From the sequence record PZ445436.1: a stretch of 64,000 bases of DNA, one strand, 5' to 3'. The stretch is from a phage. How positions within the stretch are numbered: position 1 is the first letter of the stretch; each line of letters begins with the position of its first letter. The translations under genes were made by a program, and so were the position numbers. Below, piece by piece: positions 1 through 64,000 of the stretch. The notes beneath the pieces are model-generated. The model was given only the letters and a program-made list of their open reading frames with translations, was not told where the DNA came from and searched no databases.

Positions 1-165
1 ACGGAATGAATTCTGATTTAATTTTCTACCTTCATGCGTTACTCCAATCTCATTCAGAAATGCAATAAAATTAGCACGATTTTCAACAATATCTTCTCTG
101 GAAAATTTAATCAAAATAGACGCAACAGTAATAATTTCACGCACAACTTCAACAGCATTATTCAT
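1..165 (-). CDS. asiA: Anti-sigma70 factor AsiA, N-terminal 55 codons (3' end lies beyond the window edge)
   Basis: Minus-strand translation from ATG at 163-165 gives MNNAVEVVREIITVASILIKFSREDIVENRANFIAFLNEIGVTHEGRKLNQNSFR, matching recalled T4 AsiA; ORF runs off the window. Confidence 0.88.
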   Translation of the reverse strand, partial: MNNAVEVVREIITVASILIKFSREDIVENRANFIAFLNEIGVTHEGRKLNQNSFR

Positions 166-204
166 AATATTCCAACTCAATAAGATTAGCCATTTATTCA
201 ATAA

Positions 205-240
205 GTTTATTATAACAAACCTATTCTTCTTGTAAACTAC
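205..240 (-). promoter_or_regulatory. Early promoter upstream of asiA
   Basis: Minus strand GTTTAC (232-237), 17-bp spacer, TATAAT (209-214). Confidence 0.55.
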
Positions 241-345
241 TTTGTACAACTTTTTCTGGATTTGTATAACCTTGTCCCAAGAATTCTGCAGCTGTCTGGG
301 CTTCTCTAAGACGTTCTGACTCAACTACTTGCTCAAGATTATGAC

Positions 346-660
346 TCATAGGAGTTCCTCTATGCAACTATCATTATCCTTATAGCTATCAATATAGTCC
401 TGTAGGTCAAAGAAAGCCATTTCATATTCTAGAGCTTTAAGAGCTCGTTCTTCGGTGTAGTCAGAACCGAAGACAATAATGATTTCACCAGGCCAGTTGC
501 GGTCGAAGTCGACACTAAAAGGAATACGAGAACATACTTCGTCTGCCATATCTGCAATAACATTGCGATACACATTCTTGTTAACACGATAGAGCTCTGC
601 GAGTTCTTCACAGCGAATAACCAGTTCAGTGGCAGGAGTTTCTTTTATTTTAGTAAGCAT
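346..660 (-). CDS. Hypothetical small protein (104 aa)
   Basis: ORF in the six-frame track, same strand and packing as neighbours. Confidence 0.5.
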   Translation of the reverse strand: MLTKIKETPATELVIRCEELAELYRVNKNVYRNVIADMADEVCSRIPFSVDFDRNWPGEIIIVFGSDYTEERALKALEYEMAFFDLQDYIDSYKDNDSCIEELL

Positions 661-761
661 AATCTTTACCCTTATGTTTCTGTTTGCGTTTAGATTGAAG
701 TTCTACTTTCTTCTTGTCTTTATGGACAGAAGCCTTATTAAAATCATGCTTTGCTACGAGA

Positions 762-1037
762 TTATTCATCTTCCAATTTCCTTAATTGATATTGCAAAGA
801 GCTAATAATTTCTTCGTTCATTTTAGTATACATATCACGTAAGAAAGGTTTTAGTCCATCACGAATAATAGCTAATGTATCGCCTTTAGCTAAATTAATC
901 AGATAAGGATGGTCCAAAGCATCCCAACCAGGTTGATTAGCATACATCCCGTAATCCTTTTCCATCATATGGTTAAGACGTTTAATTTCTTGAATACGAT
1001 TTTCAATAGCGTCTTTCTGGAGTTGTTTATTATTCAT
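762..1037 (-). CDS. Hypothetical protein (91 aa); size and position compatible with an Arn-type anti-restriction protein, not verified
   Basis: ORF track; lies between asiA and motA as in T4. Confidence 0.45.
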   Translation of the reverse strand: MNNKQLQKDAIENRIQEIKRLNHMMEKDYGMYANQPGWDALDHPYLINLAKGDTLAIIRDGLKPFLRDMYTKMNEEIISSLQYQLRKLEDE

Positions 1038-1498
1038 TAGTAAAGGTCCTCAGAGTAAAGTTCTTTTTCACTACCACCACGTTCAATACGTACTTGTCCA
1101 GCGTAAGTTGCAATAATCATTGCTTCTTCACGTGTCCAATAATTACTATATTGGTCAATAAACCCTTGGTCATCATCACAAACTTGTTGAGTAACTAATT
1201 GAGGTTTAACTACATCTAAAACTTCGGCCATATCTTTAGAATAATGACGAGCACCTGGAATAATAAGAGTTCGTCCATCTTTTAATTTAAACCGATTAGC
1301 AGCACATACAATTCGTCGTTGATACTTTTGGTTTTCATCCCAGTACGCAGTCTGCCAACAGATTTCAGGAACTTCTTTCAGAATATCTTCTTCTGTGCAT
1401 TTATAACCATGCGCTTTAAATTTTTCAACAAGACTTTCTGGAGTTTCACGAGATAAAGGAACATTTAACATTTTTAAACGATTAATAAATGGGTTCAT
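1037..1498 (-). CDS. Hypothetical protein (153 aa)
   Basis: ORF track; start/stop overlap with neighbours. Confidence 0.5.
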
Positions 1499-1824
1499 TT
1501 AAACCATCCTTTAATACGTTGCCACAAAGTTTTCTGCTGAGCTTTGTTAACACCAATTGAACGAATAACTGGTTGAGATTCCTGGAATTCTTTATAATCA
1601 GCAAGGTAAATTTCGTAAGCTGCATCCGTAAATGAACTTATCGCTGCCATAAAATTATTGCGAATACCTACTGGAGCATCTTTACTTTCACGAATAATCA
1701 TGTATTTACCAGTCTTAATCTTTACGATAGTTCCAAGATAAGCTCCATGATACCAGATGTCCCAACCCTCTTGAGTGGGTTCTGCGCAACGACGAAGTTC
1801 ATTAATAATTTCTAACTTGTTCAT
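1495..1824 (-). CDS. Hypothetical protein (109 aa), motA-adjacent
   Basis: ORF track; 4-nt overlap with upstream ORF. Confidence 0.5.
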
Positions 1825-1834
1825 TATTTATTCC

Positions 1835-2470
1835 TCACAGTTCAGATGCTACAGTGATTACTGCTTCAATGTTTTCTGCCGAACGTTTAATGTCAAGATA
1901 CACATTACCGTTTTTAGCGATTTTACATGACATTCCGATGTCAGTAAATTTCTGAATATGATGTTCCATCATTTTGTATCCAAAAATTCGCATGTTTCCA
2001 TTGTTGTTAATTTCAAAATTACGAATTCCGTGAGTGCGTTTTTCTAAAATAGCGAGATAGTTACTGCGATAAGTTTCAACCTTTTTAAGAACAAATCCAT
2101 TTTCATCTAAAAGTTTTAACATGAGGTCTTTATCTTCTTCCATATCGGAAGTAATCTCACGAGCTTTACGAGTTGCTCGTTTTTTCAGCAGTTCCGGAGC
2201 ATTTTCTTGTGCGTATAAAGTTGCTGCATTTGAAATAATATCCTGAGCTTCACCTGTAATGATTAATCCATCACCAGATTTCTCCACCAAGCCTTTTTTA
2301 ATCAATACCCCAATATTACTATTAACTACTGCGTTACCTAAATCTGGATGCACCTCACGAACTTCTGCAGCTGTAATGAAATCTTTCTTAGCAATAGTAA
2401 TTAAAATCGCAGCAGTTTTTTCATTCAGAACATCGTTAGAAGCTTTGATGATGTAAGTTACTTTAGACAT
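1835..2470 (-). CDS. motA: Middle-transcription activator MotA
   Basis: 211 aa, sequence matches recalled T4 MotA (MSKVTYIIKASNDVLNEKTAAIL...). Confidence 0.88.
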   Translation of the reverse strand: MSKVTYIIKASNDVLNEKTAAILITIAKKDFITAAEVREVHPDLGNAVVNSNIGVLIKKGLVEKSGDGLIITGEAQDIISNAATLYAQENAPELLKKRATRKAREITSDMEEDKDLMLKLLDENGFVLKKVETYRSNYLAILEKRTHGIRNFEINNNGNMRIFGYKMMEHHIQKFTDIGMSCKIAKNGNVYLDIKRSAENIEAVITVASEL

Positions 2471-2507
2471 TTTCTAATCTCCGTAATTCTGTATCAGTAG
2501 TTGATAG

Positions 2508-2545
2508 TTGTATAGTACCACAGTATGCTTTGGTTGTAAACCGTT
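2508..2545 (-). promoter_or_regulatory. Early promoter for motA
   Basis: Minus strand GTTTAC (2536-2541), 18-bp spacer, TGG-TACTAT (2512-2517), conserved leader ACAACTATCAACTAC. Confidence 0.55.
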
Positions 2546-2569
2546 TTGTGAAATTTTTTTTTTTTTGAA

Positions 2570-2598
2570 ATAAAAAAGGGAGAGCCGAGGCTCTCCCT
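2570..2598 (-). terminator. Intrinsic terminator-like hairpin
   Basis: GGGAGAGCC-GAGG-CTCTCCC stem (2578-2597) followed on the minus strand by a U-run. Confidence 0.55.
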
Positions 2599-2602
2599 AA
2601 AA

Positions 2603-2752
2603 TTACTGCATGACTGTGATAACTGTCATGATAACACGTTGAATTCCGAACGCAAGAAGACCTCCTGCTACGGCTGGAACAACACCTAAACCCGCCAGTA
2701 AAATGCTACCAGATACTAATGCAGCGCTTGTAATACCAATGAATGGACTCAT
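2603..2752 (-). CDS. Small hydrophobic protein (49 aa), translationally coupled to gene 52 (ATGA overlap); absent from the ORF track because under 60 aa
   Basis: Hand translation: MSPFIGITSAALVSGSILLAGLGVVPAVAGGLLAFGIQRVIMTVITVMQ. Confidence 0.45.
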   Translation of the reverse strand: MSPFIGITSAALVSGSILLAGLGVVPAVAGGLLAFGIQRVIMTVITVMQ

Positions 2753-4077
2753 TTGATTTCCTCTAAATCTTTGGTGTATTCGGTAACTACATCAGTAGTT
2801 TTCCAATATTCATTTTCTTCTTTTTTAGCTTTAGCTTCTTCAGCAAGTTTCTTTGCTTCGTCGGAAGTCATATGAAAAATATTCATTCCAACTAATTTAT
2901 CAACATAAGAAGAATACATCTCAATTTTAGAAAGTTCTTCGGTCAGTTCTTTACGAGTTTTACCCTGTACAACAATTTCACCTGAAATTACTTTCTTAAT
3001 GAAATGCGCCTTGGCAAAGGCTAAACGAAAAGCTGACTCAGTTTCTTTAATTTTGTTATCAATTCGTTTTTGGACATAAGTTTTACGAACTTCGACGAAG
3101 TCTTTGATTAAATCAACTACGTTATCGTAAACTTGCAGTTTTCCTTTCTCATTAATAACCGTAATATTCTGAGAACGACGCTCAATCAACCCAAAGTCTT
3201 TCATAATTTTTGCATGGCGTTCTTCTTCGTTATCGCTCAAAGAATATTCTTTACGGAATTTAACTTTGAAGCCAAAGCCATGCTCACCACAAGCATCATC
3301 CCATGTAATGAAGCCTTTATCTTCAAGTGGGTCTAAGATTTTACTCACATAAGTTTCACGATCATACTTATACGGAATCTCAGTGATATTCATTTGAGTT
3401 CGTGAAGTAAACTTGTACGTTCCACGAATTTCATATTGACCGTCAATCTCAACGACTTCACCACGAAATTCTGGGAATTCTACCTTCGGTTTAGTTACTT
3501 TCTTTCCTTGAATAGCTTGCAGTACAGCTTTCTTGACAGAAGAAACACTATGAGGAAGAATGTAAGTTGCATAACCAGTTGCAATACCGGAAACGCCATT
3601 AAGAAGAACAGTAGGAATAATAGGCAAATAGAAAGCAGGCGGAATGTGTTCTTTATCTTGATGTACCGGAGCATATTCAGTATCTTTATACACGTTATAG
3701 AAATTTTTACTTATACGAGCAAAAATATAACGACTCGCCGCTGCCTTTTGAACGGTACGAGAACCAAAGTTTCCTTGACCATCTAACAGAGGAAAGTTAT
3801 TATTCCAAGTGTTAGCCATCAAAGCTCCCGCATCTTGCGCAGAGTTTTCGCCATGGTGATATCCAAGGTCCGCTACACCACCTGCGATAGAAGCGAGCTT
3901 ATGAAACTTATCTTTATTTCCTCGTGCCAAATCAAGAGCTCGAGCAATAACAAATCGTTGAACTGGCTTAAATCCATCAATCATATTTGGGATAGCACGA
4001 TTTTCAACCGTGTACATAGCATAAGCCAATGCTTCATTATCAATGATACTTTTTAAATCGCGATTATTCAGTTGCAT
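2749..4077 (-). CDS. 52: DNA topoisomerase II medium subunit (gp52)
   Basis: 442 aa as in T4 gp52; GyrA-like cleavage/rejoining region. Confidence 0.88.
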   Translation of the reverse strand: MQLNNRDLKSIIDNEALAYAMYTVENRAIPNMIDGFKPVQRFVIARALDLARGNKDKFHKLASIAGGVADLGYHHGENSAQDAGALMANTWNNNFPLLDGQGNFGSRTVQKAAASRYIFARISKNFYNVYKDTEYAPVHQDKEHIPPAFYLPIIPTVLLNGVSGIATGYATYILPHSVSSVKKAVLQAIQGKKVTKPKVEFPEFRGEVVEIDGQYEIRGTYKFTSRTQMNITEIPYKYDRETYVSKILDPLEDKGFITWDDACGEHGFGFKVKFRKEYSLSDNEEERHAKIMKDFGLIERRSQNITVINEKGKLQVYDNVVDLIKDFVEVRKTYVQKRIDNKIKETESAFRLAFAKAHFIKKVISGEIVVQGKTRKELTEELSKIEMYSSYVDKLVGMNIFHMTSDEAKKLAEEAKAKKEENEYWKTTDVVTEYTKDLEEIK

Positions 4078-4214
4078 AAATTTACCATACTAGTGAATGT
4101 AGTGCCATAATAACATCAGAAATGAAAAGCACGACTTGAATTAATCCGAACATTATTCCGTAATATAACGCTATCAATAAAATAGCAAGGGCTAATGAAT
4201 AGCCCAAGATTTTC

Positions 4215-4370
4215 TTAATCATTAGATAACAACACAAATGTTAAATATGCACACATACCCTGAGCTAAAGCTTGCGAAAACACACTGCTGGCATCGATAC
4301 AGATAGTTAAAACACATGCTACTATCCAACAAATAAATGAAATAACTCCTAATAATTTTGCGATATTCAT
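4215..4370 (-). CDS. ac: Ac-like small membrane protein (51 aa)
   Basis: Hand translation MNIAKLLGVISFICWIVACVLTICIDASSVFSQALAQGMCAYLTFVLLSND; SD GAGGAAAAT before ATG; size and position match T4 ac. Confidence 0.55.
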   Translation of the reverse strand: MNIAKLLGVISFICWIVACVLTICIDASSVFSQALAQGMCAYLTFVLLSND

Positions 4371-4457
4371 ATTTTCCTCACTGGCGTCCGAAGACGCCTT
4401 TAGTTTTAAGATTATTACGATAGAACTGCATCACGTGTTCGTTGTGGAAATTACTCA

Positions 4458-4916
4458 TTAATATGCCTGCAAAACGAATTTAAAATTATCAGCCAACATA
4501 CGGTTCATTTCTTCAAGTGTTTGATACTCAGAATGATGATTACGAGTAAACGCCAAAGCTAACTGACCTTTTCCAAATCCCGTCGTCAGAGGTTTCATCT
4601 TAGAAGCAGGCAGATAAAATACTGTGTATGGAACATTGTTATTTGCAATAGTACGTGCAAGCTGAGACCGACGTTGACGAATATGACTTAGAACTGCACT
4701 GAATCCTTGCTTAGAACGCTGATTACCTACATAAAATCGTGCAGACACACATGGATTACTAAATGGACGACCATCTAATTTACTTACTAAAAAGTAAAAT
4801 CCAGGTTTAGACAAAATGTCTTTGTGCGGAGTTCCCAAAAACCATTCACCGCCCTTGATTGTACCAATAACAGTTGCGCCTGCATTGTTCAGATCAGTAA
4901 CAGTCATGTATTTCAT
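4458..4916 (-). CDS. ndd: Nucleoid disruption protein Ndd (start refined to MKYMTV...; the track ORF carries a 16-codon upstream extension)
   Basis: 152 aa from ATG at 4914-4916 with SD GAGGAAA; sequence recalled as T4 Ndd. Confidence 0.75.
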
Positions 4917-4976
4917 ATTAATTTCCTCTAAATTATTTTCTACTCCAAGGCCGCATGAATACACGCGGCCATTAAA

Positions 4977-5192
4977 TTAATCGTCGCAGTCGACGCTCAA
5001 TTCCCAAAACTCTTCTACGGTATAAGTTTCAGTATCATTTTCAATACAGAAACGTTCATTACTATTGTTTGCTAAAGTAGCATTAACTGTCATTTTTTCG
5101 CTAGTGCTCTTAAGAGGTGAAATGCGAATTAACTGATCACCATTATCTAAACAAAAAATTTCACCAACTTTTACATCTTTAAAAATTTTCAT
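4977..5192 (-). CDS. Hypothetical protein (71 aa)
   Basis: ORF track. Confidence 0.45.
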   Translation of the reverse strand: MKIFKDVKVGEIFCLDNGDQLIRISPLKSTSEKMTVNATLANNSNERFCIENDTETYTVEEFWELSVDCDD

Positions 5193-5307
5193 AATTCACC
5201 TCAAGGAGTATAAAATCCGAATGCAGTTGTTGACCATCCCATCCAATATGGAAAATTTGCACCAATGTAAAACATAAGAATATAAAACCAAATGTTTAGT
5301 AAATTCA

Positions 5308-5526
5308 TTATTTTACACCATTCCAAATTGTTTCAACCACAGATTTTAAACCATTTTGATGAATATCAATTCCGACTACTGTCATCAAATAGATTCCAAC
5401 TACAACTGAACCCAAGGCAAAAATCAGCATGAAAATGAATAAAGCCGGAAAAATATTATCGAAAAACCATTCAATAAATGTAAAAGCACTGCGTTTACGC
5501 TTCATATTTTCCTCACATAAATCCAA
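5308..5526 (-). CDS. Small membrane protein (72 aa)
   Basis: ORF track; hydrophobic. Confidence 0.45.
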   Translation of the reverse strand: MDLCEENMKRKRSAFTFIEWFFDNIFPALFIFMLIFALGSVVVGIYLMTVVGIDIHQNGLKSVVETIWNGVK

Positions 5527-5626
5527 AGTAAACGTTTAATACATCAATCATTAAAACGATTGGGAATATACTCAAAACTATTAGTATTATAACTACATTC
5601 CATATAGCTTTAACAATCTTTTTCAT
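5513..5626 (-). CDS. Small membrane protein (37 aa); the track ORF 5513..5761 is extended by read-through of the promoter/leader
   Basis: ATG at 5624-5626 preceded by leader GGAGGAACAGAAA; upstream codons translate the conserved promoter element. Confidence 0.4.
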   Translation of the reverse strand: MKKIVKAIWNVVIILIVLSIFPIVLMIDVLNVYFGFM

Positions 5627-5651
5627 TTTCTGTTCCTCCGTAGTTGATAGG

Positions 5652-5686
5652 GTAATAGTACCACGGAAGAACAGTCTTGTAAACAA
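5652..5686 (-). promoter_or_regulatory. Early promoter
   Basis: GTTTAC (5679-5684), 18 bp, TACTAT (5655-5660). Confidence 0.5.
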
Positions 5687-5869
5687 CTTTTTTAAAAATA
5701 TTCGTAATAAATGTGAATACCAACTACTACCGCTGAAACCTGTGCAACCCACCACGCACAAGCAATAAGTACAGAATTCAAAATTTTCATAATAACCTCA
5801 TCACAAAAGTAAATGTTAAACAAATTAATGGAATACTAATTAACCAAACAAAACACCACCATAATGAAC

Positions 5870-6133
5870 TCATAGTTCAATCTCAATGATTTCCAGGTGT
5901 TTTTGTTTTATTGCCTTTTTAACACAATCATGGACTAAATATGACCATGAATCATTATATTCTCCATTAACTAATCGTTGGAGATCTTCACGTGATGATA
6001 AGTAAGGTTGATCTGATTCCCATTTTGATAAAAATACTGCAGTAAAAATATCTCCTTCACCTGTAGTTGAAGTCGTAAATGCAATAAATTCACCGGTAAT
6101 TTTATGTTTAGCGTAATAAAATTTAAATTTCAT
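5870..6133 (-). CDS. Hypothetical protein (87 aa; start refined to MKFKFYY...)
   Basis: ATG at 6131-6133 directly after GGAGGAGTAAAA leader; track extension is promoter read-through. Confidence 0.5.
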   Translation of the reverse strand: MKFKFYYAKHKITGEFIAFTTSTTGEGDIFTAVFLSKWESDQPYLSSREDLQRLVNGEYNDSWSYLVHDCVKKAIKQKHLEIIEIEL

Positions 6134-6157
6134 TTTTACTCCTCCGTAGCTGATAGT

Positions 6158-6192
6158 TGTATAGTACCACGGTCCTTGTGGTATGTAAACCA
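6158..6192 (-). promoter_or_regulatory. Early promoter
   Basis: GTTTAC (6185-6190), 18 bp, TACTAT (6161-6166). Confidence 0.5.
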
Positions 6193-6207
6193 TTTTGTGA
6201 AATTTTT

Positions 6208-6765
6208 TTAAATGGAAAGATACCATCCGTTGTAGTTGCTTTTTCTTACAACCTTACGAAGGTCTTCTCTGTCACCGATGAACTTCGGAGTGTACTGGAT
6301 GACACCTGGATGAATTTCTTTAGTGTTGAATATAATTATACAGTCAGCGACTTGATGATTTAGAATGGGCCCTAGATTTATTCCAGAACCGTATGGATAC
6401 TCTCCGCTGCATCCTGTTGTTACAGAAATCCAACGTGAGTCAGTTTGGTGTGTCTTAACTTCTACACGAAGCCCGCAGTATCTTGGATGCGCCAATACAT
6501 CCCATGCGTATGTATACGGGTCATTAACATCCTCTTGGCCTTTATTAACATACCCGCTTAACCAATCTGCTACAAAAAATTCTGCGTACACAGCGATACG
6601 ACATCTTTCAATAACTTCTGCTTTATCCTGGTTCGGGTTTTGTTTTAAAGAGTATCTTGCTGTATCAGCAATTTTGACCTTCATTTCACTAGTCAAGTCA
6701 CTGTTCGATAGGGTAAATGTCGGAATCTGAAATAGTCTCTGTAAACCCGGATTCGTTTTCTGCAT
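6208..6765 (-). CDS. denB: Endonuclease IV (DenB)
   Basis: 185 aa as in T4 DenB; SD AAGGAAAG before ATG at 6763-6765; lies between ndd and rIIB. Confidence 0.65.
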   Translation of the reverse strand: MQKTNPGLQRLFQIPTFTLSNSDLTSEMKVKIADTARYSLKQNPNQDKAEVIERCRIAVYAEFFVADWLSGYVNKGQEDVNDPYTYAWDVLAHPRYCGLRVEVKTHQTDSRWISVTTGCSGEYPYGSGINLGPILNHQVADCIIIFNTKEIHPGVIQYTPKFIGDREDLRKVVRKSNYNGWYLSI

Positions 6766-7027
6766 TTAGACTTTCCTTTTTACCACTGAGATAGGCGTTA
6801 TATACTTTAAGAGTGCCATAATAAATTCGGTCATTTTCATCTAAAGACTCGCGGTCAAGTTCATCGAGCTCCTTTTTATCCATGACTATAACATCATTAC
6901 AGTAAAGAAACCCAAGTTTTTCGTGACCAAACTCAAATTTATTACAGTACACAATATTAGCGTGATGATTTCCGTGCAGTTTAATCTCTTTTATGTCGGA
7001 ATCACCGATATTCATACAATAAATCAT
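6698..7027 (-). CDS. Hypothetical protein (109 aa); 3' end overlaps denB start by 68 nt
   Basis: ORF track; ATG 7025-7027 with SD AAGGAAAAA. Confidence 0.45.
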   Translation of the reverse strand: MIYCMNIGDSDIKEIKLHGNHHANIVYCNKFEFGHEKLGFLYCNDVIVMDKKELDELDRESLDENDRIYYGTLKVYNAYLSGKKESLNAENESGFTETISDSDIYPIEQ

Positions 7028-7043
7028 AATTTTTCCTTAAAAC

Positions 7044-7066
7044 AAAAGGGCCGAAGCCCTTTTGTT
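7044..7066 (-). terminator. UUCG-type hairpin (terminator/processing site)
   Basis: AAGGGC-CGAA-GCCCTT palindrome followed on minus strand by UUUUGUUUU. Confidence 0.45.
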
Positions 7067-7261
7067 TTACTTGAATTGTGCAATTCTTTTCTCTAGACAT
7101 TCAGCATAAGATTTCATTGAGATGAACTGTGAAAGTAGCAGTTCTTGCTCAACTGCACTAACTGTTAGAAACTTTGCGCTTTCTAAAAATTTACTCAGTG
7201 CATTAATTTTGAGCATTAATTGATCGTATTCTTCTTTTACTCGTGCTTGATAACCTAACAT
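7067..7261 (-). CDS. Hypothetical protein (64 aa)
   Basis: ORF track. Confidence 0.4.
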   Translation of the reverse strand: MLGYQARVKEEYDQLMLKINALSKFLESAKFLTVSAVEQELLLSQFISMKSYAECLEKRIAQFK

Positions 7262-7273
7262 AATTTTCCTTAG

Positions 7274-7293
7274 TTAAGGGCCGAAGCCCTTAT
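7274..7293 (-). other. GC-rich hairpin overlapping the rIIB stop codon
   Basis: AAGGGCCGAAGCCCTT at 7276-7291. Confidence 0.4.
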
Positions 7294-8228
7294 TTAAATT
7301 GTTCAGTAACGTCTTCAACTACTTCGTATTGGCAGGTACGCATTTTAGCATCGTTGTAATCAATCGGAATTGATACTACATCACGCGGATGTACTTTAAC
7401 TTTTACGACTCGGCTGGTTGAACTGCCAAAGTGACGAATATAAGATTTAGAACACACATGCAGACCACGAGAACAAGTTTGTGTATCATCGTCATTCACA
7501 CGAGTACGCGGCATTTTAACTACTTTACCAGGACTGTTATCAAAGGTGTTTGAGTGACAGTCAAAGTAGTTGTCACGAACTACTTTCCAAGCATAGAAGT
7601 AACCATCTTCTGTAATTTCAATATCGTTTGCTACCAAGAAATCAAAGAGTCGAGATACCGCTTTTTGGCTTGGGTTTTCCAACAGATTTTCCAAGAACGG
7701 AAAATAAAATTCAAAGTTTTCGCCTTTTTCCATCGAGTCAAGAATACGATCAACCAAACCAGACCGCAATTCAATATTTTGATAGAACAAGCTTCCACCT
7801 TCAATTCGAACATCGCCGGAAATATATTTTTCAACAGCACGACGAACATTAATTTTTTGTGCCGCTTCTTCCAGCTTATCTGCTACAAGCAGATTAAGAA
7901 TTTCCTGGAAGTTTGAATGAGTATTAGGAGTTGCGTTATAAGTTACACCGTCAACAGTAATTGAAATGAATTTTTTAGATGCATTCCAAATAATGTCAGA
8001 TTTAGCAACTGGAGCAATAACTGCATCGCTATTAACTTTAATTGTAATATCACCGCTAATAGTAACTTTAGAGCGTTTAGCTTCTTCAGCATTTTTCAAA
8101 ACACGACGAATTGTGTCAACCGATACACCTTGCCAATCAGCCAATTCCTGTTGGGTGTAATTACCACTTGAATACAGCTTAACAATTTCAGCTTGTTCGT
8201 TTTTGGTCAGGCATTTAATATTGTACAT
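7290..8228 (-). CDS. rIIB: rIIB protein
   Basis: 312 aa as in T4 rIIB; directly downstream of rIIA. Confidence 0.88.
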   Translation of the reverse strand: MYNIKCLTKNEQAEIVKLYSSGNYTQQELADWQGVSVDTIRRVLKNAEEAKRSKVTISGDITIKVNSDAVIAPVAKSDIIWNASKKFISITVDGVTYNATPNTHSNFQEILNLLVADKLEEAAQKINVRRAVEKYISGDVRIEGGSLFYQNIELRSGLVDRILDSMEKGENFEFYFPFLENLLENPSQKAVSRLFDFLVANDIEITEDGYFYAWKVVRDNYFDCHSNTFDNSPGKVVKMPRTRVNDDDTQTCSRGLHVCSKSYIRHFGSSTSRVVKVKVHPRDVVSIPIDYNDAKMRTCQYEVVEDVTEQFK

Positions 8229-8239
8229 AATTTTCCTTA

Positions 8240-10417
8240 TTAGGCCGCAAGGGCCTTCATAGTTTTAGCGATTTGGGAAACTTCATCATCACTTAAAGAG
8301 TTGCGATAACCGATGAAGTCGGAAACAATACGGAATTTCTTGGTAAACTCAGCAACCATTTTATCACTGTTTTTTGAAGCATTATTTGATAGTACATCAA
8401 AAAGATTAGTTACTGTCCAGATGTCATGACCGATGGTATCTTTTCCACCATTAAAATATACGCCGCGCAATGAACTAACTATATTAGCGAGTCGTGTATA
8501 TTCTTCAGAAACTTCATCTGTACTGAAGTACTTCATCATAAAATCTAGTTCAGGATACTTAATAATTTTATCAATATATCGTTGAGCTGAACTTGAATAA
8601 CCTACATACTTATCATAATCTACATCATCAAAAGCATCTACATATAAATCACGCAAAGCTTCAAAAATACATTGGCACTGACCGAGTTCTTTTACCTTTT
8701 TCTGTAAAAGCGGACGAATAACATAAAATTCATTAATGCCAATAAGATTAGCCATACGAATCAAAATATTCATAGATGGATGACAAAGCGATGTAGTACC
8801 ATCCATAGAGAAAATATCAGAACGATGCATATACGCTACATAACCAGTAATTTCATCTGCTTCTGACGTGAGTGTAAATAGTTCCTCTTTTTCCCATCGC
8901 CCATCTTTAATTTCAAATTTAAATGCTGTAGCAGCTTTAGGACGAGGAGCTTTACTTTTAACTACCTTTGGAATATAGCTTTTAACTAAAGCTTCAATTT
9001 CTGACAAATAATGAATGTTAACTTCATCACTTTCAAACATTGCCATAATATCAGGTAGTAAATCAATCTGCGATTCTACTTCCGGATTAATAAACAGAAG
9101 ACGCTCATTGTGATGAATATTTAAGGTGTTATTAAATTCACTATCATCTAATGCACGTGCTAATCCACGGACAATATTAACACGATTTTTAATATTATCA
9201 ATAACAATATTAATTTTTGTCGTATTAATACCAAACAGACGATAACTTGATGCAACGGCTGAAGTTTCATGACTTTGCTTAATACGCTTCAGTCGAGGGT
9301 CAAGATTTACTTCATACACCACGCCTGCATTACATAACTTACTGTCAGGTTCAAACATGCTCTGCATTTTCTTATATGACAGATTTTTAGTCGTGAATTT
9401 GACTGAATTACTAATCATATAATCTCGAGCAGAATACCCCATCTTCATCAATTCACGATATGTATGACGAGGAGATGTAGATTCTTTAAATCGTTTTACA
9501 TCTTCATTAAATGCTTTCTCACTGAGTTCTTTAACTCGTTCAATAATATTTTTACGAGTACGATCATCTAGTGAAAGAGCCTCACGAGATGGAGCAATAT
9601 CAAGTGAACCCATTGGAAACTTAATGTAATTCACTTCATTGCGGATGCTTAGCCAGTTACGGTCTCTAATAACACCATCGATAGGATAAACAATACCGCC
9701 ATAGATAGCATATAATCCACCACGATCTGGCCAGTATCTTTCTGGATTTACGCCATAATAATCATCAAAATCCGGAAAATAATCAATTTCGCGGTCAAGA
9801 CCATTAATGATAGCCAAATCTTTGAACGGTCGCATGATATAAGAAACTTCATAAGCAAAGTTTCTAAAGTCTTTTTCTTCAACTGGAACTACGATTTCAA
9901 TACCAGTTTTATCATCTGGACCCATTTCTTTTACGAATGTAGGTTTAATCTGTGGGCCATCACCATCCATGTAAGCTACATAACCACGAATTTCACCTTT
10001 ATGATACGAAGTAATACTAAACGTATCAGTATAACTAAACGGAGATTTAGAACCTAAACCAAATCCGCCAATGAAATCGTTAGATTCAGCCTTAGATGAA
10101 CTGAAGTATGAATTATACAGTCCAGGAGAATTATCATCACCCTGAATATCAAAATCACTCATACCCGGACCAAAATCTCGGCAAACAAATCGCGGGTCTA
10201 ATCGTCCTGGAACTTGAATGATAAATTTTTCAGGATTTCCATTGAGAGCATGGGCATCAATCATGTTAGTAATCAATTCACGAACTACTGCGCGAATCTT
10301 GTTTGTATACAAATCAGATGACAGAATTTTAAATACTTTAGGAGACGCTGTGATGCTAAATGCTTTTGATTTAGAACCATTACCAAGAATTGTTTCTTTT
10401 TCAGTGGTGATAATCAT
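8240..10417 (-). CDS. rIIA: rIIA protein
   Basis: 725 aa as in T4 rIIA; GHKL-like ATPase region. Confidence 0.88.
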
Positions 10418-10427
10418 AATTTCCTCA

Positions 10428-10631
10428 TTAATTCATATTACGCTTAATAACTTCAGCAACTTCTAGTAGTTCATCTTTAGTTGCGGTGTCGGATTGAATT
10501 TTATCTCTAATATCTTTAAAGCGGTTTTTAAATTCTTCGGCTTCTCCCATATCGAAAAAGCGTTGAATGATTCTATATTCTCGATGAACTGCTTTATCAA
10601 AAAGCTCTAAATTTACTTTATATGATTTCAT
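10428..10631 (-). CDS. Hypothetical protein (67 aa), rIIA.1 position
   Basis: ORF track; between gene 39 and rIIA. Confidence 0.5.
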
Positions 10632-10654
10632 TTCAATATCCTCATTTGCCCAAT

Positions 10655-10688
10655 TAATTATACCACATCCTTGTGGTAAAGTAAACTA
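10655..10688 (-). promoter_or_regulatory. Early promoter (rIIA.1/rIIA), overlapping the 3' end of gene 39
   Basis: GTTTAC (10681-10686), 18 bp, TATAAT (10657-10662). Confidence 0.55.
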
Positions 10689-12506
10689 CTGGCTCATCCA
10701 TTCTTTACGAAGGTCAGCATTATCTCCCATGAGCATTTCAAAAAGCTCTTTCCAGTTCTCAGGAAGTTTAACAACATCATATACTGGGTTTTGAATCATC
10801 TCACGATATTCAGATTTTTCCAAAGAGCCAAGTCCCTTAATATAACGGATGCTATGTTTAGGTAGAGCATCTTTGGCACTCTCATATTCAGCGACTGTAT
10901 AAAACCATTCTTGTTTTTTACCGACCTGAGCGATGATTACAGGAGTTTTGACAAAGCGAATTCGTCCTTGCTCAAACAATTCTGGCCAATTACTAAAAAA
11001 CCCGAGCAGAGAAGGATAAATGCTTCCTAGACCATCATGGTCAGCATCAGTCATAATAGCAATATTATGATAATTCAAGTTTTCAGCTTTTTCACCAAGA
11101 ACTAATCCAGTGATTGCGCAAATATCAAATAGTTCTTTATTTTTAAGCATATCAGCATATGACATACCCCAACTGTTGAGAACTTTACCACGCAATGGAT
11201 AACCACCATGAAGTTCTTTATCACGAACATCAATAAGATATCCGATAGCAGAATCACCCTCAGTCAAGAAAAGAGTAGTATCAGCATCTTTACCGCAAAG
11301 ATTCGCTTTGATATGTTTATGAACCTTAGCTTTAGAAGCCTTTTTAGCTGCTTTAGTTTCTGCTGCTTTTTCTGCCGCCAATTTACGAGCCAAAGCAGCT
11401 TCAATAATCGGCATTAGAATTGCTTCATTATTTAGAATAGCACGTGAAATCTTTTTAGCATCAAGTTGAATATGACTACGGATTTCACCAAATGGAGAAG
11501 TCAAACGCTCTTTAGTTTGAGAATCAAATCGCATGTTTTTCATATCACGGACAAACATAACGATAGTCAAACATTCTTTGACACGTGCTTTAGTTACATC
11601 AATTTTGAACTTACGTTTGATTTGTGGAATAAGGTCTTCACAAATATCATCCATAACACAGTCAATGTGATGGCCACCATTCTTAGTATGAATGTTATTG
11701 ACGTATGTTAATTGACGAAAACCATCTGGTGAACGACCAACCGCAATAGAACAATTTTCTTGTTCTTGAACGATAGCATGTTCATCATACTGTCGTGCGT
11801 ATTTCTTAAAATTACCCTGAACCTTTTTACCATTAAAGGTAAATTGAATATCAGGATAAACAACAGCAAGTGTCTGGAGACGATCCAGTGTAATGTCAAG
11901 ATAAACTTGGGACAGCTCATTAGTTTCAAATGACATAAAATCTGGAATGAAAGTAACACGAGTTCCTTTCCATTTTCCAGGAATAGTTTCCCAGGATTTA
12001 TTTTCCATGCCATTTGAACAACGAACTACAATATTATTTTGACCATCGCCAGTTTCACCGACAAACATCACAGAAAAAATGTTAGTTAAACTAGAACCAA
12101 CACCATTCATACCACCGGTGACACGTTCTTTATCATCACCAAAGTTACCACCCGCTTTTGGAATAGTCCAAGCAGCAACTGGACCAGGAATTTCTTCACC
12201 GGTAGGTGTTTTAACCATCGCTTGTGGAATACCACGACCGTTATCTTCAACTGTTACTTGATTGTTTTTGATAGTAACATTAATTTTATTTGCGAATTTA
12301 AACTTAGTACGAATACCTTCATCTACTGAGTTATCGATAATTTCATCAATAAGCTTAACAAGACCAGGTACATACTGAACACTTTCCCATTTACCAAACA
12401 GAAAGCGCTCATGCATTTCATTAGCAGAAGAGCCAATATACATGCCGCTACGCTTTTTGATATGTTCAATATCGCTCAGAATTTTAATTTCATTCTTAAT
12501 CATCAC
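10686..12506 (-). CDS. 39: DNA topoisomerase II large subunit (ATPase + TOPRIM), unsplit 606-aa form
   Basis: GyrB-like motifs; one continuous ORF, unlike the T4 split into genes 39 and 60. Confidence 0.88.
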   Translation of the reverse strand: MMIKNEIKILSDIEHIKKRSGMYIGSSANEMHERFLFGKWESVQYVPGLVKLIDEIIDNSVDEGIRTKFKFANKINVTIKNNQVTVEDNGRGIPQAMVKTPTGEEIPGPVAAWTIPKAGGNFGDDKERVTGGMNGVGSSLTNIFSVMFVGETGDGQNNIVVRCSNGMENKSWETIPGKWKGTRVTFIPDFMSFETNELSQVYLDITLDRLQTLAVVYPDIQFTFNGKKVQGNFKKYARQYDEHAIVQEQENCSIAVGRSPDGFRQLTYVNNIHTKNGGHHIDCVMDDICEDLIPQIKRKFKIDVTKARVKECLTIVMFVRDMKNMRFDSQTKERLTSPFGEIRSHIQLDAKKISRAILNNEAILMPIIEAALARKLAAEKAAETKAAKKASKAKVHKHIKANLCGKDADTTLFLTEGDSAIGYLIDVRDKELHGGYPLRGKVLNSWGMSYADMLKNKELFDICAITGLVLGEKAENLNYHNIAIMTDADHDGLGSIYPSLLGFFSNWPELFEQGRIRFVKTPVIIAQVGKKQEWFYTVAEYESAKDALPKHSIRYIKGLGSLEKSEYREMIQNPVYDVVKLPENWKELFEMLMGDNADLRKEWMSQ

Positions 12507-12528
12507 TTATCCTCGTTTGGTTTCGGGA

Positions 12529-12557
12529 ATATTATACTCCGGTAATCATAAAGCTAA
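12529..12557 (-). promoter_or_regulatory. Candidate MotA-dependent middle promoter for gene 39
   Basis: Minus strand AGCTTTA (MotA-box-like), 12 bp, TATAAT (12531-12536). Confidence 0.4.
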
Positions 12558-12576
12558 AGGCCCGAAGGCCTTTTAT
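12556..12576 (-). other. GC-rich UUCG-type hairpin
   Basis: AAAGGCC-CGAA-GGCCTTT palindrome. Confidence 0.4.
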
Positions 12577-12842
12577 TTAAAACGAATAGTTGAATCCTTA
12601 AAGAACAGCCCAGAACATACTGTTCCTTCTACTTTCTGCCCAGTAGGTCCAACAGCACGAAATCCAGTATGTTGGAAATCATTTTCAGAGCAACCGAACC
12701 AGTTATATCCAGTGATTTCAATATTCGTAAAACCACTTGATGATAAAATTTTAGTTGCATTATCAGCATCAGTGCATCCTACTAAAGATACTGCTAATAC
12801 TAATGCTGCGATAGAACGATTAACATATTTCATAATTTTCAC
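12573..12842 (-). CDS. Putative lipoprotein (89 aa)
   Basis: N-terminal signal peptide with lipobox LVGC (MKIMKYVNRSIAALVLAVSLVGCTD...). Confidence 0.5.
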   Translation of the reverse strand: MKIMKYVNRSIAALVLAVSLVGCTDADNATKILSSSGFTNIEITGYNWFGCSENDFQHTGFRAVGPTGQKVEGTVCSGLFFKDSTIRFK

Positions 12843-13210
12843 TTAAATTTAATGGCTTGAAGGAGACTAATAATTCTTAAACGGCTTCTTTCATCTTTAA
12901 CTGTAAAAGAAAGAGGGTCGCCAGATTTCATAGTAATAGTGCATTCAAAATCAAAATCTTCTGTGACTTCTTCGAAGAAGTCAAATTCTTCATCATAAAT
13001 TAGAACACTACTTTGCAGACTGTGGAGAGTTTTTCCAGCATTTCCAGATGCTGTACCAATCATTGTAACATTATGACCTTTCATATCTTCAACGATAAAT
13101 TCGTTTGTCAATATTACAGCATTAATAGAACTATTCCTATTACTAACAGAAAGTAGAAATTTCTGTTCTTCACCTTCACGAATACGATATTTCTTACCAA
13201 TTTTAAACAT
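12839..13210 (-). CDS. Hypothetical protein (123 aa)
   Basis: ORF track. Confidence 0.5.
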   Translation of the reverse strand: MFKIGKKYRIREGEEQKFLLSVSNRNSSINAVILTNEFIVEDMKGHNVTMIGTASGNAGKTLHSLQSSVLIYDEEFDFFEEVTEDFDFECTITMKSGDPLSFTVKDERSRLRIISLLQAIKFK

Positions 13211-13212
13211 AA

Positions 13213-13389
13213 TTACCCTTTAAGTAAGTCGTAAAAACCACCATTCACATGCTTAGGAGCAGAAGGCCGACGAGTAGACAGACGATGACATTTAGGGCAA
13301 ACATCATTTTCTCGTTCAGAAATCTTTTTAATTTTTTCATATTCATGCCCGCAATCTTCGGATTGGCATTTATAATCATACATTGGCAT
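13213..13389 (-). CDS. Small zinc-ribbon protein (58 aa, two CxxC pairs); absent from the ORF track
   Basis: Hand translation MPMYDYKCQSEDCGHEYEKIKKISERENDVCPKCHRLSTRRPSAPKHVNGGFYDLLKG; SD AAGGA; fills the gap between flanking ORFs exactly. Confidence 0.5.
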   Translation of the reverse strand: MPMYDYKCQSEDCGHEYEKIKKISERENDVCPKCHRLSTRRPSAPKHVNGGFYDLLKG

Positions 13390-13391
13390 AA

Positions 13392-13817
13392 TTATTCCTT
13401 AAAATGTGCTTTCAACATCTGATACAAGGACCATGCATGTTCATTATTTTCAATAGTAACTTTCATGACCGGGAATTCTGTGAAATCTTCTATTTGTTCT
13501 TGCTCTTTCTCTTCCTGCTCTTGCTCTTCGGCTGCCTGGTATGGATTTTCCACTTCATCAAAGAACACAGCTTCGCTCGTTGAAAGCCAGATAAAATCTT
13601 CATCCAAAATATCTTTACCAGAAGATAACGCCAATTTTCCACTAGATGTCACAAGTTTAGTAGGACGACCAAGATAGTCAATATCTGTAACTCTAAAAGG
13701 TTCCATACCAAGACGACGTGCATAAATTCCGTTTTCAGTATGGTCCTTGATAAAATCTTCTTGAGCTTGTTTATTTTTAAATTGATACCATTTATTAACT
13801 TCAAATTTAATAGCCAT
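13392..13817 (-). CDS. Hypothetical acidic protein (141 aa); size and position suggest goF, not verified
   Basis: ORF track; acidic [11 protein letters not shown] stretch. Confidence 0.5.
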
Positions 13818-14032
13818 TAATAAGTTTCCTTCCAGTAAGTTGTGCCATCTTCAGTAATTTCACGAAATACACCGTAAATTGGTTGTTTATCACCAACCTT
13901 TTCATACACATAAACCGAAGTCAAGTGAGTAAACTTAACGGTATGTTCTTTTTGAACTACTACCAAATCTGGATCGAATAGTACATCTTCAAATTCGTCA
14001 TTAGTGCAATTCTGAACAATTTTACGTTTCAT
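13817..14032 (-). CDS. Hypothetical protein (71 aa)
   Basis: ORF track. Confidence 0.45.
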
Positions 14033-14045
14033 TACAATTTCCTCA

Positions 14046-14327
14046 TTAATTGAACAGTGGAGCGATGCGTTTCAGAAGAGTAGCAGCACCTTTAGCGAAT
14101 TTTACATCATGAAAAACAGTTTCTTCTTCCGTTACAACACGAGCTTTAATGTTTTCACAATCCCAATTTTTGCGAACAATCTTCAAAAGCTGCAGTAAAT
14201 CTTTACATTCAGCAATATCGATAACACATCCACGAGAATCTTCCATTATCGCACGATAACCGTAAGCCATACCATAATCATTGAAAGATTGCTCGATGAT
14301 AATTAAATTTTCCATTTTATTCTCCAA
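14046..14327 (-). CDS. Hypothetical protein (93 aa)
   Basis: ORF track. Confidence 0.45.
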   Translation of the reverse strand: MENKMENLIIIEQSFNDYGMAYGYRAIMEDSRGCVIDIAECKDLLQLLKIVRKNWDCENIKARVVTEEETVFHDVKFAKGAATLLKRIAPLFN

Positions 14328-14337
14328 GTTGTTTTCT

Positions 14338-14390
14338 GTATCAGTAGTTGATATTGATATAGTACCATAATCAACTACTGATGTATATAG
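14338..14390 (-). promoter_or_regulatory. Promoter-like element with a perfect 12-bp inverted repeat flanking the -10
   Basis: TCAGTAGTTGAT (14341-14352) and ATCAACTACTGA (14370-14381) flank TACTAT; -35 diverged from GTTTAC. Confidence 0.4.
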
Positions 14391-14412
14391 TTTTATGAAA
14401 AAATTTTAAACT

Positions 14413-14904
14413 TTATGCATAGCGAGCTTTGCTATAGTGTTTAATCCAACTTTCAGGAATGACTTTGTATGTTCCTAAAAATACCGCGTTGTATAACTTA
14501 ACGCCATCTTCTACCCATTGATCAGTAATGTATGCACACATAGCGCGAGTACGGTTAACAACACCTTCCTCACCTTCAGTAAATTCAAACTCATAAGGAG
14601 CAACGAACTTAATAGCCTGACCGAGTTTCCACTTAAAGTCTACACCTACATGCGAAGTATCAATCGTTTCAATTCCTTTAGCAGGAACAGCTTTCAAAAA
14701 CGCAGATTCAAGAAATTTCGCACGAACATAGCCAAACTGAGGTTTAGACTTTCCATCTTTAGGAATGATACGCACTTTTACTTCAGAATCTTCATCTTTA
14801 ACACCGTGTTTAAGCTGAATGCTTACAACTTCGACCAATTTTCCTGCCGCTTTAGAGCGGGATTTATCAGATACACGAGCTAATTCACCAATATTAATAA
14901 TCAT
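14413..14904 (-). CDS. Hypothetical protein (163 aa), paralog of the next ORF
   Basis: ORF track; C-terminal TDQWVEDGVKLYNAV motif shared with 14978..15415. Confidence 0.5.
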   Translation of the reverse strand: MIINIGELARVSDKSRSKAAGKLVEVVSIQLKHGVKDEDSEVKVRIIPKDGKSKPQFGYVRAKFLESAFLKAVPAKGIETIDTSHVGVDFKWKLGQAIKFVAPYEFEFTEGEEGVVNRTRAMCAYITDQWVEDGVKLYNAVFLGTYKVIPESWIKHYSKARYA

Positions 14905-14946
14905 AGTTATCTCTCACTTGTTAAAAAGATTTTATACTCCACGGGA

Positions 14947-14980
14947 CCATTATACTCTGGTCCCAAGAGTTTGTAAACTA
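14947..14980 (-). promoter_or_regulatory. Early promoter
   Basis: GTTTAC (14973-14978), 18 bp, TATAAT (14949-14954); GGGACC/GGTCCC inverted repeat around the -10. Confidence 0.5.
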
Positions 14981-15415
14981 GCTTACACGAACATTAATCA
15001 CTGCGCTGCGAGGAACTACAGAGTACTCTCCAGCATGAACTACGTTCAGAAGTTCAACACCATCTTCAATCCACTGATCAGTCACCCATCCACCCACAGG
15101 ATTCGCGAATGGACGACGAATATAAACTGCCTTACACAGTAGATCAGTTGGATCTTCAGGTTTTTCAATTTCTGTCAATAGACTAAAATCTTTTTCATAA
15201 ATAATAAGCGGTGATACCATTCCATAATAGTTTCTAATTTCAATATACATCATACCGATAAGAATTCCGCTATTAACACTAATAACAGTAAAAGGATATC
15301 CGCCAGTTAAAGCAAGAAGTTCACAAAACTTATTATGAGCTGTATTAGACAGTACCGGAAAATTCTTAATTTCATCAAATTTTTTCAATTGATAAACAGC
15401 ATTATTTTTAATCAT
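14978..15415 (-). CDS. Hypothetical protein (145 aa), paralog of 14413..14904
   Basis: ORF track; shared C-terminal motif VTDQWIEDGVELLNVV. Confidence 0.5.
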   Translation of the reverse strand: MIKNNAVYQLKKFDEIKNFPVLSNTAHNKFCELLALTGGYPFTVISVNSGILIGMMYIEIRNYYGMVSPLIIYEKDFSLLTEIEKPEDPTDLLCKAVYIRRPFANPVGGWVTDQWIEDGVELLNVVHAGEYSVVPRSAVINVRVS

Positions 15416-15425
15416 AATTTTCTCT

Positions 15426-15938
15426 TTAATCTAAGGTAATAAAGCCTTTTAATTCGGCATGCGATTTGCGGAACATTACTTGATGTCCGCCAATGATAAC
15501 TTGGTCATCTGGCACTTCATAAATCGCAATGTACATTCCACGTTCTTTTAAGTCTTCACGCTCTTCTCGAGTGAACCATCTCATCATATCATATTCACTA
15601 GCGAAAGCAAAATGATATAATGCAATAAACCATAATGGAATATAATTTTCAATTCGTGAATAATCTTTATTCCATTTAGTTTTAATAACATCATTAGCAT
15701 TTTCAACTAATAACTTATCATCGTGTGGAATAGGAATACTTTCATGGCTTTCATAATTATCGCTATGATGATGAAATGATGATGAATTAATACCACAAAA
15801 TTTTAACCAAGTTCGAGTTTTCATAGAATCAAATCCACGATAAGGAGTTGATTGAACGCATAACTCTTGCCTAATTTTCATTATACCACTATCATCATTT
15901 AATGCACTAAACGATGATTCAACACGATAAATTTTCAT
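15426..15938 (-). CDS. Hypothetical protein (170 aa; start refined to MKIYRV...)
   Basis: ATG 15936-15938 after GAGGATAATAAA; track extension is promoter read-through. Confidence 0.5.
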   Translation of the reverse strand: MKIYRVESSFSALNDDSGIMKIRQELCVQSTPYRGFDSMKTRTWLKFCGINSSSFHHHSDNYESHESIPIPHDDKLLVENANDVIKTKWNKDYSRIENYIPLWFIALYHFAFASEYDMMRWFTREEREDLKERGMYIAIYEVPDDQVIIGGHQVMFRKSHAELKGFITLD

Positions 15939-15963
15939 TTTATTATCCTCAGTAGCTATGGTG

Positions 15964-15997
15964 TTATAATACCACAACTAACCGAGGAAGTAAACAA
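15964..15997 (-). promoter_or_regulatory. Early promoter
   Basis: GTTTAC (15990-15995), 18 bp, TATTAT (15966-15971). Confidence 0.5.
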
Positions 15998-16001
15998 CTT
16001 T

Positions 16002-16685
16002 TTATCGTTTTGTTGGAAGAGATAGAGGATCGCATTCTTCCTCTGATGGAGCATCTTCAAGACCCATAGCATATCGCAAAGCATACTTCATCATCAGGAT
16101 GTCTTTCGCACAGTCATGAATAGAATCATGCGCAACGAATCCATCTAAAGTTCCTTTTGGAAGAGGACACGTGGTCATATCACGAACAAGCAGAAGTGCT
16201 TCAATTCTGGTACGAATATCACGCTGATTCCAGAATTTACAAGGTTCTAACTTAAATGTGTCAAGCTCATTCTCGGAAACGCCGTTAAGACGTTGAATAT
16301 CGCGAATGAGATCGACTAAAATTGGAAAATCAAACGACATTCCACGGCACCAACCTTGAGATTTCCAAGGATCGATATTATGTGCATTGATGTAATCATT
16401 AAATTTTGCAATACCATCGATAGTGCTTACATCTTCATCGGATGGTGCAATATTTTTTCGAGCTTCAGGAGACTGATTTTTCCACCATTCGATAGTGCTT
16501 TTAGTAAAAAGACGATGTCCTTTTTGGCTTTTTAAATCAAATTTGATTTTAATGCCACGTGAAACTAATTCATCAAATGTTTCAACTACTTCTGGGTTAG
16601 GGTCAAAAGCAATTACAGCCAAATCAATAACAGCTGCTTTTTCACCGCTTCCCATTGTTTCAAAATCTATAATAAAATCAAACAT
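16002..16685 (-). CDS. dexA: Exonuclease A (DexA)
   Basis: 227 aa as in T4 DexA; DEDD-type exonuclease residues; adjacent to dda. Confidence 0.75.
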   Translation of the reverse strand: MFDFIIDFETMGSGEKAAVIDLAVIAFDPNPEVVETFDELVSRGIKIKFDLKSQKGHRLFTKSTIEWWKNQSPEARKNIAPSDEDVSTIDGIAKFNDYINAHNIDPWKSQGWCRGMSFDFPILVDLIRDIQRLNGVSENELDTFKLEPCKFWNQRDIRTRIEALLLVRDMTTCPLPKGTLDGFVAHDSIHDCAKDILMMKYALRYAMGLEDAPSEEECDPLSLPTKR

Positions 16686-16942
16686 TAAATTTTCCTCGCT
16701 AAATCACGAATTTGACCTACAGTATAGTCTTGAATATAAACTTTATTGATAGGCTCATCAATAAATTTTGCCATAGATTCAATGTCTTTTTGTATTTCTT
16801 CAAGACTGTATACTATCTTTAAAGCTTTTTCGCGAATAGTAATATTTTCAGGACCCTGATTTTCTTCAATGACAGCTTTAACATTTGTCATAAGAGATTT
16901 AAACTGGTACCAACTCAACTCAATCATTAATAATCGCCTCAT
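16685..16942 (-). CDS. Hypothetical small protein (85 aa), member of a tandem triplet
   Basis: ORF track. Confidence 0.45.
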   Translation of the reverse strand: MRRLLMIELSWYQFKSLMTNVKAVIEENQGPENITIREKALKIVYSLEEIQKDIESMAKFIDEPINKVYIQDYTVGQIRDLARKI

Positions 16943-17180
16943 AAAGATAGCTAATTTCGCCTAAAACGTAATCACTGATTGTAACAGTTTTCACTTCACC
17001 GCAAAAGAATTCTAACGCAATTAAATCTCGTTCAATTTCTTCTAATTGAAGCATCAACTTATTAGATTCAATTTTTACAGTTTCACGATTTTTACCATGA
17101 GCAATTTCATAAATTTCGCTCACTTTATCTTGAAGCAGATAAAACTGATCTTTAGTTATTTCCACGAATAGCTTCCTCAA
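16920..17180 (-). CDS. Hypothetical small protein (86 aa), member of a tandem triplet
   Basis: ORF track. Confidence 0.45.
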   Translation of the reverse strand: MRKLFVEITKDQFYLLQDKVSEIYEIAHGKNRETVKIESNKLMLQLEEIERDLIALEFFCGEVKTVTISDYVLGEISYLYEAIIND

Positions 17181-17412
17181 ATTTAATTAGTAATTTACAG
17201 ACACTTTCATCTAGTGTAATTACCGTATCTGTATTACTGTGATATGATTGTTTTTCAATTCGTTTAATTGCTAATATAGTATCACTTATAAGATAAAGCT
17301 TATGAAGGAGCTCAGCTCCTGTTACCATAACATCGAGATTATCTTGCTTATTAGTATGCTTCCTTATACCATCTATTAGACGATTTAAATATTTTGAATT
17401 GATGTTAATCAT
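17152..17412 (-). CDS. Hypothetical small protein (86 aa), member of a tandem triplet
   Basis: ORF track. Confidence 0.45.
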   Translation of the reverse strand: MININSKYLNRLIDGIRKHTNKQDNLDVMVTGAELLHKLYLISDTILAIKRIEKQSYHSNTDTVITLDESVCKLLIKFEEAIRGNN

Positions 17413-17418
17413 ATAGCC

Positions 17419-18738
17419 TCACACATAAAATACATCATAACGACCACGAGTTACACCAACATAAAGAAGTTGTTGGGCCAATTCAGCATCTGCATAATGA
17501 ATACAAGGCGTATAAATGAAAGCACGGTCTACAGACATACCCTGAGCTTTATGGAATGTTGATGCAGGAAGTGCTTTCACTTTACTAAACTGTGATTTAG
17601 CATCCCAAAAATCACTCCATGGAGCTTTTCCGCCTTTGTTCCAATTTTTATAAGTTTCTGCCGTTTTACCTAAAAATAGGTTAAACTTATACAATTCTTC
17701 ATCAGATGAAATTATTTTAATCTTTTCACGATAATATTCATCATCGCCGTAAGTTTCTACTGTTAAATCCCAATGACGAATTAAGTATTCTCCAGGAACA
17801 CCACGGGCTTTAACAAACGTTGATGTATACTCTGCTTCTATAATACGAACTAATTGTCCGTTATTAAAAATAATTTCTGACACAGGCTTTCCATCAATTT
17901 TATATGTTTTAATTAATGGTTCCTGCATTACAATAATTTCACCTACAATAAAATCTTTATCAGTTTCAAAAATCTTTTTACGAATAATGCTATTTAACTT
18001 GTCAACAGATTTATTCGTAAATGCCATTACGCGATTTTCAAACAAATCATCTAGAGATTTGACGATTGAAAAATAATTTACCATAAAATCGCGTAAAGCG
18101 GTATCACCTGTAAATCCACGTACTCCATGCCCGTCAACAACTTTATCATAAATCCACTTACCGTTGCGAACATCAGTAGCTACATCAATAATAGGAGCAT
18201 TACTGCGTTTAACTTCAGTAAGTTCACACTGATAAAAATCTTTGTGTGTAAAGAATGGACTGATATAAGCAGTATTTTCTCCTGGATCAACAGGTCTAAT
18301 TTGCTTATTATCCCCTATTCCAATTATAGTACACCAAGGTGGAATAGTTGAAAGCAGAATTTTAAATAGCTTTCTATCATACATTGACACTTCGTCGCAG
18401 ATTAATACCCTGCATTTAGCTAAATCTGGTACTTCCTTCTGTTCAAAAAGAACGTTTTCTTCATACGTAACTGGGTTAATTTTAAGAATACTGTGAATAG
18501 TACTCGCTTCTTTCCCCGACAGTTTTGAAAGAATCTTTTTAGCTGCATGTGTAGGAGCTGCCAAAATGATACCAGTTTCGCCTGTTGATATTAAAGCTTC
18601 AATGATGAACTTAGTAAGAGTAGTCTTACCGGTACCAGCAGGTCCATTAATAGTTACATGATGTTTCTTTTCTTTAATAGCCTTCATAACAATGTTAAAG
18701 GCATTTTTCTGGCCTTCGGTCAAATCATCAAATGTCAT
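17419..18738 (-). CDS. dda: DNA helicase Dda (SF1B)
   Basis: 439 aa; Walker A GPAGTGKT; sequence matches recalled T4 Dda. Confidence 0.88.
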   Translation of the reverse strand: MTFDDLTEGQKNAFNIVMKAIKEKKHHVTINGPAGTGKTTLTKFIIEALISTGETGIILAAPTHAAKKILSKLSGKEASTIHSILKINPVTYEENVLFEQKEVPDLAKCRVLICDEVSMYDRKLFKILLSTIPPWCTIIGIGDNKQIRPVDPGENTAYISPFFTHKDFYQCELTEVKRSNAPIIDVATDVRNGKWIYDKVVDGHGVRGFTGDTALRDFMVNYFSIVKSLDDLFENRVMAFTNKSVDKLNSIIRKKIFETDKDFIVGEIIVMQEPLIKTYKIDGKPVSEIIFNNGQLVRIIEAEYTSTFVKARGVPGEYLIRHWDLTVETYGDDEYYREKIKIISSDEELYKFNLFLGKTAETYKNWNKGGKAPWSDFWDAKSQFSKVKALPASTFHKAQGMSVDRAFIYTPCIHYADAELAQQLLYVGVTRGRYDVFYV

Positions 18739-19046
18739 CGGAAAGTCCCTGCAATTGGAATACTAACAATACGCCCAGTATCTAGAATTCGTTGATATAA
18801 TCTTTGTGTATCTACATCAGGCTTAACATGTTTAACTTCTATTTTATTAAACCAAAATTTACGTGGAGTCTCAACTAATCTTGGAATTCCCTTACCTAAA
18901 GCTAGTTGATACTGCTCTTTAAGAGTGGTAAATACTTTGTCAGCAATATTCCATTCAAAAAATACAGCAGGACGATGTTCATCAAGCGGAACTGGCGCCG
19001 TAAATCCGTCTTTGTCTCGGTAAACTATCGCATATACATAAACCAT
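18735..19046 (-). CDS. Hypothetical protein (103 aa)
   Basis: ORF track. Confidence 0.45.
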   Translation of the reverse strand: MVYVYAIVYRDKDGFTAPVPLDEHRPAVFFEWNIADKVFTTLKEQYQLALGKGIPRLVETPRKFWFNKIEVKHVKPDVDTQRLYQRILDTGRIVSIPIAGTFR

Positions 19047-19047
19047 A

Positions 19048-19794
19048 TTATCCTCGGATAAGTTTAAAAATTGAACAATTTAGCGGGTATCCTCTTTTTA
19101 ATTTGAGTTTATCAATAAATGATAAGTTTTGAAACCGCTCTACACCTTGAATAATTTTATCACACATATCATATTGCATTTCTGCTTCTGACAACTTTTT
19201 CACAGTTTTCCAATCCGAGCCTTTAAGAAGAACGTTCAATTTAACAACTTCAGCGCCTTCTGCTATACGAGAACCATCAATACGAGCTTTAAGTGCTATA
19301 ATTCTTAGCTTAATGTCAGAGGTCTGTTTTGATTTAGAAAGCTGAGAAATGTGTTCAATTCGGTTTTCACGTTTTTTCTGTATAGCTTTAATTTGATTAT
19401 AAGTCTTTTTGATTTTAGCCCATTTCTTTTCATCTAAATTTAGTTTATGAACTTTTTTCGCAGATGAACGACCAATTCGCAAAGCAAATAAATCACGCTT
19501 TTCAATCAACTCTTCTAAAGTATAATCAGAACGAAATGTATTATACTTTTTCTTTACTGCAATAACATTCCCTTTAATGTATCCAACGTTATTATCAAAA
19601 CGTTCTAATGATAATTTCTCTCCTTCAATACGATTATCAAAAGGTTCTCCCGAGTAAGCGCAAACTTTTTGATCTAAAATGTTCTTAATGTAATTGAAGT
19701 CTAAGTTAAAATCTTTAGAACGTCTTTTTGCAGATGCCTGGGTATGCTCTAGACGACGTTTAATTTTACGAATTTGGTTATTAGACAGCTTCAT
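19048..19794 (-). CDS. Hypothetical basic protein (248 aa); occupies the srd position of T4, not verified
   Basis: ORF track; own early promoter upstream. Confidence 0.5.
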   Translation of the reverse strand: MKLSNNQIRKIKRRLEHTQASAKRRSKDFNLDFNYIKNILDQKVCAYSGEPFDNRIEGEKLSLERFDNNVGYIKGNVIAVKKKYNTFRSDYTLEELIEKRDLFALRIGRSSAKKVHKLNLDEKKWAKIKKTYNQIKAIQKKRENRIEHISQLSKSKQTSDIKLRIIALKARIDGSRIAEGAEVVKLNVLLKGSDWKTVKKLSEAEMQYDMCDKIIQGVERFQNLSFIDKLKLKRGYPLNCSIFKLIRG

Positions 19795-19828
19795 ATTTTT
19801 CTCACATCTTACGGACGGTTAACTACTT

Positions 19829-19862
19829 ATACTATAACATTTTTACTTTAACTTGTAAACAA
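19829..19862 (-). promoter_or_regulatory. Early promoter
   Basis: GTTTAC (19855-19860), 18 bp, TATAGT (19831-19836). Confidence 0.5.
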
Positions 19863-19916
19863 CTTTATGAAAAATGCTTTAAAACTTTCATGGTATAATG
19901 AATCTAAGTCCTTCCA

Positions 19917-20519
19917 TTATAGATTAAATCCTTCAAAATCAAGAGTATAGATAGTGTATGTTGAATACTTTTTATACTCATATCTATCCGCAATTCTAAA
20001 TACACTTCCAGCTGGTATCATTACTTCCTGTTCATCTGAAACTAATTCCATATTACGATAACGATGACTATCCGGAAACTTAAAGTTTGGATTGTATTCT
20101 TTACAGCGTAGAGCTTTTATAGCATACTCCTGGAAATTGAATACCATAGGAGCTTTGAATTCAAAAATAACTTGTGTGTTATATTCTAAACCAGAAGCAA
20201 AATGTAGAGCTATATTTTTATCATATGAAGCTGATACTACTTTATCAAATGTAATAATATCAATTCCTTGATTTAATACTTGTTTAGTCTCAGCTGGAAC
20301 ACCTCTCCAAAGAGGTTTATCGTTTGGTTCCAAACGAGATTTGATTATTTCATTTAACCAAGTATGGTCATCTGGTTTATTAGTAATACAATGAATTAAA
20401 AGTTCAATTTCAGATAAATTAAACCCTTCAGAAAGTAATTCTTCACGAATAGAAGCACGCACCGATGCATCCATTGATTTTATTTTAAAATCTTTTAGTT
20501 GCATTACTGAGTATTTCAT
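19917..20519 (-). CDS. modA: ADP-ribosyltransferase ModA (assigned by size, 200 aa)
   Basis: Adjacent 200-aa and 207-aa paralogous ORFs match T4 ModA/ModB lengths and position. Confidence 0.55.
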   Translation of the reverse strand: MKYSVMQLKDFKIKSMDASVRASIREELLSEGFNLSEIELLIHCITNKPDDHTWLNEIIKSRLEPNDKPLWRGVPAETKQVLNQGIDIITFDKVVSASYDKNIALHFASGLEYNTQVIFEFKAPMVFNFQEYAIKALRCKEYNPNFKFPDSHRYRNMELVSDEQEVMIPAGSVFRIADRYEYKKYSTYTIYTLDFEGFNL

Positions 20520-21139
20520 TCAACTACCTCAATATCATAAACTTTAAATGTTCCAAATGAATCGTGTAATTTTTCTTTTGAAATAGAAGTTATTCTATAC
20601 TTTCCAATTGGAATCATCCATTCCTGTTCACGCACAATCATCATTAAGTTATCAGTACGCTCTGAATCTAATCCATCAGTATCTTCATACGTGTACTTAA
20701 ACTCAGTATTAGGAGAAGAAAGTATAATATCGCTGATATGGTCAGAATAATTAAAAGCTTTATTAGTTTTTAAGCGAAGTATTATTTTAGTAAAATATTC
20801 AGCGTAAGAAAAAGAACATGCTGTGAGCAAACTAGTAGTAAATGAATCTACTCTATTCGTTGAAAACACTTCTCCAACTTGTAAATCTTTAATAAGTTCT
20901 TCTGTTGATTTTGATATACCACGATATAACTGATAAGGCGATTTAGTTAAATGCTTTTTAATGATTTTATTCAATTGCCGATGAAGAGCTTCATTCTTTT
21001 TAGCTTCCATACATTGCCAAAGAACAGACTGCTCAAAATCAGTAAATTTTTCACAGACCTTTTTATACATATCATATTGAAAATCGACGCTTTCAGCTTT
21101 TATAGATAACTGTTCAACATCTGCAAGATTAATAATCAT
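20516..21139 (-). CDS. modB: ADP-ribosyltransferase ModB (assigned by size, 207 aa)
   Basis: As above; 4-nt overlap with modA. Confidence 0.55.
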   Translation of the reverse strand: MIINLADVEQLSIKAESVDFQYDMYKKVCEKFTDFEQSVLWQCMEAKKNEALHRQLNKIIKKHLTKSPYQLYRGISKSTEELIKDLQVGEVFSTNRVDSFTTSLLTACSFSYAEYFTKIILRLKTNKAFNYSDHISDIILSSPNTEFKYTYEDTDGLDSERTDNLMMIVREQEWMIPIGKYRITSISKEKLHDSFGTFKVYDIEVVE

Positions 21140-21163
21140 GATAGCCTCCGTATACTTCAGAAG

Positions 21164-21197
21164 CTATCATATCATCGTTAGAAAGGAAAGTAAACAA
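21164..21197 (-). promoter_or_regulatory. Early promoter for modB/modA
   Basis: GTTTAC (21190-21195), 18 bp, TATGAT (21166-21171). Confidence 0.5.
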
Positions 21198-21206
21198 CTT
21201 TTTGAA

Positions 21207-21389
21207 TTATTTTGCCCAGGGAGCCCAAGGCGGAGGGTCAAGATGGTATGAAGCTAGTTCTTCTAGAAGAGCATCTGGGGCTTCAATTCCATAATTCTGT
21301 AATACTATACGGTATTCTTTCTTATAATCACTAGAATCATTCTGGATATTCGTAGAATGATTATCTTCTAACATCTCAAATAAATCCAT
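21207..21389 (-). CDS. Hypothetical protein (60 aa)
   Basis: ORF track. Confidence 0.4.
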   Translation of the reverse strand: MDLFEMLEDNHSTNIQNDSSDYKKEYRIVLQNYGIEAPDALLEELASYHLDPPPWAPWAK

Positions 21390-21397
21390 ACTAATTC

Positions 21398-21868
21398 CTA
21401 GCGATAAAAACCAAATTGACGATTAGCTTCAATAATCTTTCTTTCTTCTTCGGACATTCTCCAACGTAGTCCAACATCAAAATGAGCCCAGACCATCTTA
21501 ACAAATGCATTTATATCTTTAATATCTTCAATAATGAATGTTTTACTTTTAGAAGGTTGACTCGCTAATTTAACTTTATCGTCTTCAAACATGTCAAAAA
21601 GACCATATTCATGAGCTCTTTTATAGCCTTTAATAGTTAAAGCTTCGGAAGAAGAAAACGGTGAATCAGTATTCTGTAAAATATCTTCAGTATGCTTTAT
21701 AATTAGAATAACATTTTCTGGATATTTTCTTTCTTTTATATCTTTAATTAAAAAATCCGGATTTTCTGCTAAAGGAATAATTAATGAGCATTTTTTATCA
21801 AGTGTATTTACTGATTTACCTTCTTTGGACATAAATTCTATTGAATATAATTTTGCTACTTCAATCAT
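21398..21868 (-). CDS. Hypothetical protein (156 aa)
   Basis: ORF track. Confidence 0.5.
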
Positions 21869-22021
21869 GTGATTTCCTTTTGCCTACTAATGGACCGTCA
21901 GGAATTTTATTTTCCTGGATATACTTCTCATTTTCTTCCATCATTTTACTGCCAATTTTAAGAAGCAAATCCAAGGCTTCATTTGCTTTAGCCTTTGCCT
22001 CTTCTAACGTCATATCTTTGC

Positions 22022-22225
22022 TCATGATTTATCACCATAGATGTCTCTCATCAATTTAAGCGCTGAGAGTTCTAATTTCTTTTCTTTCTCAGCACTAATC
22101 ATTGATTTCATCCATTCTTCCGATTCGTTCTGCATTTCTTTATTTGCTTGTTCAACCCAACCATCATCAATATACATTGAGTTTGGTCTATTGAACCATT
22201 CAAGAATCTTCTTGAGAGCTTTCAT
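22022..22225 (-). CDS. Hypothetical protein (67 aa)
   Basis: ORF track. Confidence 0.4.
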
Positions 22226-22685
22226 TTATTTTACCTAAAACGATAGTATGGACACCGTCAAATTCATGAATTTTTAGCAAATTTGGATTTAAATTATTCC
22301 ATAAAGAGGTAATAAAATATGATAGCGCACTTTCGTCCGTAATTATAAATTTATTTCCCTTATCAATTTTCCAGTCATATATTGAATCATATGAATAGAA
22401 GGATAACGGTTTATTATTATAGTATGCTTCAGCAACATCAATATAGTTAGATTTAGTAAATGCTTGAATTGCCATAAATGGAGAATTTTGTACAGTTTCA
22501 ATAATTCCGATCTTTTTAAGTTTTATTTCAACATCTTCTGGAACTGGCATTGAAATAAAATCTTCTACTAGATACATGTCATTGTCATATCTTTTATCAA
22601 TCATTACTGCTACTGTAATTGGAACATCCTTGACAAACGCCATATTAATACTATTGATAGACATTTCAAACAAAATCGCTTCCAT
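22200..22685 (-). CDS. Hypothetical protein (161 aa; start refined to MEAILFEMS...)
   Basis: ATG 22683-22685 with SD GAGGAAAATT. Confidence 0.5.
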
Positions 22686-22693
22686 AATTTTCC

Positions 22694-23035
22694 TCAATCG
22701 CAAGATGTAGATGAACAACTAGAATCACAAGAACTTCCACATGAATCGCCCGTCCATACATGAACAGGAACATTGGTGTCATATGAATCAGAACTAGACT
22801 GTGTATTCTGTGCATTAGATGATGTAGTAGGTACTGACCAGCGCCAAGGATTTTTATAATATTCTTGGGCTTCTTCATAAGTCATAGTAACTGCTTCTAC
22901 TGTTCCATCTCCCATATAAACATATTCAACTACAGTTAAAGGAAGATAGTCATTTGAAATAGGAACTACACCTTCTCCCGGAGTTGTAGAGAAAAAATCT
23001 GTAAAGAAATTTTTAAACAAATTAAAGATAAACAT
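22694..23035 (-). CDS. Hypothetical protein (113 aa) with Cys/Ser-rich C-terminal tail
   Basis: ORF track; tail [16 protein letters not shown]. Confidence 0.45.
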
Positions 23036-23241
23036 TACAAAAAGCCTCTTTTGAATTCGACTTGCTTCTCACCATAATCATATCGAATCTCTGCGTTAAA
23101 TTCAACAGAACCATCTGCGTACATCATAAATGAATGCACAACAACTTCTGTAGACCATGGTTGCAATTCATATTTCTTCATTACATGCCGTGAAATGATA
23201 ATATCTAAATCTTCATTTGGTTTAATCCAACGATTTAACAT
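23035..23241 (-). CDS. Hypothetical protein (68 aa)
   Basis: ORF track. Confidence 0.45.
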   Translation of the reverse strand: MLNRWIKPNEDLDIIISRHVMKKYELQPWSTEVVVHSFMMYADGSVEFNAEIRYDYGEKQVEFKRGFL

Positions 23242-23265
23242 AGTGCTCTCCTCTATAAGATAATT

Positions 23266-23299
23266 CTATTATACCATACTCATTTTGATATGTAAACTG
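23266..23299 (-). promoter_or_regulatory. Early promoter
   Basis: GTTTAC (23292-23297), 18 bp, TATAAT (23268-23273), SD GGAG. Confidence 0.5.
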
Positions 23300-23302
23300 C
23301 AA

Positions 23303-23334
23303 AAACGAAAAAAGGAACCCCGAAGGATTCCTTA
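23303..23334 (-). terminator. Terminator-like hairpin
   Basis: GGAACCCCGAAGGATTCC imperfect stem followed on the minus strand by a U-rich run. Confidence 0.4.
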
Positions 23335-23338
23335 AATT

Positions 23339-23596
23339 TTAACCACCAATACCTGGAGTTGGCGTAACAGTCCAAAGACCTTCATTAGCAGTGATCCATT
23401 CAGTACGCTGATTTTCTTCATATACTGTAGAATATGCTGCTTTTTCAGAAGGGAATGTCTGATAATGAGCACCAGAAATTTTGTGAACATCAGAATAAAG
23501 AGGGAAAGCTACAGAAATTTCTTTACCCTGAATTGTACCACCATCAACTGCTTGGTCAAATGTTTTGATATTAACATAACCGCGAGTACTAGCCAT
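23339..23596 (-). CDS. Hypothetical protein (85 aa)
   Basis: ORF track. Confidence 0.45.
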   Translation of the reverse strand: MASTRGYVNIKTFDQAVDGGTIQGKEISVAFPLYSDVHKISGAHYQTFPSEKAAYSTVYEENQRTEWITANEGLWTVTPTPGIGG

Positions 23597-23612
23597 GTAA
23601 TTCTCCTTTTAT

Positions 23613-23822
23613 TTAAATTACATGATTATTTATAATAAATTCTCGCGGAACGTTAAAATACCCGATTTTAGTTAATATAACAACATCACCGTTAATAATT
23701 ACCGGAGAATAATCTTCTGGAGCATTAAATTTCCAATGGGCTCTAATATTATATCCATCAGAACCAAATGCTCGAGTAGCCGGTCTCCCGGCTTTTTGCC
23801 ACGCGTAGAAATCAAATTTCAT
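23613..23822 (-). CDS. Hypothetical protein (69 aa)
   Basis: ORF track. Confidence 0.45.
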   Translation of the reverse strand: MKFDFYAWQKAGRPATRAFGSDGYNIRAHWKFNAPEDYSPVIINGDVVILTKIGYFNVPREFIINNHVI

Positions 23823-24013
23823 TTTGAATGATCTATAATTAATTTTAAATCTTCTTCACTGACAAAAATTTCGTCAGGACCTTCTATAACTTCAACCATA
23901 CGAAGTTGATTAGTTAAGAGCTCACATACGAGCTCCTTGTTATAATCTTTAAATAGCTGGTCAATACGTTTCTTATGGGCTTTCTTAAGCTGACGCTTAT
24001 TTAAACGAGCCAT
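23819..24013 (-). CDS. Hypothetical protein (64 aa)
   Basis: ORF track. Confidence 0.45.
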   Translation of the reverse strand: MARLNKRQLKKAHKKRIDQLFKDYNKELVCELLTNQLRMVEVIEGPDEIFVSEEDLKLIIDHSK

Positions 24014-24531
24014 TAATAACCTCGGTCTTGACGAGCGAAGTTTTCAGCATTTTTCAGGTAATAAAGTTTAAAGATTTCTTCAGCTGACATTCCAAGAGCA
24101 ATAAATTTATTCATGAAAAAGTGAAATTGATCAATCAGTTCAAATTTAATTTCAAGTTGATCTTCAGGAGATAAGTCTTGAATTTTCTTGGATTGCATTT
24201 CAGAATAACGTTTCTTCCAAGGTTTCCATACAGCAGAAGCTTCTTTTTCACCATTACTCATACCACCAAGAGAAGTATATAGCTCGCGAGTTTCGTCTGC
24301 AATATAATCGTCTTGGTTTCGCAACCAAGCAAGAACTTCTCCTGCAGTTTCAAGTGAATCAGGATGACGATTTGTTTCTGGTTTATCATTAGCCAAACGA
24401 ATCTGTAAATGCCGCTGCATATCAAGCATAACCTGCAGTGGGTCAATATTGTGCATAATATTCTCAGCATATGCACGATTTGCTTTATCAACACCTTCGA
24501 TCAAATGAGCACATTCATTAAAGTGAGCCAT
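24013..24531 (-). CDS. Hypothetical protein (172 aa; start refined to MAHFNECAHL...); possible all-alpha NTP pyrophosphohydrolase (MazG-like) fold
   Basis: ATG 24529-24531 with SD AAAGGA; acidic E..GE...DE stretch; fold assignment is a guess. Confidence 0.5.
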   Translation of the reverse strand: MAHFNECAHLIEGVDKANRAYAENIMHNIDPLQVMLDMQRHLQIRLANDKPETNRHPDSLETAGEVLAWLRNQDDYIADETRELYTSLGGMSNGEKEASAVWKPWKKRYSEMQSKKIQDLSPEDQLEIKFELIDQFHFFMNKFIALGMSAEEIFKLYYLKNAENFARQDRGY

Positions 24532-24602
24532 TATTTTTCCTTTCAATTCATGGGTTAGTAGATTAATTATACAATAAATATATAAAGCAATAAGGAGGAC
24601 AT

Positions 24603-24803
24603 ATGGTACAAAAATTAATGGCACTTGTTAATGCCATCAAAGGTAATAAAAAGCGTATAGCTTTTACTATTTCTGCTATGGTAGGAATTTTACTCTGGAA
24701 CTTTATTTTATCACCTGTTGCAATTGCACATGGTATTAATATTCCAGTAGTTACTCTTGATACATTCGTAGATTTAGCATTTGCTTTAGTTGGGTTAATT
24801 TAA
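24603..24803 (+). CDS. Small hydrophobic protein (66 aa) on the plus strand, convergent with gene 61
   Basis: Strong SD AAGGAGG 4 nt before ATG; stop shares the TTAA tetranucleotide with the gene 61 stop; predicted TM helix. Confidence 0.45.
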   Translation: MVQKLMALVNAIKGNKKRIAFTISAMVGILLWNFILSPVAIAHGINIPVVTLDTFVDLAFALVGLI

Positions 24804-25828
24804 ATCTTGGCATATTTAGATAGCCGCATTTTAGCCATCAACCCCTGCGCAATATTATTTTTCATATATTCCATAATTTGTTCAGGGGTTGCACCTTCCT
24901 TTCTAATCATATCATTAACATCTTTTGATTTCCAGGGAGATTTATCCCAAAACATAACCCTTTCTCCTGCATCAACTAATTTAGTCATTCGCTTAATAGT
25001 GTCAGGATGACGAGGTTCATTATCTAAAACCCACACTCGTCTATCTTTAAATGGAACAACTTCTAGGTCTAATTGACCACCTGTAATAGCTATACCATTT
25101 TCAATAAAAAGTGAATCTATAGGTCCTTCTAGAACATATACATCACCATCTTTAACTCGTTCAACACCGTAAATTTTTGTTGCCTCAGGATAAGCTTTAA
25201 TGGTGATATATTTTTGAGGAGCATCTTTCTTTAATGCACGTCCTTGAAAAGACTCAGCTTTTCCATTAGCATTATAAATTGGAATAACAAGACGAGGCTC
25301 AGAAATTTCCTTTTTGTATGTTCCCGGTGCTATGCTATTAACTAATTTAGGCCATTCGGTTGTAAACCAAAGATATTTCCATTTATCCTTTGGAATACAA
25401 CGAGCTTTTACATATTTTATAATTGGATGGTCTTCCGCCAGTTTATCTAATCTAACACATGACGGAAGAGATTTAATTATTTTCTTCTCAGGTTGCTTAG
25501 GAAGTTCTTTAGGTTTTTCTACTGGACGACTTTTACCTTTTTCTTTTCTTATTTCAAAGATATACTCACGATATAAATCAGGTTCAAACTCCTTTAAATA
25601 TATTCCTATCGGTGCATGATAGTTACAGTTATAACAATGAATATTTCCTTCATTATTATCACCATAATACCATCCACGAGCTTTATTCTGGTCGGTTTTT
25701 GAATCTCCACAAACAGGGCATCTAAACCGCAATTTAAAAGTTGAACTATTATTTACTTGTGTGAATTTAGGTAAATGAGCTAATGCACGGTATGCAAACT
25801 CATTATCAATCCAAGGTATTGATGACAT
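24800..25828 (-). CDS. 61: DNA primase (gp61)
   Basis: 342 aa as in T4 gp61; N-terminal zinc ribbon (CPVCGDS...CYNC) and TOPRIM region. Confidence 0.88.
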   Translation of the reverse strand: MSSIPWIDNEFAYRALAHLPKFTQVNNSSTFKLRFRCPVCGDSKTDQNKARGWYYGDNNEGNIHCYNCNYHAPIGIYLKEFEPDLYREYIFEIRKEKGKSRPVEKPKELPKQPEKKIIKSLPSCVRLDKLAEDHPIIKYVKARCIPKDKWKYLWFTTEWPKLVNSIAPGTYKKEISEPRLVIPIYNANGKAESFQGRALKKDAPQKYITIKAYPEATKIYGVERVKDGDVYVLEGPIDSLFIENGIAITGGQLDLEVVPFKDRRVWVLDNEPRHPDTIKRMTKLVDAGERVMFWDKSPWKSKDVNDMIRKEGATPEQIMEYMKNNIAQGLMAKMRLSKYAKI

Positions 25829-25830
25829 TT

Positions 25831-25995
25831 TTACTCTTCTTTTTCTTTAGATTCCTCTTTTTTCTTTTTAGGAATCTGTTCAGGACCTTTATTTACTACA
25901 GCACCTGATGTTGTTCCAGTAGAGATATTTTCAGGATTACCACCTGAATCTCCAGCAACCATATCTTCTTTGATAAATTCTTTATATGTTTTCAT
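25831..25995 (-). CDS. Small hydrophilic protein (54 aa), tightly coupled upstream of gene 61; absent from the ORF track
   Basis: Hand translation MKTYKEFIKEDMVAGDSGGNPENISTGTTSGAVVNKGPEQIPKKKKEESKEKEE; stop lies 2 nt before the gp61 ATG. Confidence 0.4.
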   Translation of the reverse strand: MKTYKEFIKEDMVAGDSGGNPENISTGTTSGAVVNKGPEQIPKKKKEESKEKEE

Positions 25996-25996
25996 A

Positions 25997-26623
25997 TTAA
26001 CCTCTATTCATAAAAGCATTAAAAATTTGGTCATCAATAGAAACATTTACTTTAGACTGTTTTTCTGATGGTAATTCATATCCACATATTACAATTTTGT
26101 GATCAATATCAAAATACACAGAAGCAATATGATTAATGATGTTTTCAGTAAAGTCTAAATCAACATCAATATCTTTTTGACCACAGCCCAAAGGATAAAT
26201 AATGCGAGTAATTCGATTATCTTTAACAAATATTCCACCGACATACTCTGTGCTGCGTTTAAAGTCTACACGCCGACGAAATGAAAAATATTCAGGCTCT
26301 CTATGAGCTCGGCTCATAGGACACAACGAGTAACTAGAATAAGAGATGTCAAATCCTACGCCTTCAATATGAGCCAAAGTGTCATGATTAAACCAATTAT
26401 AATCGTACGCCAAATCCATTAGATTATAATATGTAAAAGGCACCGGATTAACATCATTAGTCACAAGCATGTAATTAGCAACTGCTATAATTTCATTGTT
26501 TTTAACGAATACAAACCGTGATTGATGCGAATGACCTGGACCCGCGTTTTCACGATTAATGATATAACACTGGGCACCTTTATATTTGTATGTATCTTTG
26601 CATTTGTGCATTTGATAGAGCAT
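25997..26623 (-). CDS. Hypothetical protein (208 aa) in the 41-61 intergenic insert
   Basis: ORF track. Confidence 0.5.
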   Translation of the reverse strand: MLYQMHKCKDTYKYKGAQCYIINRENAGPGHSHQSRFVFVKNNEIIAVANYMLVTNDVNPVPFTYYNLMDLAYDYNWFNHDTLAHIEGVGFDISYSSYSLCPMSRAHREPEYFSFRRRVDFKRSTEYVGGIFVKDNRITRIIYPLGCGQKDIDVDLDFTENIINHIASVYFDIDHKIVICGYELPSEKQSKVNVSIDDQIFNAFMNRG

Positions 26624-26916
26624 TATTCACCTACCACTTCAGCGATGATATTTTTATTATTAAAGTTTTTATCGCAATACAGAACATAATTATACTGCAT
26701 TACACCACCAGACTTAAGCTGTTTTTGCACTTCGGCTTTCATTTCAGGACGATCGCGCTCAACGATATTCATAATATCTGCTTCAATTTGGGTTTCAACT
26801 TCAGTCTGATCCGCAATCATAGACCATTCGCACAAATCTTTATCATAGCCTGCCATAGCAGGCTGAGCAGCACAAGAAGCTAAAGCAAAAATTGTAGCAA
26901 AGATAAATTTTTTCAT
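26623..26916 (-). CDS. Putative lipoprotein (97 aa)
   Basis: Signal peptide with lipobox LASC (MKKFIFATIFALASCAAQ...). Confidence 0.5.
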   Translation of the reverse strand: MKKFIFATIFALASCAAQPAMAGYDKDLCEWSMIADQTEVETQIEADIMNIVERDRPEMKAEVQKQLKSGGVMQYNYVLYCDKNFNNKNIIAEVVGE

Positions 26917-26976
26917 GATAATCTCCTCAGTAGTTTATGTTTATATAGTATCTCAATTTCCAATAAAAGTAAACAG

Positions 26977-27276
26977 TTATTTTAAAATTTTTGCATAATC
27001 ACATGTTACAAACTGTTTCTCTAGCTTGACGATTTTACGAAAGTATCTTTTGCATTGGCGAATCTGTCGCTTCGTAGGACGTACAGCAAACTTAATAAAT
27101 TCCACTCGACCAAATGGAGGGCTTTCTTCTGCTGGAATATCTAACACCAATTCCCACGTATCTGCAATAAGTGCTTTGAATTGCGTATTTTTCCTGACGT
27201 TATACGGAGTAGGTTTAAATAAAACAATATGCATATTATCCTCGGCAATCCACTTCACATACTTTCTTGTCATCAA
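26977..27276 (-). CDS. Hypothetical basic protein (99 aa)
   Basis: ORF track. Confidence 0.45.
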   Translation of the reverse strand: MMTRKYVKWIAEDNMHIVLFKPTPYNVRKNTQFKALIADTWELVLDIPAEESPPFGRVEFIKFAVRPTKRQIRQCKRYFRKIVKLEKQFVTCDYAKILK

Positions 27277-27418
27277 TGAAAGCTTTAACTAATGCTTTAT
27301 TAACTTCAGCATACTGAGTAGTAGCCCATTGAACGTCATCTTTCATCATTGTGGTTTCTTTAGTAAACATGCTTTCATTCTTAAACCACCCCATAAAAAC
27401 TACCTTTACCAATTCCAT
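27236..27418 (-). CDS. Hypothetical protein (60 aa)
   Basis: ORF track. Confidence 0.4.
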   Translation of the reverse strand: MELVKVVFMGWFKNESMFTKETTMMKDDVQWATTQYAEVNKALVKAFIDDKKVCEVDCRG

Positions 27419-27445
27419 AACAATCTCCTCATTTAACCAACAAGA

Positions 27446-27479
27446 CTACTATACCATAGTCTCGTTAGCTTGTAAACTA
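27446..27479 (-). promoter_or_regulatory. Early promoter overlapping the 3' end of gene 41
   Basis: GTTTAC (27472-27477), 18 bp, TATAGT (27448-27453). Confidence 0.5.
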
Positions 27480-28904
27480 AAATTTTAATTCATTCGCCAA
27501 AGCATCTAACTGAGCTCGGGTGGATTCATTTCTTTGATAGCGATTCTGTTCAGCCTGAATCTGCTGTGAACCTGCTACTTCACTCACTTCAGTTGGAGTA
27601 GAATCTTGTTCAATTTCTACCCATTTCTGATTTCCCTTTTGAACACCCATCAAAAACTTATTCCACTTATTCTTATCGCCATATCGTGATTTAATTTGCT
27701 TAATGAGTTGTTGTTCAGCAGCTGCTAGCTCCTCGGTTTCAATGACCGCAAGCATAAAATCAGCTGTTGCTGGAAGACCAGCAGATTCTGCAATATCGCT
27801 CATGTTAACATCAGAAGAATCCCAAGCCTGTTTACCAACCTGTGCTGCAGTCCAAAGAACAGTTTCGGTTTCAACAGCTAGAGCACGCAATTCCTCTGCA
27901 ATAGCTTTAACAGTTGTGTAACTATTTTCTGAATAAACTCGGATGCGACAAGATTTACAAATACCTAGATAGTCGACAATAATGATTGTTGGAACAAAAT
28001 TCTTTTTGAGCTTCAATTCATTCAATAGAGACCTGAATGTGTTAGCATCTGCCCCACCAGTAGGATACTGTTTAACGATTAAACGGCCGAGAGTAGATTT
28101 CTCACGCCATTTTTCCATTTTTCCTTTATACTCAGCGTAAGAAATATGCCCATCATCAATGTCATCAAGAGAAACATCAAGCATATTAGCATCAATACGT
28201 TTAGCACAGACTTCTTCTGCCATTTCCATGGAAATGTAAAGAACATTATGTCCGAGCTGTAAATAATCTGCTGCCAATGAACACAATCCTAATGACTTAC
28301 CAACGTTAACGCCAGCCATTAAAACGTTCAGTGTTCCAGTCTCAGCTCCGCCTTTCGTAATTTTGTTTAGAATTCTGAGTTTAAATGGAACCTTACGAGC
28401 TTTATTCATATAAGATAGCCAACGTGCTTCGTAGTCATCCATCCAATCATGACCAACGTAACTATCAAATGAAATTGATAATGCTTGGCGCATGATGTCA
28501 GGAATAGCACCAACATCCGGCATTTTCTTATTTCGTTTTTCCGGAGGAAGTTCAGCATTAGTTTGAATTTCGATTATTTTAGACGTAGCATTAAACATCG
28601 CCCTTTGCTGAACATATTTTTCTGTTTCTTTTATTAACCAACTGTGGTCTTCCGGAGAATCAGCCAGTTTTGAAATAAGTGTTTTTACACCAGAATATTC
28701 TGTTTCAGTAAATGAACTATTTTCTAATGCAACATTTAACGCATTAATAGATGGAACGCTATGATACTCATTGACATGAGATTTAATTAATTTGAATGTA
28801 TTTTTAGCTGGACCACTTTCAAAATATTCTGAATCCATATATGGCCAAACTTTTGAAAAATAAGCTTGATCAAATATGAGATGAGAAAGAATAATTTCTA
28901 CCAC
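27477..28904 (-). CDS. 41: Replicative DNA helicase (gp41, DnaB family)
   Basis: 475 aa as in T4 gp41; Walker A GVNVGKS. Confidence 0.88.
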   Translation of the reverse strand: MVEIILSHLIFDQAYFSKVWPYMDSEYFESGPAKNTFKLIKSHVNEYHSVPSINALNVALENSSFTETEYSGVKTLISKLADSPEDHSWLIKETEKYVQQRAMFNATSKIIEIQTNAELPPEKRNKKMPDVGAIPDIMRQALSISFDSYVGHDWMDDYEARWLSYMNKARKVPFKLRILNKITKGGAETGTLNVLMAGVNVGKSLGLCSLAADYLQLGHNVLYISMEMAEEVCAKRIDANMLDVSLDDIDDGHISYAEYKGKMEKWREKSTLGRLIVKQYPTGGADANTFRSLLNELKLKKNFVPTIIIVDYLGICKSCRIRVYSENSYTTVKAIAEELRALAVETETVLWTAAQVGKQAWDSSDVNMSDIAESAGLPATADFMLAVIETEELAAAEQQLIKQIKSRYGDKNKWNKFLMGVQKGNQKWVEIEQDSTPTEVSEVAGSQQIQAEQNRYQRNESTRAQLDALANELKF

Positions 28905-28913
28905 ACTTACTCC

Positions 28914-29276
28914 TTAAAAGAATTTAAATTTTTTCTTTGACCTTTTATTAAATGCATCTTGCAGTTGCATTGTAATACATTTTTCTACATGAGGAGCTAA
29001 CTCAGCTTTTCTTTCTTGGTCAAGAACAGCAAAGTCCATTACAACCTTTCCATCAACCCAATCCAGTTTAGTTACATACACTATATGCGTAGAACCATCT
29101 TCTAGTTTAATGACAATCTCCTGGATAACATTTTCCATAGCAGATTTAATTATCTTAAGAGACTCATTAAAAAGACGTTCTTTTCTTTCTTCTTCCCCCT
29201 CCGAAGAGGGGGATTCATCGATAATTTCCAGATCTAAATCTAAATCATCTTTATTCATTAAATTCTTCCATATCAC
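28914..29276 (-). CDS. Hypothetical acidic protein (120 aa) in the gene 40 position
   Basis: ORF track; lies between uvsX and 41. Confidence 0.5.
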   Translation of the reverse strand: MIWKNLMNKDDLDLDLEIIDESPSSEGEEERKERLFNESLKIIKSAMENVIQEIVIKLEDGSTHIVYVTKLDWVDGKVVMDFAVLDQERKAELAPHVEKCITMQLQDAFNKRSKKKFKFF

Positions 29277-30432
29277 TTAACTGTTCGAGGTCAGTTTCTA
29301 AATCAGCAGCTGATTTACTTTTACTTTCTGGAGATTTAAATTTTTCAACCTTTGAGTTAATCAATTCATCAACTTCAGCTTCAACAATTTCATTGCTATC
29401 AATAGCACCTAACTGATAAGCACGTTTAATAGCATCTCGGAATGGTTGATGCTTAAATAAAGGACCCCAGAATGTAGTGCAGTTGGTATCTTTTGCACGC
29501 CAAGATTTTTCTTCGCGAATCATCTCACCGGTTTCTTCATCAAGAAATTCACGGGCATACCAGCCATTTTTAGGTTTTACTACAAATCCTAATTCTAGAG
29601 CCATATCTAACAATCCAGAATAAGGATCGATACCACCGTCAAATTTAACATCAATAAAGAATTTACTTTTTTCTTTAACGGTACGAGATTTTTCTACATT
29701 TAGAACAAATTGATACCCCTGAAGATCAGAACCATCTTTAATCTGGCGTTTACCGATAATGAATACGGTATCAGCCGAATACATTACGCCTGTACCACCT
29801 GTCATCACGGTTTTACTAAACATTTCAATTGTTTCAATTGTATGGTTAACCGCAACGCACGGAATATTTTTAATGCTAAAATAAGGAGTAACAATACGGA
29901 ATAATGACTTCAGTGATTTAGCACGAGTCATATCTGCCACAGATTTTTCATTCAAGGCATCTTCCGTTTCTTTCTTAGAAGCCATATTACCGATTGAGTC
30001 GATGAATACAATAACCTTTTCACCACGCTCAATAGCTTCAAGCTGGTTCACCATATCAATTTTCAGCTGTTCAACTGACTGGATTGGCGTATGAATTACT
30101 CGTTCCGGGTCAACTCCCATGGATCGCAAATAAGCTGGAGTAATACCAAATTCGCTATCATAGAATAGACAAACCGCGTCAGGATATTTGTTCAAATATG
30201 CCGCAACCATAGTCAAAGACATATTTGATTTAAAGTGTTTAGAAGGCCCTGCGAAAATAGTTAAACCAGACTGCATACCGCCATCAATCGCACCAGAAAT
30301 AGCAATATTAAGCATTGGGATTTTTGTACGGATTACATCCTTTTCATTAAAGAATTTAGATGTAGTCAGTTCAGCAGTCATTTTAGAAGTGGAAGCTTTA
30401 ATCAAACGGGATTTTAAATCTGCAATAGACAT
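29251..30432 (-). CDS. uvsX: Recombinase UvsX (RecA-like)
   Basis: 393 aa; sequence matches recalled T4 UvsX. Confidence 0.88.
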   Translation of the reverse strand: MSIADLKSRLIKASTSKMTAELTTSKFFNEKDVIRTKIPMLNIAISGAIDGGMQSGLTIFAGPSKHFKSNMSLTMVAAYLNKYPDAVCLFYDSEFGITPAYLRSMGVDPERVIHTPIQSVEQLKIDMVNQLEAIERGEKVIVFIDSIGNMASKKETEDALNEKSVADMTRAKSLKSLFRIVTPYFSIKNIPCVAVNHTIETIEMFSKTVMTGGTGVMYSADTVFIIGKRQIKDGSDLQGYQFVLNVEKSRTVKEKSKFFIDVKFDGGIDPYSGLLDMALELGFVVKPKNGWYAREFLDEETGEMIREEKSWRAKDTNCTTFWGPLFKHQPFRDAIKRAYQLGAIDSNEIVEAEVDELINSKVEKFKSPESKSKSAADLETDLEQLSDMEEFNE

Positions 30433-30509
30433 TCATTTTTTCCATAGGCATCATTATATTTTCCTCACTGGTTAAAGATAGAGTAATTATAACACAATAA
30501 ATTTAGGCA

Positions 30510-31358
30510 TTAATCAACTGCTATTGGATGAATAGCATTAAACTTATGAAATGCTTCTGATTTTTCTTTACGCGAAACACACATGCGAAGAACCTTTAGT
30601 GGTTCGTCTTCTTCACCCAACGATTTTCGTTTTTCAATATTAGAAGTTTTCCAACGAGCTTGCTCTGGAAACTCTCTATTGATTTGCTCAAGCGCTCTAT
30701 TATGTTTAGAATTACTACGAATTGAGCTGCACCCGCCAGGAGCTTGTGCTTTTCCAGATACAACCAGATATTTGAACAAGGCCAAATGCGGATAACCTTG
30801 ATTAATTAAATTGAGAAATGCATACATATCTTCGCATAAATCAATTTTTCCATACCCAATTTGTTCTGTCGTAAGTTTTCCGAGGTCATACCATGTATTC
30901 GTGAATCCGTATGAATTTTCACGATAATTACCCCAAGATGAAGTAATTTTAAAAATAGGTAGACGAGCATGGCCATGATAATACCCGCAATCCATGGCAT
31001 CTTCAACGTATTGAATCAATTCATAGAACTGTTCACGAGTTAATTGATTAACTTTATCTACGCAGCGACGATCATCTCTCTTTCGCATTGAACTCATACG
31101 AATAGTAGTATCATCGTCAATCATCCAGATTCGTTGACCTGCATACATATCAGTAATTGCTTTACGAGTACCGGCAATTCCGTTTACATCATCAGGAATA
31201 GTTATAATTTTAGCTCTAGACCCATAAGCATCATAATAAGCTTTTTCTTCGTGTTCACGCACTACAATATGCGGTTCATAATCAGTCGGAAACATATCAA
31301 GGGCAGAAACTGCCCCGACACGTTGATAACTTGGAATTACGAATTGAATCATTTCCAC
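30510..31358 (-). CDS. Glycosyltransferase, GT-A-like (DxD motif), in the slot occupied by beta-gt in T4
   Basis: 282 aa with IDDD motif; T4 beta-gt is recalled as 351 aa and GT-B; consistent with a T2/T6-type second glucosyltransferase. Confidence 0.55.
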   Translation of the reverse strand: MEMIQFVIPSYQRVGAVSALDMFPTDYEPHIVVREHEEKAYYDAYGSRAKIITIPDDVNGIAGTRKAITDMYAGQRIWMIDDDTTIRMSSMRKRDDRRCVDKVNQLTREQFYELIQYVEDAMDCGYYHGHARLPIFKITSSWGNYRENSYGFTNTWYDLGKLTTEQIGYGKIDLCEDMYAFLNLINQGYPHLALFKYLVVSGKAQAPGGCSSIRSNSKHNRALEQINREFPEQARWKTSNIEKRKSLGEEDEPLKVLRMCVSRKEKSEAFHKFNAIHPIAVD

Positions 31359-32089
31359 TCACCTTTATAGTCTTTTTTCACAATATGAGTTTCGCCAGTA
31401 TTCCACCAATGATCAACCAAATAAAAATGACGAGAATATACATGAAGACTTCCAACATTCCATATAATAGAACCTGCTTTATACTGACGAGTTGAATCGC
31501 CTGCATTCAAATCAGATACTAATTTATCTAATACGTATTTTTGCCATGCATAATCATTACGGAATCCGAAGACCACGTCATTTGAGCGCATGTTAACAAC
31601 TGCATTAATTTTCTTGTCACGAATCAGATACTGTACGGTATTCGTACACATGAAATCTGACATGCCATCTTTATTGTAGTCAAACTGCATAGATGGACGA
31701 GTATAAATCATGATACCACGTCGAGAATCAGGATTTTGACCAAGTTCAGCTAAACACATATCATACTGGGCATAGTTATCTTCTGACCAAATAGCCCAGC
31801 CATAATTCGAGTTAATTTCGCCTTTAGAAGATGCTACCTGCTGCCAAATCTTTGGTGTTTCACCCGGAATATCTTTAACGAACAAACTCTTAGATTTATA
31901 CCATTCAAGTTCACGCTGAATGTATTCATCATTAAGAGCGCCAAAAATAAACGGTTCATCTGCTACAAATGATGCGCCAATAATTTCAATAGTTTTAACG
32001 CCAGTTTTATCAACTACGAAATCTTTTTCCTTTAATGCAGTTCCCAAATAAAAACGGATTTCTTCAACTGTCATAGAGTCATTAATCAT
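31349..32089 (-). CDS. 42: dCMP hydroxymethylase (gp42)
   Basis: 246 aa as in T4 gp42; thymidylate-synthase-like. Confidence 0.8.
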   Translation of the reverse strand: MINDSMTVEEIRFYLGTALKEKDFVVDKTGVKTIEIIGASFVADEPFIFGALNDEYIQRELEWYKSKSLFVKDIPGETPKIWQQVASSKGEINSNYGWAIWSEDNYAQYDMCLAELGQNPDSRRGIMIYTRPSMQFDYNKDGMSDFMCTNTVQYLIRDKKINAVVNMRSNDVVFGFRNDYAWQKYVLDKLVSDLNAGDSTRQYKAGSIIWNVGSLHVYSRHFYLVDHWWNTGETHIVKKDYKGEWK

Positions 32090-32242
32090 TTAAACCTCAA
32101 TTGATGCATTCATATTTAAATTGTAACAGTAATAAACCCCACCCTATGATAAGAGTTGGAATCATAGCAGGAACTGTTACGCTATAGTATATACTTATTA
32201 TAACCATCAAGATTAAAAGCAACACTGCTATAATTTTGCTTT

Positions 32243-32494
32243 TCATTCCTTTTCTCTGATGATAATTACCTGATTTGGCTGTGTAGACTTTTTAGTTTCA
32301 CCCGCAATTGACCAAATAAATGTAATAAACCAACCAATAATTGACCAGTTAAACAGTAAAGATGTGAAAAAGATTCCTACTGTCGATTTTGACCCACGCA
32401 TCAAGGCGATAAACCATGGAAGCATGTATATAATAATAGCCAACACGCCTGAAACTAAAACCATAAAAATTGAACCTGCTACTAAAGTTTCCAT
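32243..32494 (-). CDS. imm: Superinfection immunity protein Imm
   Basis: 83 aa membrane protein in the T4 imm position. Confidence 0.65.
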   Translation of the reverse strand: METLVAGSIFMVLVSGVLAIIIYMLPWFIALMRGSKSTVGIFFTSLLFNWSIIGWFITFIWSIAGETKKSTQPNQVIIIREKE

Positions 32495-32501
32495 GTTTTC
32501 C

Positions 32502-32882
32502 TCACTTAGTCAAATTTTTTACACATGAATTATAAGAATTCACTACATACTCCATCGGAGCATTTTTACCGGTACGCCATTGGTAATTATTAGCCCAATT
32601 AGCCCAAAGCTCGGCGCAGTAGTTTTCAATTTTTTCTTCGCGTGTAATTACATCCGAATTACGATATGCTTGAGCAGATTCATCTGGACGAATAGCTTCG
32701 TCAAAATTCGCCTGCATTTGTTCGACTGTTTGCTTTGGAGCTTCTTTATAACACTTGACATTAGGATTATAAAATTTGCTTGAACAGTTTACAATTTTTC
32801 CTACATCAGACTGATTTACTACCGGTCCTTGAGCTACACAACCAGTAAGACCTAATGCAATAACCAAAATAGCGATTTTCAT
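32502..32882 (-). CDS. Putative lipoprotein (126 aa)
   Basis: Signal peptide with lipobox LTGC. Confidence 0.5.
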   Translation of the reverse strand: MKIAILVIALGLTGCVAQGPVVNQSDVGKIVNCSSKFYNPNVKCYKEAPKQTVEQMQANFDEAIRPDESAQAYRNSDVITREEKIENYCAELWANWANNYQWRTGKNAPMEYVVNSYNSCVKNLTK

Positions 32883-32892
32883 AATAATTTCC

Positions 32893-33141
32893 TCAAATGC
32901 AAGTAGTAATTACTCCAGTAGTGCTTATGCAGGTATTACCCATTTGCACACCTAGCGTTCCATTAGTATTCATATGAAGATTATCATCAATTTTAACTGA
33001 TATTTTACCATTAGTGTGAATAACGGTGCTAGATTCAATCACAGGTTGAGTATCATTTTCAACACTAACAAATGGAACTGCTGCTAATGCAACTAAACAA
33101 ACTGCTAAGCATCCCATAACAATTTTCATTTTATTCTCCAA
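32893..33141 (-). CDS. Secreted/membrane small protein (82 aa)
   Basis: Hydrophobic N-terminal signal-like segment. Confidence 0.45.
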   Translation of the reverse strand: MENKMKIVMGCLAVCLVALAAVPFVSVENDTQPVIESSTVIHTNGKISVKIDDNLHMNTNGTLGVQMGNTCISTTGVITTCI

Positions 33142-33164
33142 ATCTGTATCAGTAGTTGATAGTT

Positions 33165-33198
33165 GTATAGTACCACAGAGGAACAGTCTTGTAAACAG
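33165..33198 (-). promoter_or_regulatory. Early promoter
   Basis: GTTTAC (33191-33196), 18 bp, TGG-TACTAT (33167-33172), conserved leader. Confidence 0.55.
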
Positions 33199-33277
33199 TT
33201 TTGTGAAAAATTTTTTAGGGAATTCTAAAGGTCCAGAATCATCTGTTTTTCATAAGTATAGATTTATATTACTTGTA

Positions 33278-33302
33278 TGAAAAAGGGACCCGGAGGTCCC
33301 TA
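33278..33302 (-). terminator. Intrinsic terminator after gene 43
   Basis: GGGACC-CGGA-GGTCCC stem (33285-33300) followed on minus strand by UUUUU. Confidence 0.55.
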
Positions 33303-33313
33303 GATTTATTCTA

Positions 33314-36010
33314 TCAGCCAAACAGGAAGTCTAACGAAGCTTTTTCTTCATAGTCCATACCAGCCGATTCACACATGCCTGCAAGCGGTTTAACAAACGA
33401 TTTTTGGAACAAAGTTGAGTAGTCAATCCAAGACAGTACGTCAGAACGAATTTCTTTTGGAAGTTCTGTACCCGACGGCCAAGCAATGCATTTGTCACCA
33501 AATGGATTTCCTTCACGCAATGGAAGAACCATTACTTTATTTCCATCCAAAATTGGAGCTACACCTAAACCGCTAACAGCTCGACGATAAGTTAGCACAC
33601 CACGAATATGGAACGGACATTTAAATCCTGGCCAACCTTTATCATCATATTTCGCTATATCGTTCGCAGTTTTTACTTCAGCAATAACTTTATAGTCAAG
33701 TTGACGATATTCTTTCTCGAAGTTCTTGTAATATTCTTGGACAGACTCTTCACCTTCCTGAAGAATACGACGAATACTTTCTTCGAGAGCTTCTTGGACC
33801 GCTTTAGGCGTTGAACTCTGCTGAGTTTCCATACCCATGATTTTTAGATGCGGTTCAGCAAATCGCTTATCTTCCATATCATATACGTTCAGAGCATAAC
33901 GCTTTTTCGCTTTCCAAAATCCACCAACGCCCTTTGAACCAAGTGGAGGGCAAGAAATAGCTTCACGGTCCATATGCATCAGATGCTCGCGGTTATTCAT
34001 ATAATCACATAACTCACGATATGCAACATCAATCATAGGTTCCATCTTTTTCTTACCGAACTGATTCATGAATTCAACTAAATCGTTCTGCTCTTTGAAT
34101 CGGTCAAGACCAACTTTTTCAATAACTTTATCTACACAAACATATACCGAATCAGTATCACCTGCTGCAATGAAATCTTCGCCATTAGTTCCGCATACTT
34201 TATTCAGATATTCATTAATTTTACGAGCAATCCACTGAATACCGACTTGGCCAAAAATTGTGATAGCAGTAGCATTTCGCAAATCATAGTAACGGAAATG
34301 AATATTACCAAGAGCACCATAAAGACTGTTAATAAGAATTTTACGGTTCAGCTGATTTGTGTTAGCAAGTGTAGCCGCTTTTTCGCATTCCTCAATCAGA
34401 CTATTGAGAACAGATTCAGTATAATTCGATAGTTCATTTAAGAAATCATCACTGAACTTAACATATCGTTCAACTTCTGGTTTAGTTGAACAGGACCCTG
34501 CGCCTTTCATAATAATCTTTTTAATAGCTTCGGCATTCATTTCTTCAGCGAACATTTTCTTTTTCCAATCTTTACGCTGGAAAAATACTTTAGCGATTTC
34601 CTTTGGAATGATACCTTCTTGATGCTTATCATACATCCATCCATTCGGAGAACAAGAATATTCATCACTCGGTTTAGGAGCTGTTCCTGCGATATATTCA
34701 TGAATTGGATGAACTTTAAACTGCCCACGAATAGTCTCAGGACTAATGTTAACCTGACGAATAATGCTCGGATACAGAGACGTCAAGTCAAAACTCATAA
34801 TATATCGACGAGCAATTGGTTTAGGTTCAAATACAAATGCACCCGGAAAACTTTGTTTAACGTGCGAACCTTGTTGAGGAATAACCTTGTGTTCACCTTT
34901 CAATGAGTTAAAAATAATAGCATCCCAAGTTTTAATAGGACTCATTACACCAGAAAAAGGCATTTTAGCGTAATAAGACATACTTAAAACTAGATCGATA
35001 AACCCGCGAATTTTATCAATTGCTTGAACTGATTCTACGTCAATGATGTTATAACTAATGTATCGTTGATGATTAGTCTCACGAAGTTTATTAATAGGAC
35101 CGTCGTATGGTAATTTACCTTTTTTGGTTTCATGTTGAGCAACTGATTCCAAAGAGAATGACGGCAAATTAGTAAAAGCAAATTTCTTGTACAAATCTAA
35201 ATAATCAAGAATAGATACACCATCAATAGAATAAATTTCTTTGCTGCCGTACATATTTTGAATTAGTTTAGATTTTACTCGACCGATTGGAGAGAAGCGT
35301 TTCATACTGCGTTCACCGAGAACCATTTTAACACGGTTCATGATATACGGAACGTCAAATCCCTCAATATTCCAACCAGTAAAAATAGCAGGTCGTTTCT
35401 GTTCCCAGAGATTGATATATTCCATGAGCATATCACGCTCATTATCGAATGGCATATAAATTACTCGGTCAAGAATTTCTTGAGGAACTTCATCACCACC
35501 TTCACAGTCAAGCTTAGCAGCTAACTTTGCATCCCATTTTGATACTGAACCATACATTGAATTCAAAAGGTCGAAAACATAAAAACGATCATCAATTGAA
35601 TCGTAATGAGTGATAGCATCAATTTCATATTCAGCTTTCATTGGGTCAGGAAATTTATCACCAGTAACCTCAATGTCACAGTTAGCTACACGAACAAATT
35701 TTCGGTCATAAACAATTTCTGAACCGTATGTATCACTGATATAAGCGAGTTTAAAATCGTTCATACCGAGAGCTTCGAGACCGATGTCTTCCATTCGTTT
35801 CATCCAATCTCGAGCATCTTTCATTGATGGAAATTTTTGAGGAGCGCAGTTTTTACCATAGATGTCTTTGTACTTTGACTCTTCCTTACAATGCCTAAAC
35901 ATAGTTGGAAGATATTCTACTTCACGAGTACGTTCCTTTCCATTTTCATCAATATAACGTTCAACAATATTATTTCCGACTGTTTCAATAGAGATATAAA
36001 ATTCTTTCAT
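33314..36010 (-). CDS. 43: DNA polymerase (gp43, family B)
   Basis: 898 aa exactly as T4 gp43; exonuclease and polymerase motifs (DTDS). Confidence 0.93.
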   Translation of the reverse strand: MKEFYISIETVGNNIVERYIDENGKERTREVEYLPTMFRHCKEESKYKDIYGKNCAPQKFPSMKDARDWMKRMEDIGLEALGMNDFKLAYISDTYGSEIVYDRKFVRVANCDIEVTGDKFPDPMKAEYEIDAITHYDSIDDRFYVFDLLNSMYGSVSKWDAKLAAKLDCEGGDEVPQEILDRVIYMPFDNERDMLMEYINLWEQKRPAIFTGWNIEGFDVPYIMNRVKMVLGERSMKRFSPIGRVKSKLIQNMYGSKEIYSIDGVSILDYLDLYKKFAFTNLPSFSLESVAQHETKKGKLPYDGPINKLRETNHQRYISYNIIDVESVQAIDKIRGFIDLVLSMSYYAKMPFSGVMSPIKTWDAIIFNSLKGEHKVIPQQGSHVKQSFPGAFVFEPKPIARRYIMSFDLTSLYPSIIRQVNISPETIRGQFKVHPIHEYIAGTAPKPSDEYSCSPNGWMYDKHQEGIIPKEIAKVFFQRKDWKKKMFAEEMNAEAIKKIIMKGAGSCSTKPEVERYVKFSDDFLNELSNYTESVLNSLIEECEKAATLANTNQLNRKILINSLYGALGNIHFRYYDLRNATAITIFGQVGIQWIARKINEYLNKVCGTNGEDFIAAGDTDSVYVCVDKVIEKVGLDRFKEQNDLVEFMNQFGKKKMEPMIDVAYRELCDYMNNREHLMHMDREAISCPPLGSKGVGGFWKAKKRYALNVYDMEDKRFAEPHLKIMGMETQQSSTPKAVQEALEESIRRILQEGEESVQEYYKNFEKEYRQLDYKVIAEVKTANDIAKYDDKGWPGFKCPFHIRGVLTYRRAVSGLGVAPILDGNKVMVLPLREGNPFGDKCIAWPSGTELPKEIRSDVLSWIDYSTLFQKSFVKPLAGMCESAGMDYEEKASLDFLFG

Positions 36011-36013
36011 AGA

Positions 36014-36048
36014 TATTCCTTAGTTTATAGCCCGAGTTATTAGGCTCT
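36014..36048 (-). promoter_or_regulatory. gp43 translational operator hairpin plus SD
   Basis: mRNA GAGCCUAAUAACUCGGGCU hairpin just 5' of the SD and AUG, as recalled for the T4 gp43 autoregulatory operator. Confidence 0.45.
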
Positions 36049-36065
36049 TGATATATTATACTCCA

Positions 36066-36090
36066 AATAAGGGGCCGAAGCCCCTTTGCT
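36066..36090 (-). terminator. UUCG-type hairpin terminator
   Basis: AGGGGC-CGAA-GCCCCT stem followed by a U-rich run. Confidence 0.5.
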
Positions 36091-36327
36091 TTAAATTTCT
36101 ATTGTACGACGCGATATAACGGACTTGCCATCTTTATTTGTGGTTTTGATAATCGCATGAAATGCGCGTTGGTGTGGGTAAACTAATCGTTGGAATTCTT
36201 TTTGGAATTCTATTTGTTTATCTTCCGGGAGGTCAAAAACCAGTTGGGTAGAAGACAGACCATATGTTTGTTTTAGATTTTCGAATATTAGAAAAGCTTC
36301 GGTAAACTGAATCTCTGATTGTGTCAT
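36091..36327 (-). CDS. Hypothetical protein (78 aa; start refined to MTQSEIQ...)
   Basis: ATG 36325-36327; lies between regA and gene 43. Confidence 0.45.
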   Translation of the reverse strand: MTQSEIQFTEAFLIFENLKQTYGLSSTQLVFDLPEDKQIEFQKEFQRLVYPHQRAFHAIIKTTNKDGKSVISRRTIEI

Positions 36328-36337
36328 ATAATTTACC

Positions 36338-36706
36338 TTAATTACCAATCGTATATTTAGGAACGAGTTTCCATTCATGTTTTTGTTTAAAAGAAATAAC
36401 TCGGAAGTTATTAGTTAAATCTTTCATAAAAGTTCTTTGACCAGGAACGATTTCAATCAGTCCCCAATCTTCTAATAGCCATGCAATCGAATCACGACGA
36501 ACTTCATCTTCTTCTGTCATTTCAACTTGACGGCCATCCATACGAAGCATTTCTTTAAAATGAACGATATAGTATAGTCCTTTTTTCTGAAGAATATGAC
36601 AGGACTGATACAGAACTTTATCTTTATTATTAGCAATTCCCATACGAGTCAAAGTTTCTTTTACTTTCAGAAAATCTTCAGGTTTTTTAAGAGTAATTTC
36701 AATCAT
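36338..36706 (-). CDS. regA: Translational repressor RegA
   Basis: 122 aa as in T4 RegA; position between 62 and 43. Confidence 0.8.
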   Translation of the reverse strand: MIEITLKKPEDFLKVKETLTRMGIANNKDKVLYQSCHILQKKGLYYIVHFKEMLRMDGRQVEMTEEDEVRRDSIAWLLEDWGLIEIVPGQRTFMKDLTNNFRVISFKQKHEWKLVPKYTIGN

Positions 36707-36707
36707 T

Positions 36708-37271
36708 TTACCATTCCAATGCTAGTTTTTTGAGTTGTTTCTGTTCTTTTACGTTCTTAGTCACTTCTTTCAAAAAATCATCCGTGACTAATCCTTTAAG
36801 TTCTTTTAATACTAAAGGTAGTTTTCCATTTTTAGTAAGAATTGATTTATAGTTAATTGCATCATTTGTATTAACTTGATACCGCTTAGCAAGTAACTTA
36901 ATAATCAATACTTCGGTGGAATCTTCAACCAGTTTTGCCCATTTACCATATCTTTTACCACGAGGAACTGCAGCCATCAGATAATTAAAATGGGCTTCAT
37001 CACTTAAACCTGATCCAATTAAATTCATAGCATATACAGCTGGCATGCACTCTGGAAATTGTGATAATGCATTTTCGACCATGAATTTTGAATAATCTTT
37101 TTGAGCAATAGAGCATTTAGTTTTATTATTGATAGCTCCAATTATTTCAAAAAATTCATTTTCAGCTTTTTCTTTAAAAGAATCAGCAGCGGATTGGACA
37201 GCTGTCCAATCTTTTGAATACCAAGCAACTTGATGCTCGTTTAATTGAATATCATCTTCAAATAAGCTCAT
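36708..37271 (-). CDS. 62: Clamp-loader subunit gp62 (start refined to MSLFEDD...)
   Basis: 187 aa from ATG 37269-37271; matches recalled T4 gp62. Confidence 0.82.
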
Positions 37272-37272
37272 A

Positions 37273-38232
37273 TCACTTCCACTGCATTTCACATGCTAAT
37301 TGAATGAAAAGATAAACTAAATGCAATTCAGTATTAGCTGCAATACCATGATACTGATTATTTTCACCAACAATTTCGTACATACGAATAATACTCTGTG
37401 GAGTTACACGTGAATAGATTTCTTCGGCAAGTTTACCCACGAACCACGAATAATCAGCCGCATATTTTGGTGCTAAAGCTCTGAGTTGTTTAACATCTTT
37501 ATTTTTGAGAGACTCAAGAACATCATCAATAGCACCACGATCGTTAGTAACCAGTGATAAAATACCAGCATCCAAAACACCTTTAGATGAATAACTATCG
37601 AGCTCGCCAATAGTTTTACGAAAATCAGGAAAATTCTTTTTAACCAAAGCTGCTACAACTTTCATATCAGCTATAGCAATTCCTTCATGCTTACAGATTT
37701 CAGTCAATCGACGAATCATCTGCTTCATCATTTCAATTTTATCTTCATCGGTCGGTTGACCGAATGTAATAACTCGACAGCGTGACTGAAGTGGTTTAAT
37801 AATACCATCAATGTTGTTAGCAGTAATAATAATACTACAGTTTGAACTATAAGCTTCCATAAATGAACGAAGATGTCGCTGAGACTCTGCTAACCCTGAG
37901 CGGTCAAATTCATCAATAACGATTACTTTTTGACGACCATCAAATGAAGCTGCACTGGCAAAATTAGTCAAAGGACCACGAACGAAATCAATTTTACAAT
38001 CTGATCCATTCACAAACATCATATCAGCATTTACATCATGACACAATGCTTTTGCTACAGTTGTTTTACCTGTTCCTGGAGAAGGAGAATGAAGAATAAT
38101 ATGTGGAATCTTACCTTTACTTGTAATAGATTTAAAGGTTTCTTTATCAAAGGCGGGAAGAATACATTCATCGATAGTAGATGGACGATATTTTTGTTCA
38201 AGAATGTGTTCTTTTTCATTTACAGTAATCAT
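37273..38232 (-). CDS. 44: Clamp-loader ATPase gp44 (start refined to MITVNEK...)
   Basis: 319 aa; Walker [11 protein letters not shown]; matches recalled T4 gp44. Confidence 0.85.
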
Positions 38233-38259
38233 AATTTCCTCATTCAAGTTTTAGTGTAA

Positions 38260-38281
38260 ATTTAAGGGCCGAAGCCCTTTA
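38260..38281 (-). other. GC-rich hairpin between genes 45 and 44
   Basis: AAGGGCCGAAGCCCTT at 38264-38279. Confidence 0.45.
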
Positions 38282-38968
38282 TTAAAAATCGTGGGTAGAA
38301 TCAGCTTCAAGAGCTACTACATAATTCGCGTGTTCACCTTCAAATTTAGCAGCACCTTGTTTACCTTTTGCCCAGAGCAGAAGTTTATAATTTCCTGGTT
38401 GCATTTTCATATTTGCCATATTGATAATGAAATTAAATGTATTTTCACCATCATAATCACCAAGAGTCAAAGAATATTTAACGCGGGTCAAAGCAGAATC
38501 TTCTACTTTATTAAAACCGTTAATTACGATTTTACCTTCTTTTACTGTGATAGCAATTGTATCAATCTGCAGACCGCGAGATACACGCAACAGCTGCTGA
38601 AGGTCTTCAGCTTTAATTTCAGTAACAACAGATGCTACCGGGAATGGAATTGGTTTATTAGGAGCAACTACTGTACTCGGATCGGCTGCTGGCCAAAAAA
38701 TTGTTGAACGGGCATCAGCAATTTTAATATTTCCATCTTCTGACTGGGAAATTTCTGCATCATCATTAACTAGAGACAGAATACCAAGAAAACCGTTTAA
38801 ATCGTAAATTGCTACATCAAAATCAATAACGTCAGAAATATTTGCTTCCGCATAAGTTGTACCATTAACTGCGCGAGTCATAATAAATTGACCGGATTTA
38901 AGCATAATACCGGAGTTAATAGTAGCGAAATTTTTAAGCAGAGCAGTAGTATCTTTAGACAGTTTCAT
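38282..38968 (-). CDS. 45: Sliding clamp gp45
   Basis: 228 aa as in T4 gp45. Confidence 0.88.
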   Translation of the reverse strand: MKLSKDTTALLKNFATINSGIMLKSGQFIMTRAVNGTTYAEANISDVIDFDVAIYDLNGFLGILSLVNDDAEISQSEDGNIKIADARSTIFWPAADPSTVVAPNKPIPFPVASVVTEIKAEDLQQLLRVSRGLQIDTIAITVKEGKIVINGFNKVEDSALTRVKYSLTLGDYDGENTFNFIINMANMKMQPGNYKLLLWAKGKQGAAKFEGEHANYVVALEADSTHDF

Positions 38969-38984
38969 GTAATTTCCTTCAATT

Positions 38985-39012
38985 CAAATGAGATTTAATT
39001 TTATAACTAATT
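38985..39012 (-). promoter_or_regulatory. Candidate MotA-dependent middle promoter for gene 45
   Basis: Exact MotA-box TGCTTTA (minus; plus 39005-39011), 12 bp, TAAAAT (38987-38992). Confidence 0.5.
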
Positions 39013-39023
39013 TAATAAAGCAA

Positions 39024-39413
39024 TTAACGATTAAAATCAGCCGCAATTGTTTCCGCAACAATTTGAGCAGCAACAATTAGACGTTCATCTGCATTACCAC
39101 AATAATCATCTTCAAGGCGTTCACCACATGAAGTCATAATAAATTTAGCACCGGCGTTTAGGGATTCTGTAGTATGTTTGCGCATTAGTTCAATCCATTT
39201 ATTACTTACTTCACGATCGATAGCTTCATAATACGCATGACGAGCAGGTGCAGATTTAATTTTGTTCTGAATAACTTCCATTGCGTTATCAGAAAGAGAC
39301 AAAACCCATGCTCGACGAATTTTATTTTGGTTTTGCGGATTTGAGTCAGAACGCACGTGTTTTGGCTGAATATCTTTTACGTCAACAGTATAATTCACAG
39401 TAATTTTAGTCAT
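39024..39413 (-). CDS. rpbA: RNA polymerase-binding protein RpbA
   Basis: 129 aa as in T4 RpbA; between 46 and 45. Confidence 0.65.
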
Positions 39414-39422
39414 AATACACCT

Positions 39423-39611
39423 TTAGTCATAATAATCAGTAACAGTCCAAGCTTCATTTCTATTGGACATTATTTTTGTATATTCTGCTTTAAATGCATT
39501 CCTAAGCATAGATTCAGTAACTATATGCTCTTCATTAGAAAAATTATTTCTCAGAATATATCGTTTTATTTCAGGAAAAGTTAATAGATGCTGTCCAGTT
39601 GAATATTCCAT
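39423..39611 (-). CDS. Hypothetical protein (62 aa)
   Basis: ORF track. Confidence 0.4.
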   Translation of the reverse strand: MEYSTGQHLLTFPEIKRYILRNNFSNEEHIVTESMLRNAFKAEYTKIMSNRNEAWTVTDYYD

Positions 39612-39666
39612 GTTTTTCCTCCATAGAGATTATACTCTAATAAATTAAAGCATAATCTCTTATAAA

Positions 39667-41349
39667 TTAAACCATTACAGTAAATCGACCAACTTTCTTC
39701 ATTTGAAGATGCTGACCATATGCTTGTGGGTCATGGTCTCTATGCGAGATAACAAAAACATTAGTATTTTTTAAACTATCTAAAATAGTTGAAATAGCTT
39801 TTACACCTTCAACATCGGTCGCTGAATCAAAAACTTCATCAAGAATTAACGTGTTTATTTTAACACCTGAAACTTTTTCAGCAATATCACGCCAAGTAAA
39901 TAAAAGAGCAATATCAATTCGTGCTTTTTCACCTTGACTGAATGAAGCATAACTAAAATCTTCACGACCACGGGATTTAATTGTCTCATTAAATTCTTCA
40001 TCTAATGTAAACACATAATCCGCTTCCATTATTTTAAGATAATGGTTAATCTGTTTATTAAATAATGGAATGTACTTTTTAATAATAGCACCTTTAATAC
40101 CAGAATCTTTGAGCATATCAGTCAAAATTCCTCGGTGGTATTTTTCCATTACTAAATTAGTTTTTGTCTTAACAATTTTATCAAGTTCTTCTTGAAGCAG
40201 TGCTATTTCATCAGCATGGTCAATAAACTCAGAAGATGCTTTTTCTATAGCTGCTTTAACTTTTTTAGCTTTATCTACTGTCGTGATTAGAGATTGCTTT
40301 TTATTGCGAATATCATTTGCCAACGACTGCTGGGTTTTAATATTATCTCGGTATTCATCAACAAGAACTTTTAAATTATCACGATGTGTTGAAAGCTGTT
40401 CAAACGAATGCGTACATTCAGAAACTTTATCTTTAATTTTAGAAACAACTTTATCACCGGAACTTAATTGTGACAAGCAGGTTGGACATAATCCACCTTC
40501 GTGATACATATTAATGACTTTATTATACGAGTCAATTTTTGATTTAATTAAAACTGCTTCTTGACCGATTTTATTAAATGCATCAGTCGGGTCTTCATCC
40601 AAAACAATATTAACTAATCTTTCATTAGCTTCTTCTATTTCCGATTTTAACGTTCTAGCTTCTTTTGCCAAATCATCATACATATTCTGTAGACGAGTGA
40701 GGTTATCACCAGTTAATTTTTTCTGGCGTTCAACGTTATCATTATATATTTTAATTTGTTGGATAATACTATCTTTTTTAACATCAAGCACTTGGTTTTG
40801 TGAATTTAATTCACGTATTAGTGCTTTATTAAGCTTATCCATTTCAGCTAATGTTCCTACCTCGAGCAGGTCTTCCACAAGCTTTCTTCGCGCAGGGGTC
40901 GACAAACCCATGAAAGGGGTATACCCTGCTGTACCAAGGACAACAATCTGCTTGAAACTGGCATATGACATTCCGATAAGCTGTTCAAATTCTGCTTGGA
41001 AATCTTTACTGCTGGCAGATTCATTAAGACGTGTACCGTTAACGGTGATTTCGAAAACGTTTGGTTTTTGTCCTCTTTTGATATAGTACTTTTTCTCATC
41101 ATATTCCATCCACAGTTCAACTAAAAGTTCTTTCTTATTTGTGCTGTTTATTAATTGACCTTTCTTTACATCACGAAATGGCTTGCCAAAAAGCCCAAAT
41201 GTGATGGCTTCTAACATAGTAGACTTACCACCGCCATTTCGTCCAGTAATAAGAGTTTTTTGAACCTTATCTAATTGAATGTCAATAGGATTTCCACCTA
41301 CTGACATTATATTTTGATACCTAACTCGGTTTAGTTTAAAATTCTTCAC
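39667..41349 (-). CDS. 46: Recombination nuclease subunit gp46 (Rad50/SbcC-like ATPase)
   Basis: 560 aa as in T4 gp46; Walker A GRNGGGKST, coiled-coil, zinc hook CPTC. Confidence 0.88.
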   Translation of the reverse strand: MKNFKLNRVRYQNIMSVGGNPIDIQLDKVQKTLITGRNGGGKSTMLEAITFGLFGKPFRDVKKGQLINSTNKKELLVELWMEYDEKKYYIKRGQKPNVFEITVNGTRLNESASSKDFQAEFEQLIGMSYASFKQIVVLGTAGYTPFMGLSTPARRKLVEDLLEVGTLAEMDKLNKALIRELNSQNQVLDVKKDSIIQQIKIYNDNVERQKKLTGDNLTRLQNMYDDLAKEARTLKSEIEEANERLVNIVLDEDPTDAFNKIGQEAVLIKSKIDSYNKVINMYHEGGLCPTCLSQLSSGDKVVSKIKDKVSECTHSFEQLSTHRDNLKVLVDEYRDNIKTQQSLANDIRNKKQSLITTVDKAKKVKAAIEKASSEFIDHADEIALLQEELDKIVKTKTNLVMEKYHRGILTDMLKDSGIKGAIIKKYIPLFNKQINHYLKIMEADYVFTLDEEFNETIKSRGREDFSYASFSQGEKARIDIALLFTWRDIAEKVSGVKINTLILDEVFDSATDVEGVKAISTILDSLKNTNVFVISHRDHDPQAYGQHLQMKKVGRFTVMV

Positions 41350-41609
41350 AAAAGATTCCTTTTAATGTATCTTTTAGACCATTCTATCATATCATCATAA
41401 TCTAAAAAGTATTCATCAAATTCAGCCATGCAAACAACACCTTGTGCTGCTTTTGATGTGATATAAATTATTCCAACATATCTAGAATCTTCTTCGGTAT
41501 AATCAATATTTGCTATGAATTCATCCTTAATGTCAAATGTCGAAAACTTCACAGTATGCATCCTTAATACAAGATACAGCCATATCTTGTAATGATTTAG
41601 GTGTGTCAT
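41346..41609 (-). CDS. Hypothetical protein (87 aa)
   Basis: ORF track; overlaps next ORF in another frame. Confidence 0.45.
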   Translation of the reverse strand: MTHLNHYKIWLYLVLRMHTVKFSTFDIKDEFIANIDYTEEDSRYVGIIYITSKAAQGVVCMAEFDEYFLDYDDMIEWSKRYIKRNLL

Positions 41610-41796
41610 TATCTAAAATGTTGAAGTTAAAAGATACAGCCCAGTCAGTGCAGACTGTAACCTTTTTAATACAATTATCTTCAACCTCTAACGGTTCAAA
41701 CCAATATTCAATAATTTCTTTATGCCCAATATCATCTTTTACTTCGCATTCAAAATGCTGACTCATCATAACATTTTTAAATTCATCAAAAGTCAT
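41533..41796 (-). CDS. Hypothetical protein (87 aa)
   Basis: ORF track. Confidence 0.45.
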   Translation of the reverse strand: MTFDEFKNVMMSQHFECEVKDDIGHKEIIEYWFEPLEVEDNCIKKVTVCTDWAVSFNFNILDNDTPKSLQDMAVSCIKDAYCEVFDI

Positions 41797-42812
41797 TGTG
41801 TTGCCTCTACATATAGCTGATTCGCATATTGAATAAGTGCTTCACGGTCAGAATCAGTGATGTCTGGAATTGCATTAATGTATTCTTCCATCAACGTCTG
41901 AAGAGATTGAACTTCAACTTCTTCACTGTCATCTGACTCGACAGAGTTATCAATCTTTGACACAACTCGTAATGAATGCACAACTTTTTCTAGTTCAGAT
42001 TCGAACTTCGTTAGATTTTTGTCTACTTCAGTTACTATAACACGTACTGATAGATTTGTAAAATCTTTATAGTCAATTTTTCCTTTAAATGGATAATGAA
42101 TTCTACGATGCCAGGTAGTATTGTTTGGAATAAATTCCATTCGTTCTGTTTCTGTATCAAACATCCAGAACCCGCGAGGGTCATTCTCGTCACCTGCAGT
42201 TAGTGTCCATGGTGTCCCAATATATCTGACGTTTGCAGCCTCAGAAATAGTATGGAAGTGACCAGACCACACTTCTTTATAAGTCTTAAGGAAATCAGGT
42301 TCAAGACCGTGAGATTTCATTCCTTTATAAAAATAAAATCCATTCAGTTCCCAGTGACCAACGCAAAAAGAAGCAGATGAAGTTTTGATGTGTTCAAGAA
42401 TTTCACCAGTATTTTCTTCACACATCCAAGGAATTAAATCAATTAAACATCCGTCAAAATCTACTGTAGTAGGCTTATCATATACTTTAACATTGGGATA
42501 TTTAGCCAAAAGCTCAGTAGAAGCATTTGGATGCATTACATTTTTGTAGTGGAGATCGTGATTTCCTACAATAGTATGTAATGTGATTCCAGCGTCATCA
42601 AGCATTTGAACTATTTCACGGGCAAACTCCATAGTTTTATGTGTGATTGCTTTTCGCACATCAAAAATATCACCATATTGAATCCATACAGTAATTCCAT
42701 TTTTCTTAGAATATTCTATCGCTTGCTTAATTCCATCAATTTGAATACCGCGAATCCACTCATCATCAGCTTTAACGCCTAAATGCCAATCACCCAAGTT
42801 TAGTATTTTCAT
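41793..42812 (-). CDS. 47: Recombination nuclease subunit gp47 (Mre11/SbcD-like)
   Basis: 339 aa as in T4 gp47; calcineurin-like phosphoesterase motifs (GDWH, GNHD). Confidence 0.88.
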   Translation of the reverse strand: MKILNLGDWHLGVKADDEWIRGIQIDGIKQAIEYSKKNGITVWIQYGDIFDVRKAITHKTMEFAREIVQMLDDAGITLHTIVGNHDLHYKNVMHPNASTELLAKYPNVKVYDKPTTVDFDGCLIDLIPWMCEENTGEILEHIKTSSASFCVGHWELNGFYFYKGMKSHGLEPDFLKTYKEVWSGHFHTISEAANVRYIGTPWTLTAGDENDPRGFWMFDTETERMEFIPNNTTWHRRIHYPFKGKIDYKDFTNLSVRVIVTEVDKNLTKFESELEKVVHSLRVVSKIDNSVESDDSEEVEVQSLQTLMEEYINAIPDITDSDREALIQYANQLYVEATQ

Positions 42813-43440
42813 GGTGTCTTTTCCATCCTAATTTAGCTGCTTTTGAAACCAGTTCTTTAATTTTTCCTTTTGTCCATTCAGGACCAGGAGGTTCATGACA
42901 TAACATTTGCCTAACTCCGTTATTATACCATTTTTTACCTTTATTATGTGATGAAGCTTTAAATTTATTTGACCTTCCTTTTACATAACCTTCTGGAATA
43001 TAAGGCAAAAAGGCAGATTTTCCTGTTAATGGATCATGCGAATGTATATTTCCTTTACAATTATGAGAACCATATAATGGATGATTTTGTCCTTTATTAT
43101 CTCTTCCAAATGAACCTTTTGGAGCAGCATATGACATATTAAAGAATAATGGATTTTTAACTGCATCATGCAATCGTTGATAATATAACTCGCATTTAAT
43201 AGCTTCTTCACGCGTATCAAATTCAGCTAAAATGCATGAATCAAATAAGTGAGGATTATCTGAAAGCTCTTTATTATAAATTTTCTTATACTTTTTAGAT
43301 AAAACTGAACCATGATATCCAGCTAAATGCCTATCTAAAGACGTAGATCCAATATAAAAAGGAGGAAGTTTATCTCCACTATATATTGTTAAATAAGTTA
43401 TATATTTTTTCATATACCAAGAACCGTCATTGAAATGCAA
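42790..43440 (-). mobile_element. Putative GIY-YIG-type (Seg-like) homing endonuclease ORF
   Basis: N-terminal IYSG...(10 aa)...YIGST spacing typical of GIY-YIG; basic K/G/N-rich C-terminal half; weak translation signals; start uncertain (TTG 43440 or ATG 43413). Confidence 0.45.
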
Positions 43441-43548
43441 AATAAAATTATTGAAATAAATCCATCTGGAGTGCTAAAGAACCCAATCCAACATGCTTTA
43501 GTGAATAGATAAAATGCAAGAAAAAGTATCACATATTCAAGAAATATC

Positions 43549-43592
43549 ATTATATCAAACTCCGTATAAAGCTAAAGGGCCGAAGCCCTTTA
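43549..43592 (-). promoter_or_regulatory. Hairpin at the alpha-gt stop plus candidate middle promoter
   Basis: AAAGGGCCGAAGCCCTTT (43575-43592) then minus AGCTTTA, 12 bp, TATAAT (43549-43554). Confidence 0.4.
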
Positions 43593-44792
43593 TTTTGTAA
43601 TAATGTCAAACTGTTCTTTAAAGCAGAAGCTTGAATCTTGATGCTGATACAAAAATTCATAAGCTTTTTCGCGTTCGCGGTCATAAAGAGTTCGGTCAGA
43701 TGACAGTTCTTTAATACGTTCAAATGTTGATTCCATGTCATTTTCATCAAACCAAATGATACCGCTATCATGCGAGGTCAAAGGAGTATTATCAACACGG
43801 AATTTTAAATTTTCGCCAGTAGATTTCCAAAATACCGGAATTGTTCCACATGCACCAAGCTCGAGATGAGTATATTCTAAAGAACGTTGTAGATATTTTT
43901 TATCCAACTTACTCAACTGATAACCAAAACCGGATTTACTCATACGTTCAAGCATTTCGCTATTTACATAACGGTCAAGAATTTGCGTTGGCAAATTAGG
44001 AGCAATTTTAATTTGGTCTACTTGATGAAGACGATAATACTCGTATGGAATTCCTTTTTCTTTAATAGGAATGAACGCTGGAGAACGTTCCAGACCTTCC
44101 ATAATAGTACTTAGTCCTGCAGGTTTAAGATGTTTTTCGTGAAAATCAAACATCTGATAAAAACCTTTCCATGTAGTCGTACGACCAATCCAACGATTGA
44201 TATTCATGTTAATTTCAGAAACATCTTTCCAGTAGGTTGACCGAACCTTCGCAATATCCATAGGAGGCTGAAAGTTATATACTGTCGGTGCTTCTTCAAT
44301 ATCATCAAACAGAGAAACTGTTTCAGGATACCATTCTTTCATCAGAACTTTATTAAAATCACCATTATCAGAATGGCTAAAAATAACATCAGCTCGACGA
44401 ACAGTTTCTTCTAATCCCAAATTTCGGCGCAAAGAAAGAGAAGAATGGTCATGTTGATAAACTACAACACGAACAGAAGGTTTAATGTTATCAATAATTT
44501 TTTTATAGTTATTAATAGTGTCTTCTTCAACCGAAGTAGCAGGAACTGAATTGATAATTAGAATATCACAATCATTTACCAGCTTAAGTGTTTTATCATA
44601 TTCTTTTGCCAATAAAACCGGAATTGAAAATGATTTATAATCATGCGCGCAATTACGAGTAAATGATTTATCTTTAGCATAAACCAAAGTTACTTCATGA
44701 CCATTCTTAATAAACCAATCACGTTGCTCAAGAGAAAATTTAGTTACACCACAACCTTCAAGACCTCGAGCCATAAAAATACATACTTTCAT
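43590..44792 (-). CDS. agt: DNA alpha-glucosyltransferase
   Basis: 400 aa as in T4 alpha-gt; between 55 and 47. Confidence 0.8.
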   Translation of the reverse strand: MKVCIFMARGLEGCGVTKFSLEQRDWFIKNGHEVTLVYAKDKSFTRNCAHDYKSFSIPVLLAKEYDKTLKLVNDCDILIINSVPATSVEEDTINNYKKIIDNIKPSVRVVVYQHDHSSLSLRRNLGLEETVRRADVIFSHSDNGDFNKVLMKEWYPETVSLFDDIEEAPTVYNFQPPMDIAKVRSTYWKDVSEINMNINRWIGRTTTWKGFYQMFDFHEKHLKPAGLSTIMEGLERSPAFIPIKEKGIPYEYYRLHQVDQIKIAPNLPTQILDRYVNSEMLERMSKSGFGYQLSKLDKKYLQRSLEYTHLELGACGTIPVFWKSTGENLKFRVDNTPLTSHDSGIIWFDENDMESTFERIKELSSDRTLYDREREKAYEFLYQHQDSSFCFKEQFDIITK

Positions 44793-44813
44793 TTAATATC
44801 CTCTTTGTTTTGG

Positions 44814-44842
44814 TTTATTTTACCAAAAATTTATAAAGCAAT
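44814..44842 (-). promoter_or_regulatory. Candidate middle promoter for alpha-gt
   Basis: Minus TGCTTTA (plus 44834-44840), 11-12 bp, TAAAAT. Confidence 0.35.
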
Positions 44843-44858
44843 ATAGGAGCCGAAGCTC

Positions 44859-44975
44859 CTATCCACATAATACGCCATACAGAGGCTCGTTAGAACTTTT
44901 AAATTTTATGCGCTTATATTTTATAGTTCCTTCTGCTTTAGCTTTATCATGAGACGCTTTAAAGAGTCTCATCAT
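44859..44975 (-). CDS. Possible small basic protein (38 aa); absent from the ORF track
   Basis: Tandem ATG ATG with SD AAAGAGGAAA; 3' end runs into a GGAGCCGAAGCTCC hairpin. Confidence 0.3.
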   Translation of the reverse strand: MMRLFKASHDKAKAEGTIKYKRIKFKSSNEPLYGVLCG

Positions 44976-45035
44976 TTCCTCTTTAGAGGAACGAATTTTA
45001 TTATAATCTATTTCAGAAGTCTGGGTGTTCATCTT

Positions 45036-45242
45036 TCATAACTGCCACCATTTTTTGACTTGATAAGAATCAACCCACACTTTCATATTAGGGTCTGCTC
45101 TTACAATAGGAGGATTAACTTCTTTAATTGAACTATCATGGTATTCTTTTTCAGAAATTTTCACACAAAGATGACCATTCAAAGATTCAGTAAATCCTGC
45201 ATTAATTTTAAGACGCTTGAATTTTACGTGTGTAAGCATCAA
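45036..45242 (-). CDS. Hypothetical protein (68 aa)
   Basis: ORF track. Confidence 0.4.
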   Translation of the reverse strand: MMLTHVKFKRLKINAGFTESLNGHLCVKISEKEYHDSSIKEVNPPIVRADPNMKVWVDSYQVKKWWQL

Positions 45243-45525
45243 TCATATCCTCAATTTGCGATCTAGTAGTCTTCCAAAGAATACTGATGAGTTCATCGTT
45301 ATATGGCTGTTTTAGAATATCCCGACTTTTCTTGATAGCATATTCGTATTGAGCAAAATTATTGTTTTCAGCTGCAATCTGAGCGTGCTTATAAAGACGA
45401 TTCAGTTCGCGTTTGTTTTTAGACAATAACTTATTTGCTTTTCTTTCTGCTTCAAGACGGTTCTTTTCTTCAATAGAAGAAATAAGCTTTTCCACTTCAT
45501 CATTAATTTCGGGTTTATCAGTCAT
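45208..45525 (-). CDS. Hypothetical protein (105 aa)
   Basis: ORF track. Confidence 0.45.
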   Translation of the reverse strand: MTDKPEINDEVEKLISSIEEKNRLEAERKANKLLSKNKRELNRLYKHAQIAAENNNFAQYEYAIKKSRDILKQPYNDELISILWKTTRSQIEDMIDAYTRKIQAS

Positions 45526-45526
45526 A

Positions 45527-45745
45527 TTATTTCTCTAATATAAAATAAAAATCATCATCTGTTAAATGATACCTGTAATTTAATTCTACACCATTAGATT
45601 TAAAAGCGGTATCATACGGATTTTCTGGATCAATATCAATGTCAAGAGCTAAAACTTCCCTGAGATACATTTTAAGTAAATAGGGAATAGCTTCAACTTC
45701 AGGTATTTCTTCCAAGAATCCGGAGAGGTTAATCGTTAGCCTCAT
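45527..45745 (-). CDS. Hypothetical protein (72 aa)
   Basis: ORF track. Confidence 0.45.
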
Positions 45746-46286
45746 ATAAAAAATCCAAACTAGGAGAATCGTCTACAACACTTTTCTTTTCAGCCCCCGG
45801 TGTTCTATAGGTTGATTCTTCGTAATGCGTCATTTTATCGTAGATGTCTTGAATAAAAGTTTCATCTACTAACGCAACCATATCGTCGTCACGACTGTCA
45901 TAGACATTGTGAACGAAGTAACTATATTTCTTTGCAACTTCCTTACGTTCTTTTTTAATACGCTGGACGAATGCATTAAAACAAGCTTGAGTTATATACG
46001 CATGTGGGTTTTTATATTTCGTTTCATCAAAATTATGAAGCCCCTTAATAGAAGCTTCTATACCATCTGCAATCATTTCTTGTTTCCAAGACTGGGTGTA
46101 TCCTGAAAAGTTGAAACGTTTAGATAAGCCTTCTGCAATAAGCATAATGGCTAATCCAATAGTATCATTTTGACGAACTACTTTATTTGGGTCTTTATTA
46201 TTTGCTAATTCTGTTTTCCAATCAATAATAGCTTGTAAAAGCTCTTTATTGTTTACGTAATTATATTTAGGCTTAGTTTCTGACAT
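45729..46286 (-). CDS. 55: Late-transcription sigma factor gp55 (start refined to MSETKPKY...)
   Basis: 185 aa; matches recalled T4 gp55. Confidence 0.85.
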
Positions 46287-46364
46287 TTTCACCTCTTAGC
46301 TCAATTTATAGATCTATTATATCATAATATTTGAAGATCTATCTTAAAGCATAGAGGATATCAG

Positions 46365-46634
46365 TTATCTAAGTAAACAGTATGCTTGGAATACTTTTTC
46401 CATCATCTTTTTAAATTCATGAATATCTATATAATGACTAGTTAAATCAGCATGATATAAAAAGTCTAAAAACTTTTCATGTGTACTAACATATTCACTT
46501 TCATTTAATTCAGAAACATGACTTTCCCAATATCCAACACCAGTTTTATTTGGGAAAAATGAAATTTTCATGTATTGGTCAACATAGAAAATGCCATAAT
46601 TTTCAATAGTAATAGAAATATTAATAAATTTCAT
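46365..46634 (-). CDS. Hypothetical protein (89 aa)
   Basis: ORF track. Confidence 0.45.
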   Translation of the reverse strand: MKFINISITIENYGIFYVDQYMKISFFPNKTGVGYWESHVSELNESEYVSTHEKFLDFLYHADLTSHYIDIHEFKKMMEKVFQAYCLLR

Positions 46635-46846
46635 ACATTCATCAACTTAGCCGCTTCAAGAGCTGCATCTAGTGAATCAAATTGGTCAACATATTCAATC
46701 AATTCGCCATAATTGGCATATAACCACCATTGGCTAAATTCATACTCAAGGATGAATCCATTTCCTTCAATTTGAGTTAAACCATTGCCGTTTGTATTTA
46801 CTTCATATCCGGCAAGACGCAAATCGTTAATAAGAGCTTCGTTCAT
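46631..46846 (-). CDS. Hypothetical protein (71 aa)
   Basis: ORF track. Confidence 0.45.
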   Translation of the reverse strand: MNEALINDLRLAGYEVNTNGNGLTQIEGNGFILEYEFSQWWLYANYGELIEYVDQFDSLDAALEAAKLMNV

Positions 46847-46848
46847 AA

Positions 46849-47175
46849 TTATACCTTAGTAATTTTCAGGTCTGCAAATTTTTTCTTGCGTTGATTTTTC
46901 ATGCGACGAATAGTTTTATCGGAAATTTCATGCTTTTGATAAGCTTTAGATTCTACACCAAAAGCTTTAACATCAAATTCTGACAAGATATATTGAACCA
47001 ACAATTCACGGACAGTATTGCGTCCAATCTTCTGATCATTCTGTTTCATCGTCTGATGAAGCTCTTTTTCCCATTTATCCAAAATTTGAGGAGTTACAAT
47101 ATCGCCTTTTTCTAGCAAAGAAACTACTTTATCATATGCGTAAGAATTAATGACGTTTTTAATTTGAATAGTCAT
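46849..47175 (-). CDS. Hypothetical protein (108 aa)
   Basis: ORF track. Confidence 0.45.
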   Translation of the reverse strand: MTIQIKNVINSYAYDKVVSLLEKGDIVTPQILDKWEKELHQTMKQNDQKIGRNTVRELLVQYILSEFDVKAFGVESKAYQKHEISDKTIRRMKNQRKKKFADLKITKV

Positions 47176-47204
47176 ACATTATCCTCAATTACGTTAAAAT
47201 TTTA

Positions 47205-47230
47205 TTATCCAAAAAGGGCCGAAGCCCTTA
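47205..47230 (-). terminator. UUCG-type hairpin terminator
   Basis: AAGGGCCGAAGCCCTT followed on minus strand by a U-run. Confidence 0.5.
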
Positions 47231-47428
47231 GCTAAACTTTTTGGCACCCTTCCAGCCTTCATACATCATTGCGGCTGATATTAATATTGCTCCTGAGCAA
47301 CTTGAATATTTGTGATTCCAAAACCAGTTTAGAAAAACTTCATCATCAATACCTTGGGCTATCATATTTTCAAAGAACTGACGACGAGATTCGGCAATTC
47401 GTTGTGATAATTTAGATTCAGGATTCAT
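47228..47428 (-). CDS. Hypothetical protein (66 aa)
   Basis: ORF track. Confidence 0.4.
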   Translation of the reverse strand: MNPESKLSQRIAESRRQFFENMIAQGIDDEVFLNWFWNHKYSSCSGAILISAAMMYEGWKGAKKFS

Positions 47429-47644
47429 TTAAATTTTCCAGTTACCGTTTTCATCAATAAATTTAATCCAGTCATTTACTGACCACTTAGTTGTATCACC
47501 TTTTGGAGTAACATTTAAAGTGTATAACCCCTGCTTAAAAAGCATTCGTTTGATATTCATAATTTCCTCAGCTGTAACGATAACACTCGTTTGATTTACG
47601 TTTAGCAACTCGTTGAGAAGTATTATAATCAAAATCATCGTCAA
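47429..47644 (-). CDS. Hypothetical protein (71 aa)
   Basis: ORF track. Confidence 0.4.
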   Translation of the reverse strand: MTMILIIILLNELLNVNQTSVIVTAEEIMNIKRMLFKQGLYTLNVTPKGDTTKWSVNDWIKFIDENGNWKI

Positions 47645-47861
47645 TGTAAACTGATTTTTTCAACTTTCTTACTTCACCACGTAATTGGCGATTTAGCTCA
47701 TCTTTAACTTCTGAATCAATACCTTTCATTCTACGCCATTTATCTGAGCGAAAAATGTTTTCAACCATATCTTTATGACTTACCCCATCAGGAGCTTTAC
47801 GCTTTCCGAAATAGTCATAATCACGCACTTTTAAGTCTTTACGACGATACGTTTTACCCAT
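47568..47861 (-). CDS. Hypothetical basic protein (97 aa; start at MGKTYRR...)
   Basis: ORF track with internal ATG; overlaps previous ORF in another frame. Confidence 0.4.
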   Translation of the reverse strand: MGKTYRRKDLKVRDYDYFGKRKAPDGVSHKDMVENIFRSDKWRRMKGIDSEVKDELNRQLRGEVRKLKKSVYIDDDFDYNTSQRVAKRKSNECYRYS

Positions 47862-48036
47862 GGAGTTTAATTTCCTTAGCAACTGAACTAAATGCAGCAC
47901 GATCGCAAATCATGCGTTTATGTAACTTGAGTATAATATAGCAAACTTCAAAACTATTTACATGAGTAACACGAACAGCATTACCATTAATGAGATAATA
48001 CTGTCCCTTTTTAATTTCTTTATCAACCATAATCAT
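47854..48036 (-). CDS. Hypothetical protein (60 aa)
   Basis: ORF track; early promoter upstream. Confidence 0.4.
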   Translation of the reverse strand: MIMVDKEIKKGQYYLINGNAVRVTHVNSFEVCYIILKLHKRMICDRAAFSSVAKEIKLHG

Positions 48037-48064
48037 ATCAATTCCTCAAAGGTAATTCATATGT

Positions 48065-48098
48065 TAATAATACCATGGTTTGAACTTGTTGTAAACAA
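48065..48098 (-). promoter_or_regulatory. Early promoter
   Basis: GTTTAC (48091-48096), 18 bp, TATTAT (48067-48072). Confidence 0.5.
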
Positions 48099-48167
48099 CT
48101 TTATGAAAAATATTTTAGGGAATGATAAGAAAGGAACGATAGCTTAGAATGGTAATATACAGAATGT

Positions 48168-48195
48168 GAGAAAGAAAGGCCCAGAGGGCCCGTCT
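48168..48195 (-). terminator. Terminator-like hairpin
   Basis: GGCCC-AGAG-GGCC stem followed on minus strand by UUUCUUU. Confidence 0.45.
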
Positions 48196-48518
48196 TAATC
48201 TTCTATGATATCTCTATCATATCCAAGTGAAATGAGAGTTTCTTTGAAGTGTTTAATGTTCTTTTGTCTGGAATCATTAATGAAAATGACTGGATAACGA
48301 ATGTTAAGAGATGTGAATCCAGCGCGTTTAGCAAGAGATACAATCAGTTGACGATCATACTCAATCTTACCATTATTAGTAAGAACTTTATAAAAAGTAA
48401 AAGGAGCATTAAGCTCCTTTAGAAGTTTTGTAACTGATTGACATCCAGGACAACGACCTACTTCATCTGGAATTCCATAGACTTCAATCTTATTCTTTAA
48501 GTTCGAGTTTTGTTCCAC
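48195..48518 (-). CDS. Thioredoxin-fold redoxin (glutaredoxin/NrdH-like, CPGC motif); start uncertain (possible GTG at 48516-48518)
   Basis: KIEVYG...CPGCQ motif; position next to nrdG as T4 nrdH; no in-frame ATG downstream of the preceding ORF. Confidence 0.45.
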   Translation of the reverse strand: MEQNSNLKNKIEVYGIPDEVGRCPGCQSVTKLLKELNAPFTFYKVLTNNGKIEYDRQLIVSLAKRAGFTSLNIRYPVIFINDSRQKNIKHFKETLISLGYDRDIIED

Positions 48519-48801
48519 GAGAAATAATTCCTTGGTAAGCCCAATAAGGAGGATTAACAGAATCCTCACCAGAGTTTTCTTCAGGAAAATAAACCTGGAT
48601 AACGAAGCCGGATTCATCAAAGGTAAAATAAACCGTAGGCAGTTCACCTAACAAATCGGCACGAGCGTTGATTTCTTCGAGGTCTTGTTCACGTCCAGCC
48701 CAGAAGCTTGGGTTCAGACTACATTCATAGAAATAATAGTCATTACCGAACATATCAAAACCATTCCAACTCTCTACTACATACCGCTCAAAACTAATCA
48801 T
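48490..48801 (-). CDS. Hypothetical protein (103 aa)
   Basis: ORF track. Confidence 0.45.
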   Translation of the reverse strand: MISFERYVVESWNGFDMFGNDYYFYECSLNPSFWAGREQDLEEINARADLLGELPTVYFTFDESGFVIQVYFPEENSGEDSVNPPYWAYQGIISRGTKLELKE

Positions 48802-48803
48802 AA

Positions 48804-49019
48804 TTATTCCTTTTTATCAAGAACCGCATTCAGCTTGTTAGTAATTTTATCCAGACGCTCATTGAACTCACTAGAAGATAAGCCCTTTTCTGGAGAAATT
48901 AAACTAATCACGAAAAATATAGCAATAAAAGGAATAAGGAAAATAGCTCCAACTGCCATAAACAAAAAGAATGTTACAGTTGTAAGAAAATCAGCTAAAC
49001 CTTTACGAAATTTATACAT
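48804..49019 (-). CDS. Small membrane protein (71 aa)
   Basis: ORF track; two hydrophobic segments. Confidence 0.45.
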   Translation of the reverse strand: MYKFRKGLADFLTTVTFFLFMAVGAIFLIPFIAIFFVISLISPEKGLSSSEFNERLDKITNKLNAVLDKKE

Positions 49020-49134
49020 ATTTTACCCTTAATTGATTAACCAAGCATTGATAAGCACTAAACTATACTGCGAATAAAATTCTGGACCAAAATGAAAAAT
49101 CATATCATTTATAGTATCCATAATGTAATTCAAT

Positions 49135-49605
49135 TTAATCATGTTTCCACACCCCATCGGTATTTGACCAAAGCCGCTGATTATCTGATCCTCTCCACAG
49201 CTTTTTGGTCGGAAGATTTTTCTCATACTTCCCATCAATAATAACATCAACATATTTAAGCATTTCTAGTTGTTTAATATCTTCAAACTTATATCCTGTC
49301 CACAACCAAATGCTTTTATTGGGATAAAGATTTTTTACTGTTTGAACAATGCAATGAATACCATCTCGATTATCAGGATAGAGAGGGTCTCCTCCAGTTA
49401 TAGTTAATCCTTCTATATAATCATTATTCAAACATTCAATTAATTGTTCTAGTGTTTCACCAGTGAATGGAATACCATTTCTAGCATTCCATGTTGATTT
49501 ATTATAACACCCTTCGCATTTATGCAAACAACCTGTAACGAAAAGAACGGTCCTGCATCCAGGGCCATTCACAAAGCAGCACGGGTATATTCTGTCATAA
49601 TTCAT
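49135..49605 (-). CDS. nrdG: Anaerobic ribonucleotide reductase activating protein NrdG (radical SAM)
   Basis: 156 aa as in T4 NrdG; Cys cluster CCFVNGPGC...CLHKCEGC. Confidence 0.85.
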   Translation of the reverse strand: MNYDRIYPCCFVNGPGCRTVLFVTGCLHKCEGCYNKSTWNARNGIPFTGETLEQLIECLNNDYIEGLTITGGDPLYPDNRDGIHCIVQTVKNLYPNKSIWLWTGYKFEDIKQLEMLKYVDVIIDGKYEKNLPTKKLWRGSDNQRLWSNTDGVWKHD

Positions 49606-50434
49606 TTATATATTTCCAATTATAGCCTTCAACACTTTTACGTTCGCCATTTAAACATTTTAAAATATTTCCTTTGCTAGAAATATTAAAATATTTTGCT
49701 GCGTCTGGTATATAATTAAATGTTTTTAAAAGAACACCATCTTTATATGCGCCAAATAAATCAAGAGTATATTTTTCTCGAAGACGCTGATGTTTCCTTT
49801 TCATAACCTCAGGATTTGCATACGCCAACTTCAATGAATTTCTATGTTTTTCTTTTACTTCAGGTTTTTGCATTGCTAACTTAGTTAGCCTGGAAATTTT
49901 ATTTCTAACTTCATCAGTTTTCATTGCATTTGACAAATTTAATAAAGTTTTATTTCTAACTTCAGGTTTTTGCATTGCTAACTTAGTTAGTTCTCTATGT
50001 CTTTTTCTAAAATCGTCATCCTTCCATATATTTTTCGATAATTTTGACATAGAGCGGTGAAATAATTCCTTTTCACTGGAATACAATTTAAAAATTTCAT
50101 CCAATTCATCCGCATTAAATCTATCGGTATTCGAGTTTATCATTCTATGAAAGGCATAACACATTTTACTATTACTTGTTTTAGCTAAATAGTAATGAGC
50201 TAACGCATGGTCATAATATGACAAATTAACAATATTCCATTTATCTGTTTTATATTCAGGAAATATAGATTTGGGAAGCACGTGATGTGCTTCCGTTTTT
50301 CCTTTTATTTTAGGATTATTATAATTTTTTGTTATCAAATCAACATATGACAATAGTAAATCATTATTTTCTTCAAATATTAAAGCTAATTTATCATTCA
50401 CAAAATCGCAAGGATAAAATCTATCATAATTCAT
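49595..50434 (-). mobile_element. HNH homing endonuclease ORF (Mob-like) inserted between nrdD and nrdG
   Basis: 279 aa; HNH region AHHVLPKS...WNIVNLSYYDHALAH; repeated KLAMQKPEV modules; first about 40 nt duplicate the nrdG 5' end. Confidence 0.65.
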
Positions 50435-52248
50435 TGGTGTTTAACCCTATGCATGATTTCTTTATTTTTACCGAGATTAAATCCGCGTTCGTTCGGATTT
50501 CCCAAATAACCACATGTTCTTCTTATTGTGTTCATCTTTTTAGGATCAGTTTCTCCACAAATAGAACAAACAAATCCGTTTTCAGTAGGAGTCATTTCAT
50601 GGGTACTTCCGCATGTAAAACATTTATCTACCGGCATGTTAACACCAAAATAATCTAAATGTTGTGCAGCATAATCCCATACAGCCTCAAGACCTTTTAG
50701 GTTATTTTTCATATCAGGAAGTTCAACATAAGAAATGTGACCACCTGTCGCAATGAAATGATATGGCGCTTCACGAGAAATCTTTTCAAACGGAGTAATA
50801 TTTTCTTCTACTGAAACATGGAAACTGTTAGTGTACCAGCCTTTATCGGTAACATCTTTTACACTTCCATATTTTTCTGTATCAAGTTTACAGAAGCGAT
50901 AACAAAGGTTTTCAGCAGGAGTCGAATATAAACTAAAAGCAAATCCGGTTCTTTCAGTCCACTGTTTAAGATGGGCATTCATTTTAGTTAAAATTTCTTG
51001 TCCAATATCACGACCGACAAGAATATTCAATTCGTGAATACCAATGTATCCTAAAGACACTGAACTTCTACCGTTTTTAAATAACTCAATTATGTCGTCA
51101 TCAGGTTTAAGACGAACCCCAAATGCACCTTCTTGGTAAAGAATAGGAGCAACAGTCGCTTTAACTCCTTTTAAGGAACTAATTCTACACATCAAAGCTT
51201 CAAAACACAAATCCATTCGTTCATTGAACAATTCGATAAATTTCTGTTCATTGAACTGTGTTCCAATATAAGAATCTAATGCGATACGAGGAAGATTCAG
51301 TGTTACAACACCAAGATTATTACGTCCATCAAGAATTTCATTACCAGTCGAATCTTTCCATACGCTCAAGAAACTACGGCAACCCATCGGAGAAACAGGA
51401 ACAGATGAACCAGTGATAGCTTTATTGTTCTTAGCTGAAATAATATCAGGATACATCCTTTTGCTTGCGCACTCTAGAGCAAGCTGTTTAATATCATAGT
51501 TCGGATCGTCTTTATAAAGATTAACACCTTCTTCAACAAACATAACAAGCTTAGGGAAAATAGGAGTTATCCCATCACGACCAAGACCTTTAATACGATT
51601 TTTCAGAATTGCTTTCTGAATCATTCGTTCAGTCCAGTCAGTTCCCGTACCAAATGTAATTGTTACAAAAGGCGTTTGTCCGTTTGAACTAAAGAGAGTA
51701 TTTACTTCATATTCATAAGCTTGGAATGCATCGTATACATCTTTTTCTGTTTTAGATTGAGCATAATTCAGTGCATCGGCGATTTGCCATTTTTCTGCAT
51801 CCTCAATATGTTTTGCATAGGTGCGTTTAACATAAGGAGAAAGTACTTTATCTACATTAGCAAAAGTCGTTCCGCCGTATTGATGGGAAGCAACCTGTGC
51901 AGTAATTTGTGCCATAATTGCAGTAGCAACTCCAATTGATTTAGGAGTTTCAATCTGCGCATTACCAAGCTTAAATCCGTTCTCAAGCATTCCTTTTAAA
52001 TCTACTAAACAACAATTAGTAAATGGAAGAGCAGGGGAATAATCAATATCGTGGAAATGGATAATTCCGCTTTCATGCGCTTTCATAATAAAAGACGGGA
52101 CCATATTTTTGGCAATGTGTTTAGACACAATACCAGCCATAAGGTCCCGTTGAGTTGGAAAAACACGAGAATCTTTATTAGCATTCTCGTTTAAAAGGTC
52201 TTTATTAGTTTTATGAATCAATCCTTCAATTTCTTTTTCAATTGTCAT
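50431..52248 (-). CDS. nrdD: Anaerobic ribonucleotide reductase NrdD, uninterrupted
   Basis: 605 aa continuous ORF; C-terminal glycyl-radical motif (RRTCGYLG) and Zn-ribbon cysteines. Confidence 0.88.
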   Translation of the reverse strand: MTIEKEIEGLIHKTNKDLLNENANKDSRVFPTQRDLMAGIVSKHIAKNMVPSFIMKAHESGIIHFHDIDYSPALPFTNCCLVDLKGMLENGFKLGNAQIETPKSIGVATAIMAQITAQVASHQYGGTTFANVDKVLSPYVKRTYAKHIEDAEKWQIADALNYAQSKTEKDVYDAFQAYEYEVNTLFSSNGQTPFVTITFGTGTDWTERMIQKAILKNRIKGLGRDGITPIFPKLVMFVEEGVNLYKDDPNYDIKQLALECASKRMYPDIISAKNNKAITGSSVPVSPMGCRSFLSVWKDSTGNEILDGRNNLGVVTLNLPRIALDSYIGTQFNEQKFIELFNERMDLCFEALMCRISSLKGVKATVAPILYQEGAFGVRLKPDDDIIELFKNGRSSVSLGYIGIHELNILVGRDIGQEILTKMNAHLKQWTERTGFAFSLYSTPAENLCYRFCKLDTEKYGSVKDVTDKGWYTNSFHVSVEENITPFEKISREAPYHFIATGGHISYVELPDMKNNLKGLEAVWDYAAQHLDYFGVNMPVDKCFTCGSTHEMTPTENGFVCSICGETDPKKMNTIRRTCGYLGNPNERGFNLGKNKEIMHRVKHQ

Positions 52249-52718
52249 TTTAAACTCTTTCTAAGCTGCTTCTTGAATGAAGCTATTAATTGTGTTTTGG
52301 TGTCAGATTCATTATATTCAAATCCTCTTTGAAGCATCTCAGCCATCATTTCCTCTTTTCCTAAACGAGAAAATTCCTTTGATTTATCTCCAACAAAGTT
52401 AGGGTGAATATTATTTTGGGTGTAATCGGATTTTAAATAAGTAAGTAAATTTTCTAACCATTCAAGATAATCAACACCTTGCCCCTTTAAGCCAGAACGA
52501 TTAAATTTATGTTTCATTTGACCTTCTGCGGCATTGCAGAGATTACAAAGCAATCCACGTACCTTTCCTGCTTTTGGTCCATTTAATTCATGGTCATGGT
52601 CGAGGTGATTAGCTTGAACGTCAGGATTTAGTTCTCGTTGGCAAATTAAGCATTTACCATTTTGTGCATCATAAAATTTCTGTTTTTCTTCTTTATATAA
52701 TTTGCCAGTCAATAACAT
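52245..52718 (-). CDS. 49: Endonuclease VII (gp49, Holliday junction resolvase)
   Basis: 157 aa as in T4 endo VII; Cys-rich zinc site and H-N-H-like residues. Confidence 0.82.
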   Translation of the reverse strand: MLLTGKLYKEEKQKFYDAQNGKCLICQRELNPDVQANHLDHDHELNGPKAGKVRGLLCNLCNAAEGQMKHKFNRSGLKGQGVDYLEWLENLLTYLKSDYTQNNIHPNFVGDKSKEFSRLGKEEMMAEMLQRGFEYNESDTKTQLIASFKKQLRKSLK

Positions 52719-52760
52719 AATAAAACCCTTACCTTAAATAGATAAGGGTATTTATTATTT

Positions 52761-53246
52761 TCAAGTATTGTAAAACATTTGATTCAATCGCTTATATTGC
52801 CGAATCTTTTGGTCAGAAAAAGAAATTTGGGTTTCAAGCCATTCAATATATTCTGCCGCAGCTTGCATCAAATTTCCTTCATAGCCATCGTTATTTTCTT
52901 GTGCAGCTAATTTAGCTAATGCGTATGAAATACGTTCACCCTGAAAATCGGCTTTAGGCTTCTGAACAACTTGATTAGTTCGCTCTACAACTTCTTCAAT
53001 TTCGCCATTTTCTACTGATTCAGTATTCCACAAGCACCAATACGTAATTGGCTTATCGTAGATGTTAATAATCTTTCCATCAGAAAGTTCAATTTCAATA
53101 ATTCCAGTATCAGGCTCTATATCATCTTCACATTCTTTTGCAAGTTCACGAACTTTAAAGACAGTACCTGCACTAAGTTCCGGCCAGTAATTACACAGCC
53201 CTGTATCAGCACGATTAATTCTAAACCACTTATCCACTGTAATCAT
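52761..53246 (-). CDS. pin: Pin-like protease inhibitor (start refined to MITVDKW...; track start is a TTG)
   Basis: 161 aa from ATG 53244-53246, matching T4 Pin length; adjacent to gene 49. Confidence 0.6.
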   Translation of the reverse strand: MITVDKWFRINRADTGLCNYWPELSAGTVFKVRELAKECEDDIEPDTGIIEIELSDGKIINIYDKPITYWCLWNTESVENGEIEEVVERTNQVVQKPKADFQGERISYALAKLAAQENNDGYEGNLMQAAAEYIEWLETQISFSDQKIRQYKRLNQMFYNT

Positions 53247-53369
53247 GTCCCATCTCCATATCAATTAAGTCATTTATCGTTGGTTCATTATATACTGTTT
53301 CTTCATCAGTGTAAACCGGTTCTTCCGGCTCTGGCTCTACAGTTTCCCATCTAGCCGCCCACCAAGGTT

Positions 53370-53690
53370 TTATAGCGTAATCCATTCTCGTACTGTCTGA
53401 GTTACTACACGTTCATGGGGCTCGACTAGTTCAACAGTCGGAACTGCATAATACCAGTCAGAATGATAAGAACCTGACCGAGATTCATTTACAGCCACAT
53501 GTACATTATGTTTTGGACTAAAGTAAACACACTGACGATATTGACATTTACCATCTTGCACCCAGTCTTCTATTTCGACAGGTTTAAGATAATCGGAAAA
53601 ATCGAAATCATAGTTTTCCGAAAATGCATCATGGTCTTCAATGATTTCGCTCAGAACTGCATCAACATCTAATTTATTTTCAATAGTCAT
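53370..53690 (-). CDS. Hypothetical acidic protein (106 aa)
   Basis: ORF track. Confidence 0.45.
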   Translation of the reverse strand: MTIENKLDVDAVLSEIIEDHDAFSENYDFDFSDYLKPVEIEDWVQDGKCQYRQCVYFSPKHNVHVAVNESRSGSYHSDWYYAVPTVELVEPHERVVTQTVREWITL

Positions 53691-53700
53691 TTTTCACCAA

Positions 53701-53871
53701 TTAATTTCGCAATTTATTAAGTTCTTCATCATCAATCCAGGATTCTAGTCCTGATGGCAGGTCACATTCAATTTCCCAAAGAAGTTCTTCAATTTTCTGA
53801 AGACGATCTAGTTCTTCGGCTGGAATAGTAACCATTGACGGAGCTCGTGATACATTAATATCGTAAATCAT
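53701..53871 (-). CDS. Small acidic protein (56 aa); absent from the ORF track
   Basis: Hand translation MIYDINVSRAPSMVTIPAEELDRLQKIEELLWEIECDLPSGLESWIDDEELNKLRN; ATG 2 nt after the upstream stop. Confidence 0.4.
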   Translation of the reverse strand: MIYDINVSRAPSMVTIPAEELDRLQKIEELLWEIECDLPSGLESWIDDEELNKLRN

Positions 53872-53873
53872 AT

Positions 53874-54089
53874 TTACCCCAATTTAACCATACAATCGCC
53901 GTATTTCCACTTAGAAATAGACTTTTCACCATTAGAATAATAAACTTCGAGTTTAGCACGATTATTTTTAATTTGAATAACCTTGGCTGTCATCAAAGTT
54001 CCATACCCATAATAAACTGCAACTTCATCACCTACATATACCGCGCTTCCGCGGTAATCATGAATATAGTCATTTCCTTCGAGCATCAT
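53874..54089 (-). CDS. Hypothetical protein (71 aa)
   Basis: ORF track. Confidence 0.45.
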   Translation of the reverse strand: MMLEGNDYIHDYRGSAVYVGDEVAVYYGYGTLMTAKVIQIKNNRAKLEVYYSNGEKSISKWKYGDCMVKLG

Positions 54090-54349
54090 TTAAAATATTC
54101 TCGCAGCTGGTCAAATCCACCAATATGACTTCCATCAGAAGCAAATACCTGGGGCATTGTCAAGCCGATTTGAGTATCACGACCTAGTTTAGTCAGAAGC
54201 TCAGCGATTTTCTCATCATCAAAAACACCTTTTTCCGGCATAATGTTGATAAATTCAAACGGCTGTTTCTTCACGGTCAAAAGACGTTTTGCATTATCGC
54301 AATACACACATTTATGAATGTTGCTATCATAACCATATACTTTAAACAT
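54086..54349 (-). CDS. nrdC: Glutaredoxin/thioredoxin NrdC
   Basis: 87 aa with CVYC active site; matches recalled T4 NrdC. Confidence 0.75.
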   Translation of the reverse strand: MFKVYGYDSNIHKCVYCDNAKRLLTVKKQPFEFINIMPEKGVFDDEKIAELLTKLGRDTQIGLTMPQVFASDGSHIGGFDQLREYFK

Positions 54350-54350
54350 A

Positions 54351-54593
54351 TTATTCCTTAATTCCTAGTACTTGTTTAAAAGTCTCGTCGTAATCAAGAC
54401 TTTGGCCCGTTTGTTCTTTATGTTTGTATATAATATCACTTACTTCTGATAGCATATTTTTATATGAACGAGTTAAAGCAGATTTAAGCACGCTGTATCT
54501 ATCAGGAAATTTACCATGTTCATTATAATAAGCTATTGCTAATTCACGGACTGCCTTTTCAGCAGCCTCCATATATTCTTTACGCTTGGTCAT
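54351..54593 (-). CDS. Hypothetical protein (80 aa)
   Basis: ORF track. Confidence 0.45.
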
Positions 54594-54595
54594 TT

Positions 54596-54985
54596 TTAAT
54601 CCAAAATATTATTAGGCATTGGTTGAACACTCACAAGTTCTTTAAAGAACTCAGTAGAGTCAGGCAATTTAACCATTTCCGGAGCATGCTTACTGAATTT
54701 ATGTTTACATTGACGGCATTTATATTCAAGCTCTGGTTTACGCCAGTTAATCAATTGAACTTGTTCAGTACCGCATTCAGGGCAATTAGGAACGTTTTTA
54801 GAAGCTCTTTCACGTCGTTCAACCATAGCCATAATAGCATCCCATGCTGGAGGTTTAAAATCTAAATCGTCGCAGCCGTGAATCTTTCCACGCATTTCCA
54901 TATCATCTTCCTCACCAGCCATAATAATTTTAATTAAACTGGAATTACTTGAAGCTGCAATGTCTTCTAATAAACGCTTTTTCAT
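54596..54985 (-). CDS. Hypothetical protein (129 aa) with a C4 zinc-ribbon-like motif
   Basis: CPECGTE...CRQCKHKF. Confidence 0.45.
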
Positions 54986-55911
54986 TTCAATACCTCAATA
55001 GCATTACGTAAACCATTTGCTTTTGCATTAAGAGCTTTTAACAATTTGGTGTGTTCTGCAATTTGGGCTTCAACTTCAGTCAAACGGACATTGAGATATT
55101 CACGTTCTTCACTCAGATTATCAACCTTTTCTACTTTAGGCTCTTTTACAACTGTCTTATATGTATTAGGGTTCTTCAGTTTAATTAGAATGCGTGAACT
55201 GTATAACATTGAACCATTATCTTCGGTTTCGTCATACATTTCCACTACGTCCATAATTTTTAACATCATGCGGAGTTTATAAGACAACGAACGAATAGTT
55301 TTGTTGTGCTTATTAATTTCTTTAGCTGTCATGGTGCCAAGATTACGTGAGTAATAATAAGGAACCTGGATATTAATTAATACTGGTGAACCACCTGGCT
55401 TGTGTGTTACTTCATCAGCAATAACCCAGTCCTTAACATGAACTGTATTTGTACGGTCATCGCCCGCGGTAAATAGTTTGCGAGCATGCTTAAAAAGCAT
55501 ATTCACTTGGTCATTGAATTGACAAGCAAATTTATCAGCAAATTTAGTTTCAGGAATGGTAGAAAACCAATCAGCCAAATGAGTCTTTTTAACATCATTA
55601 ACAATAGTAAATTCAACCAAATCGGTTATAGATGTCTCAGATTTAATGAAGCTCGGCTTCATAAAGTTTTTAATGTTCTCATGAGCTACAGTAGAAGATA
55701 ACATACGAGAACGTTTAAACCATTCAAGCAAATTGCCTAACGAATGAGAATAAGCGTTTTGAGTATCTTTACAGATATGATTTTCCTGACCAACATATTG
55801 AAGGAAATCACGAAGAATATTATTGATTACTGCTCTGTGCCCGATCTGATAATTACGGTGTTTAGTAATAAGACTGTCAAAATAATCAATATAATGTTTA
55901 CGAGTTTTCAT
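54982..55911 (-). CDS. Hypothetical protein (309 aa) with C-terminal coiled coil
   Basis: ORF track; C-terminal heptad-like K/E/L-rich segment. Confidence 0.5.
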   Translation of the reverse strand: MKTRKHYIDYFDSLITKHRNYQIGHRAVINNILRDFLQYVGQENHICKDTQNAYSHSLGNLLEWFKRSRMLSSTVAHENIKNFMKPSFIKSETSITDLVEFTIVNDVKKTHLADWFSTIPETKFADKFACQFNDQVNMLFKHARKLFTAGDDRTNTVHVKDWVIADEVTHKPGGSPVLINIQVPYYYSRNLGTMTAKEINKHNKTIRSLSYKLRMMLKIMDVVEMYDETEDNGSMLYSSRILIKLKNPNTYKTVVKEPKVEKVDNLSEEREYLNVRLTEVEAQIAEHTKLLKALNAKANGLRNAIEVLK

Positions 55912-55963
55912 ATTCTTCTCACTTGGTTAATGGTTTATACTCCGAGCCATCCTTGGCTTTAAA

Positions 55964-56965
55964 TTACTTAATTAACTGTAAAGCTTGTTCAAGACGATCA
56001 AGACGATTAACGGATTCTTCCCAAATCTTTTTAGCCTGCTCATATTCTTTCTGCGCTTTATTAGAAATTTCTAGAACTTCTTTATAAGCTTTTTCTAATG
56101 CAATAACTTCTGGACGAATTTCTACCGGTTCAGGTGAATCATCAAGACATTCCATTAGTTCCTCAAGGGTAGTTTCTTCTTTAGGAGTATTCACAATTTC
56201 ATCACATTTTTGTTGGTAAATTTCTTTACTAGTAGGTGAATAAGTACATTTCACTTCACGAAGACTAACTACAATTTTATATCCTTCCCAACCGCATATA
56301 TTCTTAAAAGGATATGTATGAATATTTTCTACTGTTTCCATACAGCCCAAAACCGCCTCTAATTGATAAGTTATAGTGCTAGCAATTGAGAAAAATTTAT
56401 TAATATTCTTTTGGTTAGCGTTTGGTGTAAAAAATCCATAATTCACAAAAATAGCTACTTTATTTTCATCAAGCTCATATTCTTTTACGATAATCATATC
56501 AGAAGCCAAAGGATGAATTTGACGATAATCGCCATAACATAATTTAGAAGCTGATTTTAGAATTTGTCCTTTGAAAAGTCTGAAATTACTAATCCAACGA
56601 CGAGTAAAAATATTCTCAGGGTCTTCTTTATTATTAAGATGATAAGAATTAACATCACCGAACCAATTATATCCTACTACATCTTTAGTTCGTTTAATTT
56701 CTTTCCCAAAATTACCAAGAATATCCCGATTAACCAAATATGAAAGAAGACGAGATCCTTTAAAGGTTTTCTTAATGGCATCTTTATCTGTACGACTAGA
56801 AATTTCACGAACTTCATGAATAAATTTGCCGGAAGAAACAATACTTGCATCAATATTATTGAGCCATTGATTGATAATAGAAAGAACACTATTTTGGCCA
56901 AACAGCGGTATAACTTTATCATCAATAACGCTATTGAATGATTTGATATATTCGTTACGAGTCAT
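55964..56965 (-). CDS. Hypothetical protein (333 aa; start refined to MTRNEY...) with C-terminal coiled coil
   Basis: ATG 56963-56965 after SD GAGGAGATTAAT; track extension is leader read-through. Confidence 0.5.
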   Translation of the reverse strand: MTRNEYIKSFNSVIDDKVIPLFGQNSVLSIINQWLNNIDASIVSSGKFIHEVREISSRTDKDAIKKTFKGSRLLSYLVNRDILGNFGKEIKRTKDVVGYNWFGDVNSYHLNNKEDPENIFTRRWISNFRLFKGQILKSASKLCYGDYRQIHPLASDMIIVKEYELDENKVAIFVNYGFFTPNANQKNINKFFSIASTITYQLEAVLGCMETVENIHTYPFKNICGWEGYKIVVSLREVKCTYSPTSKEIYQQKCDEIVNTPKEETTLEELMECLDDSPEPVEIRPEVIALEKAYKEVLEISNKAQKEYEQAKKIWEESVNRLDRLEQALQLIK

Positions 56966-56991
56966 ATTAATCTCCTCAGTAGAAAGTAAGA

Positions 56992-57025
56992 ACATTATAC
57001 CACATCCTTGTGGCGAAGTAAACTA
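56992..57025 (-). promoter_or_regulatory. Early promoter
   Basis: GTTTAC (57018-57023), 18 bp, TATAAT (56994-56999). Confidence 0.55.
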
Positions 57026-58042
57026 GTTCAGTGCATTTAGTGCGTTGTTCAGTTTAGAACGTTGCTTCGTGAGATTTTTGACTTTTTCTTGAGCTTTTTC
57101 TAGCATCTTTTCAGCTTCTAGCACTTCATTGGTCGCTTTAACGAGTTCATCATCTACTGCCTTGATAGACTTCTCAATCGCATCCGCGTGCCATTTTTCA
57201 ACAGGTTTAAGACTCGGATTTTCAATAGGAAGAAAATTCACTTTATTGAATTTCCATGCATCTTTATTGCCTGAACTATACATCCAAAATTTAGGATCGT
57301 TTGATGAGTAATTAGATAAATTTAAGTTATCTTGCACTTCTTGCTTTTTCTCTTGCGGGACTTCATCCTTTCTCAAAAAATCGTATTTAAATGAAACGAT
57401 CATATCAAGTTCATATGTTGTTGTATGTTCCCAATTTCGCTCAAAACGAGGTAAAATCTTAGAATGAACAGCGGCAACAACATCCATATACTTAAATGCT
57501 TCTGTCAACTGCGATTTAAGGCATTCGCAAATTGAAAGAGAATTTTTTGTATTAGGTTTAAAGCTAATTCGTGCAGTTCTATTATTTTCTTTTAATGGTC
57601 TTACTTCCATCTGAAGAGTATAACCATCAAATTTCAGGTTCTTTAAGTTAATGTCAGAACCTTTTAATCGACTAGCCGTCGACAAAATTTGATTTAATTG
57701 TTTACGGAATAGAGCAATAAATCTCCATTCAATACGATAATGATTTGGATTGAAAAATCCAGATGATAAATCGACCTTACTCTGACCAACACCTTGAACA
57801 AATAGAGGATTTTTATAATCAATAGTTTTACAGAAATCGGTGAGCTGCTCACGAGCAGTCATTTGTGTAATATACCCTGCTTCGTTAAAATGACGTAACC
57901 ATTCACTGCTATTCATATACTTAAAGTGAATGGAACTATTAACTCTATCAGGGTCTAAATTATTTTGACACAAAAATGTCATAACATCACGAGTATAGCT
58001 GGCATTACGAACCATATCTTCAATTTGAGAACGAGTTTTCAT
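57023..58042 (-). CDS. Hypothetical protein (339 aa) with C-terminal coiled coil
   Basis: ORF track. Confidence 0.5.
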   Translation of the reverse strand: MKTRSQIEDMVRNASYTRDVMTFLCQNNLDPDRVNSSIHFKYMNSSEWLRHFNEAGYITQMTAREQLTDFCKTIDYKNPLFVQGVGQSKVDLSSGFFNPNHYRIEWRFIALFRKQLNQILSTASRLKGSDINLKNLKFDGYTLQMEVRPLKENNRTARISFKPNTKNSLSICECLKSQLTEAFKYMDVVAAVHSKILPRFERNWEHTTTYELDMIVSFKYDFLRKDEVPQEKKQEVQDNLNLSNYSSNDPKFWMYSSGNKDAWKFNKVNFLPIENPSLKPVEKWHADAIEKSIKAVDDELVKATNEVLEAEKMLEKAQEKVKNLTKQRSKLNNALNALN

Positions 58043-58050
58043 GGTGTTCC

Positions 58051-58959
58051 TTAAGATTTAAGTAAATCAACAATTTTAATTAACTTTTCACGCTCAGATT
58101 TAGCTTTACTACTCAATCCAGATAGTCTGAAAATTTCATCATCATATTGTTGAATAGAAATATTCAGCTCTTCAATCTGCTTATTAAAATAATCAATTTG
58201 CTCAGAATGTTTTTCGTTACTACGAACTGGCGCAGGTTTTGTAGGCAATTTAGTTGAACTGGATTCATCCGGGCGATAAATTAAAATACAACTTGAACCA
58301 ATCGGACATTTTGCCCCAGATGAATATTCTAATGTTCCAGCTTCTTTTAAAACTTCAAAAGCTAAACAGAGATGATGCCCCATATTAACATAATCTGTAG
58401 AGCGAGCTCTGACGTAATAATCATCTCCACGAGTGCTAAATTTAAAGCATTTAAGGTCTTCTGTATTATTAGTTTTAAAAATCATTTGTTTATCTAGACC
58501 TTTAGCTAATCGAGCGCCTAATGCTAATAATCGTCGTTGATTTTCCCACAAATCTGCGATCATTTGGTCAAATGATAATTTCGGCATTAGTCGACCGTAA
58601 AGGTCATATCCTTTATTATAATTACGAAGGATTTCACTCGCGTTAATACGAGACAATGCTCCAATTTTATTAAGGGCTTTCATAATGCGATTAGATAAAC
58701 CCATTCCAGACCCGTTTGTTCGCTGCAAATGTTTTTCTAATCCAAATCCAATATCAACTTTAAACTTATCTAAAATTTCTGCATGAACATCTCTGTCAAT
58801 AACATTCAAATCCAAAGTTGGGTTAAATCTATGAAAAAATTTATCTGGCTCTCCACGACGAAGTACAGTCCATTCATTCATTTTTTTATTAACTAAAGAT
58901 TTAATTACTGTATTGACATTATTAATTACTACTGACATATTTTCCTCACTCAATTTCAA
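58051..58959 (-). CDS. Hypothetical protein (302 aa) with C-terminal coiled coil
   Basis: ORF track. Confidence 0.5.
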   Translation of the reverse strand: MKLSEENMSVVINNVNTVIKSLVNKKMNEWTVLRRGEPDKFFHRFNPTLDLNVIDRDVHAEILDKFKVDIGFGLEKHLQRTNGSGMGLSNRIMKALNKIGALSRINASEILRNYNKGYDLYGRLMPKLSFDQMIADLWENQRRLLALGARLAKGLDKQMIFKTNNTEDLKCFKFSTRGDDYYVRARSTDYVNMGHHLCLAFEVLKEAGTLEYSSGAKCPIGSSCILIYRPDESSSTKLPTKPAPVRSNEKHSEQIDYFNKQIEELNISIQQYDDEIFRLSGLSSKAKSEREKLIKIVDLLKS

Positions 58960-59353
58960 TTTTACTAAATATACAGAATATGATGGAAAAGACTATATAA
59001 GCACCACACACAGATTGAACTAATACCATTCCAAAGAACCAAACAATATTATCAAACAATGTCTGTTTTACGTCGAAAGGACGTAAACTTACAGTAATAT
59101 TATCGCCTTTTTCTATTGATGAATACATCTCTGGTGAAATATATTCACTAAATCTATAACCGTCTTTGAGTTCATATACGGCAATAAACGATAAACTAGA
59201 CCCCTTTCCTTGAGTTCCTGTAAGGGTATTAACTACAGTAACATCATAATCTTTATAATGCATATAATCATTAATTGCATAATAACCATATGCAACTACT
59301 ACACATAAACAACATATCAATAAATTCAATCTTTTAATTATCAACTGTTTCAT
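58946..59353 (-). CDS. Membrane protein (135 aa)
   Basis: ORF track; N- and C-terminal hydrophobic helices. Confidence 0.45.
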   Translation of the reverse strand: MKQLIIKRLNLLICCLCVVVAYGYYAINDYMHYKDYDVTVVNTLTGTQGKGSSLSFIAVYELKDGYRFSEYISPEMYSSIEKGDNITVSLRPFDVKQTLFDNIVWFFGMVLVQSVCGAYIVFSIIFCIFSKIEIE

Positions 59354-59380
59354 AATAATCTCAGTTAAAAGGGCTTAGAA

Positions 59381-59408
59381 CCATTATACCATCCTTGGTA
59401 TAAAGCGG
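59381..59408 (-). promoter_or_regulatory. Candidate MotA-dependent middle promoter
   Basis: Minus CGCTTTA (plus 59401-59407), 12 bp, TATAAT (59383-59388). Confidence 0.4.
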
Positions 59409-59936
59409 TTATGCGAGTACCGTCTTTAACCGTTCTTCAAACTTCCGAAGAGTATTTTGGCGTTCAGCTCTTTGCTTTTTGTAAGTTTCAATACGCTCTG
59501 AAATGAGAGTGTATCGTTCATTTACTGATTCTTTCATAAAATCAGGAATTTCACGAGAAGCTTTAATCTCATCAAATTTATCAATAACAGCTTGCTCTTC
59601 AGCAATTAAGTTATCATACATCAAAATATCTTTCTTGATGAACTCAATATCTTCTTGAGTTACACGAGATAATTTAGATGCTTTATCCTTTTTGTACTGT
59701 TCGTTAGTATCACGAGACCAGTGTAATGTACGATTTTTATTCGTATTCTTGTAAATTTCTACAATACCAATCTCATCGATAATAACGATCCAATTCCAAT
59801 GAGATTTGTAAATTTGTCCTCCGTCAACCGTGATTTCACCTCCGATTGAGATGTCATTAAAGAACTTGCTTTGTGCTTCAGATTTAAATTTACCATCGTT
59901 GTAATTTACCAGGTTGAAAATATCTTTAGCGTTCAT
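59409..59936 (-). CDS. Hypothetical protein (175 aa; start refined to MNAKDIF...)
   Basis: ATG 59934-59936 after GGAGGAACACAAA; track extension is promoter read-through. Confidence 0.5.
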   Translation of the reverse strand: MNAKDIFNLVNYNDGKFKSEAQSKFFNDISIGGEITVDGGQIYKSHWNWIVIIDEIGIVEIYKNTNKNRTLHWSRDTNEQYKKDKASKLSRVTQEDIEFIKKDILMYDNLIAEEQAVIDKFDEIKASREIPDFMKESVNERYTLISERIETYKKQRAERQNTLRKFEERLKTVLA

Positions 59937-59962
59937 TTTGTGTTCCTCCGTAGTTGATAGTT

Positions 59963-59996
59963 GTATAGTACCACAGAGGAACGGTCTTGTAAACAA
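59963..59996 (-). promoter_or_regulatory. Early promoter
   Basis: GTTTAC (59989-59994), 18 bp, TGG-TACTAT (59965-59970), conserved leader. Confidence 0.55.
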
Positions 59997-60311
59997 CTAA
60001 AAGAAACTTCTTTCACAATTTTTTCCACTGAACCACGCACTCACTGCTTTCTTAGTCTCAGGAGCAGTGTTATCCATAAACCATTCAAAGGCAGCCTTTT
60101 TATGATTCTGGAGGGCTTCTCGGGCTTTAATCTGCTCACGGTCTATTAACACTAACATATGAGCCTTTCTTGTCACCAGGGGCTTCTTATGATTTTTTGA
60201 ATACTCCCAATCATTTGTCCATCGCATCGTTGTTGCGAATTGAAGTACAGCTTCCTTAATCTTAGTTTCGTAAATTTCACGAGCCTTTGAGTATAACATC
60301 ACTACCTCCAT
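59997..60311 (-). CDS. Hypothetical protein (104 aa)
   Basis: ORF track. Confidence 0.45.
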   Translation of the reverse strand: MEVVMLYSKAREIYETKIKEAVLQFATTMRWTNDWEYSKNHKKPLVTRKAHMLVLIDREQIKAREALQNHKKAAFEWFMDNTAPETKKAVSAWFSGKNCERSFF

Positions 60312-60400
60312 TTACCAGTTTAATTCTAATCATCTTTTTGATGGCAGTCCATATAATCTATTTCTGAACTGCCTTTTTGTCATAGAAGGCCTCTTATGAA

Positions 60401-61369
60401 TTATTTCAGAAGAGTAACCTCAGCAATTTCTTCCCAACCGTTTTTGTCGGTCATAATAAAGTCAGCAAGATAAAGTGCAGTACGCAGTGAAACATTGCGT
60501 AAACGATTAACATTGACTTTCATCCATGATAATGCTTTATAAGTTTCTTCATCAGAAAGACCGCGTTTTTGCATCATGTCAGTTGAAAGAATAACATCTT
60601 CAACCCTGACCATAATTTCTTCATTAGTGTGAACACCCAAATCTAAATAAACTGAGCGGGAAACTAATGCTTGTAAATGTGGAGCAAGTTTAGTACCACG
60701 ATCTAATTCGCGGTCAATGTCAACGTTTGTGATAAAAACAATCGTTCCTTTAAATTCAAACTCACGCTCAATGCCTTTTTCTTCTAAGTAAGAAGATGCG
60801 GTGCTCCAGCAGACTTTACGGGTCTCTCCGGTGTCAAGAGCAGCTTTCAGAAGATTAAGAATGTCCATATCAGAGAAAACATCCACATCATCAATCAAAA
60901 GGACAGAATTCTCTTCACGATTATTCCAAAGCTGTTCATAAAGACCGATACCGGAGATTTTACCGTTAATGCTTTTATATTCAATGTATCCAATATCATT
61001 TGCTTTATTTAAAGCTTTATCTAAAGAATACGTTTTACCAATACCCGCCGCACCAGAGATAATTAATGAACGAATATTTCCATTAATAATACCATTCGTC
61101 ATCATTCCCATAACATTAAATCTTTTATTAATGCGGGTTTTCATATCTTCATACGATTCTTTAACTTCTTCAACTTTTACACCATCATATGAAATGTCTG
61201 ATTTGTAAACCCAAACACCGCGACGCTTACCGTCAATTTCAACAAAAACTTTACCATCTCCTTGTGCATCTACCGGAGCATTATCTGGAAACCATTCGCC
61301 TAAGAGCTCAAAAGTTCCAGAGATTTCTTTACCGAAGTAGATACCCTTATTGATAGTTACAGTTTTCAT
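60401..61369 (-). CDS. P-loop NTPase (AAA-like ATPase), 322 aa
   Basis: Walker A GAAGIGKT and Walker B-like LLIDDVD. Confidence 0.55.
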   Translation of the reverse strand: MKTVTINKGIYFGKEISGTFELLGEWFPDNAPVDAQGDGKVFVEIDGKRRGVWVYKSDISYDGVKVEEVKESYEDMKTRINKRFNVMGMMTNGIINGNIRSLIISGAAGIGKTYSLDKALNKANDIGYIEYKSINGKISGIGLYEQLWNNREENSVLLIDDVDVFSDMDILNLLKAALDTGETRKVCWSTASSYLEEKGIEREFEFKGTIVFITNVDIDRELDRGTKLAPHLQALVSRSVYLDLGVHTNEEIMVRVEDVILSTDMMQKRGLSDEETYKALSWMKVNVNRLRNVSLRTALYLADFIMTDKNGWEEIAEVTLLK

Positions 61370-61426
61370 TTTATTCTCCTTTGATTTGATAGGACTACTA
61401 TAACATAGTCCTATCAGTTTGTATAC

Positions 61427-61627
61427 TTATTTTGACATTTCTTCGATGTCACGACGATACCCGTCACGAACTTCACGAAGAGCTTCAAGGCCACACATAG
61501 GCTCGATACCTGTAATGTGAACTTGATTAATCTGATACTCTACATCTTCTAACTGAGCGAAAACATAACGACGTTCAGCTGCACAACCAGATTTAGCTTT
61601 ACCGAAACGTTTATTCAAAGTAGTCAT
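61427..61627 (-). CDS. Hypothetical protein (66 aa)
   Basis: ORF track; early promoter upstream. Confidence 0.4.
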   Translation of the reverse strand: MTTLNKRFGKAKSGCAAERRYVFAQLEDVEYQINQVHITGIEPMCGLEALREVRDGYRRDIEEMSK

Positions 61628-61663
61628 TTTGTATCTCCAATTTACTCATTTGTTTTGATAGGT

Positions 61664-61697
61664 CTATAGTATCAACAACTACAGACCATGTAAACCG
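61664..61697 (-). promoter_or_regulatory. Early promoter
   Basis: GTTTAC (61690-61695), 18 bp, TACTAT (61666-61671). Confidence 0.55.
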
Positions 61698-61714
61698 TTT
61701 TGTGAAAAATTTTT

Positions 61715-61745
61715 GAAATAAAAAAGGGAGCCCGAAGGCTCCCTA
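61715..61745 (-). terminator. Intrinsic terminator
   Basis: GGGAGCC-CGAA-GGCTCCC stem (61726-61743) followed on minus strand by UUUUUU. Confidence 0.55.
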
Positions 61746-62759
61746 TCATTTATAATAACTTCGGTGGTTTTCAAGATAGACCTTCTCAAGGAAGTCATCC
61801 CAGAAACTCATGTCTACTGTTTTAGGCATACCGTTCTTAGAAGCTTCAGTAGATGCTGCTTCTACTTGATCGACCACATCTTCCAAAAACTCTTGAACTG
61901 TTTTAAATGGATGTTTACCCAACTTCACGTCGAGAATAAATGGAGCATCTTGAAGTGGATAGACTAAGTCACCAGTTTTGTAAATTTCCAATAGTTGGAG
62001 TCCACCACGACAAGCATGACTCAAAGCTTTCCAGTCAATACCTTCATTGGCTTCAGCCTTACGAGCACGTTCACCGTATTCAGCATCTAATTTGTTCAGT
62101 GACTGCTTAAGCTCAATAAGAGAAAGCGTTGTCTGATATTTACGACCCAACACTGTGTAAAACGTCTGTGGGCCTGTTTTCTCATGATTATGGAACACCC
62201 ATTCACAGAATTCGTTTTCTGGAAGACGATGCTTAATATCTTCAACTTTAGTACGACGCTGCTTAATGGAACCGTCTTCTTGGTAATCAACCCATTGCTC
62301 AGGGATTTGATTAACTACTTTCAATACATCGCGTAATGCAGCCAAACGAGAACCCTTGACACCGTATTTAGAAGCTTGCTTGCGGACATATCCTAAATAG
62401 GATTTCATGTTAGTCGTATAAAAACGAGAACGGTTGTCTTGAATAAACTTCCACACATCAGGCAAATCAGATTTAACCACTAGTTCAGGTGGAGTATGAA
62501 GCATATCCAATGCTACAGTTTCACCATCTGCTGCTAATTTAAAGAAATATTTAAGACTGTATAGTTCATGGTCAATATCATCTTTAGTGTTTTTAGATGA
62601 TGTGTTGTTAGTGTTTTTACTCATGTGCTCTTTGACATTTCCGATAAGAATATCACGAGCAGGAGGAACAAAAATTTCTTTAAAATCTACATCAGATTCT
62701 GGGGTAGAAGTTCCATAAAGATGACTACCAAAATAGCTTTTCATTACTGTTTTCATCAT
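61746..62759 (-). CDS. Putative nucleotidyltransferase-fold protein (Pol-beta superfamily-like), 337 aa
   Basis: N-terminal GS-x10-DVD motif (GSHLYGTSTPESDVDF) with a later acidic residue; fold assignment by motif only. Confidence 0.45.
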   Translation of the reverse strand: MMKTVMKSYFGSHLYGTSTPESDVDFKEIFVPPARDILIGNVKEHMSKNTNNTSSKNTKDDIDHELYSLKYFFKLAADGETVALDMLHTPPELVVKSDLPDVWKFIQDNRSRFYTTNMKSYLGYVRKQASKYGVKGSRLAALRDVLKVVNQIPEQWVDYQEDGSIKQRRTKVEDIKHRLPENEFCEWVFHNHEKTGPQTFYTVLGRKYQTTLSLIELKQSLNKLDAEYGERARKAEANEGIDWKALSHACRGGLQLLEIYKTGDLVYPLQDAPFILDVKLGKHPFKTVQEFLEDVVDQVEAASTEASKNGMPKTVDMSFWDDFLEKVYLENHRSYYK

Positions 62760-63217
62760 TCAGCCTTATATTCAATAACAGGACATACTTTAGCTTTACG
62801 AGCTTTTAAAAATTCAACGATAATCGATTTCTTGGGTTGAATAGGAGGTAAACCTTTATACGCCCTATCAATATTTTCTATGTGTAAAGCATAATCCTTT
62901 TTCCATTTATAATCTTTATATTTTTCATGCAAATGTGCAGGAATAACAAATGAACCGATAATAAGTAAAACAACCAAAAGCGCAAGTATAAATGCTGATG
63001 GAAGAAGAGTCCATAAACTACCGAAAATAAGCCAACGTTGTAGGCTTTCTGCACAAATAATTGTTAGCCCTACGAGTATAGCACATCCAAAAATAGAAAC
63101 GAAAAATGTAGGAATGGCAATAGACCAAAAATATGCGCATAGTGTCTTAGGTCGTTGCCATTCATCGTTAAACAATTTGAATAATTTATAGTGCCAAGCG
63201 TTTTCATTAATAATCAT
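62756..63217 (-). CDS. Membrane protein (153 aa)
   Basis: ORF track; several hydrophobic segments. Confidence 0.45.
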   Translation of the reverse strand: MIINENAWHYKLFKLFNDEWQRPKTLCAYFWSIAIPTFFVSIFGCAILVGLTIICAESLQRWLIFGSLWTLLPSAFILALLVVLLIIGSFVIPAHLHEKYKDYKWKKDYALHIENIDRAYKGLPPIQPKKSIIVEFLKARKAKVCPVIEYKAE

Positions 63218-63219
63218 AA

Positions 63220-63741
63220 TTATCCTTTCATTGAAGGCGTAACAGTTGTTAAATACTTAATCATAGCTTCAGCTTCTGATTTTGATAATGAAATTTCTCC
63301 ATTGTTTTGACGAATAGAAATAAAATCCGGATGACGGTCACCACCAGCTTTTAAAACACACATATAAGTATCAACTTCATCTTCAATATTTGAAATGATT
63401 GAAGCAGTTCCACATGAATGCGGTTTTTGATAAATCAATGCAGCTTTTCTTCCGCCATTTGACTGTTCATAAACTTTTAATACATCAAACAAATCACTTC
63501 TTTTATCAATAGCTAAAATGTTATTTTCATCTTCAATGTTAAATCCTTCGGATACTTCATAAAGTGTCACCCATAAATCGCCAATATCAATAACAGCGTT
63601 CACTTTTCCATGACTTTCAAGAGCATGACAAATTTTCTTGATTTCGTCATAACTCATTTTAATAATATCATCTCCTTGAATAAGAAAGATGTCATTTTTA
63701 AATTCAACACGAATTAAACCACTTCCACTTGAAATAAACAT
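63220..63741 (-). CDS. Hypothetical protein (173 aa)
   Basis: ORF track; SD GTGAGGAAAT. Confidence 0.45.
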   Translation of the reverse strand: MFISSGSGLIRVEFKNDIFLIQGDDIIKMSYDEIKKICHALESHGKVNAVIDIGDLWVTLYEVSEGFNIEDENNILAIDKRSDLFDVLKVYEQSNGGRKAALIYQKPHSCGTASIISNIEDEVDTYMCVLKAGGDRHPDFISIRQNNGEISLSKSEAEAMIKYLTTVTPSMKG

Positions 63742-63747
63742 ATTTCC

Positions 63748-64000
63748 TCACTTTGAAATCATAGTTGGAATGACAGAATCAAGATAAGTCTTTAGCGCAA
63801 TAGCTTCGTCTTTGGTAAATGTGACAATATGTGCTCGAGAATCATCATTTTGGCGAACAAGTACGACATCGCCATCTTCATAAGAAGTCTTGACATCCAA
63901 AGTCGTAGTATAGTTTGCAGCTACTGGATTAATAATGTTAGCACCGCGATCTTTAGCCCATTGAAGTTTAGCCTTTTCGGGTGTTTCGACTGTTTCAGAT
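63748..64000 (-). CDS. Hypothetical protein, C-terminal 84 codons (5' end lies beyond the window)
   Basis: Open minus-strand frame from the window edge to TGA at 63748-63750. Confidence 0.4.
   Translation of the reverse strand, partial: SETVETPEKAKLQWAKDRGANIINPVAANYTTTLDVKTSYEDGDVVLVRQNDDSRAHIVTFTKDEAIALKTYLDSVIPTMISK

Follow-up and report, generated by a model that had tools for sequence, protein, structure and literature searches.

Small early envelope-directed genes of a Tequatrovirus, with a lipoprotein gene linked to imm and a conserved lipobox in the Spackle leader

Four small genes in the window, i.e., the 64,000-nucleotide stretch of phage DNA analysed here (PZ445436.1), probably represent unrelated early envelope genes of a Tequatrovirus (T4-like phage), encoding the exclusion protein Spackle, an Imm-linked lipoprotein (Imm.1), a 39.1-type lipoprotein and a 78-aa accessory product. 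All four are early T4-like phage genes that are already catalogued and near-identical in hundreds of sequenced phages, and their products would exit the cytoplasm via the host Sec pathway to act in the cell envelope. Modest new leads are the linkage of imm.1 to imm and the conserved lipobox of Spackle. For fifty years, superinfection exclusion by T4 has been credited to two proteins, Imm and Spackle; if our reading is true, a lipoprotein travelling with imm in six genera would offer a handle on the Imm-dependent block of DNA entry as well as a third component, and the conserved lipobox, lying in a part of Spackle regarded as disposable, is relevant to the site at which this protein encounters an incoming tail tip. 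The 39.1-type lipoprotein ranks with the more widely distributed phage envelope proteins that have no assigned function and may have been overlooked because the copy of the reference T4 strain is broken.

Identity and layout of the genes

The four open reading frames of the original prediction proved to be real and their end coordinates exact, but they are encoded on the minus strand, the plus-strand translations being full of stops. The features considered here are as follows.

12573..12833, minus: 39.1-type lipoprotein gene, 86 aa from ATG at 12833; phrog_902
12774..12776, minus: codon of the 39.1-type lipobox Cys
26623..26916, minus: sp (spackle, gp61.3), 97 aa; PF25676
26851..26853, minus: sp Ala22 codon (published signal peptidase I site, between Ala22 and Gly23)
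26872..26874, minus: sp Cys15 codon
27448..27476, minus: promoter-like site (TTTACA, 17 nt, TATAGT, with TG), immediately past gene 41 and upstream of dmd, 61.4 and sp
32097..32246, minus: 49-aa ORF with two hydrophobic segments; phrog_3610; overlaps the imm stop codon (ATGA)
32243..32494, minus: imm (superinfection immunity membrane protein; PF14373, 58.2 bits; T4 annotation), directly downstream of imm.1
32502..32882, minus: imm.1 (DUF5481), 126 aa; PF17578, phrog_1754
32838..32840, minus: imm.1 Cys15 codon
32893..33129, minus: 78-aa accessory ORF; phrog_4189
33167..33195, minus: promoter-like site (TTTACA, 17 nt, TACTAT, with TG) preceding the 78-aa ORF, imm.1, imm, the 49-aa ORF and gene 42
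33284..33301, minus: terminator-like hairpin following gene 43, between the polymerase gene and the envelope-protein block

Each of the four ORFs has a dedicated Pfam or PHROG family, conserved copies in the hundreds and a preceding Shine-Dalgarno-like sequence, and the Imm.1 and Spackle proteins were detected in T4. Although the ORFs are short and longer antisense ORFs overlap two of the four, the notion of chance open frames is refuted by conservation and proteomics, and we give it practically no credence. Two starts most likely differ from those in the ORF list: the 39.1-type gene (listed as 12573..12842, GTG at 12842, 89 aa) would start at the ATG at 12833, since homologues begin MKY, and the 78-aa ORF (listed as 32893..33141) at the ATG at 33129, with a GGAG 7 nt upstream. 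The lipoprotein genes neighbour gene 39, an ORF whose N-terminus matches a goF-family PHROG, imm and genes 43/42. Both the RNA and the protein of imm.1 and sp belong to the early class in T4, and phage SA20RB has, at a site equivalent to 33167..33195, an annotated T4 early-type promoter.

For the 78-aa ORF (MKIVMGCLAVCLVALAAVPFVSV...), a signal-like N-terminus had been proposed, and an N-terminal signal peptide or signal anchor is indeed predicted; the protein has no usable lipobox and carries two C-terminal Cys. It occurs in 325 phage records, all of them Tequatrovirus-like, and is missing from T4 by a clean 248-nt indel, while in phage SA20RB its h-region tolerates a 7-residue duplication. 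The gene looks like an accessory cassette, whose product would be small and either secreted or N-terminally anchored.

Lipoboxes and the 39.1-type and Imm.1 lipoproteins

Lipoboxes were assessed with the pattern [LVI][ASTVI][GAS]-C, following a positively charged n-region and an uncharged hydrophobic h-region, and with a PROSITE PS51257-style rule (K/R in residues 1-7, followed by an uncharged segment and [AGS]-C, the Cys falling within positions 15-35). The three lipoboxes originally proposed, LVGC (39.1-type), LASC (sp) and LTGC (imm.1), are all present and pass the rule; that of sp is a pattern match only, given the published mature N-terminus Gly23. Whole-protein shuffles of 118 proxy genes gave an expectation of 0.15 hits per set (P(>=3)=0.0005), and among real genes a single further rule match arose, in the 51-aa membrane ORF 4215..4370, which we take to be ac and whose Cys lies within a transmembrane helix. 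Judged by their evolutionary conservation, the 39.1-type and imm.1 lipoboxes are far more than chance matches.

The leader of the 39.1-type protein reads MKYVNRSIAALVLAVSLVG, followed directly by the lipobox Cys, which is kept in 23/23 homologues. Copies of the gene occur in 1070 phage records, and in a mobile-element-like region of Pandoraea lies a relative whose lipobox reads LLSAC. T4 gp39.1 (phrog_902) has the same locus and the same mature sequence; however, the window encodes an intact 86-aa precursor, whereas in reference T4 the lipobox is lost (LVGC to LINS) and a +1 frameshift leaves a leaderless 65-aa ORF. The Thr after the Cys predicts sorting to the outer membrane (E. coli +2 rule), and the product would be a small lipoprotein of the outer-membrane type, comprising a helix-plus-sheet domain and a single disulfide. 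In the structural model, one helix packs on a four-stranded sheet in a weakly PepSY/VirB8/cystatin-like manner; its weak fold matches, YpmB (2GU3), VirB8 (2CC3) and the colicin M immunity protein (2XGL), all belong to the envelope or periplasm, and inhibitors or immunity proteins are among them. We infer that the 39.1-type protein probably binds or inhibits an envelope protein. Knock-down of 39.1 caused no fitness defect in a CRISPRi-ART screen, which reports on single-infection fitness only.

The imm.1 product matches PF17578 over residues 22-124 in a Pfam profile search (239.2 bits, cut-off 27) and is 99% identical to T4 Imm.1 without structural difference; at least 95% identity is retained in 501 of 656 records. 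The RefSeq product name "iduronate sulfatase" (T4p046) was unsupported by any search made, and our literature search returned no paper mentioning DUF5481. The leader, MKIAILVIALGLTG followed by C, ends in the canonical lipobox LTGC, so that lipidation of Cys15 and cleavage by signal peptidase II are expected; the protein would be diacylglycerol-modified and tethered facing the periplasm, and the outer membrane is predicted as its location because no relative has Asp after the Cys. The lipobox Cys is present in 6/7 DUF5481 members and in four diverged imm-adjacent relatives. The exception, P0029, carries Phe at this position together with a signal peptidase I-like site, and a lipid anchor is thus not obligatory. 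Imm.1 may work through a conserved peptide just past the lipid anchor (GC..QG.VV..SEVGK), of which Mosigvirus imm.1 lacks the VV..SEVGK motif, and possibly also through a C-terminal disulfide-braced helical hairpin; besides Cys15 there are four Cys, of which C89 and C120 are invariant.

Linkage of imm.1 to imm

Two of the predicted envelope genes had been thought to flank imm. Instead, both imm.1 and the 78-aa ORF lie on its 5' side, and its other side is occupied by the previously unlisted 49-aa ORF, which is conserved in T4 DNA and unannotated in NC_000866; an ORF of the same small type follows imm in locus L006. Adjacency was scored where a lipoprotein gene lies immediately beside, and on the same strand as, an Imm_superinfect (PF14373) gene, and was found in the window and in L002, L003, L004, L005, L006, L010, L011, L012 and L014. 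An imm.1-type lipoprotein gene directly beside imm thus occurs in six Tevenvirinae genera: Tequatrovirus (window, L003 and L005), Mosigvirus (order dmd-imm.1-imm-sp), a Jiaodavirus-like Klebsiella phage, Moonvirus, and Gaprivervirus and Dhakavirus with swapped gene order. Homology of the imm-adjacent lipoproteins received profile support (97%, E 8e-11, and 92%, E 5.6e-07).

This adjacency suggests a role of imm.1 in the Imm exclusion module, in which imm.1, an early gene that is dispensable in single infection and is inherited as a unit with imm, would be accessory to the Imm-dependent block of DNA entry by secondary phages. Lu and Henning are said to have reported in 1989 that plasmid-borne imm confers immunity by itself; if so, imm.1 cannot be strictly required. 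Our literature search yielded no published data on an imm.1-type lipoprotein contributing to the exclusion of superinfecting phages.

Spackle and its leader

The sp product matches PF25676 over residues 1-96 (Pfam profile search, 147.9 bits, cut-off 27) and is 98% identical to PDB 6X6O/7CN6 over all 97 residues (phmmer E 5e-61 to 6X6O). T4 Spackle (PDB 6X6O, 6XC0, 6XC1, 7CN6, 7CN7) shares its leader and Cys29/Cys81 pair with the window protein, the latter differing by only two substitutions, T34I and K53E. Mature Spackle has been shown to bind the gp5 lysozyme domain of an incoming phage and to inhibit it (PMC7650644, PMC7677548), and this mechanism is already known; likewise, the 22-residue leader of the window protein would be removed after export and the 75-residue helical protein would block cell-wall digestion by a superinfecting phage. 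The general proposal that exported phage proteins mediate exclusion or inhibit periplasmic host factors holds for one of the four, Spackle, its target being however a phage factor and not a host factor. For imm.1 the conserved adjacency to imm lends the proposal indirect support; no link to exclusion was found for the 39.1-type lipoprotein or the 78-aa protein.

The literature treats Spackle's leader as a plain signal peptide, and the two structure papers contain no occurrence of "lipoprotein" and no discussion of Ser14-Cys15 (PMC7650644, PMC7677548). Edman sequencing of the soluble protein after over-expression placed its mature N-terminus at Gly23 (PMC7650644). Spackle as a lipoprotein conflicts with this result, although the conserved Ser14-Cys15 makes the conflict less than complete. 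Gly23 speaks against lipidation of the soluble pool and has no bearing on any membrane-bound pool. S14, C15, P19 and A22 are invariant among 20 Spackle homologues; the lipobox Cys is present in 20/20 close homologues, in which the S14/C15 codons vary synonymously (TCT/TCA/AGT and TGT/TGC), and is missing from the distant Spackle of a Morganella phage.

Both leads could be combined, in that T-even exclusion may have an unrecognised lipoprotein layer, a speculative view that we consider rather unlikely as a whole. Imm might depend on Imm.1-type lipoproteins as conserved partners for a full or phage-specific block of DNA entry, and Spackle could be at least partly lipidated at Cys15 and membrane-tethered, with the soluble Gly23 form as one of two pools; its invariant Ser-Cys lipobox could then be kept by selection on the protein.

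Alternative explanations

A possible, if doubtful, alternative is that imm.1 lies beside imm merely by inherited order in a plastic early region and acts elsewhere, e.g., in envelope stabilisation, lysis timing or progeny protection. Knock-down of imm.1 was neutral in the CRISPRi-ART screen, albeit for single-infection fitness only; in Morganella phage Rgz1 and in small phages that are not T4-like, imm has no lipoprotein gene beside it, and the imm-adjacent lipoproteins are very divergent beyond the N-terminal motif. Nevertheless, the two genes stayed adjacent when they relocated, in Mosigvirus, from the 43/42 to the dmd/sp interval, and they are also neighbours in a third context (L006) and in the swapped order of Gaprivervirus and Dhakavirus, while neighbours in the same interval, e.g., the 78-aa ORF, come and go.

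It is improbable that the lipobox matches are incidental and the proteins signal-peptidase-I substrates, soluble in the periplasm like published Spackle, as chance would give 0.15 hits per proteome and the 39.1 family keeps its Cys throughout, although the rest of the leader varies freely and offers no alternative cleavage motif. Spackle freed from the periplasm begins at Gly23, the Rgz1 Spackle leader has no Cys and ends in ANA before a Gly, P0029 lacks the lipobox Cys, and in imm.1 a possible small-x-small site (CVA before Q) can be read right after the Cys; the canonical L-[TASV]-G-C motif, however, recurs among imm.1-type proteins of six genera, and the invariance of Spackle's Ser14-Cys15 despite codon-family switches is hard to explain for a discarded residue. 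Even less probable is a masking of the phage receptor in the outer membrane by one or both lipoproteins, comparable to the action of T5 Llp on FhuA; such masking would stop superinfection and progeny loss on cell debris. Tequatroviruses use different receptors (OmpC, Tsx, FadL, OmpF), with which a receptor mask should co-vary, but imm.1 and, similarly, the 39.1-type gene are very highly conserved across such phages. Moreover, no Pfam, PHROG or PADLOC match to receptor-blocking families was obtained and, to our knowledge, T4 exclusion leaves adsorption unblocked. Receptor masking would agree with the outer-membrane sorting predicted from the residue after the Cys and has a general precedent in lipoprotein-based exclusion (Llp of T5, PMC9586334).

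Comparison with known systems

The o-spanins (Rz1-type) are likewise small lipoproteins of phages that go to the outer membrane, the destination predicted here for the window lipoproteins. However, spanin genes are late and embedded in or beside an i-spanin gene, whereas the window genes are early and lie among replication genes; an o-spanin identity was rejected on the basis of the early class in T4 and of neighbours that include no i-spanin partner. Other lipoproteins acting in exclusion, apart from Llp, are Cor of phi80/N15 and Ltp of Streptococcus phage TP-J34. Neither in sequence nor in fold was any similarity of the window lipoproteins to Llp, Cor or Ltp detected; what they have in common is their small size, phage origin and early or prophage expression, together with an action on incoming phages from the periplasm, which for the window lipoproteins would have to be assumed. 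Ltp in particular blocks DNA injection, which is the step blocked by Imm.

Four small minus-strand genes among the replication genes

More than 500 Tequatrovirus (T4-like) genomes match the window at 95–100% identity (megablast, three sub-regions), and the gene order 39, dexA, dda, modA/B, 61, 41, uvsX, 42, 43, all on the minus strand, is the same as in the T4 reference NC_000866. The original prediction named three ORFs with a lipobox, i.e., a motif ending in the Cys expected to be lipidated, and a fourth with a signal-like N-terminus. This observation is real, with corrections: the ORFs are present at the predicted intervals, but on the minus strand, where alone the frame is open; a plus-strand reading was rejected, as it contains stops only.

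26623..26916, minus strand, sp (spackle); PF25676, 147.9 bits; 98% identity to PDB 6X6O
32502..32882, minus strand, imm.1; DUF5481/PF17578, 239 bits; 99% identity to T4 Imm.1
12573..12842, minus strand, ORF at the 39.1 position; phrog_902
32893..33141, minus strand, ORF without T4 counterpart; phrog_4189; clean 248-nt indel relative to T4

Since homologues of the 39.1-type protein begin with MKY, the ATG at 12833 was taken as its start, for a length of 86 aa; the fourth ORF most likely begins with the ATG at 33129 (78 aa), with GGAG 7 nt upstream. Each of the four genes falls into a catalogued family and is found with little change in hundreds of genomes, and the finding as such is therefore already known. 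Two by-products merit a bench test, namely the linkage of imm to a lipoprotein gene and the invariant lipobox in the Spackle leader.

All three claimed lipoboxes satisfy the PROSITE PS51257-style rule, for which shuffling gave an expectation of 0.15 chance matches per 118 proteins (P(≥3) = 0.0005). In this 118-gene proxy set, longer antisense ORFs stand in for the 39.1-type gene and sp, making the observed count an undercount, and only the shuffle expectation was used from it. The rule is also passed by a 51-aa hydrophobic ORF at 4215..4370 (minus strand), presumably T4 ac, which we do not count as a lipoprotein, since its Cys falls within a predicted membrane segment of a two-segment hydrophobic protein; it represents a false positive of lipoprotein calling by pattern alone. 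Searches against NCBIfam and PADLOC returned only sub-threshold noise.

The 78-aa protein, found in 325 records but not in T4, has an N-terminus of 20 hydrophobic residues, which tolerates a 7-residue duplication and contains an ALA-A site. Neither of its two leader Cys, one being residue 7 and the other having Val at –1, provides a usable lipobox. By its sequence, it is predicted to be an accessory protein of small size, either secreted or anchored by its N-terminus.

A predicted lipoprotein gene linked to imm

The imm.1 leader, MKIAILVIALGLTG followed by Cys, carries a canonical lipobox. While a k-mer-seeded homologue search found near-identical proteins only, HMMER run exhaustively against 1.8 billion representatives added four distant ones, its matches amounting to only six family members. 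By tblastn, the gene occurs in 656 phage records, all of them Tequatrovirus (≥95% identity) or Mosigvirus (~33%). Each relative is directly followed by an Imm_superinfect gene, an arrangement seen in three different contexts, and genera without a tblastn-detected imm.1 nonetheless feature a predicted lipoprotein beside imm, partly in swapped order.

Gene neighbourhoods of imm
43, imm.1, imm, 42: the window and Tequatrovirus loci L003 and L005
dmd, imm.1, imm, sp: Mosigvirus PhAPEC2 (L002)
FRD3, imm.1, imm, 49-aa ORF: metagenomic locus L006
Predicted lipoprotein upstream of imm: Klebsiella phage Roth51, Moonvirus KM16
Predicted lipoprotein downstream of imm (swapped order): Gaprivervirus VR20, Dhakavirus dhabil

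The imm-adjacent lipoproteins and imm.1 have in common the lipobox, a post-Cys motif GC..QG.VV..SEVGK and a pair of C-terminal Cys, and hhalign paired imm.1 with the VR20 protein at 97% (E 8e-11) and with that of Roth51 at 92%. In the examined loci, the imm neighbour is the sole coding-strand lipobox ORF, apart from sp in PhAPEC2. Exceptions are one DUF5481 family member (P0029) with Phe at the position of the lipobox Cys, and Morganella phage Rgz1, which has the order imm-sp and no lipoprotein.

In the window, the 78-aa ORF, imm.1, imm and a 49-aa ORF (32097..32246, minus strand) make up a four-gene block for small envelope proteins between 43 and 42, ahead of which lie a terminator-like hairpin and a promoter-like site of early type. 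Two of the predicted ORFs had been described as flanking imm; both are in fact upstream of it, and its downstream neighbour is the previously unlisted 49-aa ORF (phrog_3610), which overlaps the imm stop codon (ATGA) and encodes two hydrophobic segments. This ORF is conserved in T4 DNA, where it is without annotation in NC_000866, and is also found 3' of imm in the metagenomic locus. Generally, imm is regarded as non-essential. In a T4 CRISPRi-ART screen it was scored as “Fit” (1.40, p = 0.02; PMC11879866, supplement file 15), a score that polarity on gene 42, located just downstream, may explain.

RNA and protein data both class imm.1 as early in T4 (PMC9697503, supplement). Its knock-down left fitness in single infection unimpaired (PMC11879866, supplement), as expected for an exclusion factor. 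The envelope and exclusion role originally suggested for these proteins was already known for Spackle and, judged from sequence and gene context, is plausible for imm.1, while it found no support for the 39.1-type and 78-aa proteins. More specifically, imm.1 could be tethered facing the periplasm and assist Imm in blocking DNA entry, which we take as the best reading, though as less likely than not. Masking of a receptor by imm.1 would be another option for an envelope protein; Tequatroviruses, however, use different receptors, and the near-identity of imm.1 across them disfavours this role, which we judge unlikely. A function as o-spanin was likewise considered and judged unlikely. Sequence and profile searches gave no PDB matches for imm.1 or 39.1, and the literature search returned nothing relevant on imm.1, DUF5481 or the 39.1 lipoprotein.

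The RefSeq product name of T4 imm.1 (T4p046; 23637..24014 of locus L001, T4 NC_000866) is “iduronate sulfatase,” for which the searches made gave no support; seemingly mis-transferred names in the same record are also “dextranase” for dexA.2 and “Mrh transcription modulator” for modA.3.

An invariant lipobox in the Spackle leader

Mature Spackle is exported and binds in a 1:1 complex to gp5's lysozyme domain, whereby the lysozyme is inhibited (PMC7650644; PMC7677548). Its N-terminus was determined as Gly23 by Edman sequencing of freeze-thaw-released protein after plasmid-based over-expression (PMC7650644). Gly23 corresponds to a signal peptidase I product, and the proposed classification of Spackle as a lipoprotein is therefore without experimental support.

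Within the leader, Ser14 and Cys15 are invariant in 20 homologues (49–96% identity; four genera and metagenomes), every time within a sequence that would fit a lipobox (LASC, VASC, AVSC or VSSC); Pro19 and Ala22 are invariant as well, and most remaining positions vary. The codon varies both at Ser14 (TCT, TCA or AGT) and at Cys15 (TGT or TGC), and selection therefore acts on the protein and not on the DNA. An acylated N-terminus is invisible to Edman chemistry and the analysis covered the soluble pool alone, so that a lipidated pool of Spackle could exist. Against this stand the soluble form being the major released species (PMC7650644) and the Cys-less leader, ending in ANA-G, of the distant Spackle of Morganella phage Rgz1 (hhalign 97%). 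The conserved Ser-Cys of the leader is kept here as an unexplained lead.

The Rgz1 Spackle comprises only 80 aa. In two distant lineages, imm and sp are adjacent (Rgz1, 1507..1940 of locus L013; PhAPEC2, 2925..3530 of L002); in T4-type genomes they are ~5 kb apart. Both imm.1 and Spackle have a small, helical mature domain that contains disulfide; homology between these domains was rejected, as hhalign pairs the leaders only.

Comparison with T4

In 23 homologues of the 39.1-type protein, already named “Lipoprotein” by some sources, the lipobox Cys is kept together with the Thr-Asp after it and two further Cys, and the leader varies freely. Phage records with the gene number 1070, among them Klebsiella, Enterobacter, Serratia, Aeromonas, Stenotrophomonas and Sphingobium phages; a protein of Agrobacterium phage Atu_ph07 and one of Edwardsiella phage pEt-SU are among the BFVD matches, and a relative with the lipobox LLSAC is found in a Pandoraea mobile-element-like region. 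Alignment of 12573..12842 with T4 (2399..2700 of L001) revealed a change of LVGC to LINS and a +1 T insertion leading to a stop, with the leader codons persisting upstream of gp39.1. Owing to the lost lipobox and the frameshift, the annotated 65-aa gp39.1 of T4 is a leaderless, decayed remnant of the intact 86-aa lipoprotein gene kept in natural relatives, including the window. Knock-down of 39.1 in T4 was neutral (PMC11879866, supplement). As a guess based on its fold, the 39.1-type protein might bind or inhibit an envelope protein. A 123-aa ORF at 12839..13210 (minus strand, phrog_622), the N-terminal half of which also matches the goF mRNA metabolism modulator PHROG, is missing in T4 owing to a clean ~377-nt indel between 39.1 and 39.2.

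Between genes 56 and 61, where T4 carries dam, the window has a gap of ~270 nt (24530..24800), and dam appears to be missing; a candidate plus-strand ORF of 66 aa, in which two segments are hydrophobic, is located here (24603..24803). Gene 39 (10686..12506, minus strand) is a single 606-aa ORF in the window, whereas T4 encodes the topoisomerase large subunit in two parts, genes 39 and 60; in phage RB51, the equivalent of the window gene is annotated as “60plus39.”

Follow-up and report, generated by a model that had tools for sequence, protein, structure and literature searches.

The co-chaperonin of phage T4 is Gp31, and the key GroEL-dependent substrate of this phage is its major capsid protein, Gp23: Gp31, a GroES-type protein, takes the place of GroES as the GroEL lid, and Gp23 cannot fold without it. 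The product of T4 gene 39.2 (NwgI) shares with Gp31 the adaptation of the host GroEL machine to the needs of the phage. Gp39.2 is, however, an unrelated zinc ribbon of 58 amino acids, is dispensable on wild-type hosts and, according to the descriptions, shifts the conformational equilibrium of GroEL rather than capping the chaperonin. The gene was reportedly first picked up from RB69 by Ang and Georgopoulos, and its homologues from T4, RB43 and RB49 are said to have behaved alike; its production reportedly suppressed groEL/groES temperature sensitivity, and its overproduction is said to have been lethal. In the essay by Georgopoulos that summarises this work (Ang & Georgopoulos 2012), the T4 protein is presented as modulating GroES/GroEL in a subtle way: results from both genetics and biochemistry suggest that it shifts GroEL to an open conformation, to which GroES co-chaperones of host or phage origin can bind, and specific groEL mutant hosts completely block a T4 39.2 deletion but not the wild type (PMC5153855). 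The same summary of T4 39.2 is given in an independent paper (PMC4396842).

At the level of the protein family, the closest described system is FmdB (PF09723; TIGR02605, CxxC_CxxC_SSSS), for which no function is established as a whole and whose bacterial member examined adjoins housekeeping genes, not groEL. Most members of TIGR02605 carry a degenerate, low-complexity C-terminal tail that lies outside the model.

The sequence considered here, called the window, is a stretch of 64,000 nucleotides from a phage (record PZ445436.1), and all positions refer to it. On its minus strand, a 58-codon ORF occupies 13213..13389 (ATG 13389-13387, TAA 13215-13213, as read from the sequence) and encodes the protein MPMYDYKCQSEDCGHEYEKIKKISERENDVCPKCHRLSTRRPSAPKHVNGGFYDLLKG. 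It is treated as a gene 39.2 orthologue (NwgI-like) according to the ORF itself, the names given in other records, the identity to T4 and the dN/dS values. The TAA of the upstream gene, goF (comC-alpha, 13392..13817), lies at 13394-13392 and is separated by 2 nt (tt) from the ATG of 39.2; likewise, 2 nt (tt) lie between the TAA of 39.2 and the ATG, at 13210, of a 123-aa ORF (RB32ORF005c-like, 12839..13210). A Shine-Dalgarno sequence, AAGGA, can be read at 13396..13400 (minus strand), 6 nt 5′ of the ATG and within the last goF codons; the context aaggaataat(t) is also found 5′ of the ATG in 39.2 orthologues. Both junctions and the ribosome-binding site are thus as stated in the first-pass annotation, which had described an ORF filling the gap between its neighbours exactly (stop, 2 nt, ATG) and having its own Shine-Dalgarno sequence. 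The same annotation had placed the ORF below the size cut-off of its ORF track; it is indeed shorter than 60 aa, but most records of related genomes do annotate it.

All genes adjoining 39.2 are carried by the minus strand. In the direction of transcription, the neighbourhood comprises a motB-like gene (14413..14904), a 93-aa ORF, cef (13817..14032), goF, 39.2, the 123-aa ORF, 39.1 (12573..12842) and a fused topoisomerase gene, 60plus39 (10686..12506). From cef to 60plus39, the order is the same in RB51, whose record names the ORF 39.2 and places it between goF and 39.1. It is also the same in T4, where 39.2 lies directly 3′ of goF, except that T4 lacks the 123-aa ORF, 39.1 thus following 39.2 directly. 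Both the 123-aa ORF and goF match PHROG 622 (E 2e-28 and E 2.5e-39, respectively), whereas pairwise BLASTP gives no similarity between the two (E 4.6); the 123-aa ORF may be a very diverged paralogue of goF. The gene of the topoisomerase large subunit is a single 606-aa ORF in the window, named '60plus39' in RB51, and does not have the split arrangement of T4, in which gene 39 (1551 nt), mobA and gene 60 are found. The N-terminus of 39.1 shows a lipoprotein-like signal (MKYVNRSIAALVLAVSLVGC...). Its start is a GTG in the ORF listing and an ATG located 9 nt downstream (261 nt) in related records.

Yersinia phage PYPS2T, Escherichia phage Ozark and other Tequatroviruses match positions 12800-13900 with 100% identity. 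On sequence grounds, the window is assigned to a Tequatrovirus genome and its 58-aa ORF to the orthologues of T4 gene 39.2 (NwgI). The feature is already known under this name and is annotated in hundreds of T4-like genomes; in other records the product is called 'FmdB-like transcriptional regulator' (RefSeq) or 'zinc ribbon domain protein' (others). Compared with the T4 Gp39.2 of resequenced genomes (MT984581, OL964735), 47 of the 58 residues are identical (81%) and the alignment has no gaps. The window gene thus shares with the T4 gene studied by Ang & Georgopoulos (2012) its length of 58 aa, 81% identity over the full length, its position after goF and the stop-2 nt-ATG junction with this gene; the proteins share the Cx4C...CxxC cysteines and the C-terminal SAPKHVNGGFYDLLKG. 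The 11 substitutions (window to T4) are M3L, E11K, G14A, H15K, E27D, N28T, K33D, S38A, T39V, R41L and P42V, most of the differences being found at residues 14-15, 27-28 and 38-43.

The choice of the T4 record matters for this comparison. In the T4 reference (NC_000866 / AF158101 / M89919), 39.2 encodes only 45 aa. Resequenced T4 genomes, among them MT984581, OL964735, HM137666 and KJ477684-6, all differ from the reference by about 3% over 300 nt at this locus, and MT984581 and OL964735 encode a Gp39.2 of 58 aa, MPLYDYKCQSKDCAKEYEKIKKISERDTDVCPDCHRLAVRLVSAPKHVNGGFYDLLKG. Relative to these two records, the old reference shows several G/A differences and one extra T, leading to a premature stop in 39.2. 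The Georgopoulos essay also gives a peptide of 58 amino acids, in agreement with the resequenced length (PMC5153855). The adjacent gene, 39.1, has 198 nt in NC_000866.4 and 261 nt in resequenced T4 (segments compared: 2399-2840 of NC_000866.4 and 661-1100 of MT984581.1). Judging from the alignments, the differences at 39.2 and 39.1 look like errors of the 1990s sequence. In Shigella phage vB_SsoM_113 (LR746311.1, 63968-64140), the match to 39.2 is 100% identical but split in two pieces, the annotated protein (P0005) having 47 aa; this split is probably a frameshift or a sequencing error.

The protein exceeds the curated cut-offs of both family models: 45.7 bits for PF09723 (Zn_ribbon_8; cut-off 34.4), with residues 1-41 aligned on profile positions 1-39, and 44.9 for TIGR02605 (FmdB family zinc ribbon protein; cut-off 31.3). 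It also matches PHROG 1076, 'FmdB-like'. Its N-terminus, MPMYDYKC, fits the MPxYxYxC start of the family at the initiator Met, and its cysteines form two pairs separated by 17 residues (CQSEDC ... CPKC), as in other FmdB proteins: C8 (codon 13368-13366), C13 (13353-13351), C31 (13299-13297) and C34 (13290-13288), all on the minus strand. A HMMER search with this single short query against 1.84 billion cluster representatives retrieved 155 clusters at E <= 1e-3, and PF09723 is present in all of the 74 proteins obtained by profile search. In an alignment of 67 sequences, C8, C13, C31 and C34 are the only invariant columns, and conservation is 90% or more at M1, P2, Y4, Y6 and P32.

Two features distinguish the 39.2 protein from the rest of the family. 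Firstly, its first knuckle is a Cx4C, which is found in all close Tevenvirinae relatives and which the PF09723 profile takes as a 2-residue insertion. The closest clusters belong to a phage-type clade of proteins of 55-68 aa whose shared motifs are KI.KISERD, located between the two knuckles, and SAP..V.GGFYD, located in the tail; within this clade, the T-even group has Cx4C as its first knuckle, the others having CxxC, CxC or CxxH. In five close relatives (P0081, P0084, P0098, P0119, P0188), the second cysteine of knuckle 1 is replaced by His (C-x2-H), and P0188 also lacks the first one; judging from these sequences, some variation of the first knuckle is apparently compatible with the zinc site. 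Secondly, the tail carries the conserved SAPKHVNGGFYDLLKG motif with GGFYD, is not of low complexity and therefore lacks the Ser/Gly-rich stretch that is typical of the family (but not required); it resembles the GSGFYxTDY ending of some members.

A model of moderate quality, built by AlphaFold2 with the alignment, gives four short strands arranged as a zinc ribbon (mean pLDDT 71, about 80 over residues 1-41). The zinc-ribbon domain (residues 1-41, 13267..13389, minus) is followed by a C-terminal tail (residues 42-58, 13216..13266, minus) that is predicted to be disordered, with pLDDT values under 50 in most of its final 12 residues (47-51 and 54-58). According to this model, the four cysteines would bind zinc. 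A sequence search of the PDB gave no related solved structure; the best match, bL31 (E 0.78), is not significant. The structural neighbours of the model are zinc ribbons, with matches to ribosomal-protein folds at low Z. Generic zinc ribbons (bL33, MCM N-terminal domain, RbpA, Rpb12) resemble it in fold only, show no significant sequence similarity and carry no functional implication. The first-pass annotation had proposed an FmdB-type zinc ribbon with a CxxC...CxxC arrangement. The two family cut-offs and the four-strand model bear out the ribbon, and the conservation of the cysteines in homologues, named there as a check, is found at all four positions; of the arrangement, the second pair (CPKC) holds and the first, a Cx4C, does not.

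The reading that best accounts for these data, and that we consider likely, is that the gene is the orthologue of T4 39.2 (NwgI) and encodes an early zinc ribbon acting on host GroEL. The GroEL function is carried over by orthology from the T4 experiments. The product would fold into a four-cysteine ribbon with a Cx4C first knuckle (residues 1-41) and a flexible tail with GGFYD (42-58). It would act on host GroEL and shift the chaperonin to its open form, able to bind co-chaperonins of the GroES type encoded by the host or by the phage. This shift would allow the growth of the phage on hosts whose GroEL is suboptimal. The earlier suggestion that small early proteins often bind host targets agrees with this: according to published descriptions, the 81%-identical T4 orthologue modulates host GroEL, and its transcript is classed as early.

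Three other functional readings were weighed. It is unlikely, though less so than the two that follow, that the protein is a real zinc ribbon whose main target is another host factor (ribosome, RNA degradation machinery or defence system), the effects on GroEL being indirect or due to overproduction. The matches to ribosomal-protein folds reflect generic zinc-ribbon topology at low Z, and that to bL31 is not significant; furthermore, the T4 deletion mutant is reported to be specifically defective on hosts with groEL mutations, a loss-of-function phenotype and not an artefact of overproduction (PMC5153855, PMC4396842).

The name 'FmdB-like transcriptional regulator' would imply that the ribbon binds DNA or RNA polymerase and alters early gene expression, and the first-pass annotation had likewise compared the protein with regulators. 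To our knowledge, the FmdB name comes from one founding member, for which a regulatory role was only proposed, from the position of its gene. A literature search on FmdB and zinc ribbons found no demonstrated DNA-binding role and no regulatory support for any member. The protein has no helix-turn-helix and, besides its 41-residue ribbon and disordered tail, no recognisable DNA-binding element; GroEL is the target indicated by the only experimental study of an orthologue. A transcriptional role is accordingly improbable and finds no support here, the likely role being modulation of the host chaperonin.

About as improbable is a generalisation in which the whole FmdB family would act on chaperonins and the ribbon with its G-G-F/W-Y tail would be the GroEL-binding module of phage and bacterial members; in a narrower form, the Cx4C knuckle and GGFYD tail of Tevenvirinae would be a phage-specific adaptation to GroEL. 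Apart from membership of the family, neither form finds support in these data. Gp39.2 is the only experimentally characterised FmdB / Zn_ribbon_8 member that was found. No chaperonin gene lies beside the one bacterial homologue examined, which adjoins polA, hexapeptide transferase and cysS-like genes, or beside the one unrelated phage homologue examined, whose neighbours encode SSB and Dam. A GroEL function for the whole family is thus unsupported, since the homologues examined are not beside chaperonin genes.

Data on the expression of T4 39.2 are compatible with an early role of the T4-type protein: the transcript is classed as early (PMC9697503 Table S2). In the same work, the protein is given as 'NA', i.e. 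undetected in the proteome time course, and 39.2 appears in the gene table as the truncated reference version, 5702-5839 (PMC9697503). If the truncated gene was also used in the peptide search, this, together with the few tryptic peptides of a 58-aa protein, could explain why Gp39.2 peptides were missed. In the window, a consensus scan places a sigma-70-like promoter match (TTTACA-17-TATAAT, 11/12) at 14949..14977 (minus strand), 5′ of motB. This assignment is a suggestion only, because the scan gave 7 sites against 9.4 in shuffled sequence, i.e. no excess. No terminator-like site was found on the minus strand between this match and 39.2, and no MotA-box middle-promoter pattern near 39.2. From sequence features of this kind, the match is a candidate early promoter for the motB-cef-goF-39.2 run, with early read-through. 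The whole window contains 11 occurrences of the MotA-box pattern (TGCTTYA-N11-13-TANNNT), where shuffled sequence leads one to expect 2.2 (none of 100 shuffles reaches 11); examples are found on the minus strand at 24566-24589, 39629-39652, 44817-44840 and 52311-52336. Translation of 39.2 would use its own AAGGA site on an early polycistronic mRNA (motB, cef, goF, 39.2 and the next ORFs). Since 39.2 has a stop-2 nt-ATG junction at either end, its translation may be coupled to that of goF and of the following ORF, the coupling to goF being probable.

The stretch 13213..13389 is a protein-coding gene under purifying selection. The length of the ORF alone proves nothing, because a window with a GC content of 34% yields spurious ORFs (45-60 aa) that overlap the position of 39.2; in the ORF listing, two others, of 44 and 57 aa, overlap this stretch. 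Conservation is what makes 39.2 a real gene: dN/dS, codon-position bias, presence in 885 records and four invariant cysteines. Pairwise comparison (Nei-Gojobori) of its CDS with 20 orthologous CDSs gives dN/dS values of 0.03-0.17, dS ranging up to saturation. T4 differs at 35 nucleotides, of which 9, 5 and 21 fall on codon positions 1, 2 and 3, respectively. By tblastn, the protein is matched in 885 phage records, with at least 80% of its length covered in 851, at identities from 100% to below 60%; length and motifs are kept from 100% to about 40% identity across phage records. An intact ORF with the same ATG is present at every locus extracted (30 related IMG/VR loci, T4 and RB51). ORFs of the opposite strand or of alternative frames were rejected on the purifying selection and codon-position bias of the minus-strand frame; taken alone, the stop counts of alternative frames in orthologues do not decide the matter. 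That the ORF arose by chance in an intergenic gap, or that the true frame is on the other strand (57-aa ORF, 13249..13422, plus), has a negligible probability: AT-rich sequence does give many short ORFs, and the 44- and 57-aa ones overlap 39.2, but selection and codon-position bias act in the minus-strand frame, length and motifs are conserved across the 885 records, the scores exceed curated Pfam and TIGRFAM thresholds, and the neighbouring genes are all on the minus strand.

As a discovery, the ORF carries little weight: hundreds of T4-like genomes have the gene annotated, and the function of its T4 orthologue is published. It is of some practical use, however. A cut-off of 60 aa for ORFs hides real, functionally characterised phage genes. 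The truncated, error-containing 45-aa 39.2 of NC_000866 / AF158101 (58 aa when resequenced) can mislead proteomics and homology work. Lastly, as a product name, 'FmdB-like transcriptional regulator' is probably a misnomer for a modulator of GroEL.

Follow-up and report, generated by a model that had tools for sequence, protein, structure and literature searches.

A conserved plus-strand gene for a predicted small membrane protein, probably expressed late, within the early-gene block of a T4-type phage

Results

A 66-codon gene on the strand opposite the early genes

Judged by sequence conservation, the open reading frame (ORF) at 24603-24803 on the plus strand is a genuine conserved protein-coding gene of 66 codons, orthologous to dam.1 of phage T4T and to RB69ORF029w. 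The best explanation of the locus as a whole, to which we assign a probability of about 0.6, is a real gene that is expressed late and whose product is a small membrane protein with an accessory role in the cell envelope. The gene lies in an early-gene block of a T4-type phage (Tequatrovirus), which makes up the window (the whole 64-kb stretch of DNA that was analysed), and the surrounding region (24000-25900) is 98-99% identical to many T4-like phages of E. coli and Shigella. The gene, its translation signal and its neighbours are as follows.

24603..24803, plus strand: coding sequence of 66 amino acids plus stop, dam.1 / RB69ORF029w / phrog_2024 family (ORF and profile match)
24592..24598, plus strand: Shine-Dalgarno (SD) sequence AAGGAGG, 4 nt (ACAT) upstream of the ATG (sequence)
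24800..24803, both strands: TTAA common to the two convergent stop codons, TAA of the ORF and TAA of gene 61 (sequence)
24800..25828, minus strand: gene 61, DNA primase (342 aa), convergent neighbour (phrog_47, E = 1e-106; annotation of relatives)
24013..24528, minus strand: gene 56, dCTPase (171 aa), divergent neighbour (phrog_173, E = 5.6e-44; annotation of relatives)

The sequence-only reading of this DNA had described a 66-aa plus-strand ORF convergent with primase, preceded by a strong SD sequence at 4-nt spacing and ending in a stop codon that shares TTAA with the stop of gene 61. All three features were recovered: the frame runs from an ATG at 24603 to a TAA at 24801-24803, AAGGAGG lies at 24592-24598, and the stop of gene 61 corresponds to the reverse complement of 24800-24802, whereby 24800-24803 is common to both stops. 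The combination of AAGGAGG, a spacer of 3-8 nt and an ATG occurs only this once in the 64 kb, with both strands searched. The ORF matches the PHROG 2024 profile with an E-value of 1.4e-31, its residues 2-66 aligning with positions 1-65 of the 65-position profile.

That every other gene here is on the minus strand, as the same reading held, agrees with the layout of the window, in which we found no other credible plus-strand gene. Minus-strand ORFs occupy 95% of the 64 kb, and of the plus-strand ORFs with 30 aa or more, the present one alone is situated for the most part outside this coverage (overlap of 13%). The other plus-strand ORFs of this length in the 64 kb number four; each overlaps minus-strand ORFs by at least 40%, and none has an SD sequence. 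Similarly, in the annotated close relative SHBML-50-1 the ORF is the single plus-strand coding sequence among 66. The mechanical ORF list starts gene 56 at a GTG at 24624 (24013-24624, minus strand), which would overlap the start of the ORF; this start was rejected, and the real one is the ATG at 24528, giving 171 aa as in T4 gp56. Compared with T4, the present phage lacks dam, which in T4 lies between genes 56 and 61, as well as segF; the interval between soc and gene 56 (23613-24013, minus strand) contains two small ORFs of 69 and 64 aa where T4 carries the homing endonuclease gene segF.

Distribution, paralogues and annotation record

The sequence-only reading had named beforehand a lack of conservation in close relatives as grounds for giving up the ORF; it is kept in 692 phage records and in all lineages compared. 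These records were identified by tblastn, and 686 of the 692 contain at least 80% of the ORF, with an identity above 90% in Tequatrovirus and of 44-57% in Mosigvirus and Gaprivervirus. An open frame of 61-66 codons is present in Tequatro-, Mosig-, Gapriver-, Dhaka-, Kanagawa- and Moonvirus and in Klebsiella phage Marfa, and the family spans at least seven Tevenvirinae genera plus Marfa; scans of IMG/VR returned only seven loci. In every lineage compared, it is a lone plus-strand gene with a GGAGG-type SD sequence, and GGAGG upstream of the ATG is kept in all of them. Wherever the ORF abuts primase (RB69, T4, copy b of UPEC01, JS10, Marfa, CIP9, PEi20 and Moon), the two stops overlap by 4 nt, as TTAA or CTAA. 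DK-13 is the exception, with a homing endonuclease gene between the ORF and primase.

Two subtypes can be distinguished, which are about 20% identical to each other. The Gaprivervirus UPEC01 carries both as diverged tandem paralogues, a followed by b, 8 nt apart (2495-2901 of the locus), Dhakavirus and Klebsiella T4-like phages have type b only, and Kanagawavirus and Moonvirus contain more distant members. Copy b is decayed in two Gapriverviruses, being frameshifted in TH40 and reduced to ATG-TGA in DK-13; hence at least one of the paralogues can be dispensed with. When every ORF in the window was searched with the family profile, no paralogue emerged, the single weak match being an alternative frame of another gene.

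The gene is already known, listed in hundreds of genomes as a hypothetical protein and ordinary in kind. The names on record are RB69ORF029w, RB32ORF030w (in RB51 and RB14), dam.1 (T4T, HM137666) and phrog_2024; all denote the same gene, with identical position, strand and primase stop overlap, and none is accompanied by a function. The sequence identity of these entries is 97-100% within Tequatrovirus and 49-57% in Mosigvirus and Gaprivervirus. In the canonical T4 genome (AF158101.6 / NC_000866.4), the ORF is present at 17738-17938 between dam and 61 and is unannotated, as it is in KJ477684-6, MT984581, JS10 (EU863409, 15341-15541) and PEi20 (NC_028683, 16719-16904). Literature searches for RB69ORF029w, RB32ORF030w and dam.1 found no mention among the papers covered, and a search on T4 ribosome profiling or unannotated T4 ORFs found nothing relevant. 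The T4 omics studies that we examined rely on the reference annotation, from which the ORF is missing.

Signatures of protein-coding sequence

The substitution pattern within the family is of the coding type and points to a protein under purifying selection. Variable sites at codon positions 1/2/3 number 42/19/56 in type a, 6/2/11 in Tequatrovirus and 20/8/52 in type b, so that the third position ranks above the first and the first above the second in each set. Pairwise dN/dS values are 0.1-0.2 within genera and 0.13-0.45 between genera, where synonymous sites are saturated. In addition, the length of the frame is unusual for the interval in which it lies, as only 103 of 20,000 shuffles (0.5%) of the 275-nt gap contained an ATG-initiated ORF of at least 66 codons.

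A conserved late-promoter-like box upstream of the gene

Upstream of the SD sequence lies a candidate promoter on the same strand.

24573..24580, plus strand: late-promoter-like box AATAAATA, with A at -13 (T4 consensus TATAAATA; predicted from sequence and comparison)

The sequence-only reading had noticed that the upstream DNA resembles the T4 late-promoter core with one mismatch. In T4 late promoters, transcription starts about one helical turn downstream of an 8-bp box. The match, AATAAATA at 24573-24580, is conserved in position across lineages; it ends 22 nt before the ATG and departs from TATAAATA at -13, and it is followed directly by the A/T-rich TATAAAGCAATAA, as in T4 late promoters. 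In a published listing of T4 late promoters, the box is perfect in 32 of 50, and A at -13 in place of T is the commonest variant, found in 9 of 50 (PMC2988020). Aligned on the -13 position normally held by T, the box predicts a transcript start at about 24586, near the 24585 proposed earlier, and thereby a leader of 17 nt.

In eight of nine lineages compared, NATAAATA precedes the ATG by 14-22 nt, and Moon has a degenerate form. The complete box reads AATAAATA in the present phage, RB69 and JS10, GATAAATA in T4, and CATAAATA in Gaprivervirus and PEi20, and Marfa and CIP9 have a perfect TATAAATA. Its first base is not T in Tequatro-, Mosig-, Gapriver- and Dhakavirus, with the G of T4 and the C of Gaprivervirus being rarer variants. 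The motif is also scarce in its surroundings. ATAAATA occurs 6 times in the window, compared with 41 +/- 5.6 expected (about 7-fold depletion), and TATAAATA occurs once, compared with 11 expected, this single copy (23627-23634, minus strand) being the box before the late gene soc. Apart from the sites at which it is put to use, ATAAATA is avoided.

The direction of transcription leads to the same assignment. Early and middle transcripts of T4 share one polarity, and late transcripts may have either (PMC2988020); because all early and middle transcripts run the opposite way, a plus-strand gene at this place can only be late. The possibility of late expression raised by the sequence-only reading is thus supported by the conserved box and by transcript polarity together. 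We regard the predicted late promoter as well supported. Expression would, with considerable probability, be exclusively late, driven by gp55-RNA polymerase from the variant promoter AATAAATA with a start near 24586 and a 17-nt leader, and the transcript would be translated efficiently from the strongest SD sequence of the window.

Late genes embedded in early regions are familiar from T4, namely soc and gene 49, which resemble the present gene in their short leader, SD sequence and late box 20-32 nt upstream of the ATG. Both, however, share the strand of the early genes, whereas the present gene occupies the other strand and converges on primase. A further copy of AATAAATA in the window (52749-52756, minus strand) lies about 30 nt before a 157-aa gene-49-like ORF (52245-52718) and is followed by a hairpin-forming leader. 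Two plus-strand boxes, CATAAATA at 15196-15203 and GATAAATA at 26194-26201, are situated within early genes and are not followed by an ORF; they may be antisense late promoters.

Candidate minus-strand signals in the same interval

The short interval that holds the late box and the first codons of the gene also carries candidate signals for the two flanking minus-strand genes.

24566..24590, minus strand: MotA-type middle promoter of gene 56, back-to-back with the late box (predicted from sequence)
24605..24640, minus strand: terminator-like hairpin (24640..24615) followed by TTTTTG (sequence; folding energy of -13 kcal/mol)

T4 middle promoters combine a MotA box of the consensus (a/t)(a/t)(a/t)TGCTT(t/c)A with a sigma-70 -10 element 11-13 bp downstream. 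Read on the minus strand, the interval contains TTATTGCTTTA, 11 nt and TATAAT, in agreement with this arrangement and thus with a predicted promoter; the MotA box itself, TTGCTTTA, is the reverse complement of 24583-24590, and the -10 element that of 24566-24571. In phage fPS-90, a "predicted middle promoter" is annotated at the equivalent place. The predicted gene 56 promoter overlaps the predicted late start site. We infer that a gene 56 transcript from such a MotA promoter primes oriA, because the T4 record carries a note on oriA and a review describes MotA-dependent priming. The idea that the conserved ATAAATA is a mere spacer of the minus-strand middle promoter was considered and rejected. 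The MotA box switches sides between genera while the distance from ATAAATA to the ATG stays constant, which assigns the ATAAATA core to the plus-strand gene.

The hairpin has a stem of 11 pairs, three of them G-C. It falls within codons 3-13 of the ORF, about 160 nt beyond the stop codon of gene 61, and these codons would therefore be doubly constrained. A terminator is annotated at the equivalent place in phage fPS-90, and the hairpin probably ends gene 61 transcripts; its function is uncertain, since the one terminator-like hairpin found in 1.9 kb is close to the 0.8 expected by chance. Among the lineages compared, it is present in Tequatrovirus only, and for this reason the hairpin was rejected as the cause of ORF conservation.

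These signals give grounds for suspecting that the ORF is untranslated and merely a by-product of minus-strand regulatory DNA, that is, of the gene 61 3' untranslated region with its terminator and of the gene 56 promoter. The omission of the ORF from the reference T4, JS10 and PEi20 annotations fits this view as well. Against it stand the coding-type substitutions with dN/dS below 1, a frame, length, SD sequence and ATG that are kept at 18-30% amino-acid identity, the restriction of the hairpin to Tequatrovirus and the rarity of so long an ORF among shuffled sequences. We consider it the least credible of all the alternatives, with hardly any probability left to it.

Downstream of the ORF, a search of 24790-25900 found no plus-strand intrinsic terminator. 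As a side effect of its expression, the late ORF transcript should therefore continue, in antisense, into the 3' end of primase gene 61. It is conceivable that this convergent transcription is the main function of the locus, with the antisense RNA lowering late primase and the peptide being secondary. The missing terminator would suit such a role, as would the stop-to-stop overlap of 4 nt kept in every lineage in which the ORF abuts primase, and some sites in T4 are known to be transcribed on one strand at one time and on the other at another (PMC2988020). An antisense role, however, does not require the purifying selection on the protein or its invariant residues, and in DK-13 the ORF has been retained although the homing endonuclease gene parts it from primase. 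Moreover, gene order is generally conserved in these phages, which makes synteny alone weak evidence. Regulation of primase as the main function is accordingly improbable, and a translated gene with a selected protein product is the reading that we prefer.

A predicted single-pass membrane protein

The product of the gene is predicted to contain one membrane-spanning segment and a short tail.

24657..24728, plus strand: predicted transmembrane helix, codons 19-42, with invariant W32-N33 and P38, plus A40 (hydropathy and AlphaFold2)
24729..24800, plus strand: predicted periplasmic tail, codons 43-66, with the motif G44-x3-P48-x-V50-x2-D/E53 and a short C-terminal helix

A transmembrane helix had been predicted from the sequence at the outset, and two approaches agree with it: residues 19-42 are hydrophobic, with a mean of about 2.0 on the Kyte-Doolittle scale (19-residue window), and AlphaFold2 places a helix at 16-42. 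The AlphaFold2 model (46-sequence alignment; pLDDT of 77.5) further contains helices at 2-12 and 52-63 and a loop at 43-51, and the pLDDT of helix 16-42 is about 80. Because the basic cluster KGNKKR immediately precedes the long helix, the N-terminus is expected inside and the 24-residue tail outside, a topology that draws on the positive-inside rule only for its orientation and on a moderate-confidence AlphaFold2 model. The product is thus probably a small inner-membrane protein, in which residues 1-18 would form a basic amphipathic cytoplasmic segment, residues ~19-42 the membrane helix and the last 24 residues a tail outside.

Across nine lineages that are only 18-30% identical, W32, N33, P38, G44, P48 and V50 are invariant, and residue 53 is acidic in all. 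N33, S37, A40 and G44 share one helix face, beside the invariant W32, which would be the pattern expected of an intramembrane helix-helix interface. This suggests that the protein may act through helix-helix association in the membrane, either with itself or with a partner, together with a short periplasmic contact.

The same segment can be read as a precursor, in which residues 1-42 are a long signal peptide that is cut by signal peptidase I after A-I-A (P38-V-A-I-A42 | H43-G44), releasing a 24-residue periplasmic peptide. The basic n-region, the hydrophobic core, the proline at -5 and the small residues at -3 and -1 are all as such a precursor would have them, and the features of the cleavage site are kept in most lineages (AIA, ALA, AAS, LVA). 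Its core, in contrast, measures 21-24 residues, the length of a membrane anchor rather than the usual 7-15 of signal peptides, and it includes the invariant W32-N33, whereas signal-peptide cores are normally not conserved in sequence. In addition, the type b core contains an Asp, position -3 is Leu in Mosigvirus, and position -1 is Thr in some of the type b proteins. Given a core that is both anchor-length and conserved, cleavage is a minority reading, and we consider it unlikely. Still more speculative, and very unlikely in our estimate, is the extension of this idea to the whole family, according to which P-x-A-x-A|(H/S/T/Y)-G would be a real signal-peptidase site and, late in infection, a conserved peptide (~22-24 residues; G-x3-P-x-V-x2-D/E...) would be exported by T4-type phages. 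If true, such a peptide could serve as a diffusible or periplasmic signal in lysis inhibition or phage-to-phage interference, and the classic T4 system of lysis timing would gain a component of a new kind.

An uncleaved, single-pass membrane protein thus remains the preferred reading, and searches indicate that it resembles no characterised family. Scans of Pfam, NCBIfam and PADLOC at E-values of up to 10 gave no match, and phmmer against 1.8 billion representative proteins returned the same phage lineages only, plus three spurious multi-repeat proteins. A sequence profile search of the PDB yielded nothing below E 0.4, and Foldseek found no match in the PDB and only the family's own members in BFVD.

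T4 relies on the holin T for lysis, which t mutants fail to achieve. T has the topology of a class III holin, and the present protein resembles it, as far as predictions go, in its cytoplasmic N-terminus, single helix, outside C-terminus and late expression. Being small and probably late, with one membrane helix, the product might itself be taken for a holin, and the UniProt entry for a family member from phage OE5505 (P0025 / A0A482MZV5) is indeed named "Holin". This name is given without a stated experimental basis, however, and no holin model of Pfam or NCBIfam matches at E-values of up to 10, the only fold matches being to the family itself. The protein also lacks a charged hydrophilic C-terminus, its C-terminus being FVDLAFALVGLI, which ends in ALVGLI, and its gene is located between those for dCTPase and primase, away from the lysis genes; in T4, moreover, lysis requires T. 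Holin T has 218 aa and a large periplasmic domain, compared with a tail of 24 residues here, and the two share no similarity in sequence or fold. A holin function is therefore highly improbable.

Discussion

For a single-pass protein of this size, small regulators offer an analogy. AcrZ, MgrB and MgtS of E. coli are single-pass regulatory membrane proteins with a few conserved interface residues, and by this comparison the present protein would presumably bind a larger membrane protein. The likeness lies in similar size and in one helix with a few such residues; it is an analogy only, without homology, and the present protein is phage-encoded. Within T4, the proteins Imm, Sp and RI are likewise small and act at the inner membrane or in the periplasm, but imm and sp, unlike the present gene, are early genes on the other strand. 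As a guess, which we hold only tentatively, the likeliest role is in accessory envelope control late in infection, for example in lysis timing, lysis inhibition or superinfection resistance.

Beyond the protein itself, the locus clearly illustrates two arrangements: predicted middle and late promoters placed back-to-back, and a gene overlapping the 3' untranslated region and putative terminator of its convergent neighbour. Should the role of the product turn out to be minor and accessory, the finding would be of practical use only for the correction of annotation. T4 is a reference organism of molecular biology, and a conserved gene is absent from its canonical annotation; the ORF is thus invisible to any T4 transcriptome, proteome or knock-down study that is built on the reference gene list. 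Compact and readily amenable to experiment, the gene is a candidate for a late membrane function that is still missing, for instance in lysis timing, lysis inhibition or exclusion.

Follow-up and report, generated by a model that had tools for sequence, protein, structure and literature searches.

The window analysed here is a 64,000-nucleotide stretch of phage DNA (sequence record PZ445436.1). The locus described below lies between two genes that were both named by Pfam, the recombinase gene uvsX and gene 42. In phage T4, a 351-aa beta-glucosyltransferase (beta-gt) lies between uvsX and gene 42, as the initial annotation had stated; the T4 map agrees and places the homing endonuclease gene segA there too. 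In the window, the slot is occupied by a different gene, referred to as ba-gt, g-gt or TAGT, and the order gene 42, ba-gt, uvsX is common to phages ECO4, T2, T6 and Solly. The spacing between ba-gt and uvsX is 77 nt (30433..30509). No segA homing endonuclease is present in this interval, which is likewise compact in T2, T6, ECO4 and Solly. The coordinates of the locus, its motifs and the related genes elsewhere in the window are collected in the table.

Table. The ba-gt locus, its motifs and its pathway partners in the window
Feature	Coordinates	Strand	Remarks
ba-gt (g-gt, TAGT) CDS, beta-glucosyl-HMC-alpha-glucosyltransferase	30510..31352	-	280 aa, stop codon included; PF20691, PHROG 842; same 843-nt CDS in relatives
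Codons GTG GAA ahead of the ATG	31353..31358	-	Extra to the mechanical ORF; probably outside the protein
IPSYQR motif, I6-R11	31320..31337	-	After the first beta-strand (E3-7 in the model); I6 and R11 in 45/45 homologs, P7 in 43/45, Y9 in 41/45
DDD motif, D79-D81	31110..31118	-	45/45 homologs; end of strand E74-78 in the model
E174-D175 ('CED')	30828..30833	-	D175 in 39/45 homologs
uvsX recombinase, downstream flank of the slot	29251..30432	-	PF21134, PF00154
Gene 42, dCMP hydroxymethylase	31349..32089	-	PF00303, E=4e-16; syntenic with T4 gene 42; makes the hydroxymethyl-dCMP precursor
Gene 56-like dCTPase/dUTPase ORF	24013..24624	-	PHROG 173, nucleoside triphosphate pyrophosphohydrolase, E=3e-44; prevents unmodified dCTP from entering phage DNA
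alpha-gt, DNA alpha-glucosyltransferase	43590..44792	-	400 aa; PF11440, E=4e-237; makes alpha-glucosyl-hmC for ba-gt

Called mechanically, the ORF in the slot occupies 30510..31358 on the minus strand, opens with GTG and encodes 282 aa, the length given in the initial annotation. The ORF is present as described, but its length had to be revised. Of the two candidate starts, we chose the ATG at 31352 over the GTG at 31358. The ATG lies two codons 3' of the GTG and forms an ATGA overlap with the stop codon (TGA) of gene 42; the DNA across the gene 42 stop and the ba-gt start reads GGTGAGTGGAAATGATTCAA. The ba-gt genes annotated in ECO4, T2, Solly, EH2 and EL begin with an ATG at this site and span 843 nt (280 aa), and the gene in the T6 record NC_054907 begins at the same ATG and spans 840 nt owing to a 3-nt deletion. 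Because of the ATGA overlap and the annotated start in relatives, we place ba-gt at 30510..31352; translation almost certainly begins at the ATG at 31352 and yields a protein of 280 aa.

Through the ATGA stop/start overlap, ba-gt is predicted to be translationally coupled to gene 42. A promoter scan of 30300..32300 gave 12 promoter-like sites against 9.4 +/- 3.1 expected, and a terminator scan of the same region gave two terminator-like hairpins, both inside coding sequence; no regulatory element is proposed from these scans. Two small minus-strand ORFs lie nearby, one of 49 aa between gene 42 and imm (32097..32246; PHROG 3610) and one of 82 aa with a hydrophobic N-terminus between imm.1 and gene 43 (32893..33141; PHROG 4189). 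The T4 annotation includes neither of them. ECO4, Solly and EL have annotated counterparts of similar size at the corresponding sites, and T2 has one of the 82-aa ORF.

The Pfam scan of the 280-aa protein returned a single family, TAGT (PF20691), with a score of 38.9 bits where the cut-off is 27.5 and an alignment that spans positions 2-205 of the 205-position profile, and PHROG 842 ('beta-glucosyl-HMC-alpha-glucosyltransferase') matched over the full length with E=2e-89. Homologs were found by tblastn in 688 of 50,697 phage records; this breadth and the PHROG match indicate that the ORF is far beyond chance. About 470 records (counted as 471 or 472) carry a protein at least 95% identical to the window ba-gt (tblastn), annotated as beta-glucosyl-HMC-alpha-glucosyltransferase. 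Among the matches listed, this class includes Escherichia, Shigella, Yersinia and Serratia phages, several of them classified as Tequatrovirus. About 200 records, 60-80% identical, belong to Klebsiella, Enterobacter, Salmonella and Proteus phages. Over the full length, the window enzyme is 99.3% identical to that of T2 and 98.6% identical to that of T6, which, together with the presence of alpha-gt, bears out the earlier suggestion of a T2/T6-type second transferase. The Durham-collection phages Solly (OY720021) and EH2 (OZ034684) carry an enzyme 100% identical to that of the window, in the same synteny.

A single-sequence search for homologs gave 11 proteins and a profile search raised the number to 51; the alignment comprised 45 full-length sequences with identities as low as 13%. 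The AlphaFold2 model built on that alignment is confident, with a mean pLDDT of 92.8 and a pTM of 0.90, and the modelled fold of the window ba-gt is GT-A. The T6 TAGT has also been modelled as a GT-A fold, in a grouping sister to GT2 (PMC13216743). A sequence search for a solved structure of any member of the ba-gt/TAGT family found none. With PF20691 above its gathering score, the PHROG 842 match and the GT-A model, the protein proved to be a glycosyltransferase, as had been proposed.

Six alignment columns, I6, R11, R63, D79, D80 and D81, are invariant across all 45 homologs, and R212 is kept in 44 of them. The IDDD (DxD) motif pointed out in the initial annotation is indeed present: it consists of I78 and D79-D81 in the context WMIDDDTT, with the Asp codons at 31118..31110. 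From its role in the GT-A family at large, the DDD run would be the DxD-type motif that binds the metal and the UDP-sugar. The IPSYQR segment may form the loop of the GT-A fold that binds the nucleotide-sugar, and E174/D175, by analogy with the (T)ED motif of GT2 enzymes, might supply the catalytic base for an inverting GT-A mechanism.

T4 beta-gt is not among the best homologs of the window protein. Direct BLASTP of the window protein against T4 beta-gt gave no similarity (best E=2.2 over 8 residues), and T4 beta-gt returns a separate Pfam family, PF09198; homology between the two was rejected on these grounds. Neither PF09198 or sequence similarity nor a GT-B fold with two Rossmann domains was found for the window protein. 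A beta-gt at least 90% identical to that of T4 occurs in 29 records, against the roughly 470 with ba-gt at 95% or above. In RefSeq, only T4 pairs alpha-gt with beta-gt, and the vast majority of phages pair one of them with TAGT (PMC13216743); a 2026 study states that the TAGT position is syntenic with that of T4 beta-gt (PMC13390438). The ba-gt arrangement is the norm among relatives, and T4 is the exception. The gene had been described as replacing T4 beta-gt: a different protein does occupy the slot, but the T4-centred wording does not hold, since ba-gt is common and the T4 type rare.

The window also contains the other enzymes of the pathway. The 400-aa alpha-gt that had been reported elsewhere in the stretch was recovered at the position given in the table. 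It differs at one residue from the enzyme of T2, at one from that of Solly, at 35 from that of T4 (91% identity) and at 33 from that of T6 (92% identity), and is of T2-type. The gene 56-like ORF has a syntenic counterpart in phage EL that is annotated as a dCTP pyrophosphatase; its true start is probably internal, since it matches the family only from residue 32 onwards.

Between gene 47 and alpha-gt, the window has a 216-aa minus-strand ORF (42790..43440) that matches PHROG 10820/314, homing/HNH endonuclease, with E=1e-94 and gives a weak Pfam GIY-YIG match below the gathering score. The corresponding interval holds only the small gene 47.1 in T4 and is a 176-nt gap in T2 and T6. The ORF is probably a mobile homing-endonuclease insertion adjoining alpha-gt. 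A 208-aa ORF at 25997..26623 on the minus strand matches the Pfam family AdfA (anti-DarT factor A, PF23813) with E=4e-136 and, because of this match, is read as an anti-defence gene in the same early-gene region.

In the pathway that we propose, gene 42 and the dCTPase would ensure that the phage DNA contains 5-hydroxymethylcytosine (hmC), and alpha-gt would glucosylate roughly three quarters of the hmC in alpha linkage. The GT-A-fold ba-gt with its DDD motif would then add a second glucose, with host UDP-glucose as donor, in beta-1,6 linkage onto the alpha-glucose, yielding gentiobiosyl-hmC. The reaction and product ascribed here to the window ba-gt are taken, by analogy, from the literature on near-identical enzymes. 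Profile match, T2/T6 orthology, synteny, GT-A fold, acidic motif and pathway partners were all found, and we are highly confident that the gene is the T2/T6-type 'second' DNA glucosyltransferase (EC 2.4.1.28-type), with gentiobiosyl-hmC as its predicted product.

The homologous ba-gt enzymes of T2 and T6 make beta-1,6-glucosyl-alpha-glucosyl (gentiobiosyl) hmC, which amounts to 5% in T2 and 72% in T6 (PMC6024577). By LC-MS, the DNA of Solly and EH2 consists of about one-third 5-hmdC and two-thirds alpha-gentiobiosyl-mdC, with alpha-glucosyl-mdC at background only and no beta-glucosyl-mdC (PMC13390438). Our best prediction for the phage in the window is T6-like DNA that is mostly gentiobiosyl, composed of hmC and gentiobiosyl-hmC and free of beta-glucosyl-hmC, because its ba-gt is identical to the enzymes of Solly and EH2 and its alpha-gt is one residue from that of Solly, which is itself two residues from that of T2. 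The initial annotation had proposed a 'T2/T6-type' pattern. This stands for the type of second transferase, and the quantity is now refined to T6-like, the classical T2 pattern being mostly mono-alpha-glucosyl. Solly and EH2 are isolates other than the window phage: the nearest records to the window over 25 kb are 97-98% identical, and Solly is not among the best 12 matches to the 25-kb window stretch. The ratio could differ in this phage through expression level or other factors, and near-identity does not guarantee a T6-like quantity, because T2 is near-identical in both ba-gt and alpha-gt and yet only 5% gentiobiosyl.

Since the alpha-gt is of T2-type, a T2 pattern might be expected, with the same ba-gt yielding about 70% mono-alpha-glucosyl-hmC and about 5% gentiobiosyl-hmC and the second transferase performing poorly in this background. 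The alpha-gt is a single difference from that of T2, against 33-35 from those of T4 and T6, and the ba-gt is only two residues off the T2 enzyme. We nevertheless regard this outcome as unlikely, as the measurements point otherwise: Solly, with a T2-type alpha-gt and an identical ba-gt, and EH2, with an identical ba-gt, are about two-thirds gentiobiosyl (PMC13390438), and the window enzyme is without the R11H change that T2 carries at a family-invariant arginine.

The chance is far smaller that the protein is functionally equivalent to T4 beta-gt, placing a single beta-glucose on the hmC left bare by alpha-gt. It shares the slot of T4 beta-gt, and several database records name the window-type protein 'beta glucosyltransferase', but the two are without sequence similarity and the fold is GT-A here against the GT-B reported for beta-gt (PMC13216743). 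Phages with this enzyme, moreover, show no beta-glucosyl-mdC and about one-third bare hmC (PMC13390438), and deletion of ba-gt in T6 leaves alpha-glucosyl-hmC only (PMC11078745). We give the least credence of all to a ba-gt whose donor sugar is not glucose or whose acceptor is not DNA. TAGT homologs are diverse, some occurring without alpha-gt or beta-gt (PMC13216743), and the distant ones, at 13-30% identity, carry no assigned specificity; against this, the exact window sequence occurs in phages whose sole extra modification is gentiobiose (PMC13390438), and identity to the classical T6 and T2 enzymes is 98.6-99.3%.

The T2 enzyme differs from that of the window, Solly and EH2 by R11H and P251S only. 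In T2 (AP018813; ba-gt at 4283-5125 of the compared segment), nt 32 is changed from G to A, turning CGT into CAT; the R11 codon of the window is at 31320..31322. R11 is kept in 45 of the 45 homologs and P251 in 22. Eight records, seven of T2 and one of SV76, match T2 exactly over 201 nt, from -35 of the ATG to nt 166, and because of this identity the T2 base at nt 32 is common to all eight. The nearest other records to T2 over the 201 nt differ by one base, which for EH2 is nt 32. The 60 nt upstream of the ba-gt start are the same in T2 and Solly. A degenerate-codon scan of IMG/VR found IPSYQHVG in 0 contigs and IPSYQRVG in 5.

We tentatively suggest that R11/P251 is the fully active natural ba-gt, and that the T2 pattern (70% alpha-glucosyl, 5% gentiobiosyl) stems from a hypomorphic R11H allele, possibly helped by P251S, that became fixed in the T2 lineage; we judge the chance that this is so to fall slightly short of even. 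If true, the T2 pattern would be no distinct type, and almost all Tequatroviruses with alpha-gt and ba-gt, the window phage included, would be 'T6-type'. This reading bears on T2 and not on the window phage. We did not find R11H stated as the cause of low T2 gentiobiosylation in the literature cited here.

Other alleles differ as well. The T6 record AP018814/NC_054907 (ba-gt at 2501-3340 of the compared segment) is missing, in frame, one Asp from the invariant DDD run. In another T6 record, MH550421 (642-1484 of the compared segment), the DDD run is intact, but codon 10 is an amber TAG and the CDS is annotated from Met20. These discrepancies between T6 records are either stock-specific mutations or sequencing errors. 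In phage EL (OZ034682), hmC, alpha-glucosyl and gentiobiosyl forms are reported at about 1:2:2. Its ba-gt (16001-16843 of the compared segment) differs from that of the window by seven substitutions (I50V, M89I, R95K, C97R, V101I, A202S and Q203H), and its alpha-gt (3069-4271 of the compared segment) is of T6/T4-type. The mono- to di-glucosyl ratio may be tuned by natural variation in ba-gt. The type of alpha-gt was rejected as what sets this ratio: Solly (T2-type) and T6 (T4-type) are both mostly gentiobiosyl, T2 (T2-type) is not, and EL (T6/T4-type) is intermediate (PMC13390438).

An effect of this glucosylation on sensitivity to modification-dependent restriction had also been suggested from the sequence, and the link is already published for Brig1 (PMC11078745), BapA/Brig3 (bioRxiv 10.64898/2026.02.25.707755) and GmrSD/BrxU (PMC13216743, PMC13390438). 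T6 without ba-gt carries alpha-glucosyl-hmC only, and its DNA is then a substrate of the Brig1 glycosylase in vitro (PMC11078745). The BapA glucosidase releases glucose from the DNA of a T6 g-gt deletion and not from wild-type T6 DNA (bioRxiv 10.64898/2026.02.25.707755). In the proposed mechanism, the bulkier gentiobiose would shield DNA from enzymes with alpha-glucosyl-hmC as their target, namely Brig1 in vitro and the BapA glucosidase, and gentiobiosyl DNA would still be a target of GmrSD/BrxU-type enzymes. As for T6 and the Durham phages, we predict that the virion DNA of the window phage shows relative resistance in vitro to alpha-glucosyl-hmC-specific glycosylases of the Brig1 type, resists BapA-type deglucosylation and stays sensitive to GmrSD/BrxU-type enzymes. 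The bare hmC, roughly 25-33%, would stay exposed to hmC-specific systems.

The identity of the gene, its fold, motifs, synteny and pathway partners were established directly in this analysis. The finding is correct but already known: the ba-gt gene was recognised decades ago, and publications up to 2026 cover its fold class, its prevalence and its synteny with T4 beta-gt. For the window phage, ba-gt therefore matters as annotation only, and current understanding is unchanged.

Among characterized systems, the T2 enzyme (280 aa; Q06717 as cited in PMC6024577) has the same length and slot, matches the window enzyme at 278 of 280 residues and is paired with an alpha-gt one residue from that of the window. 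The T6 enzyme (YP_010067197.1), validated genetically by deletion, shares the slot, fold and function (PMC11078745; PMC13216743). Its RefSeq sequence has five differences from the window as counted, those named being Y40N, D55G, R106H and a DDD run shorter by one Asp, and it is paired with an alpha-gt that is T4-type. Cellular GT2-like GT-A enzymes (such as 9omh WrtF, 9jma AvpGT, 1h7l SpsA and 6h1j TarP) have only 7-16% sequence identity to ba-gt and act on glycans or lipids instead of DNA. T4 beta-gt resembles ba-gt in its equivalent genome position adjoining gene 42, and both attach glucose from UDP-glucose to modified phage DNA in beta linkage. The T4 enzyme is nevertheless unrelated in sequence, has 351 rather than 280 aa and belongs to another fold class, GT-B (PDB 1JG7; PMC13216743). 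The acceptors also differ, T4 beta-gt acting on bare hmC and ba-gt on alpha-glucosyl-hmC.
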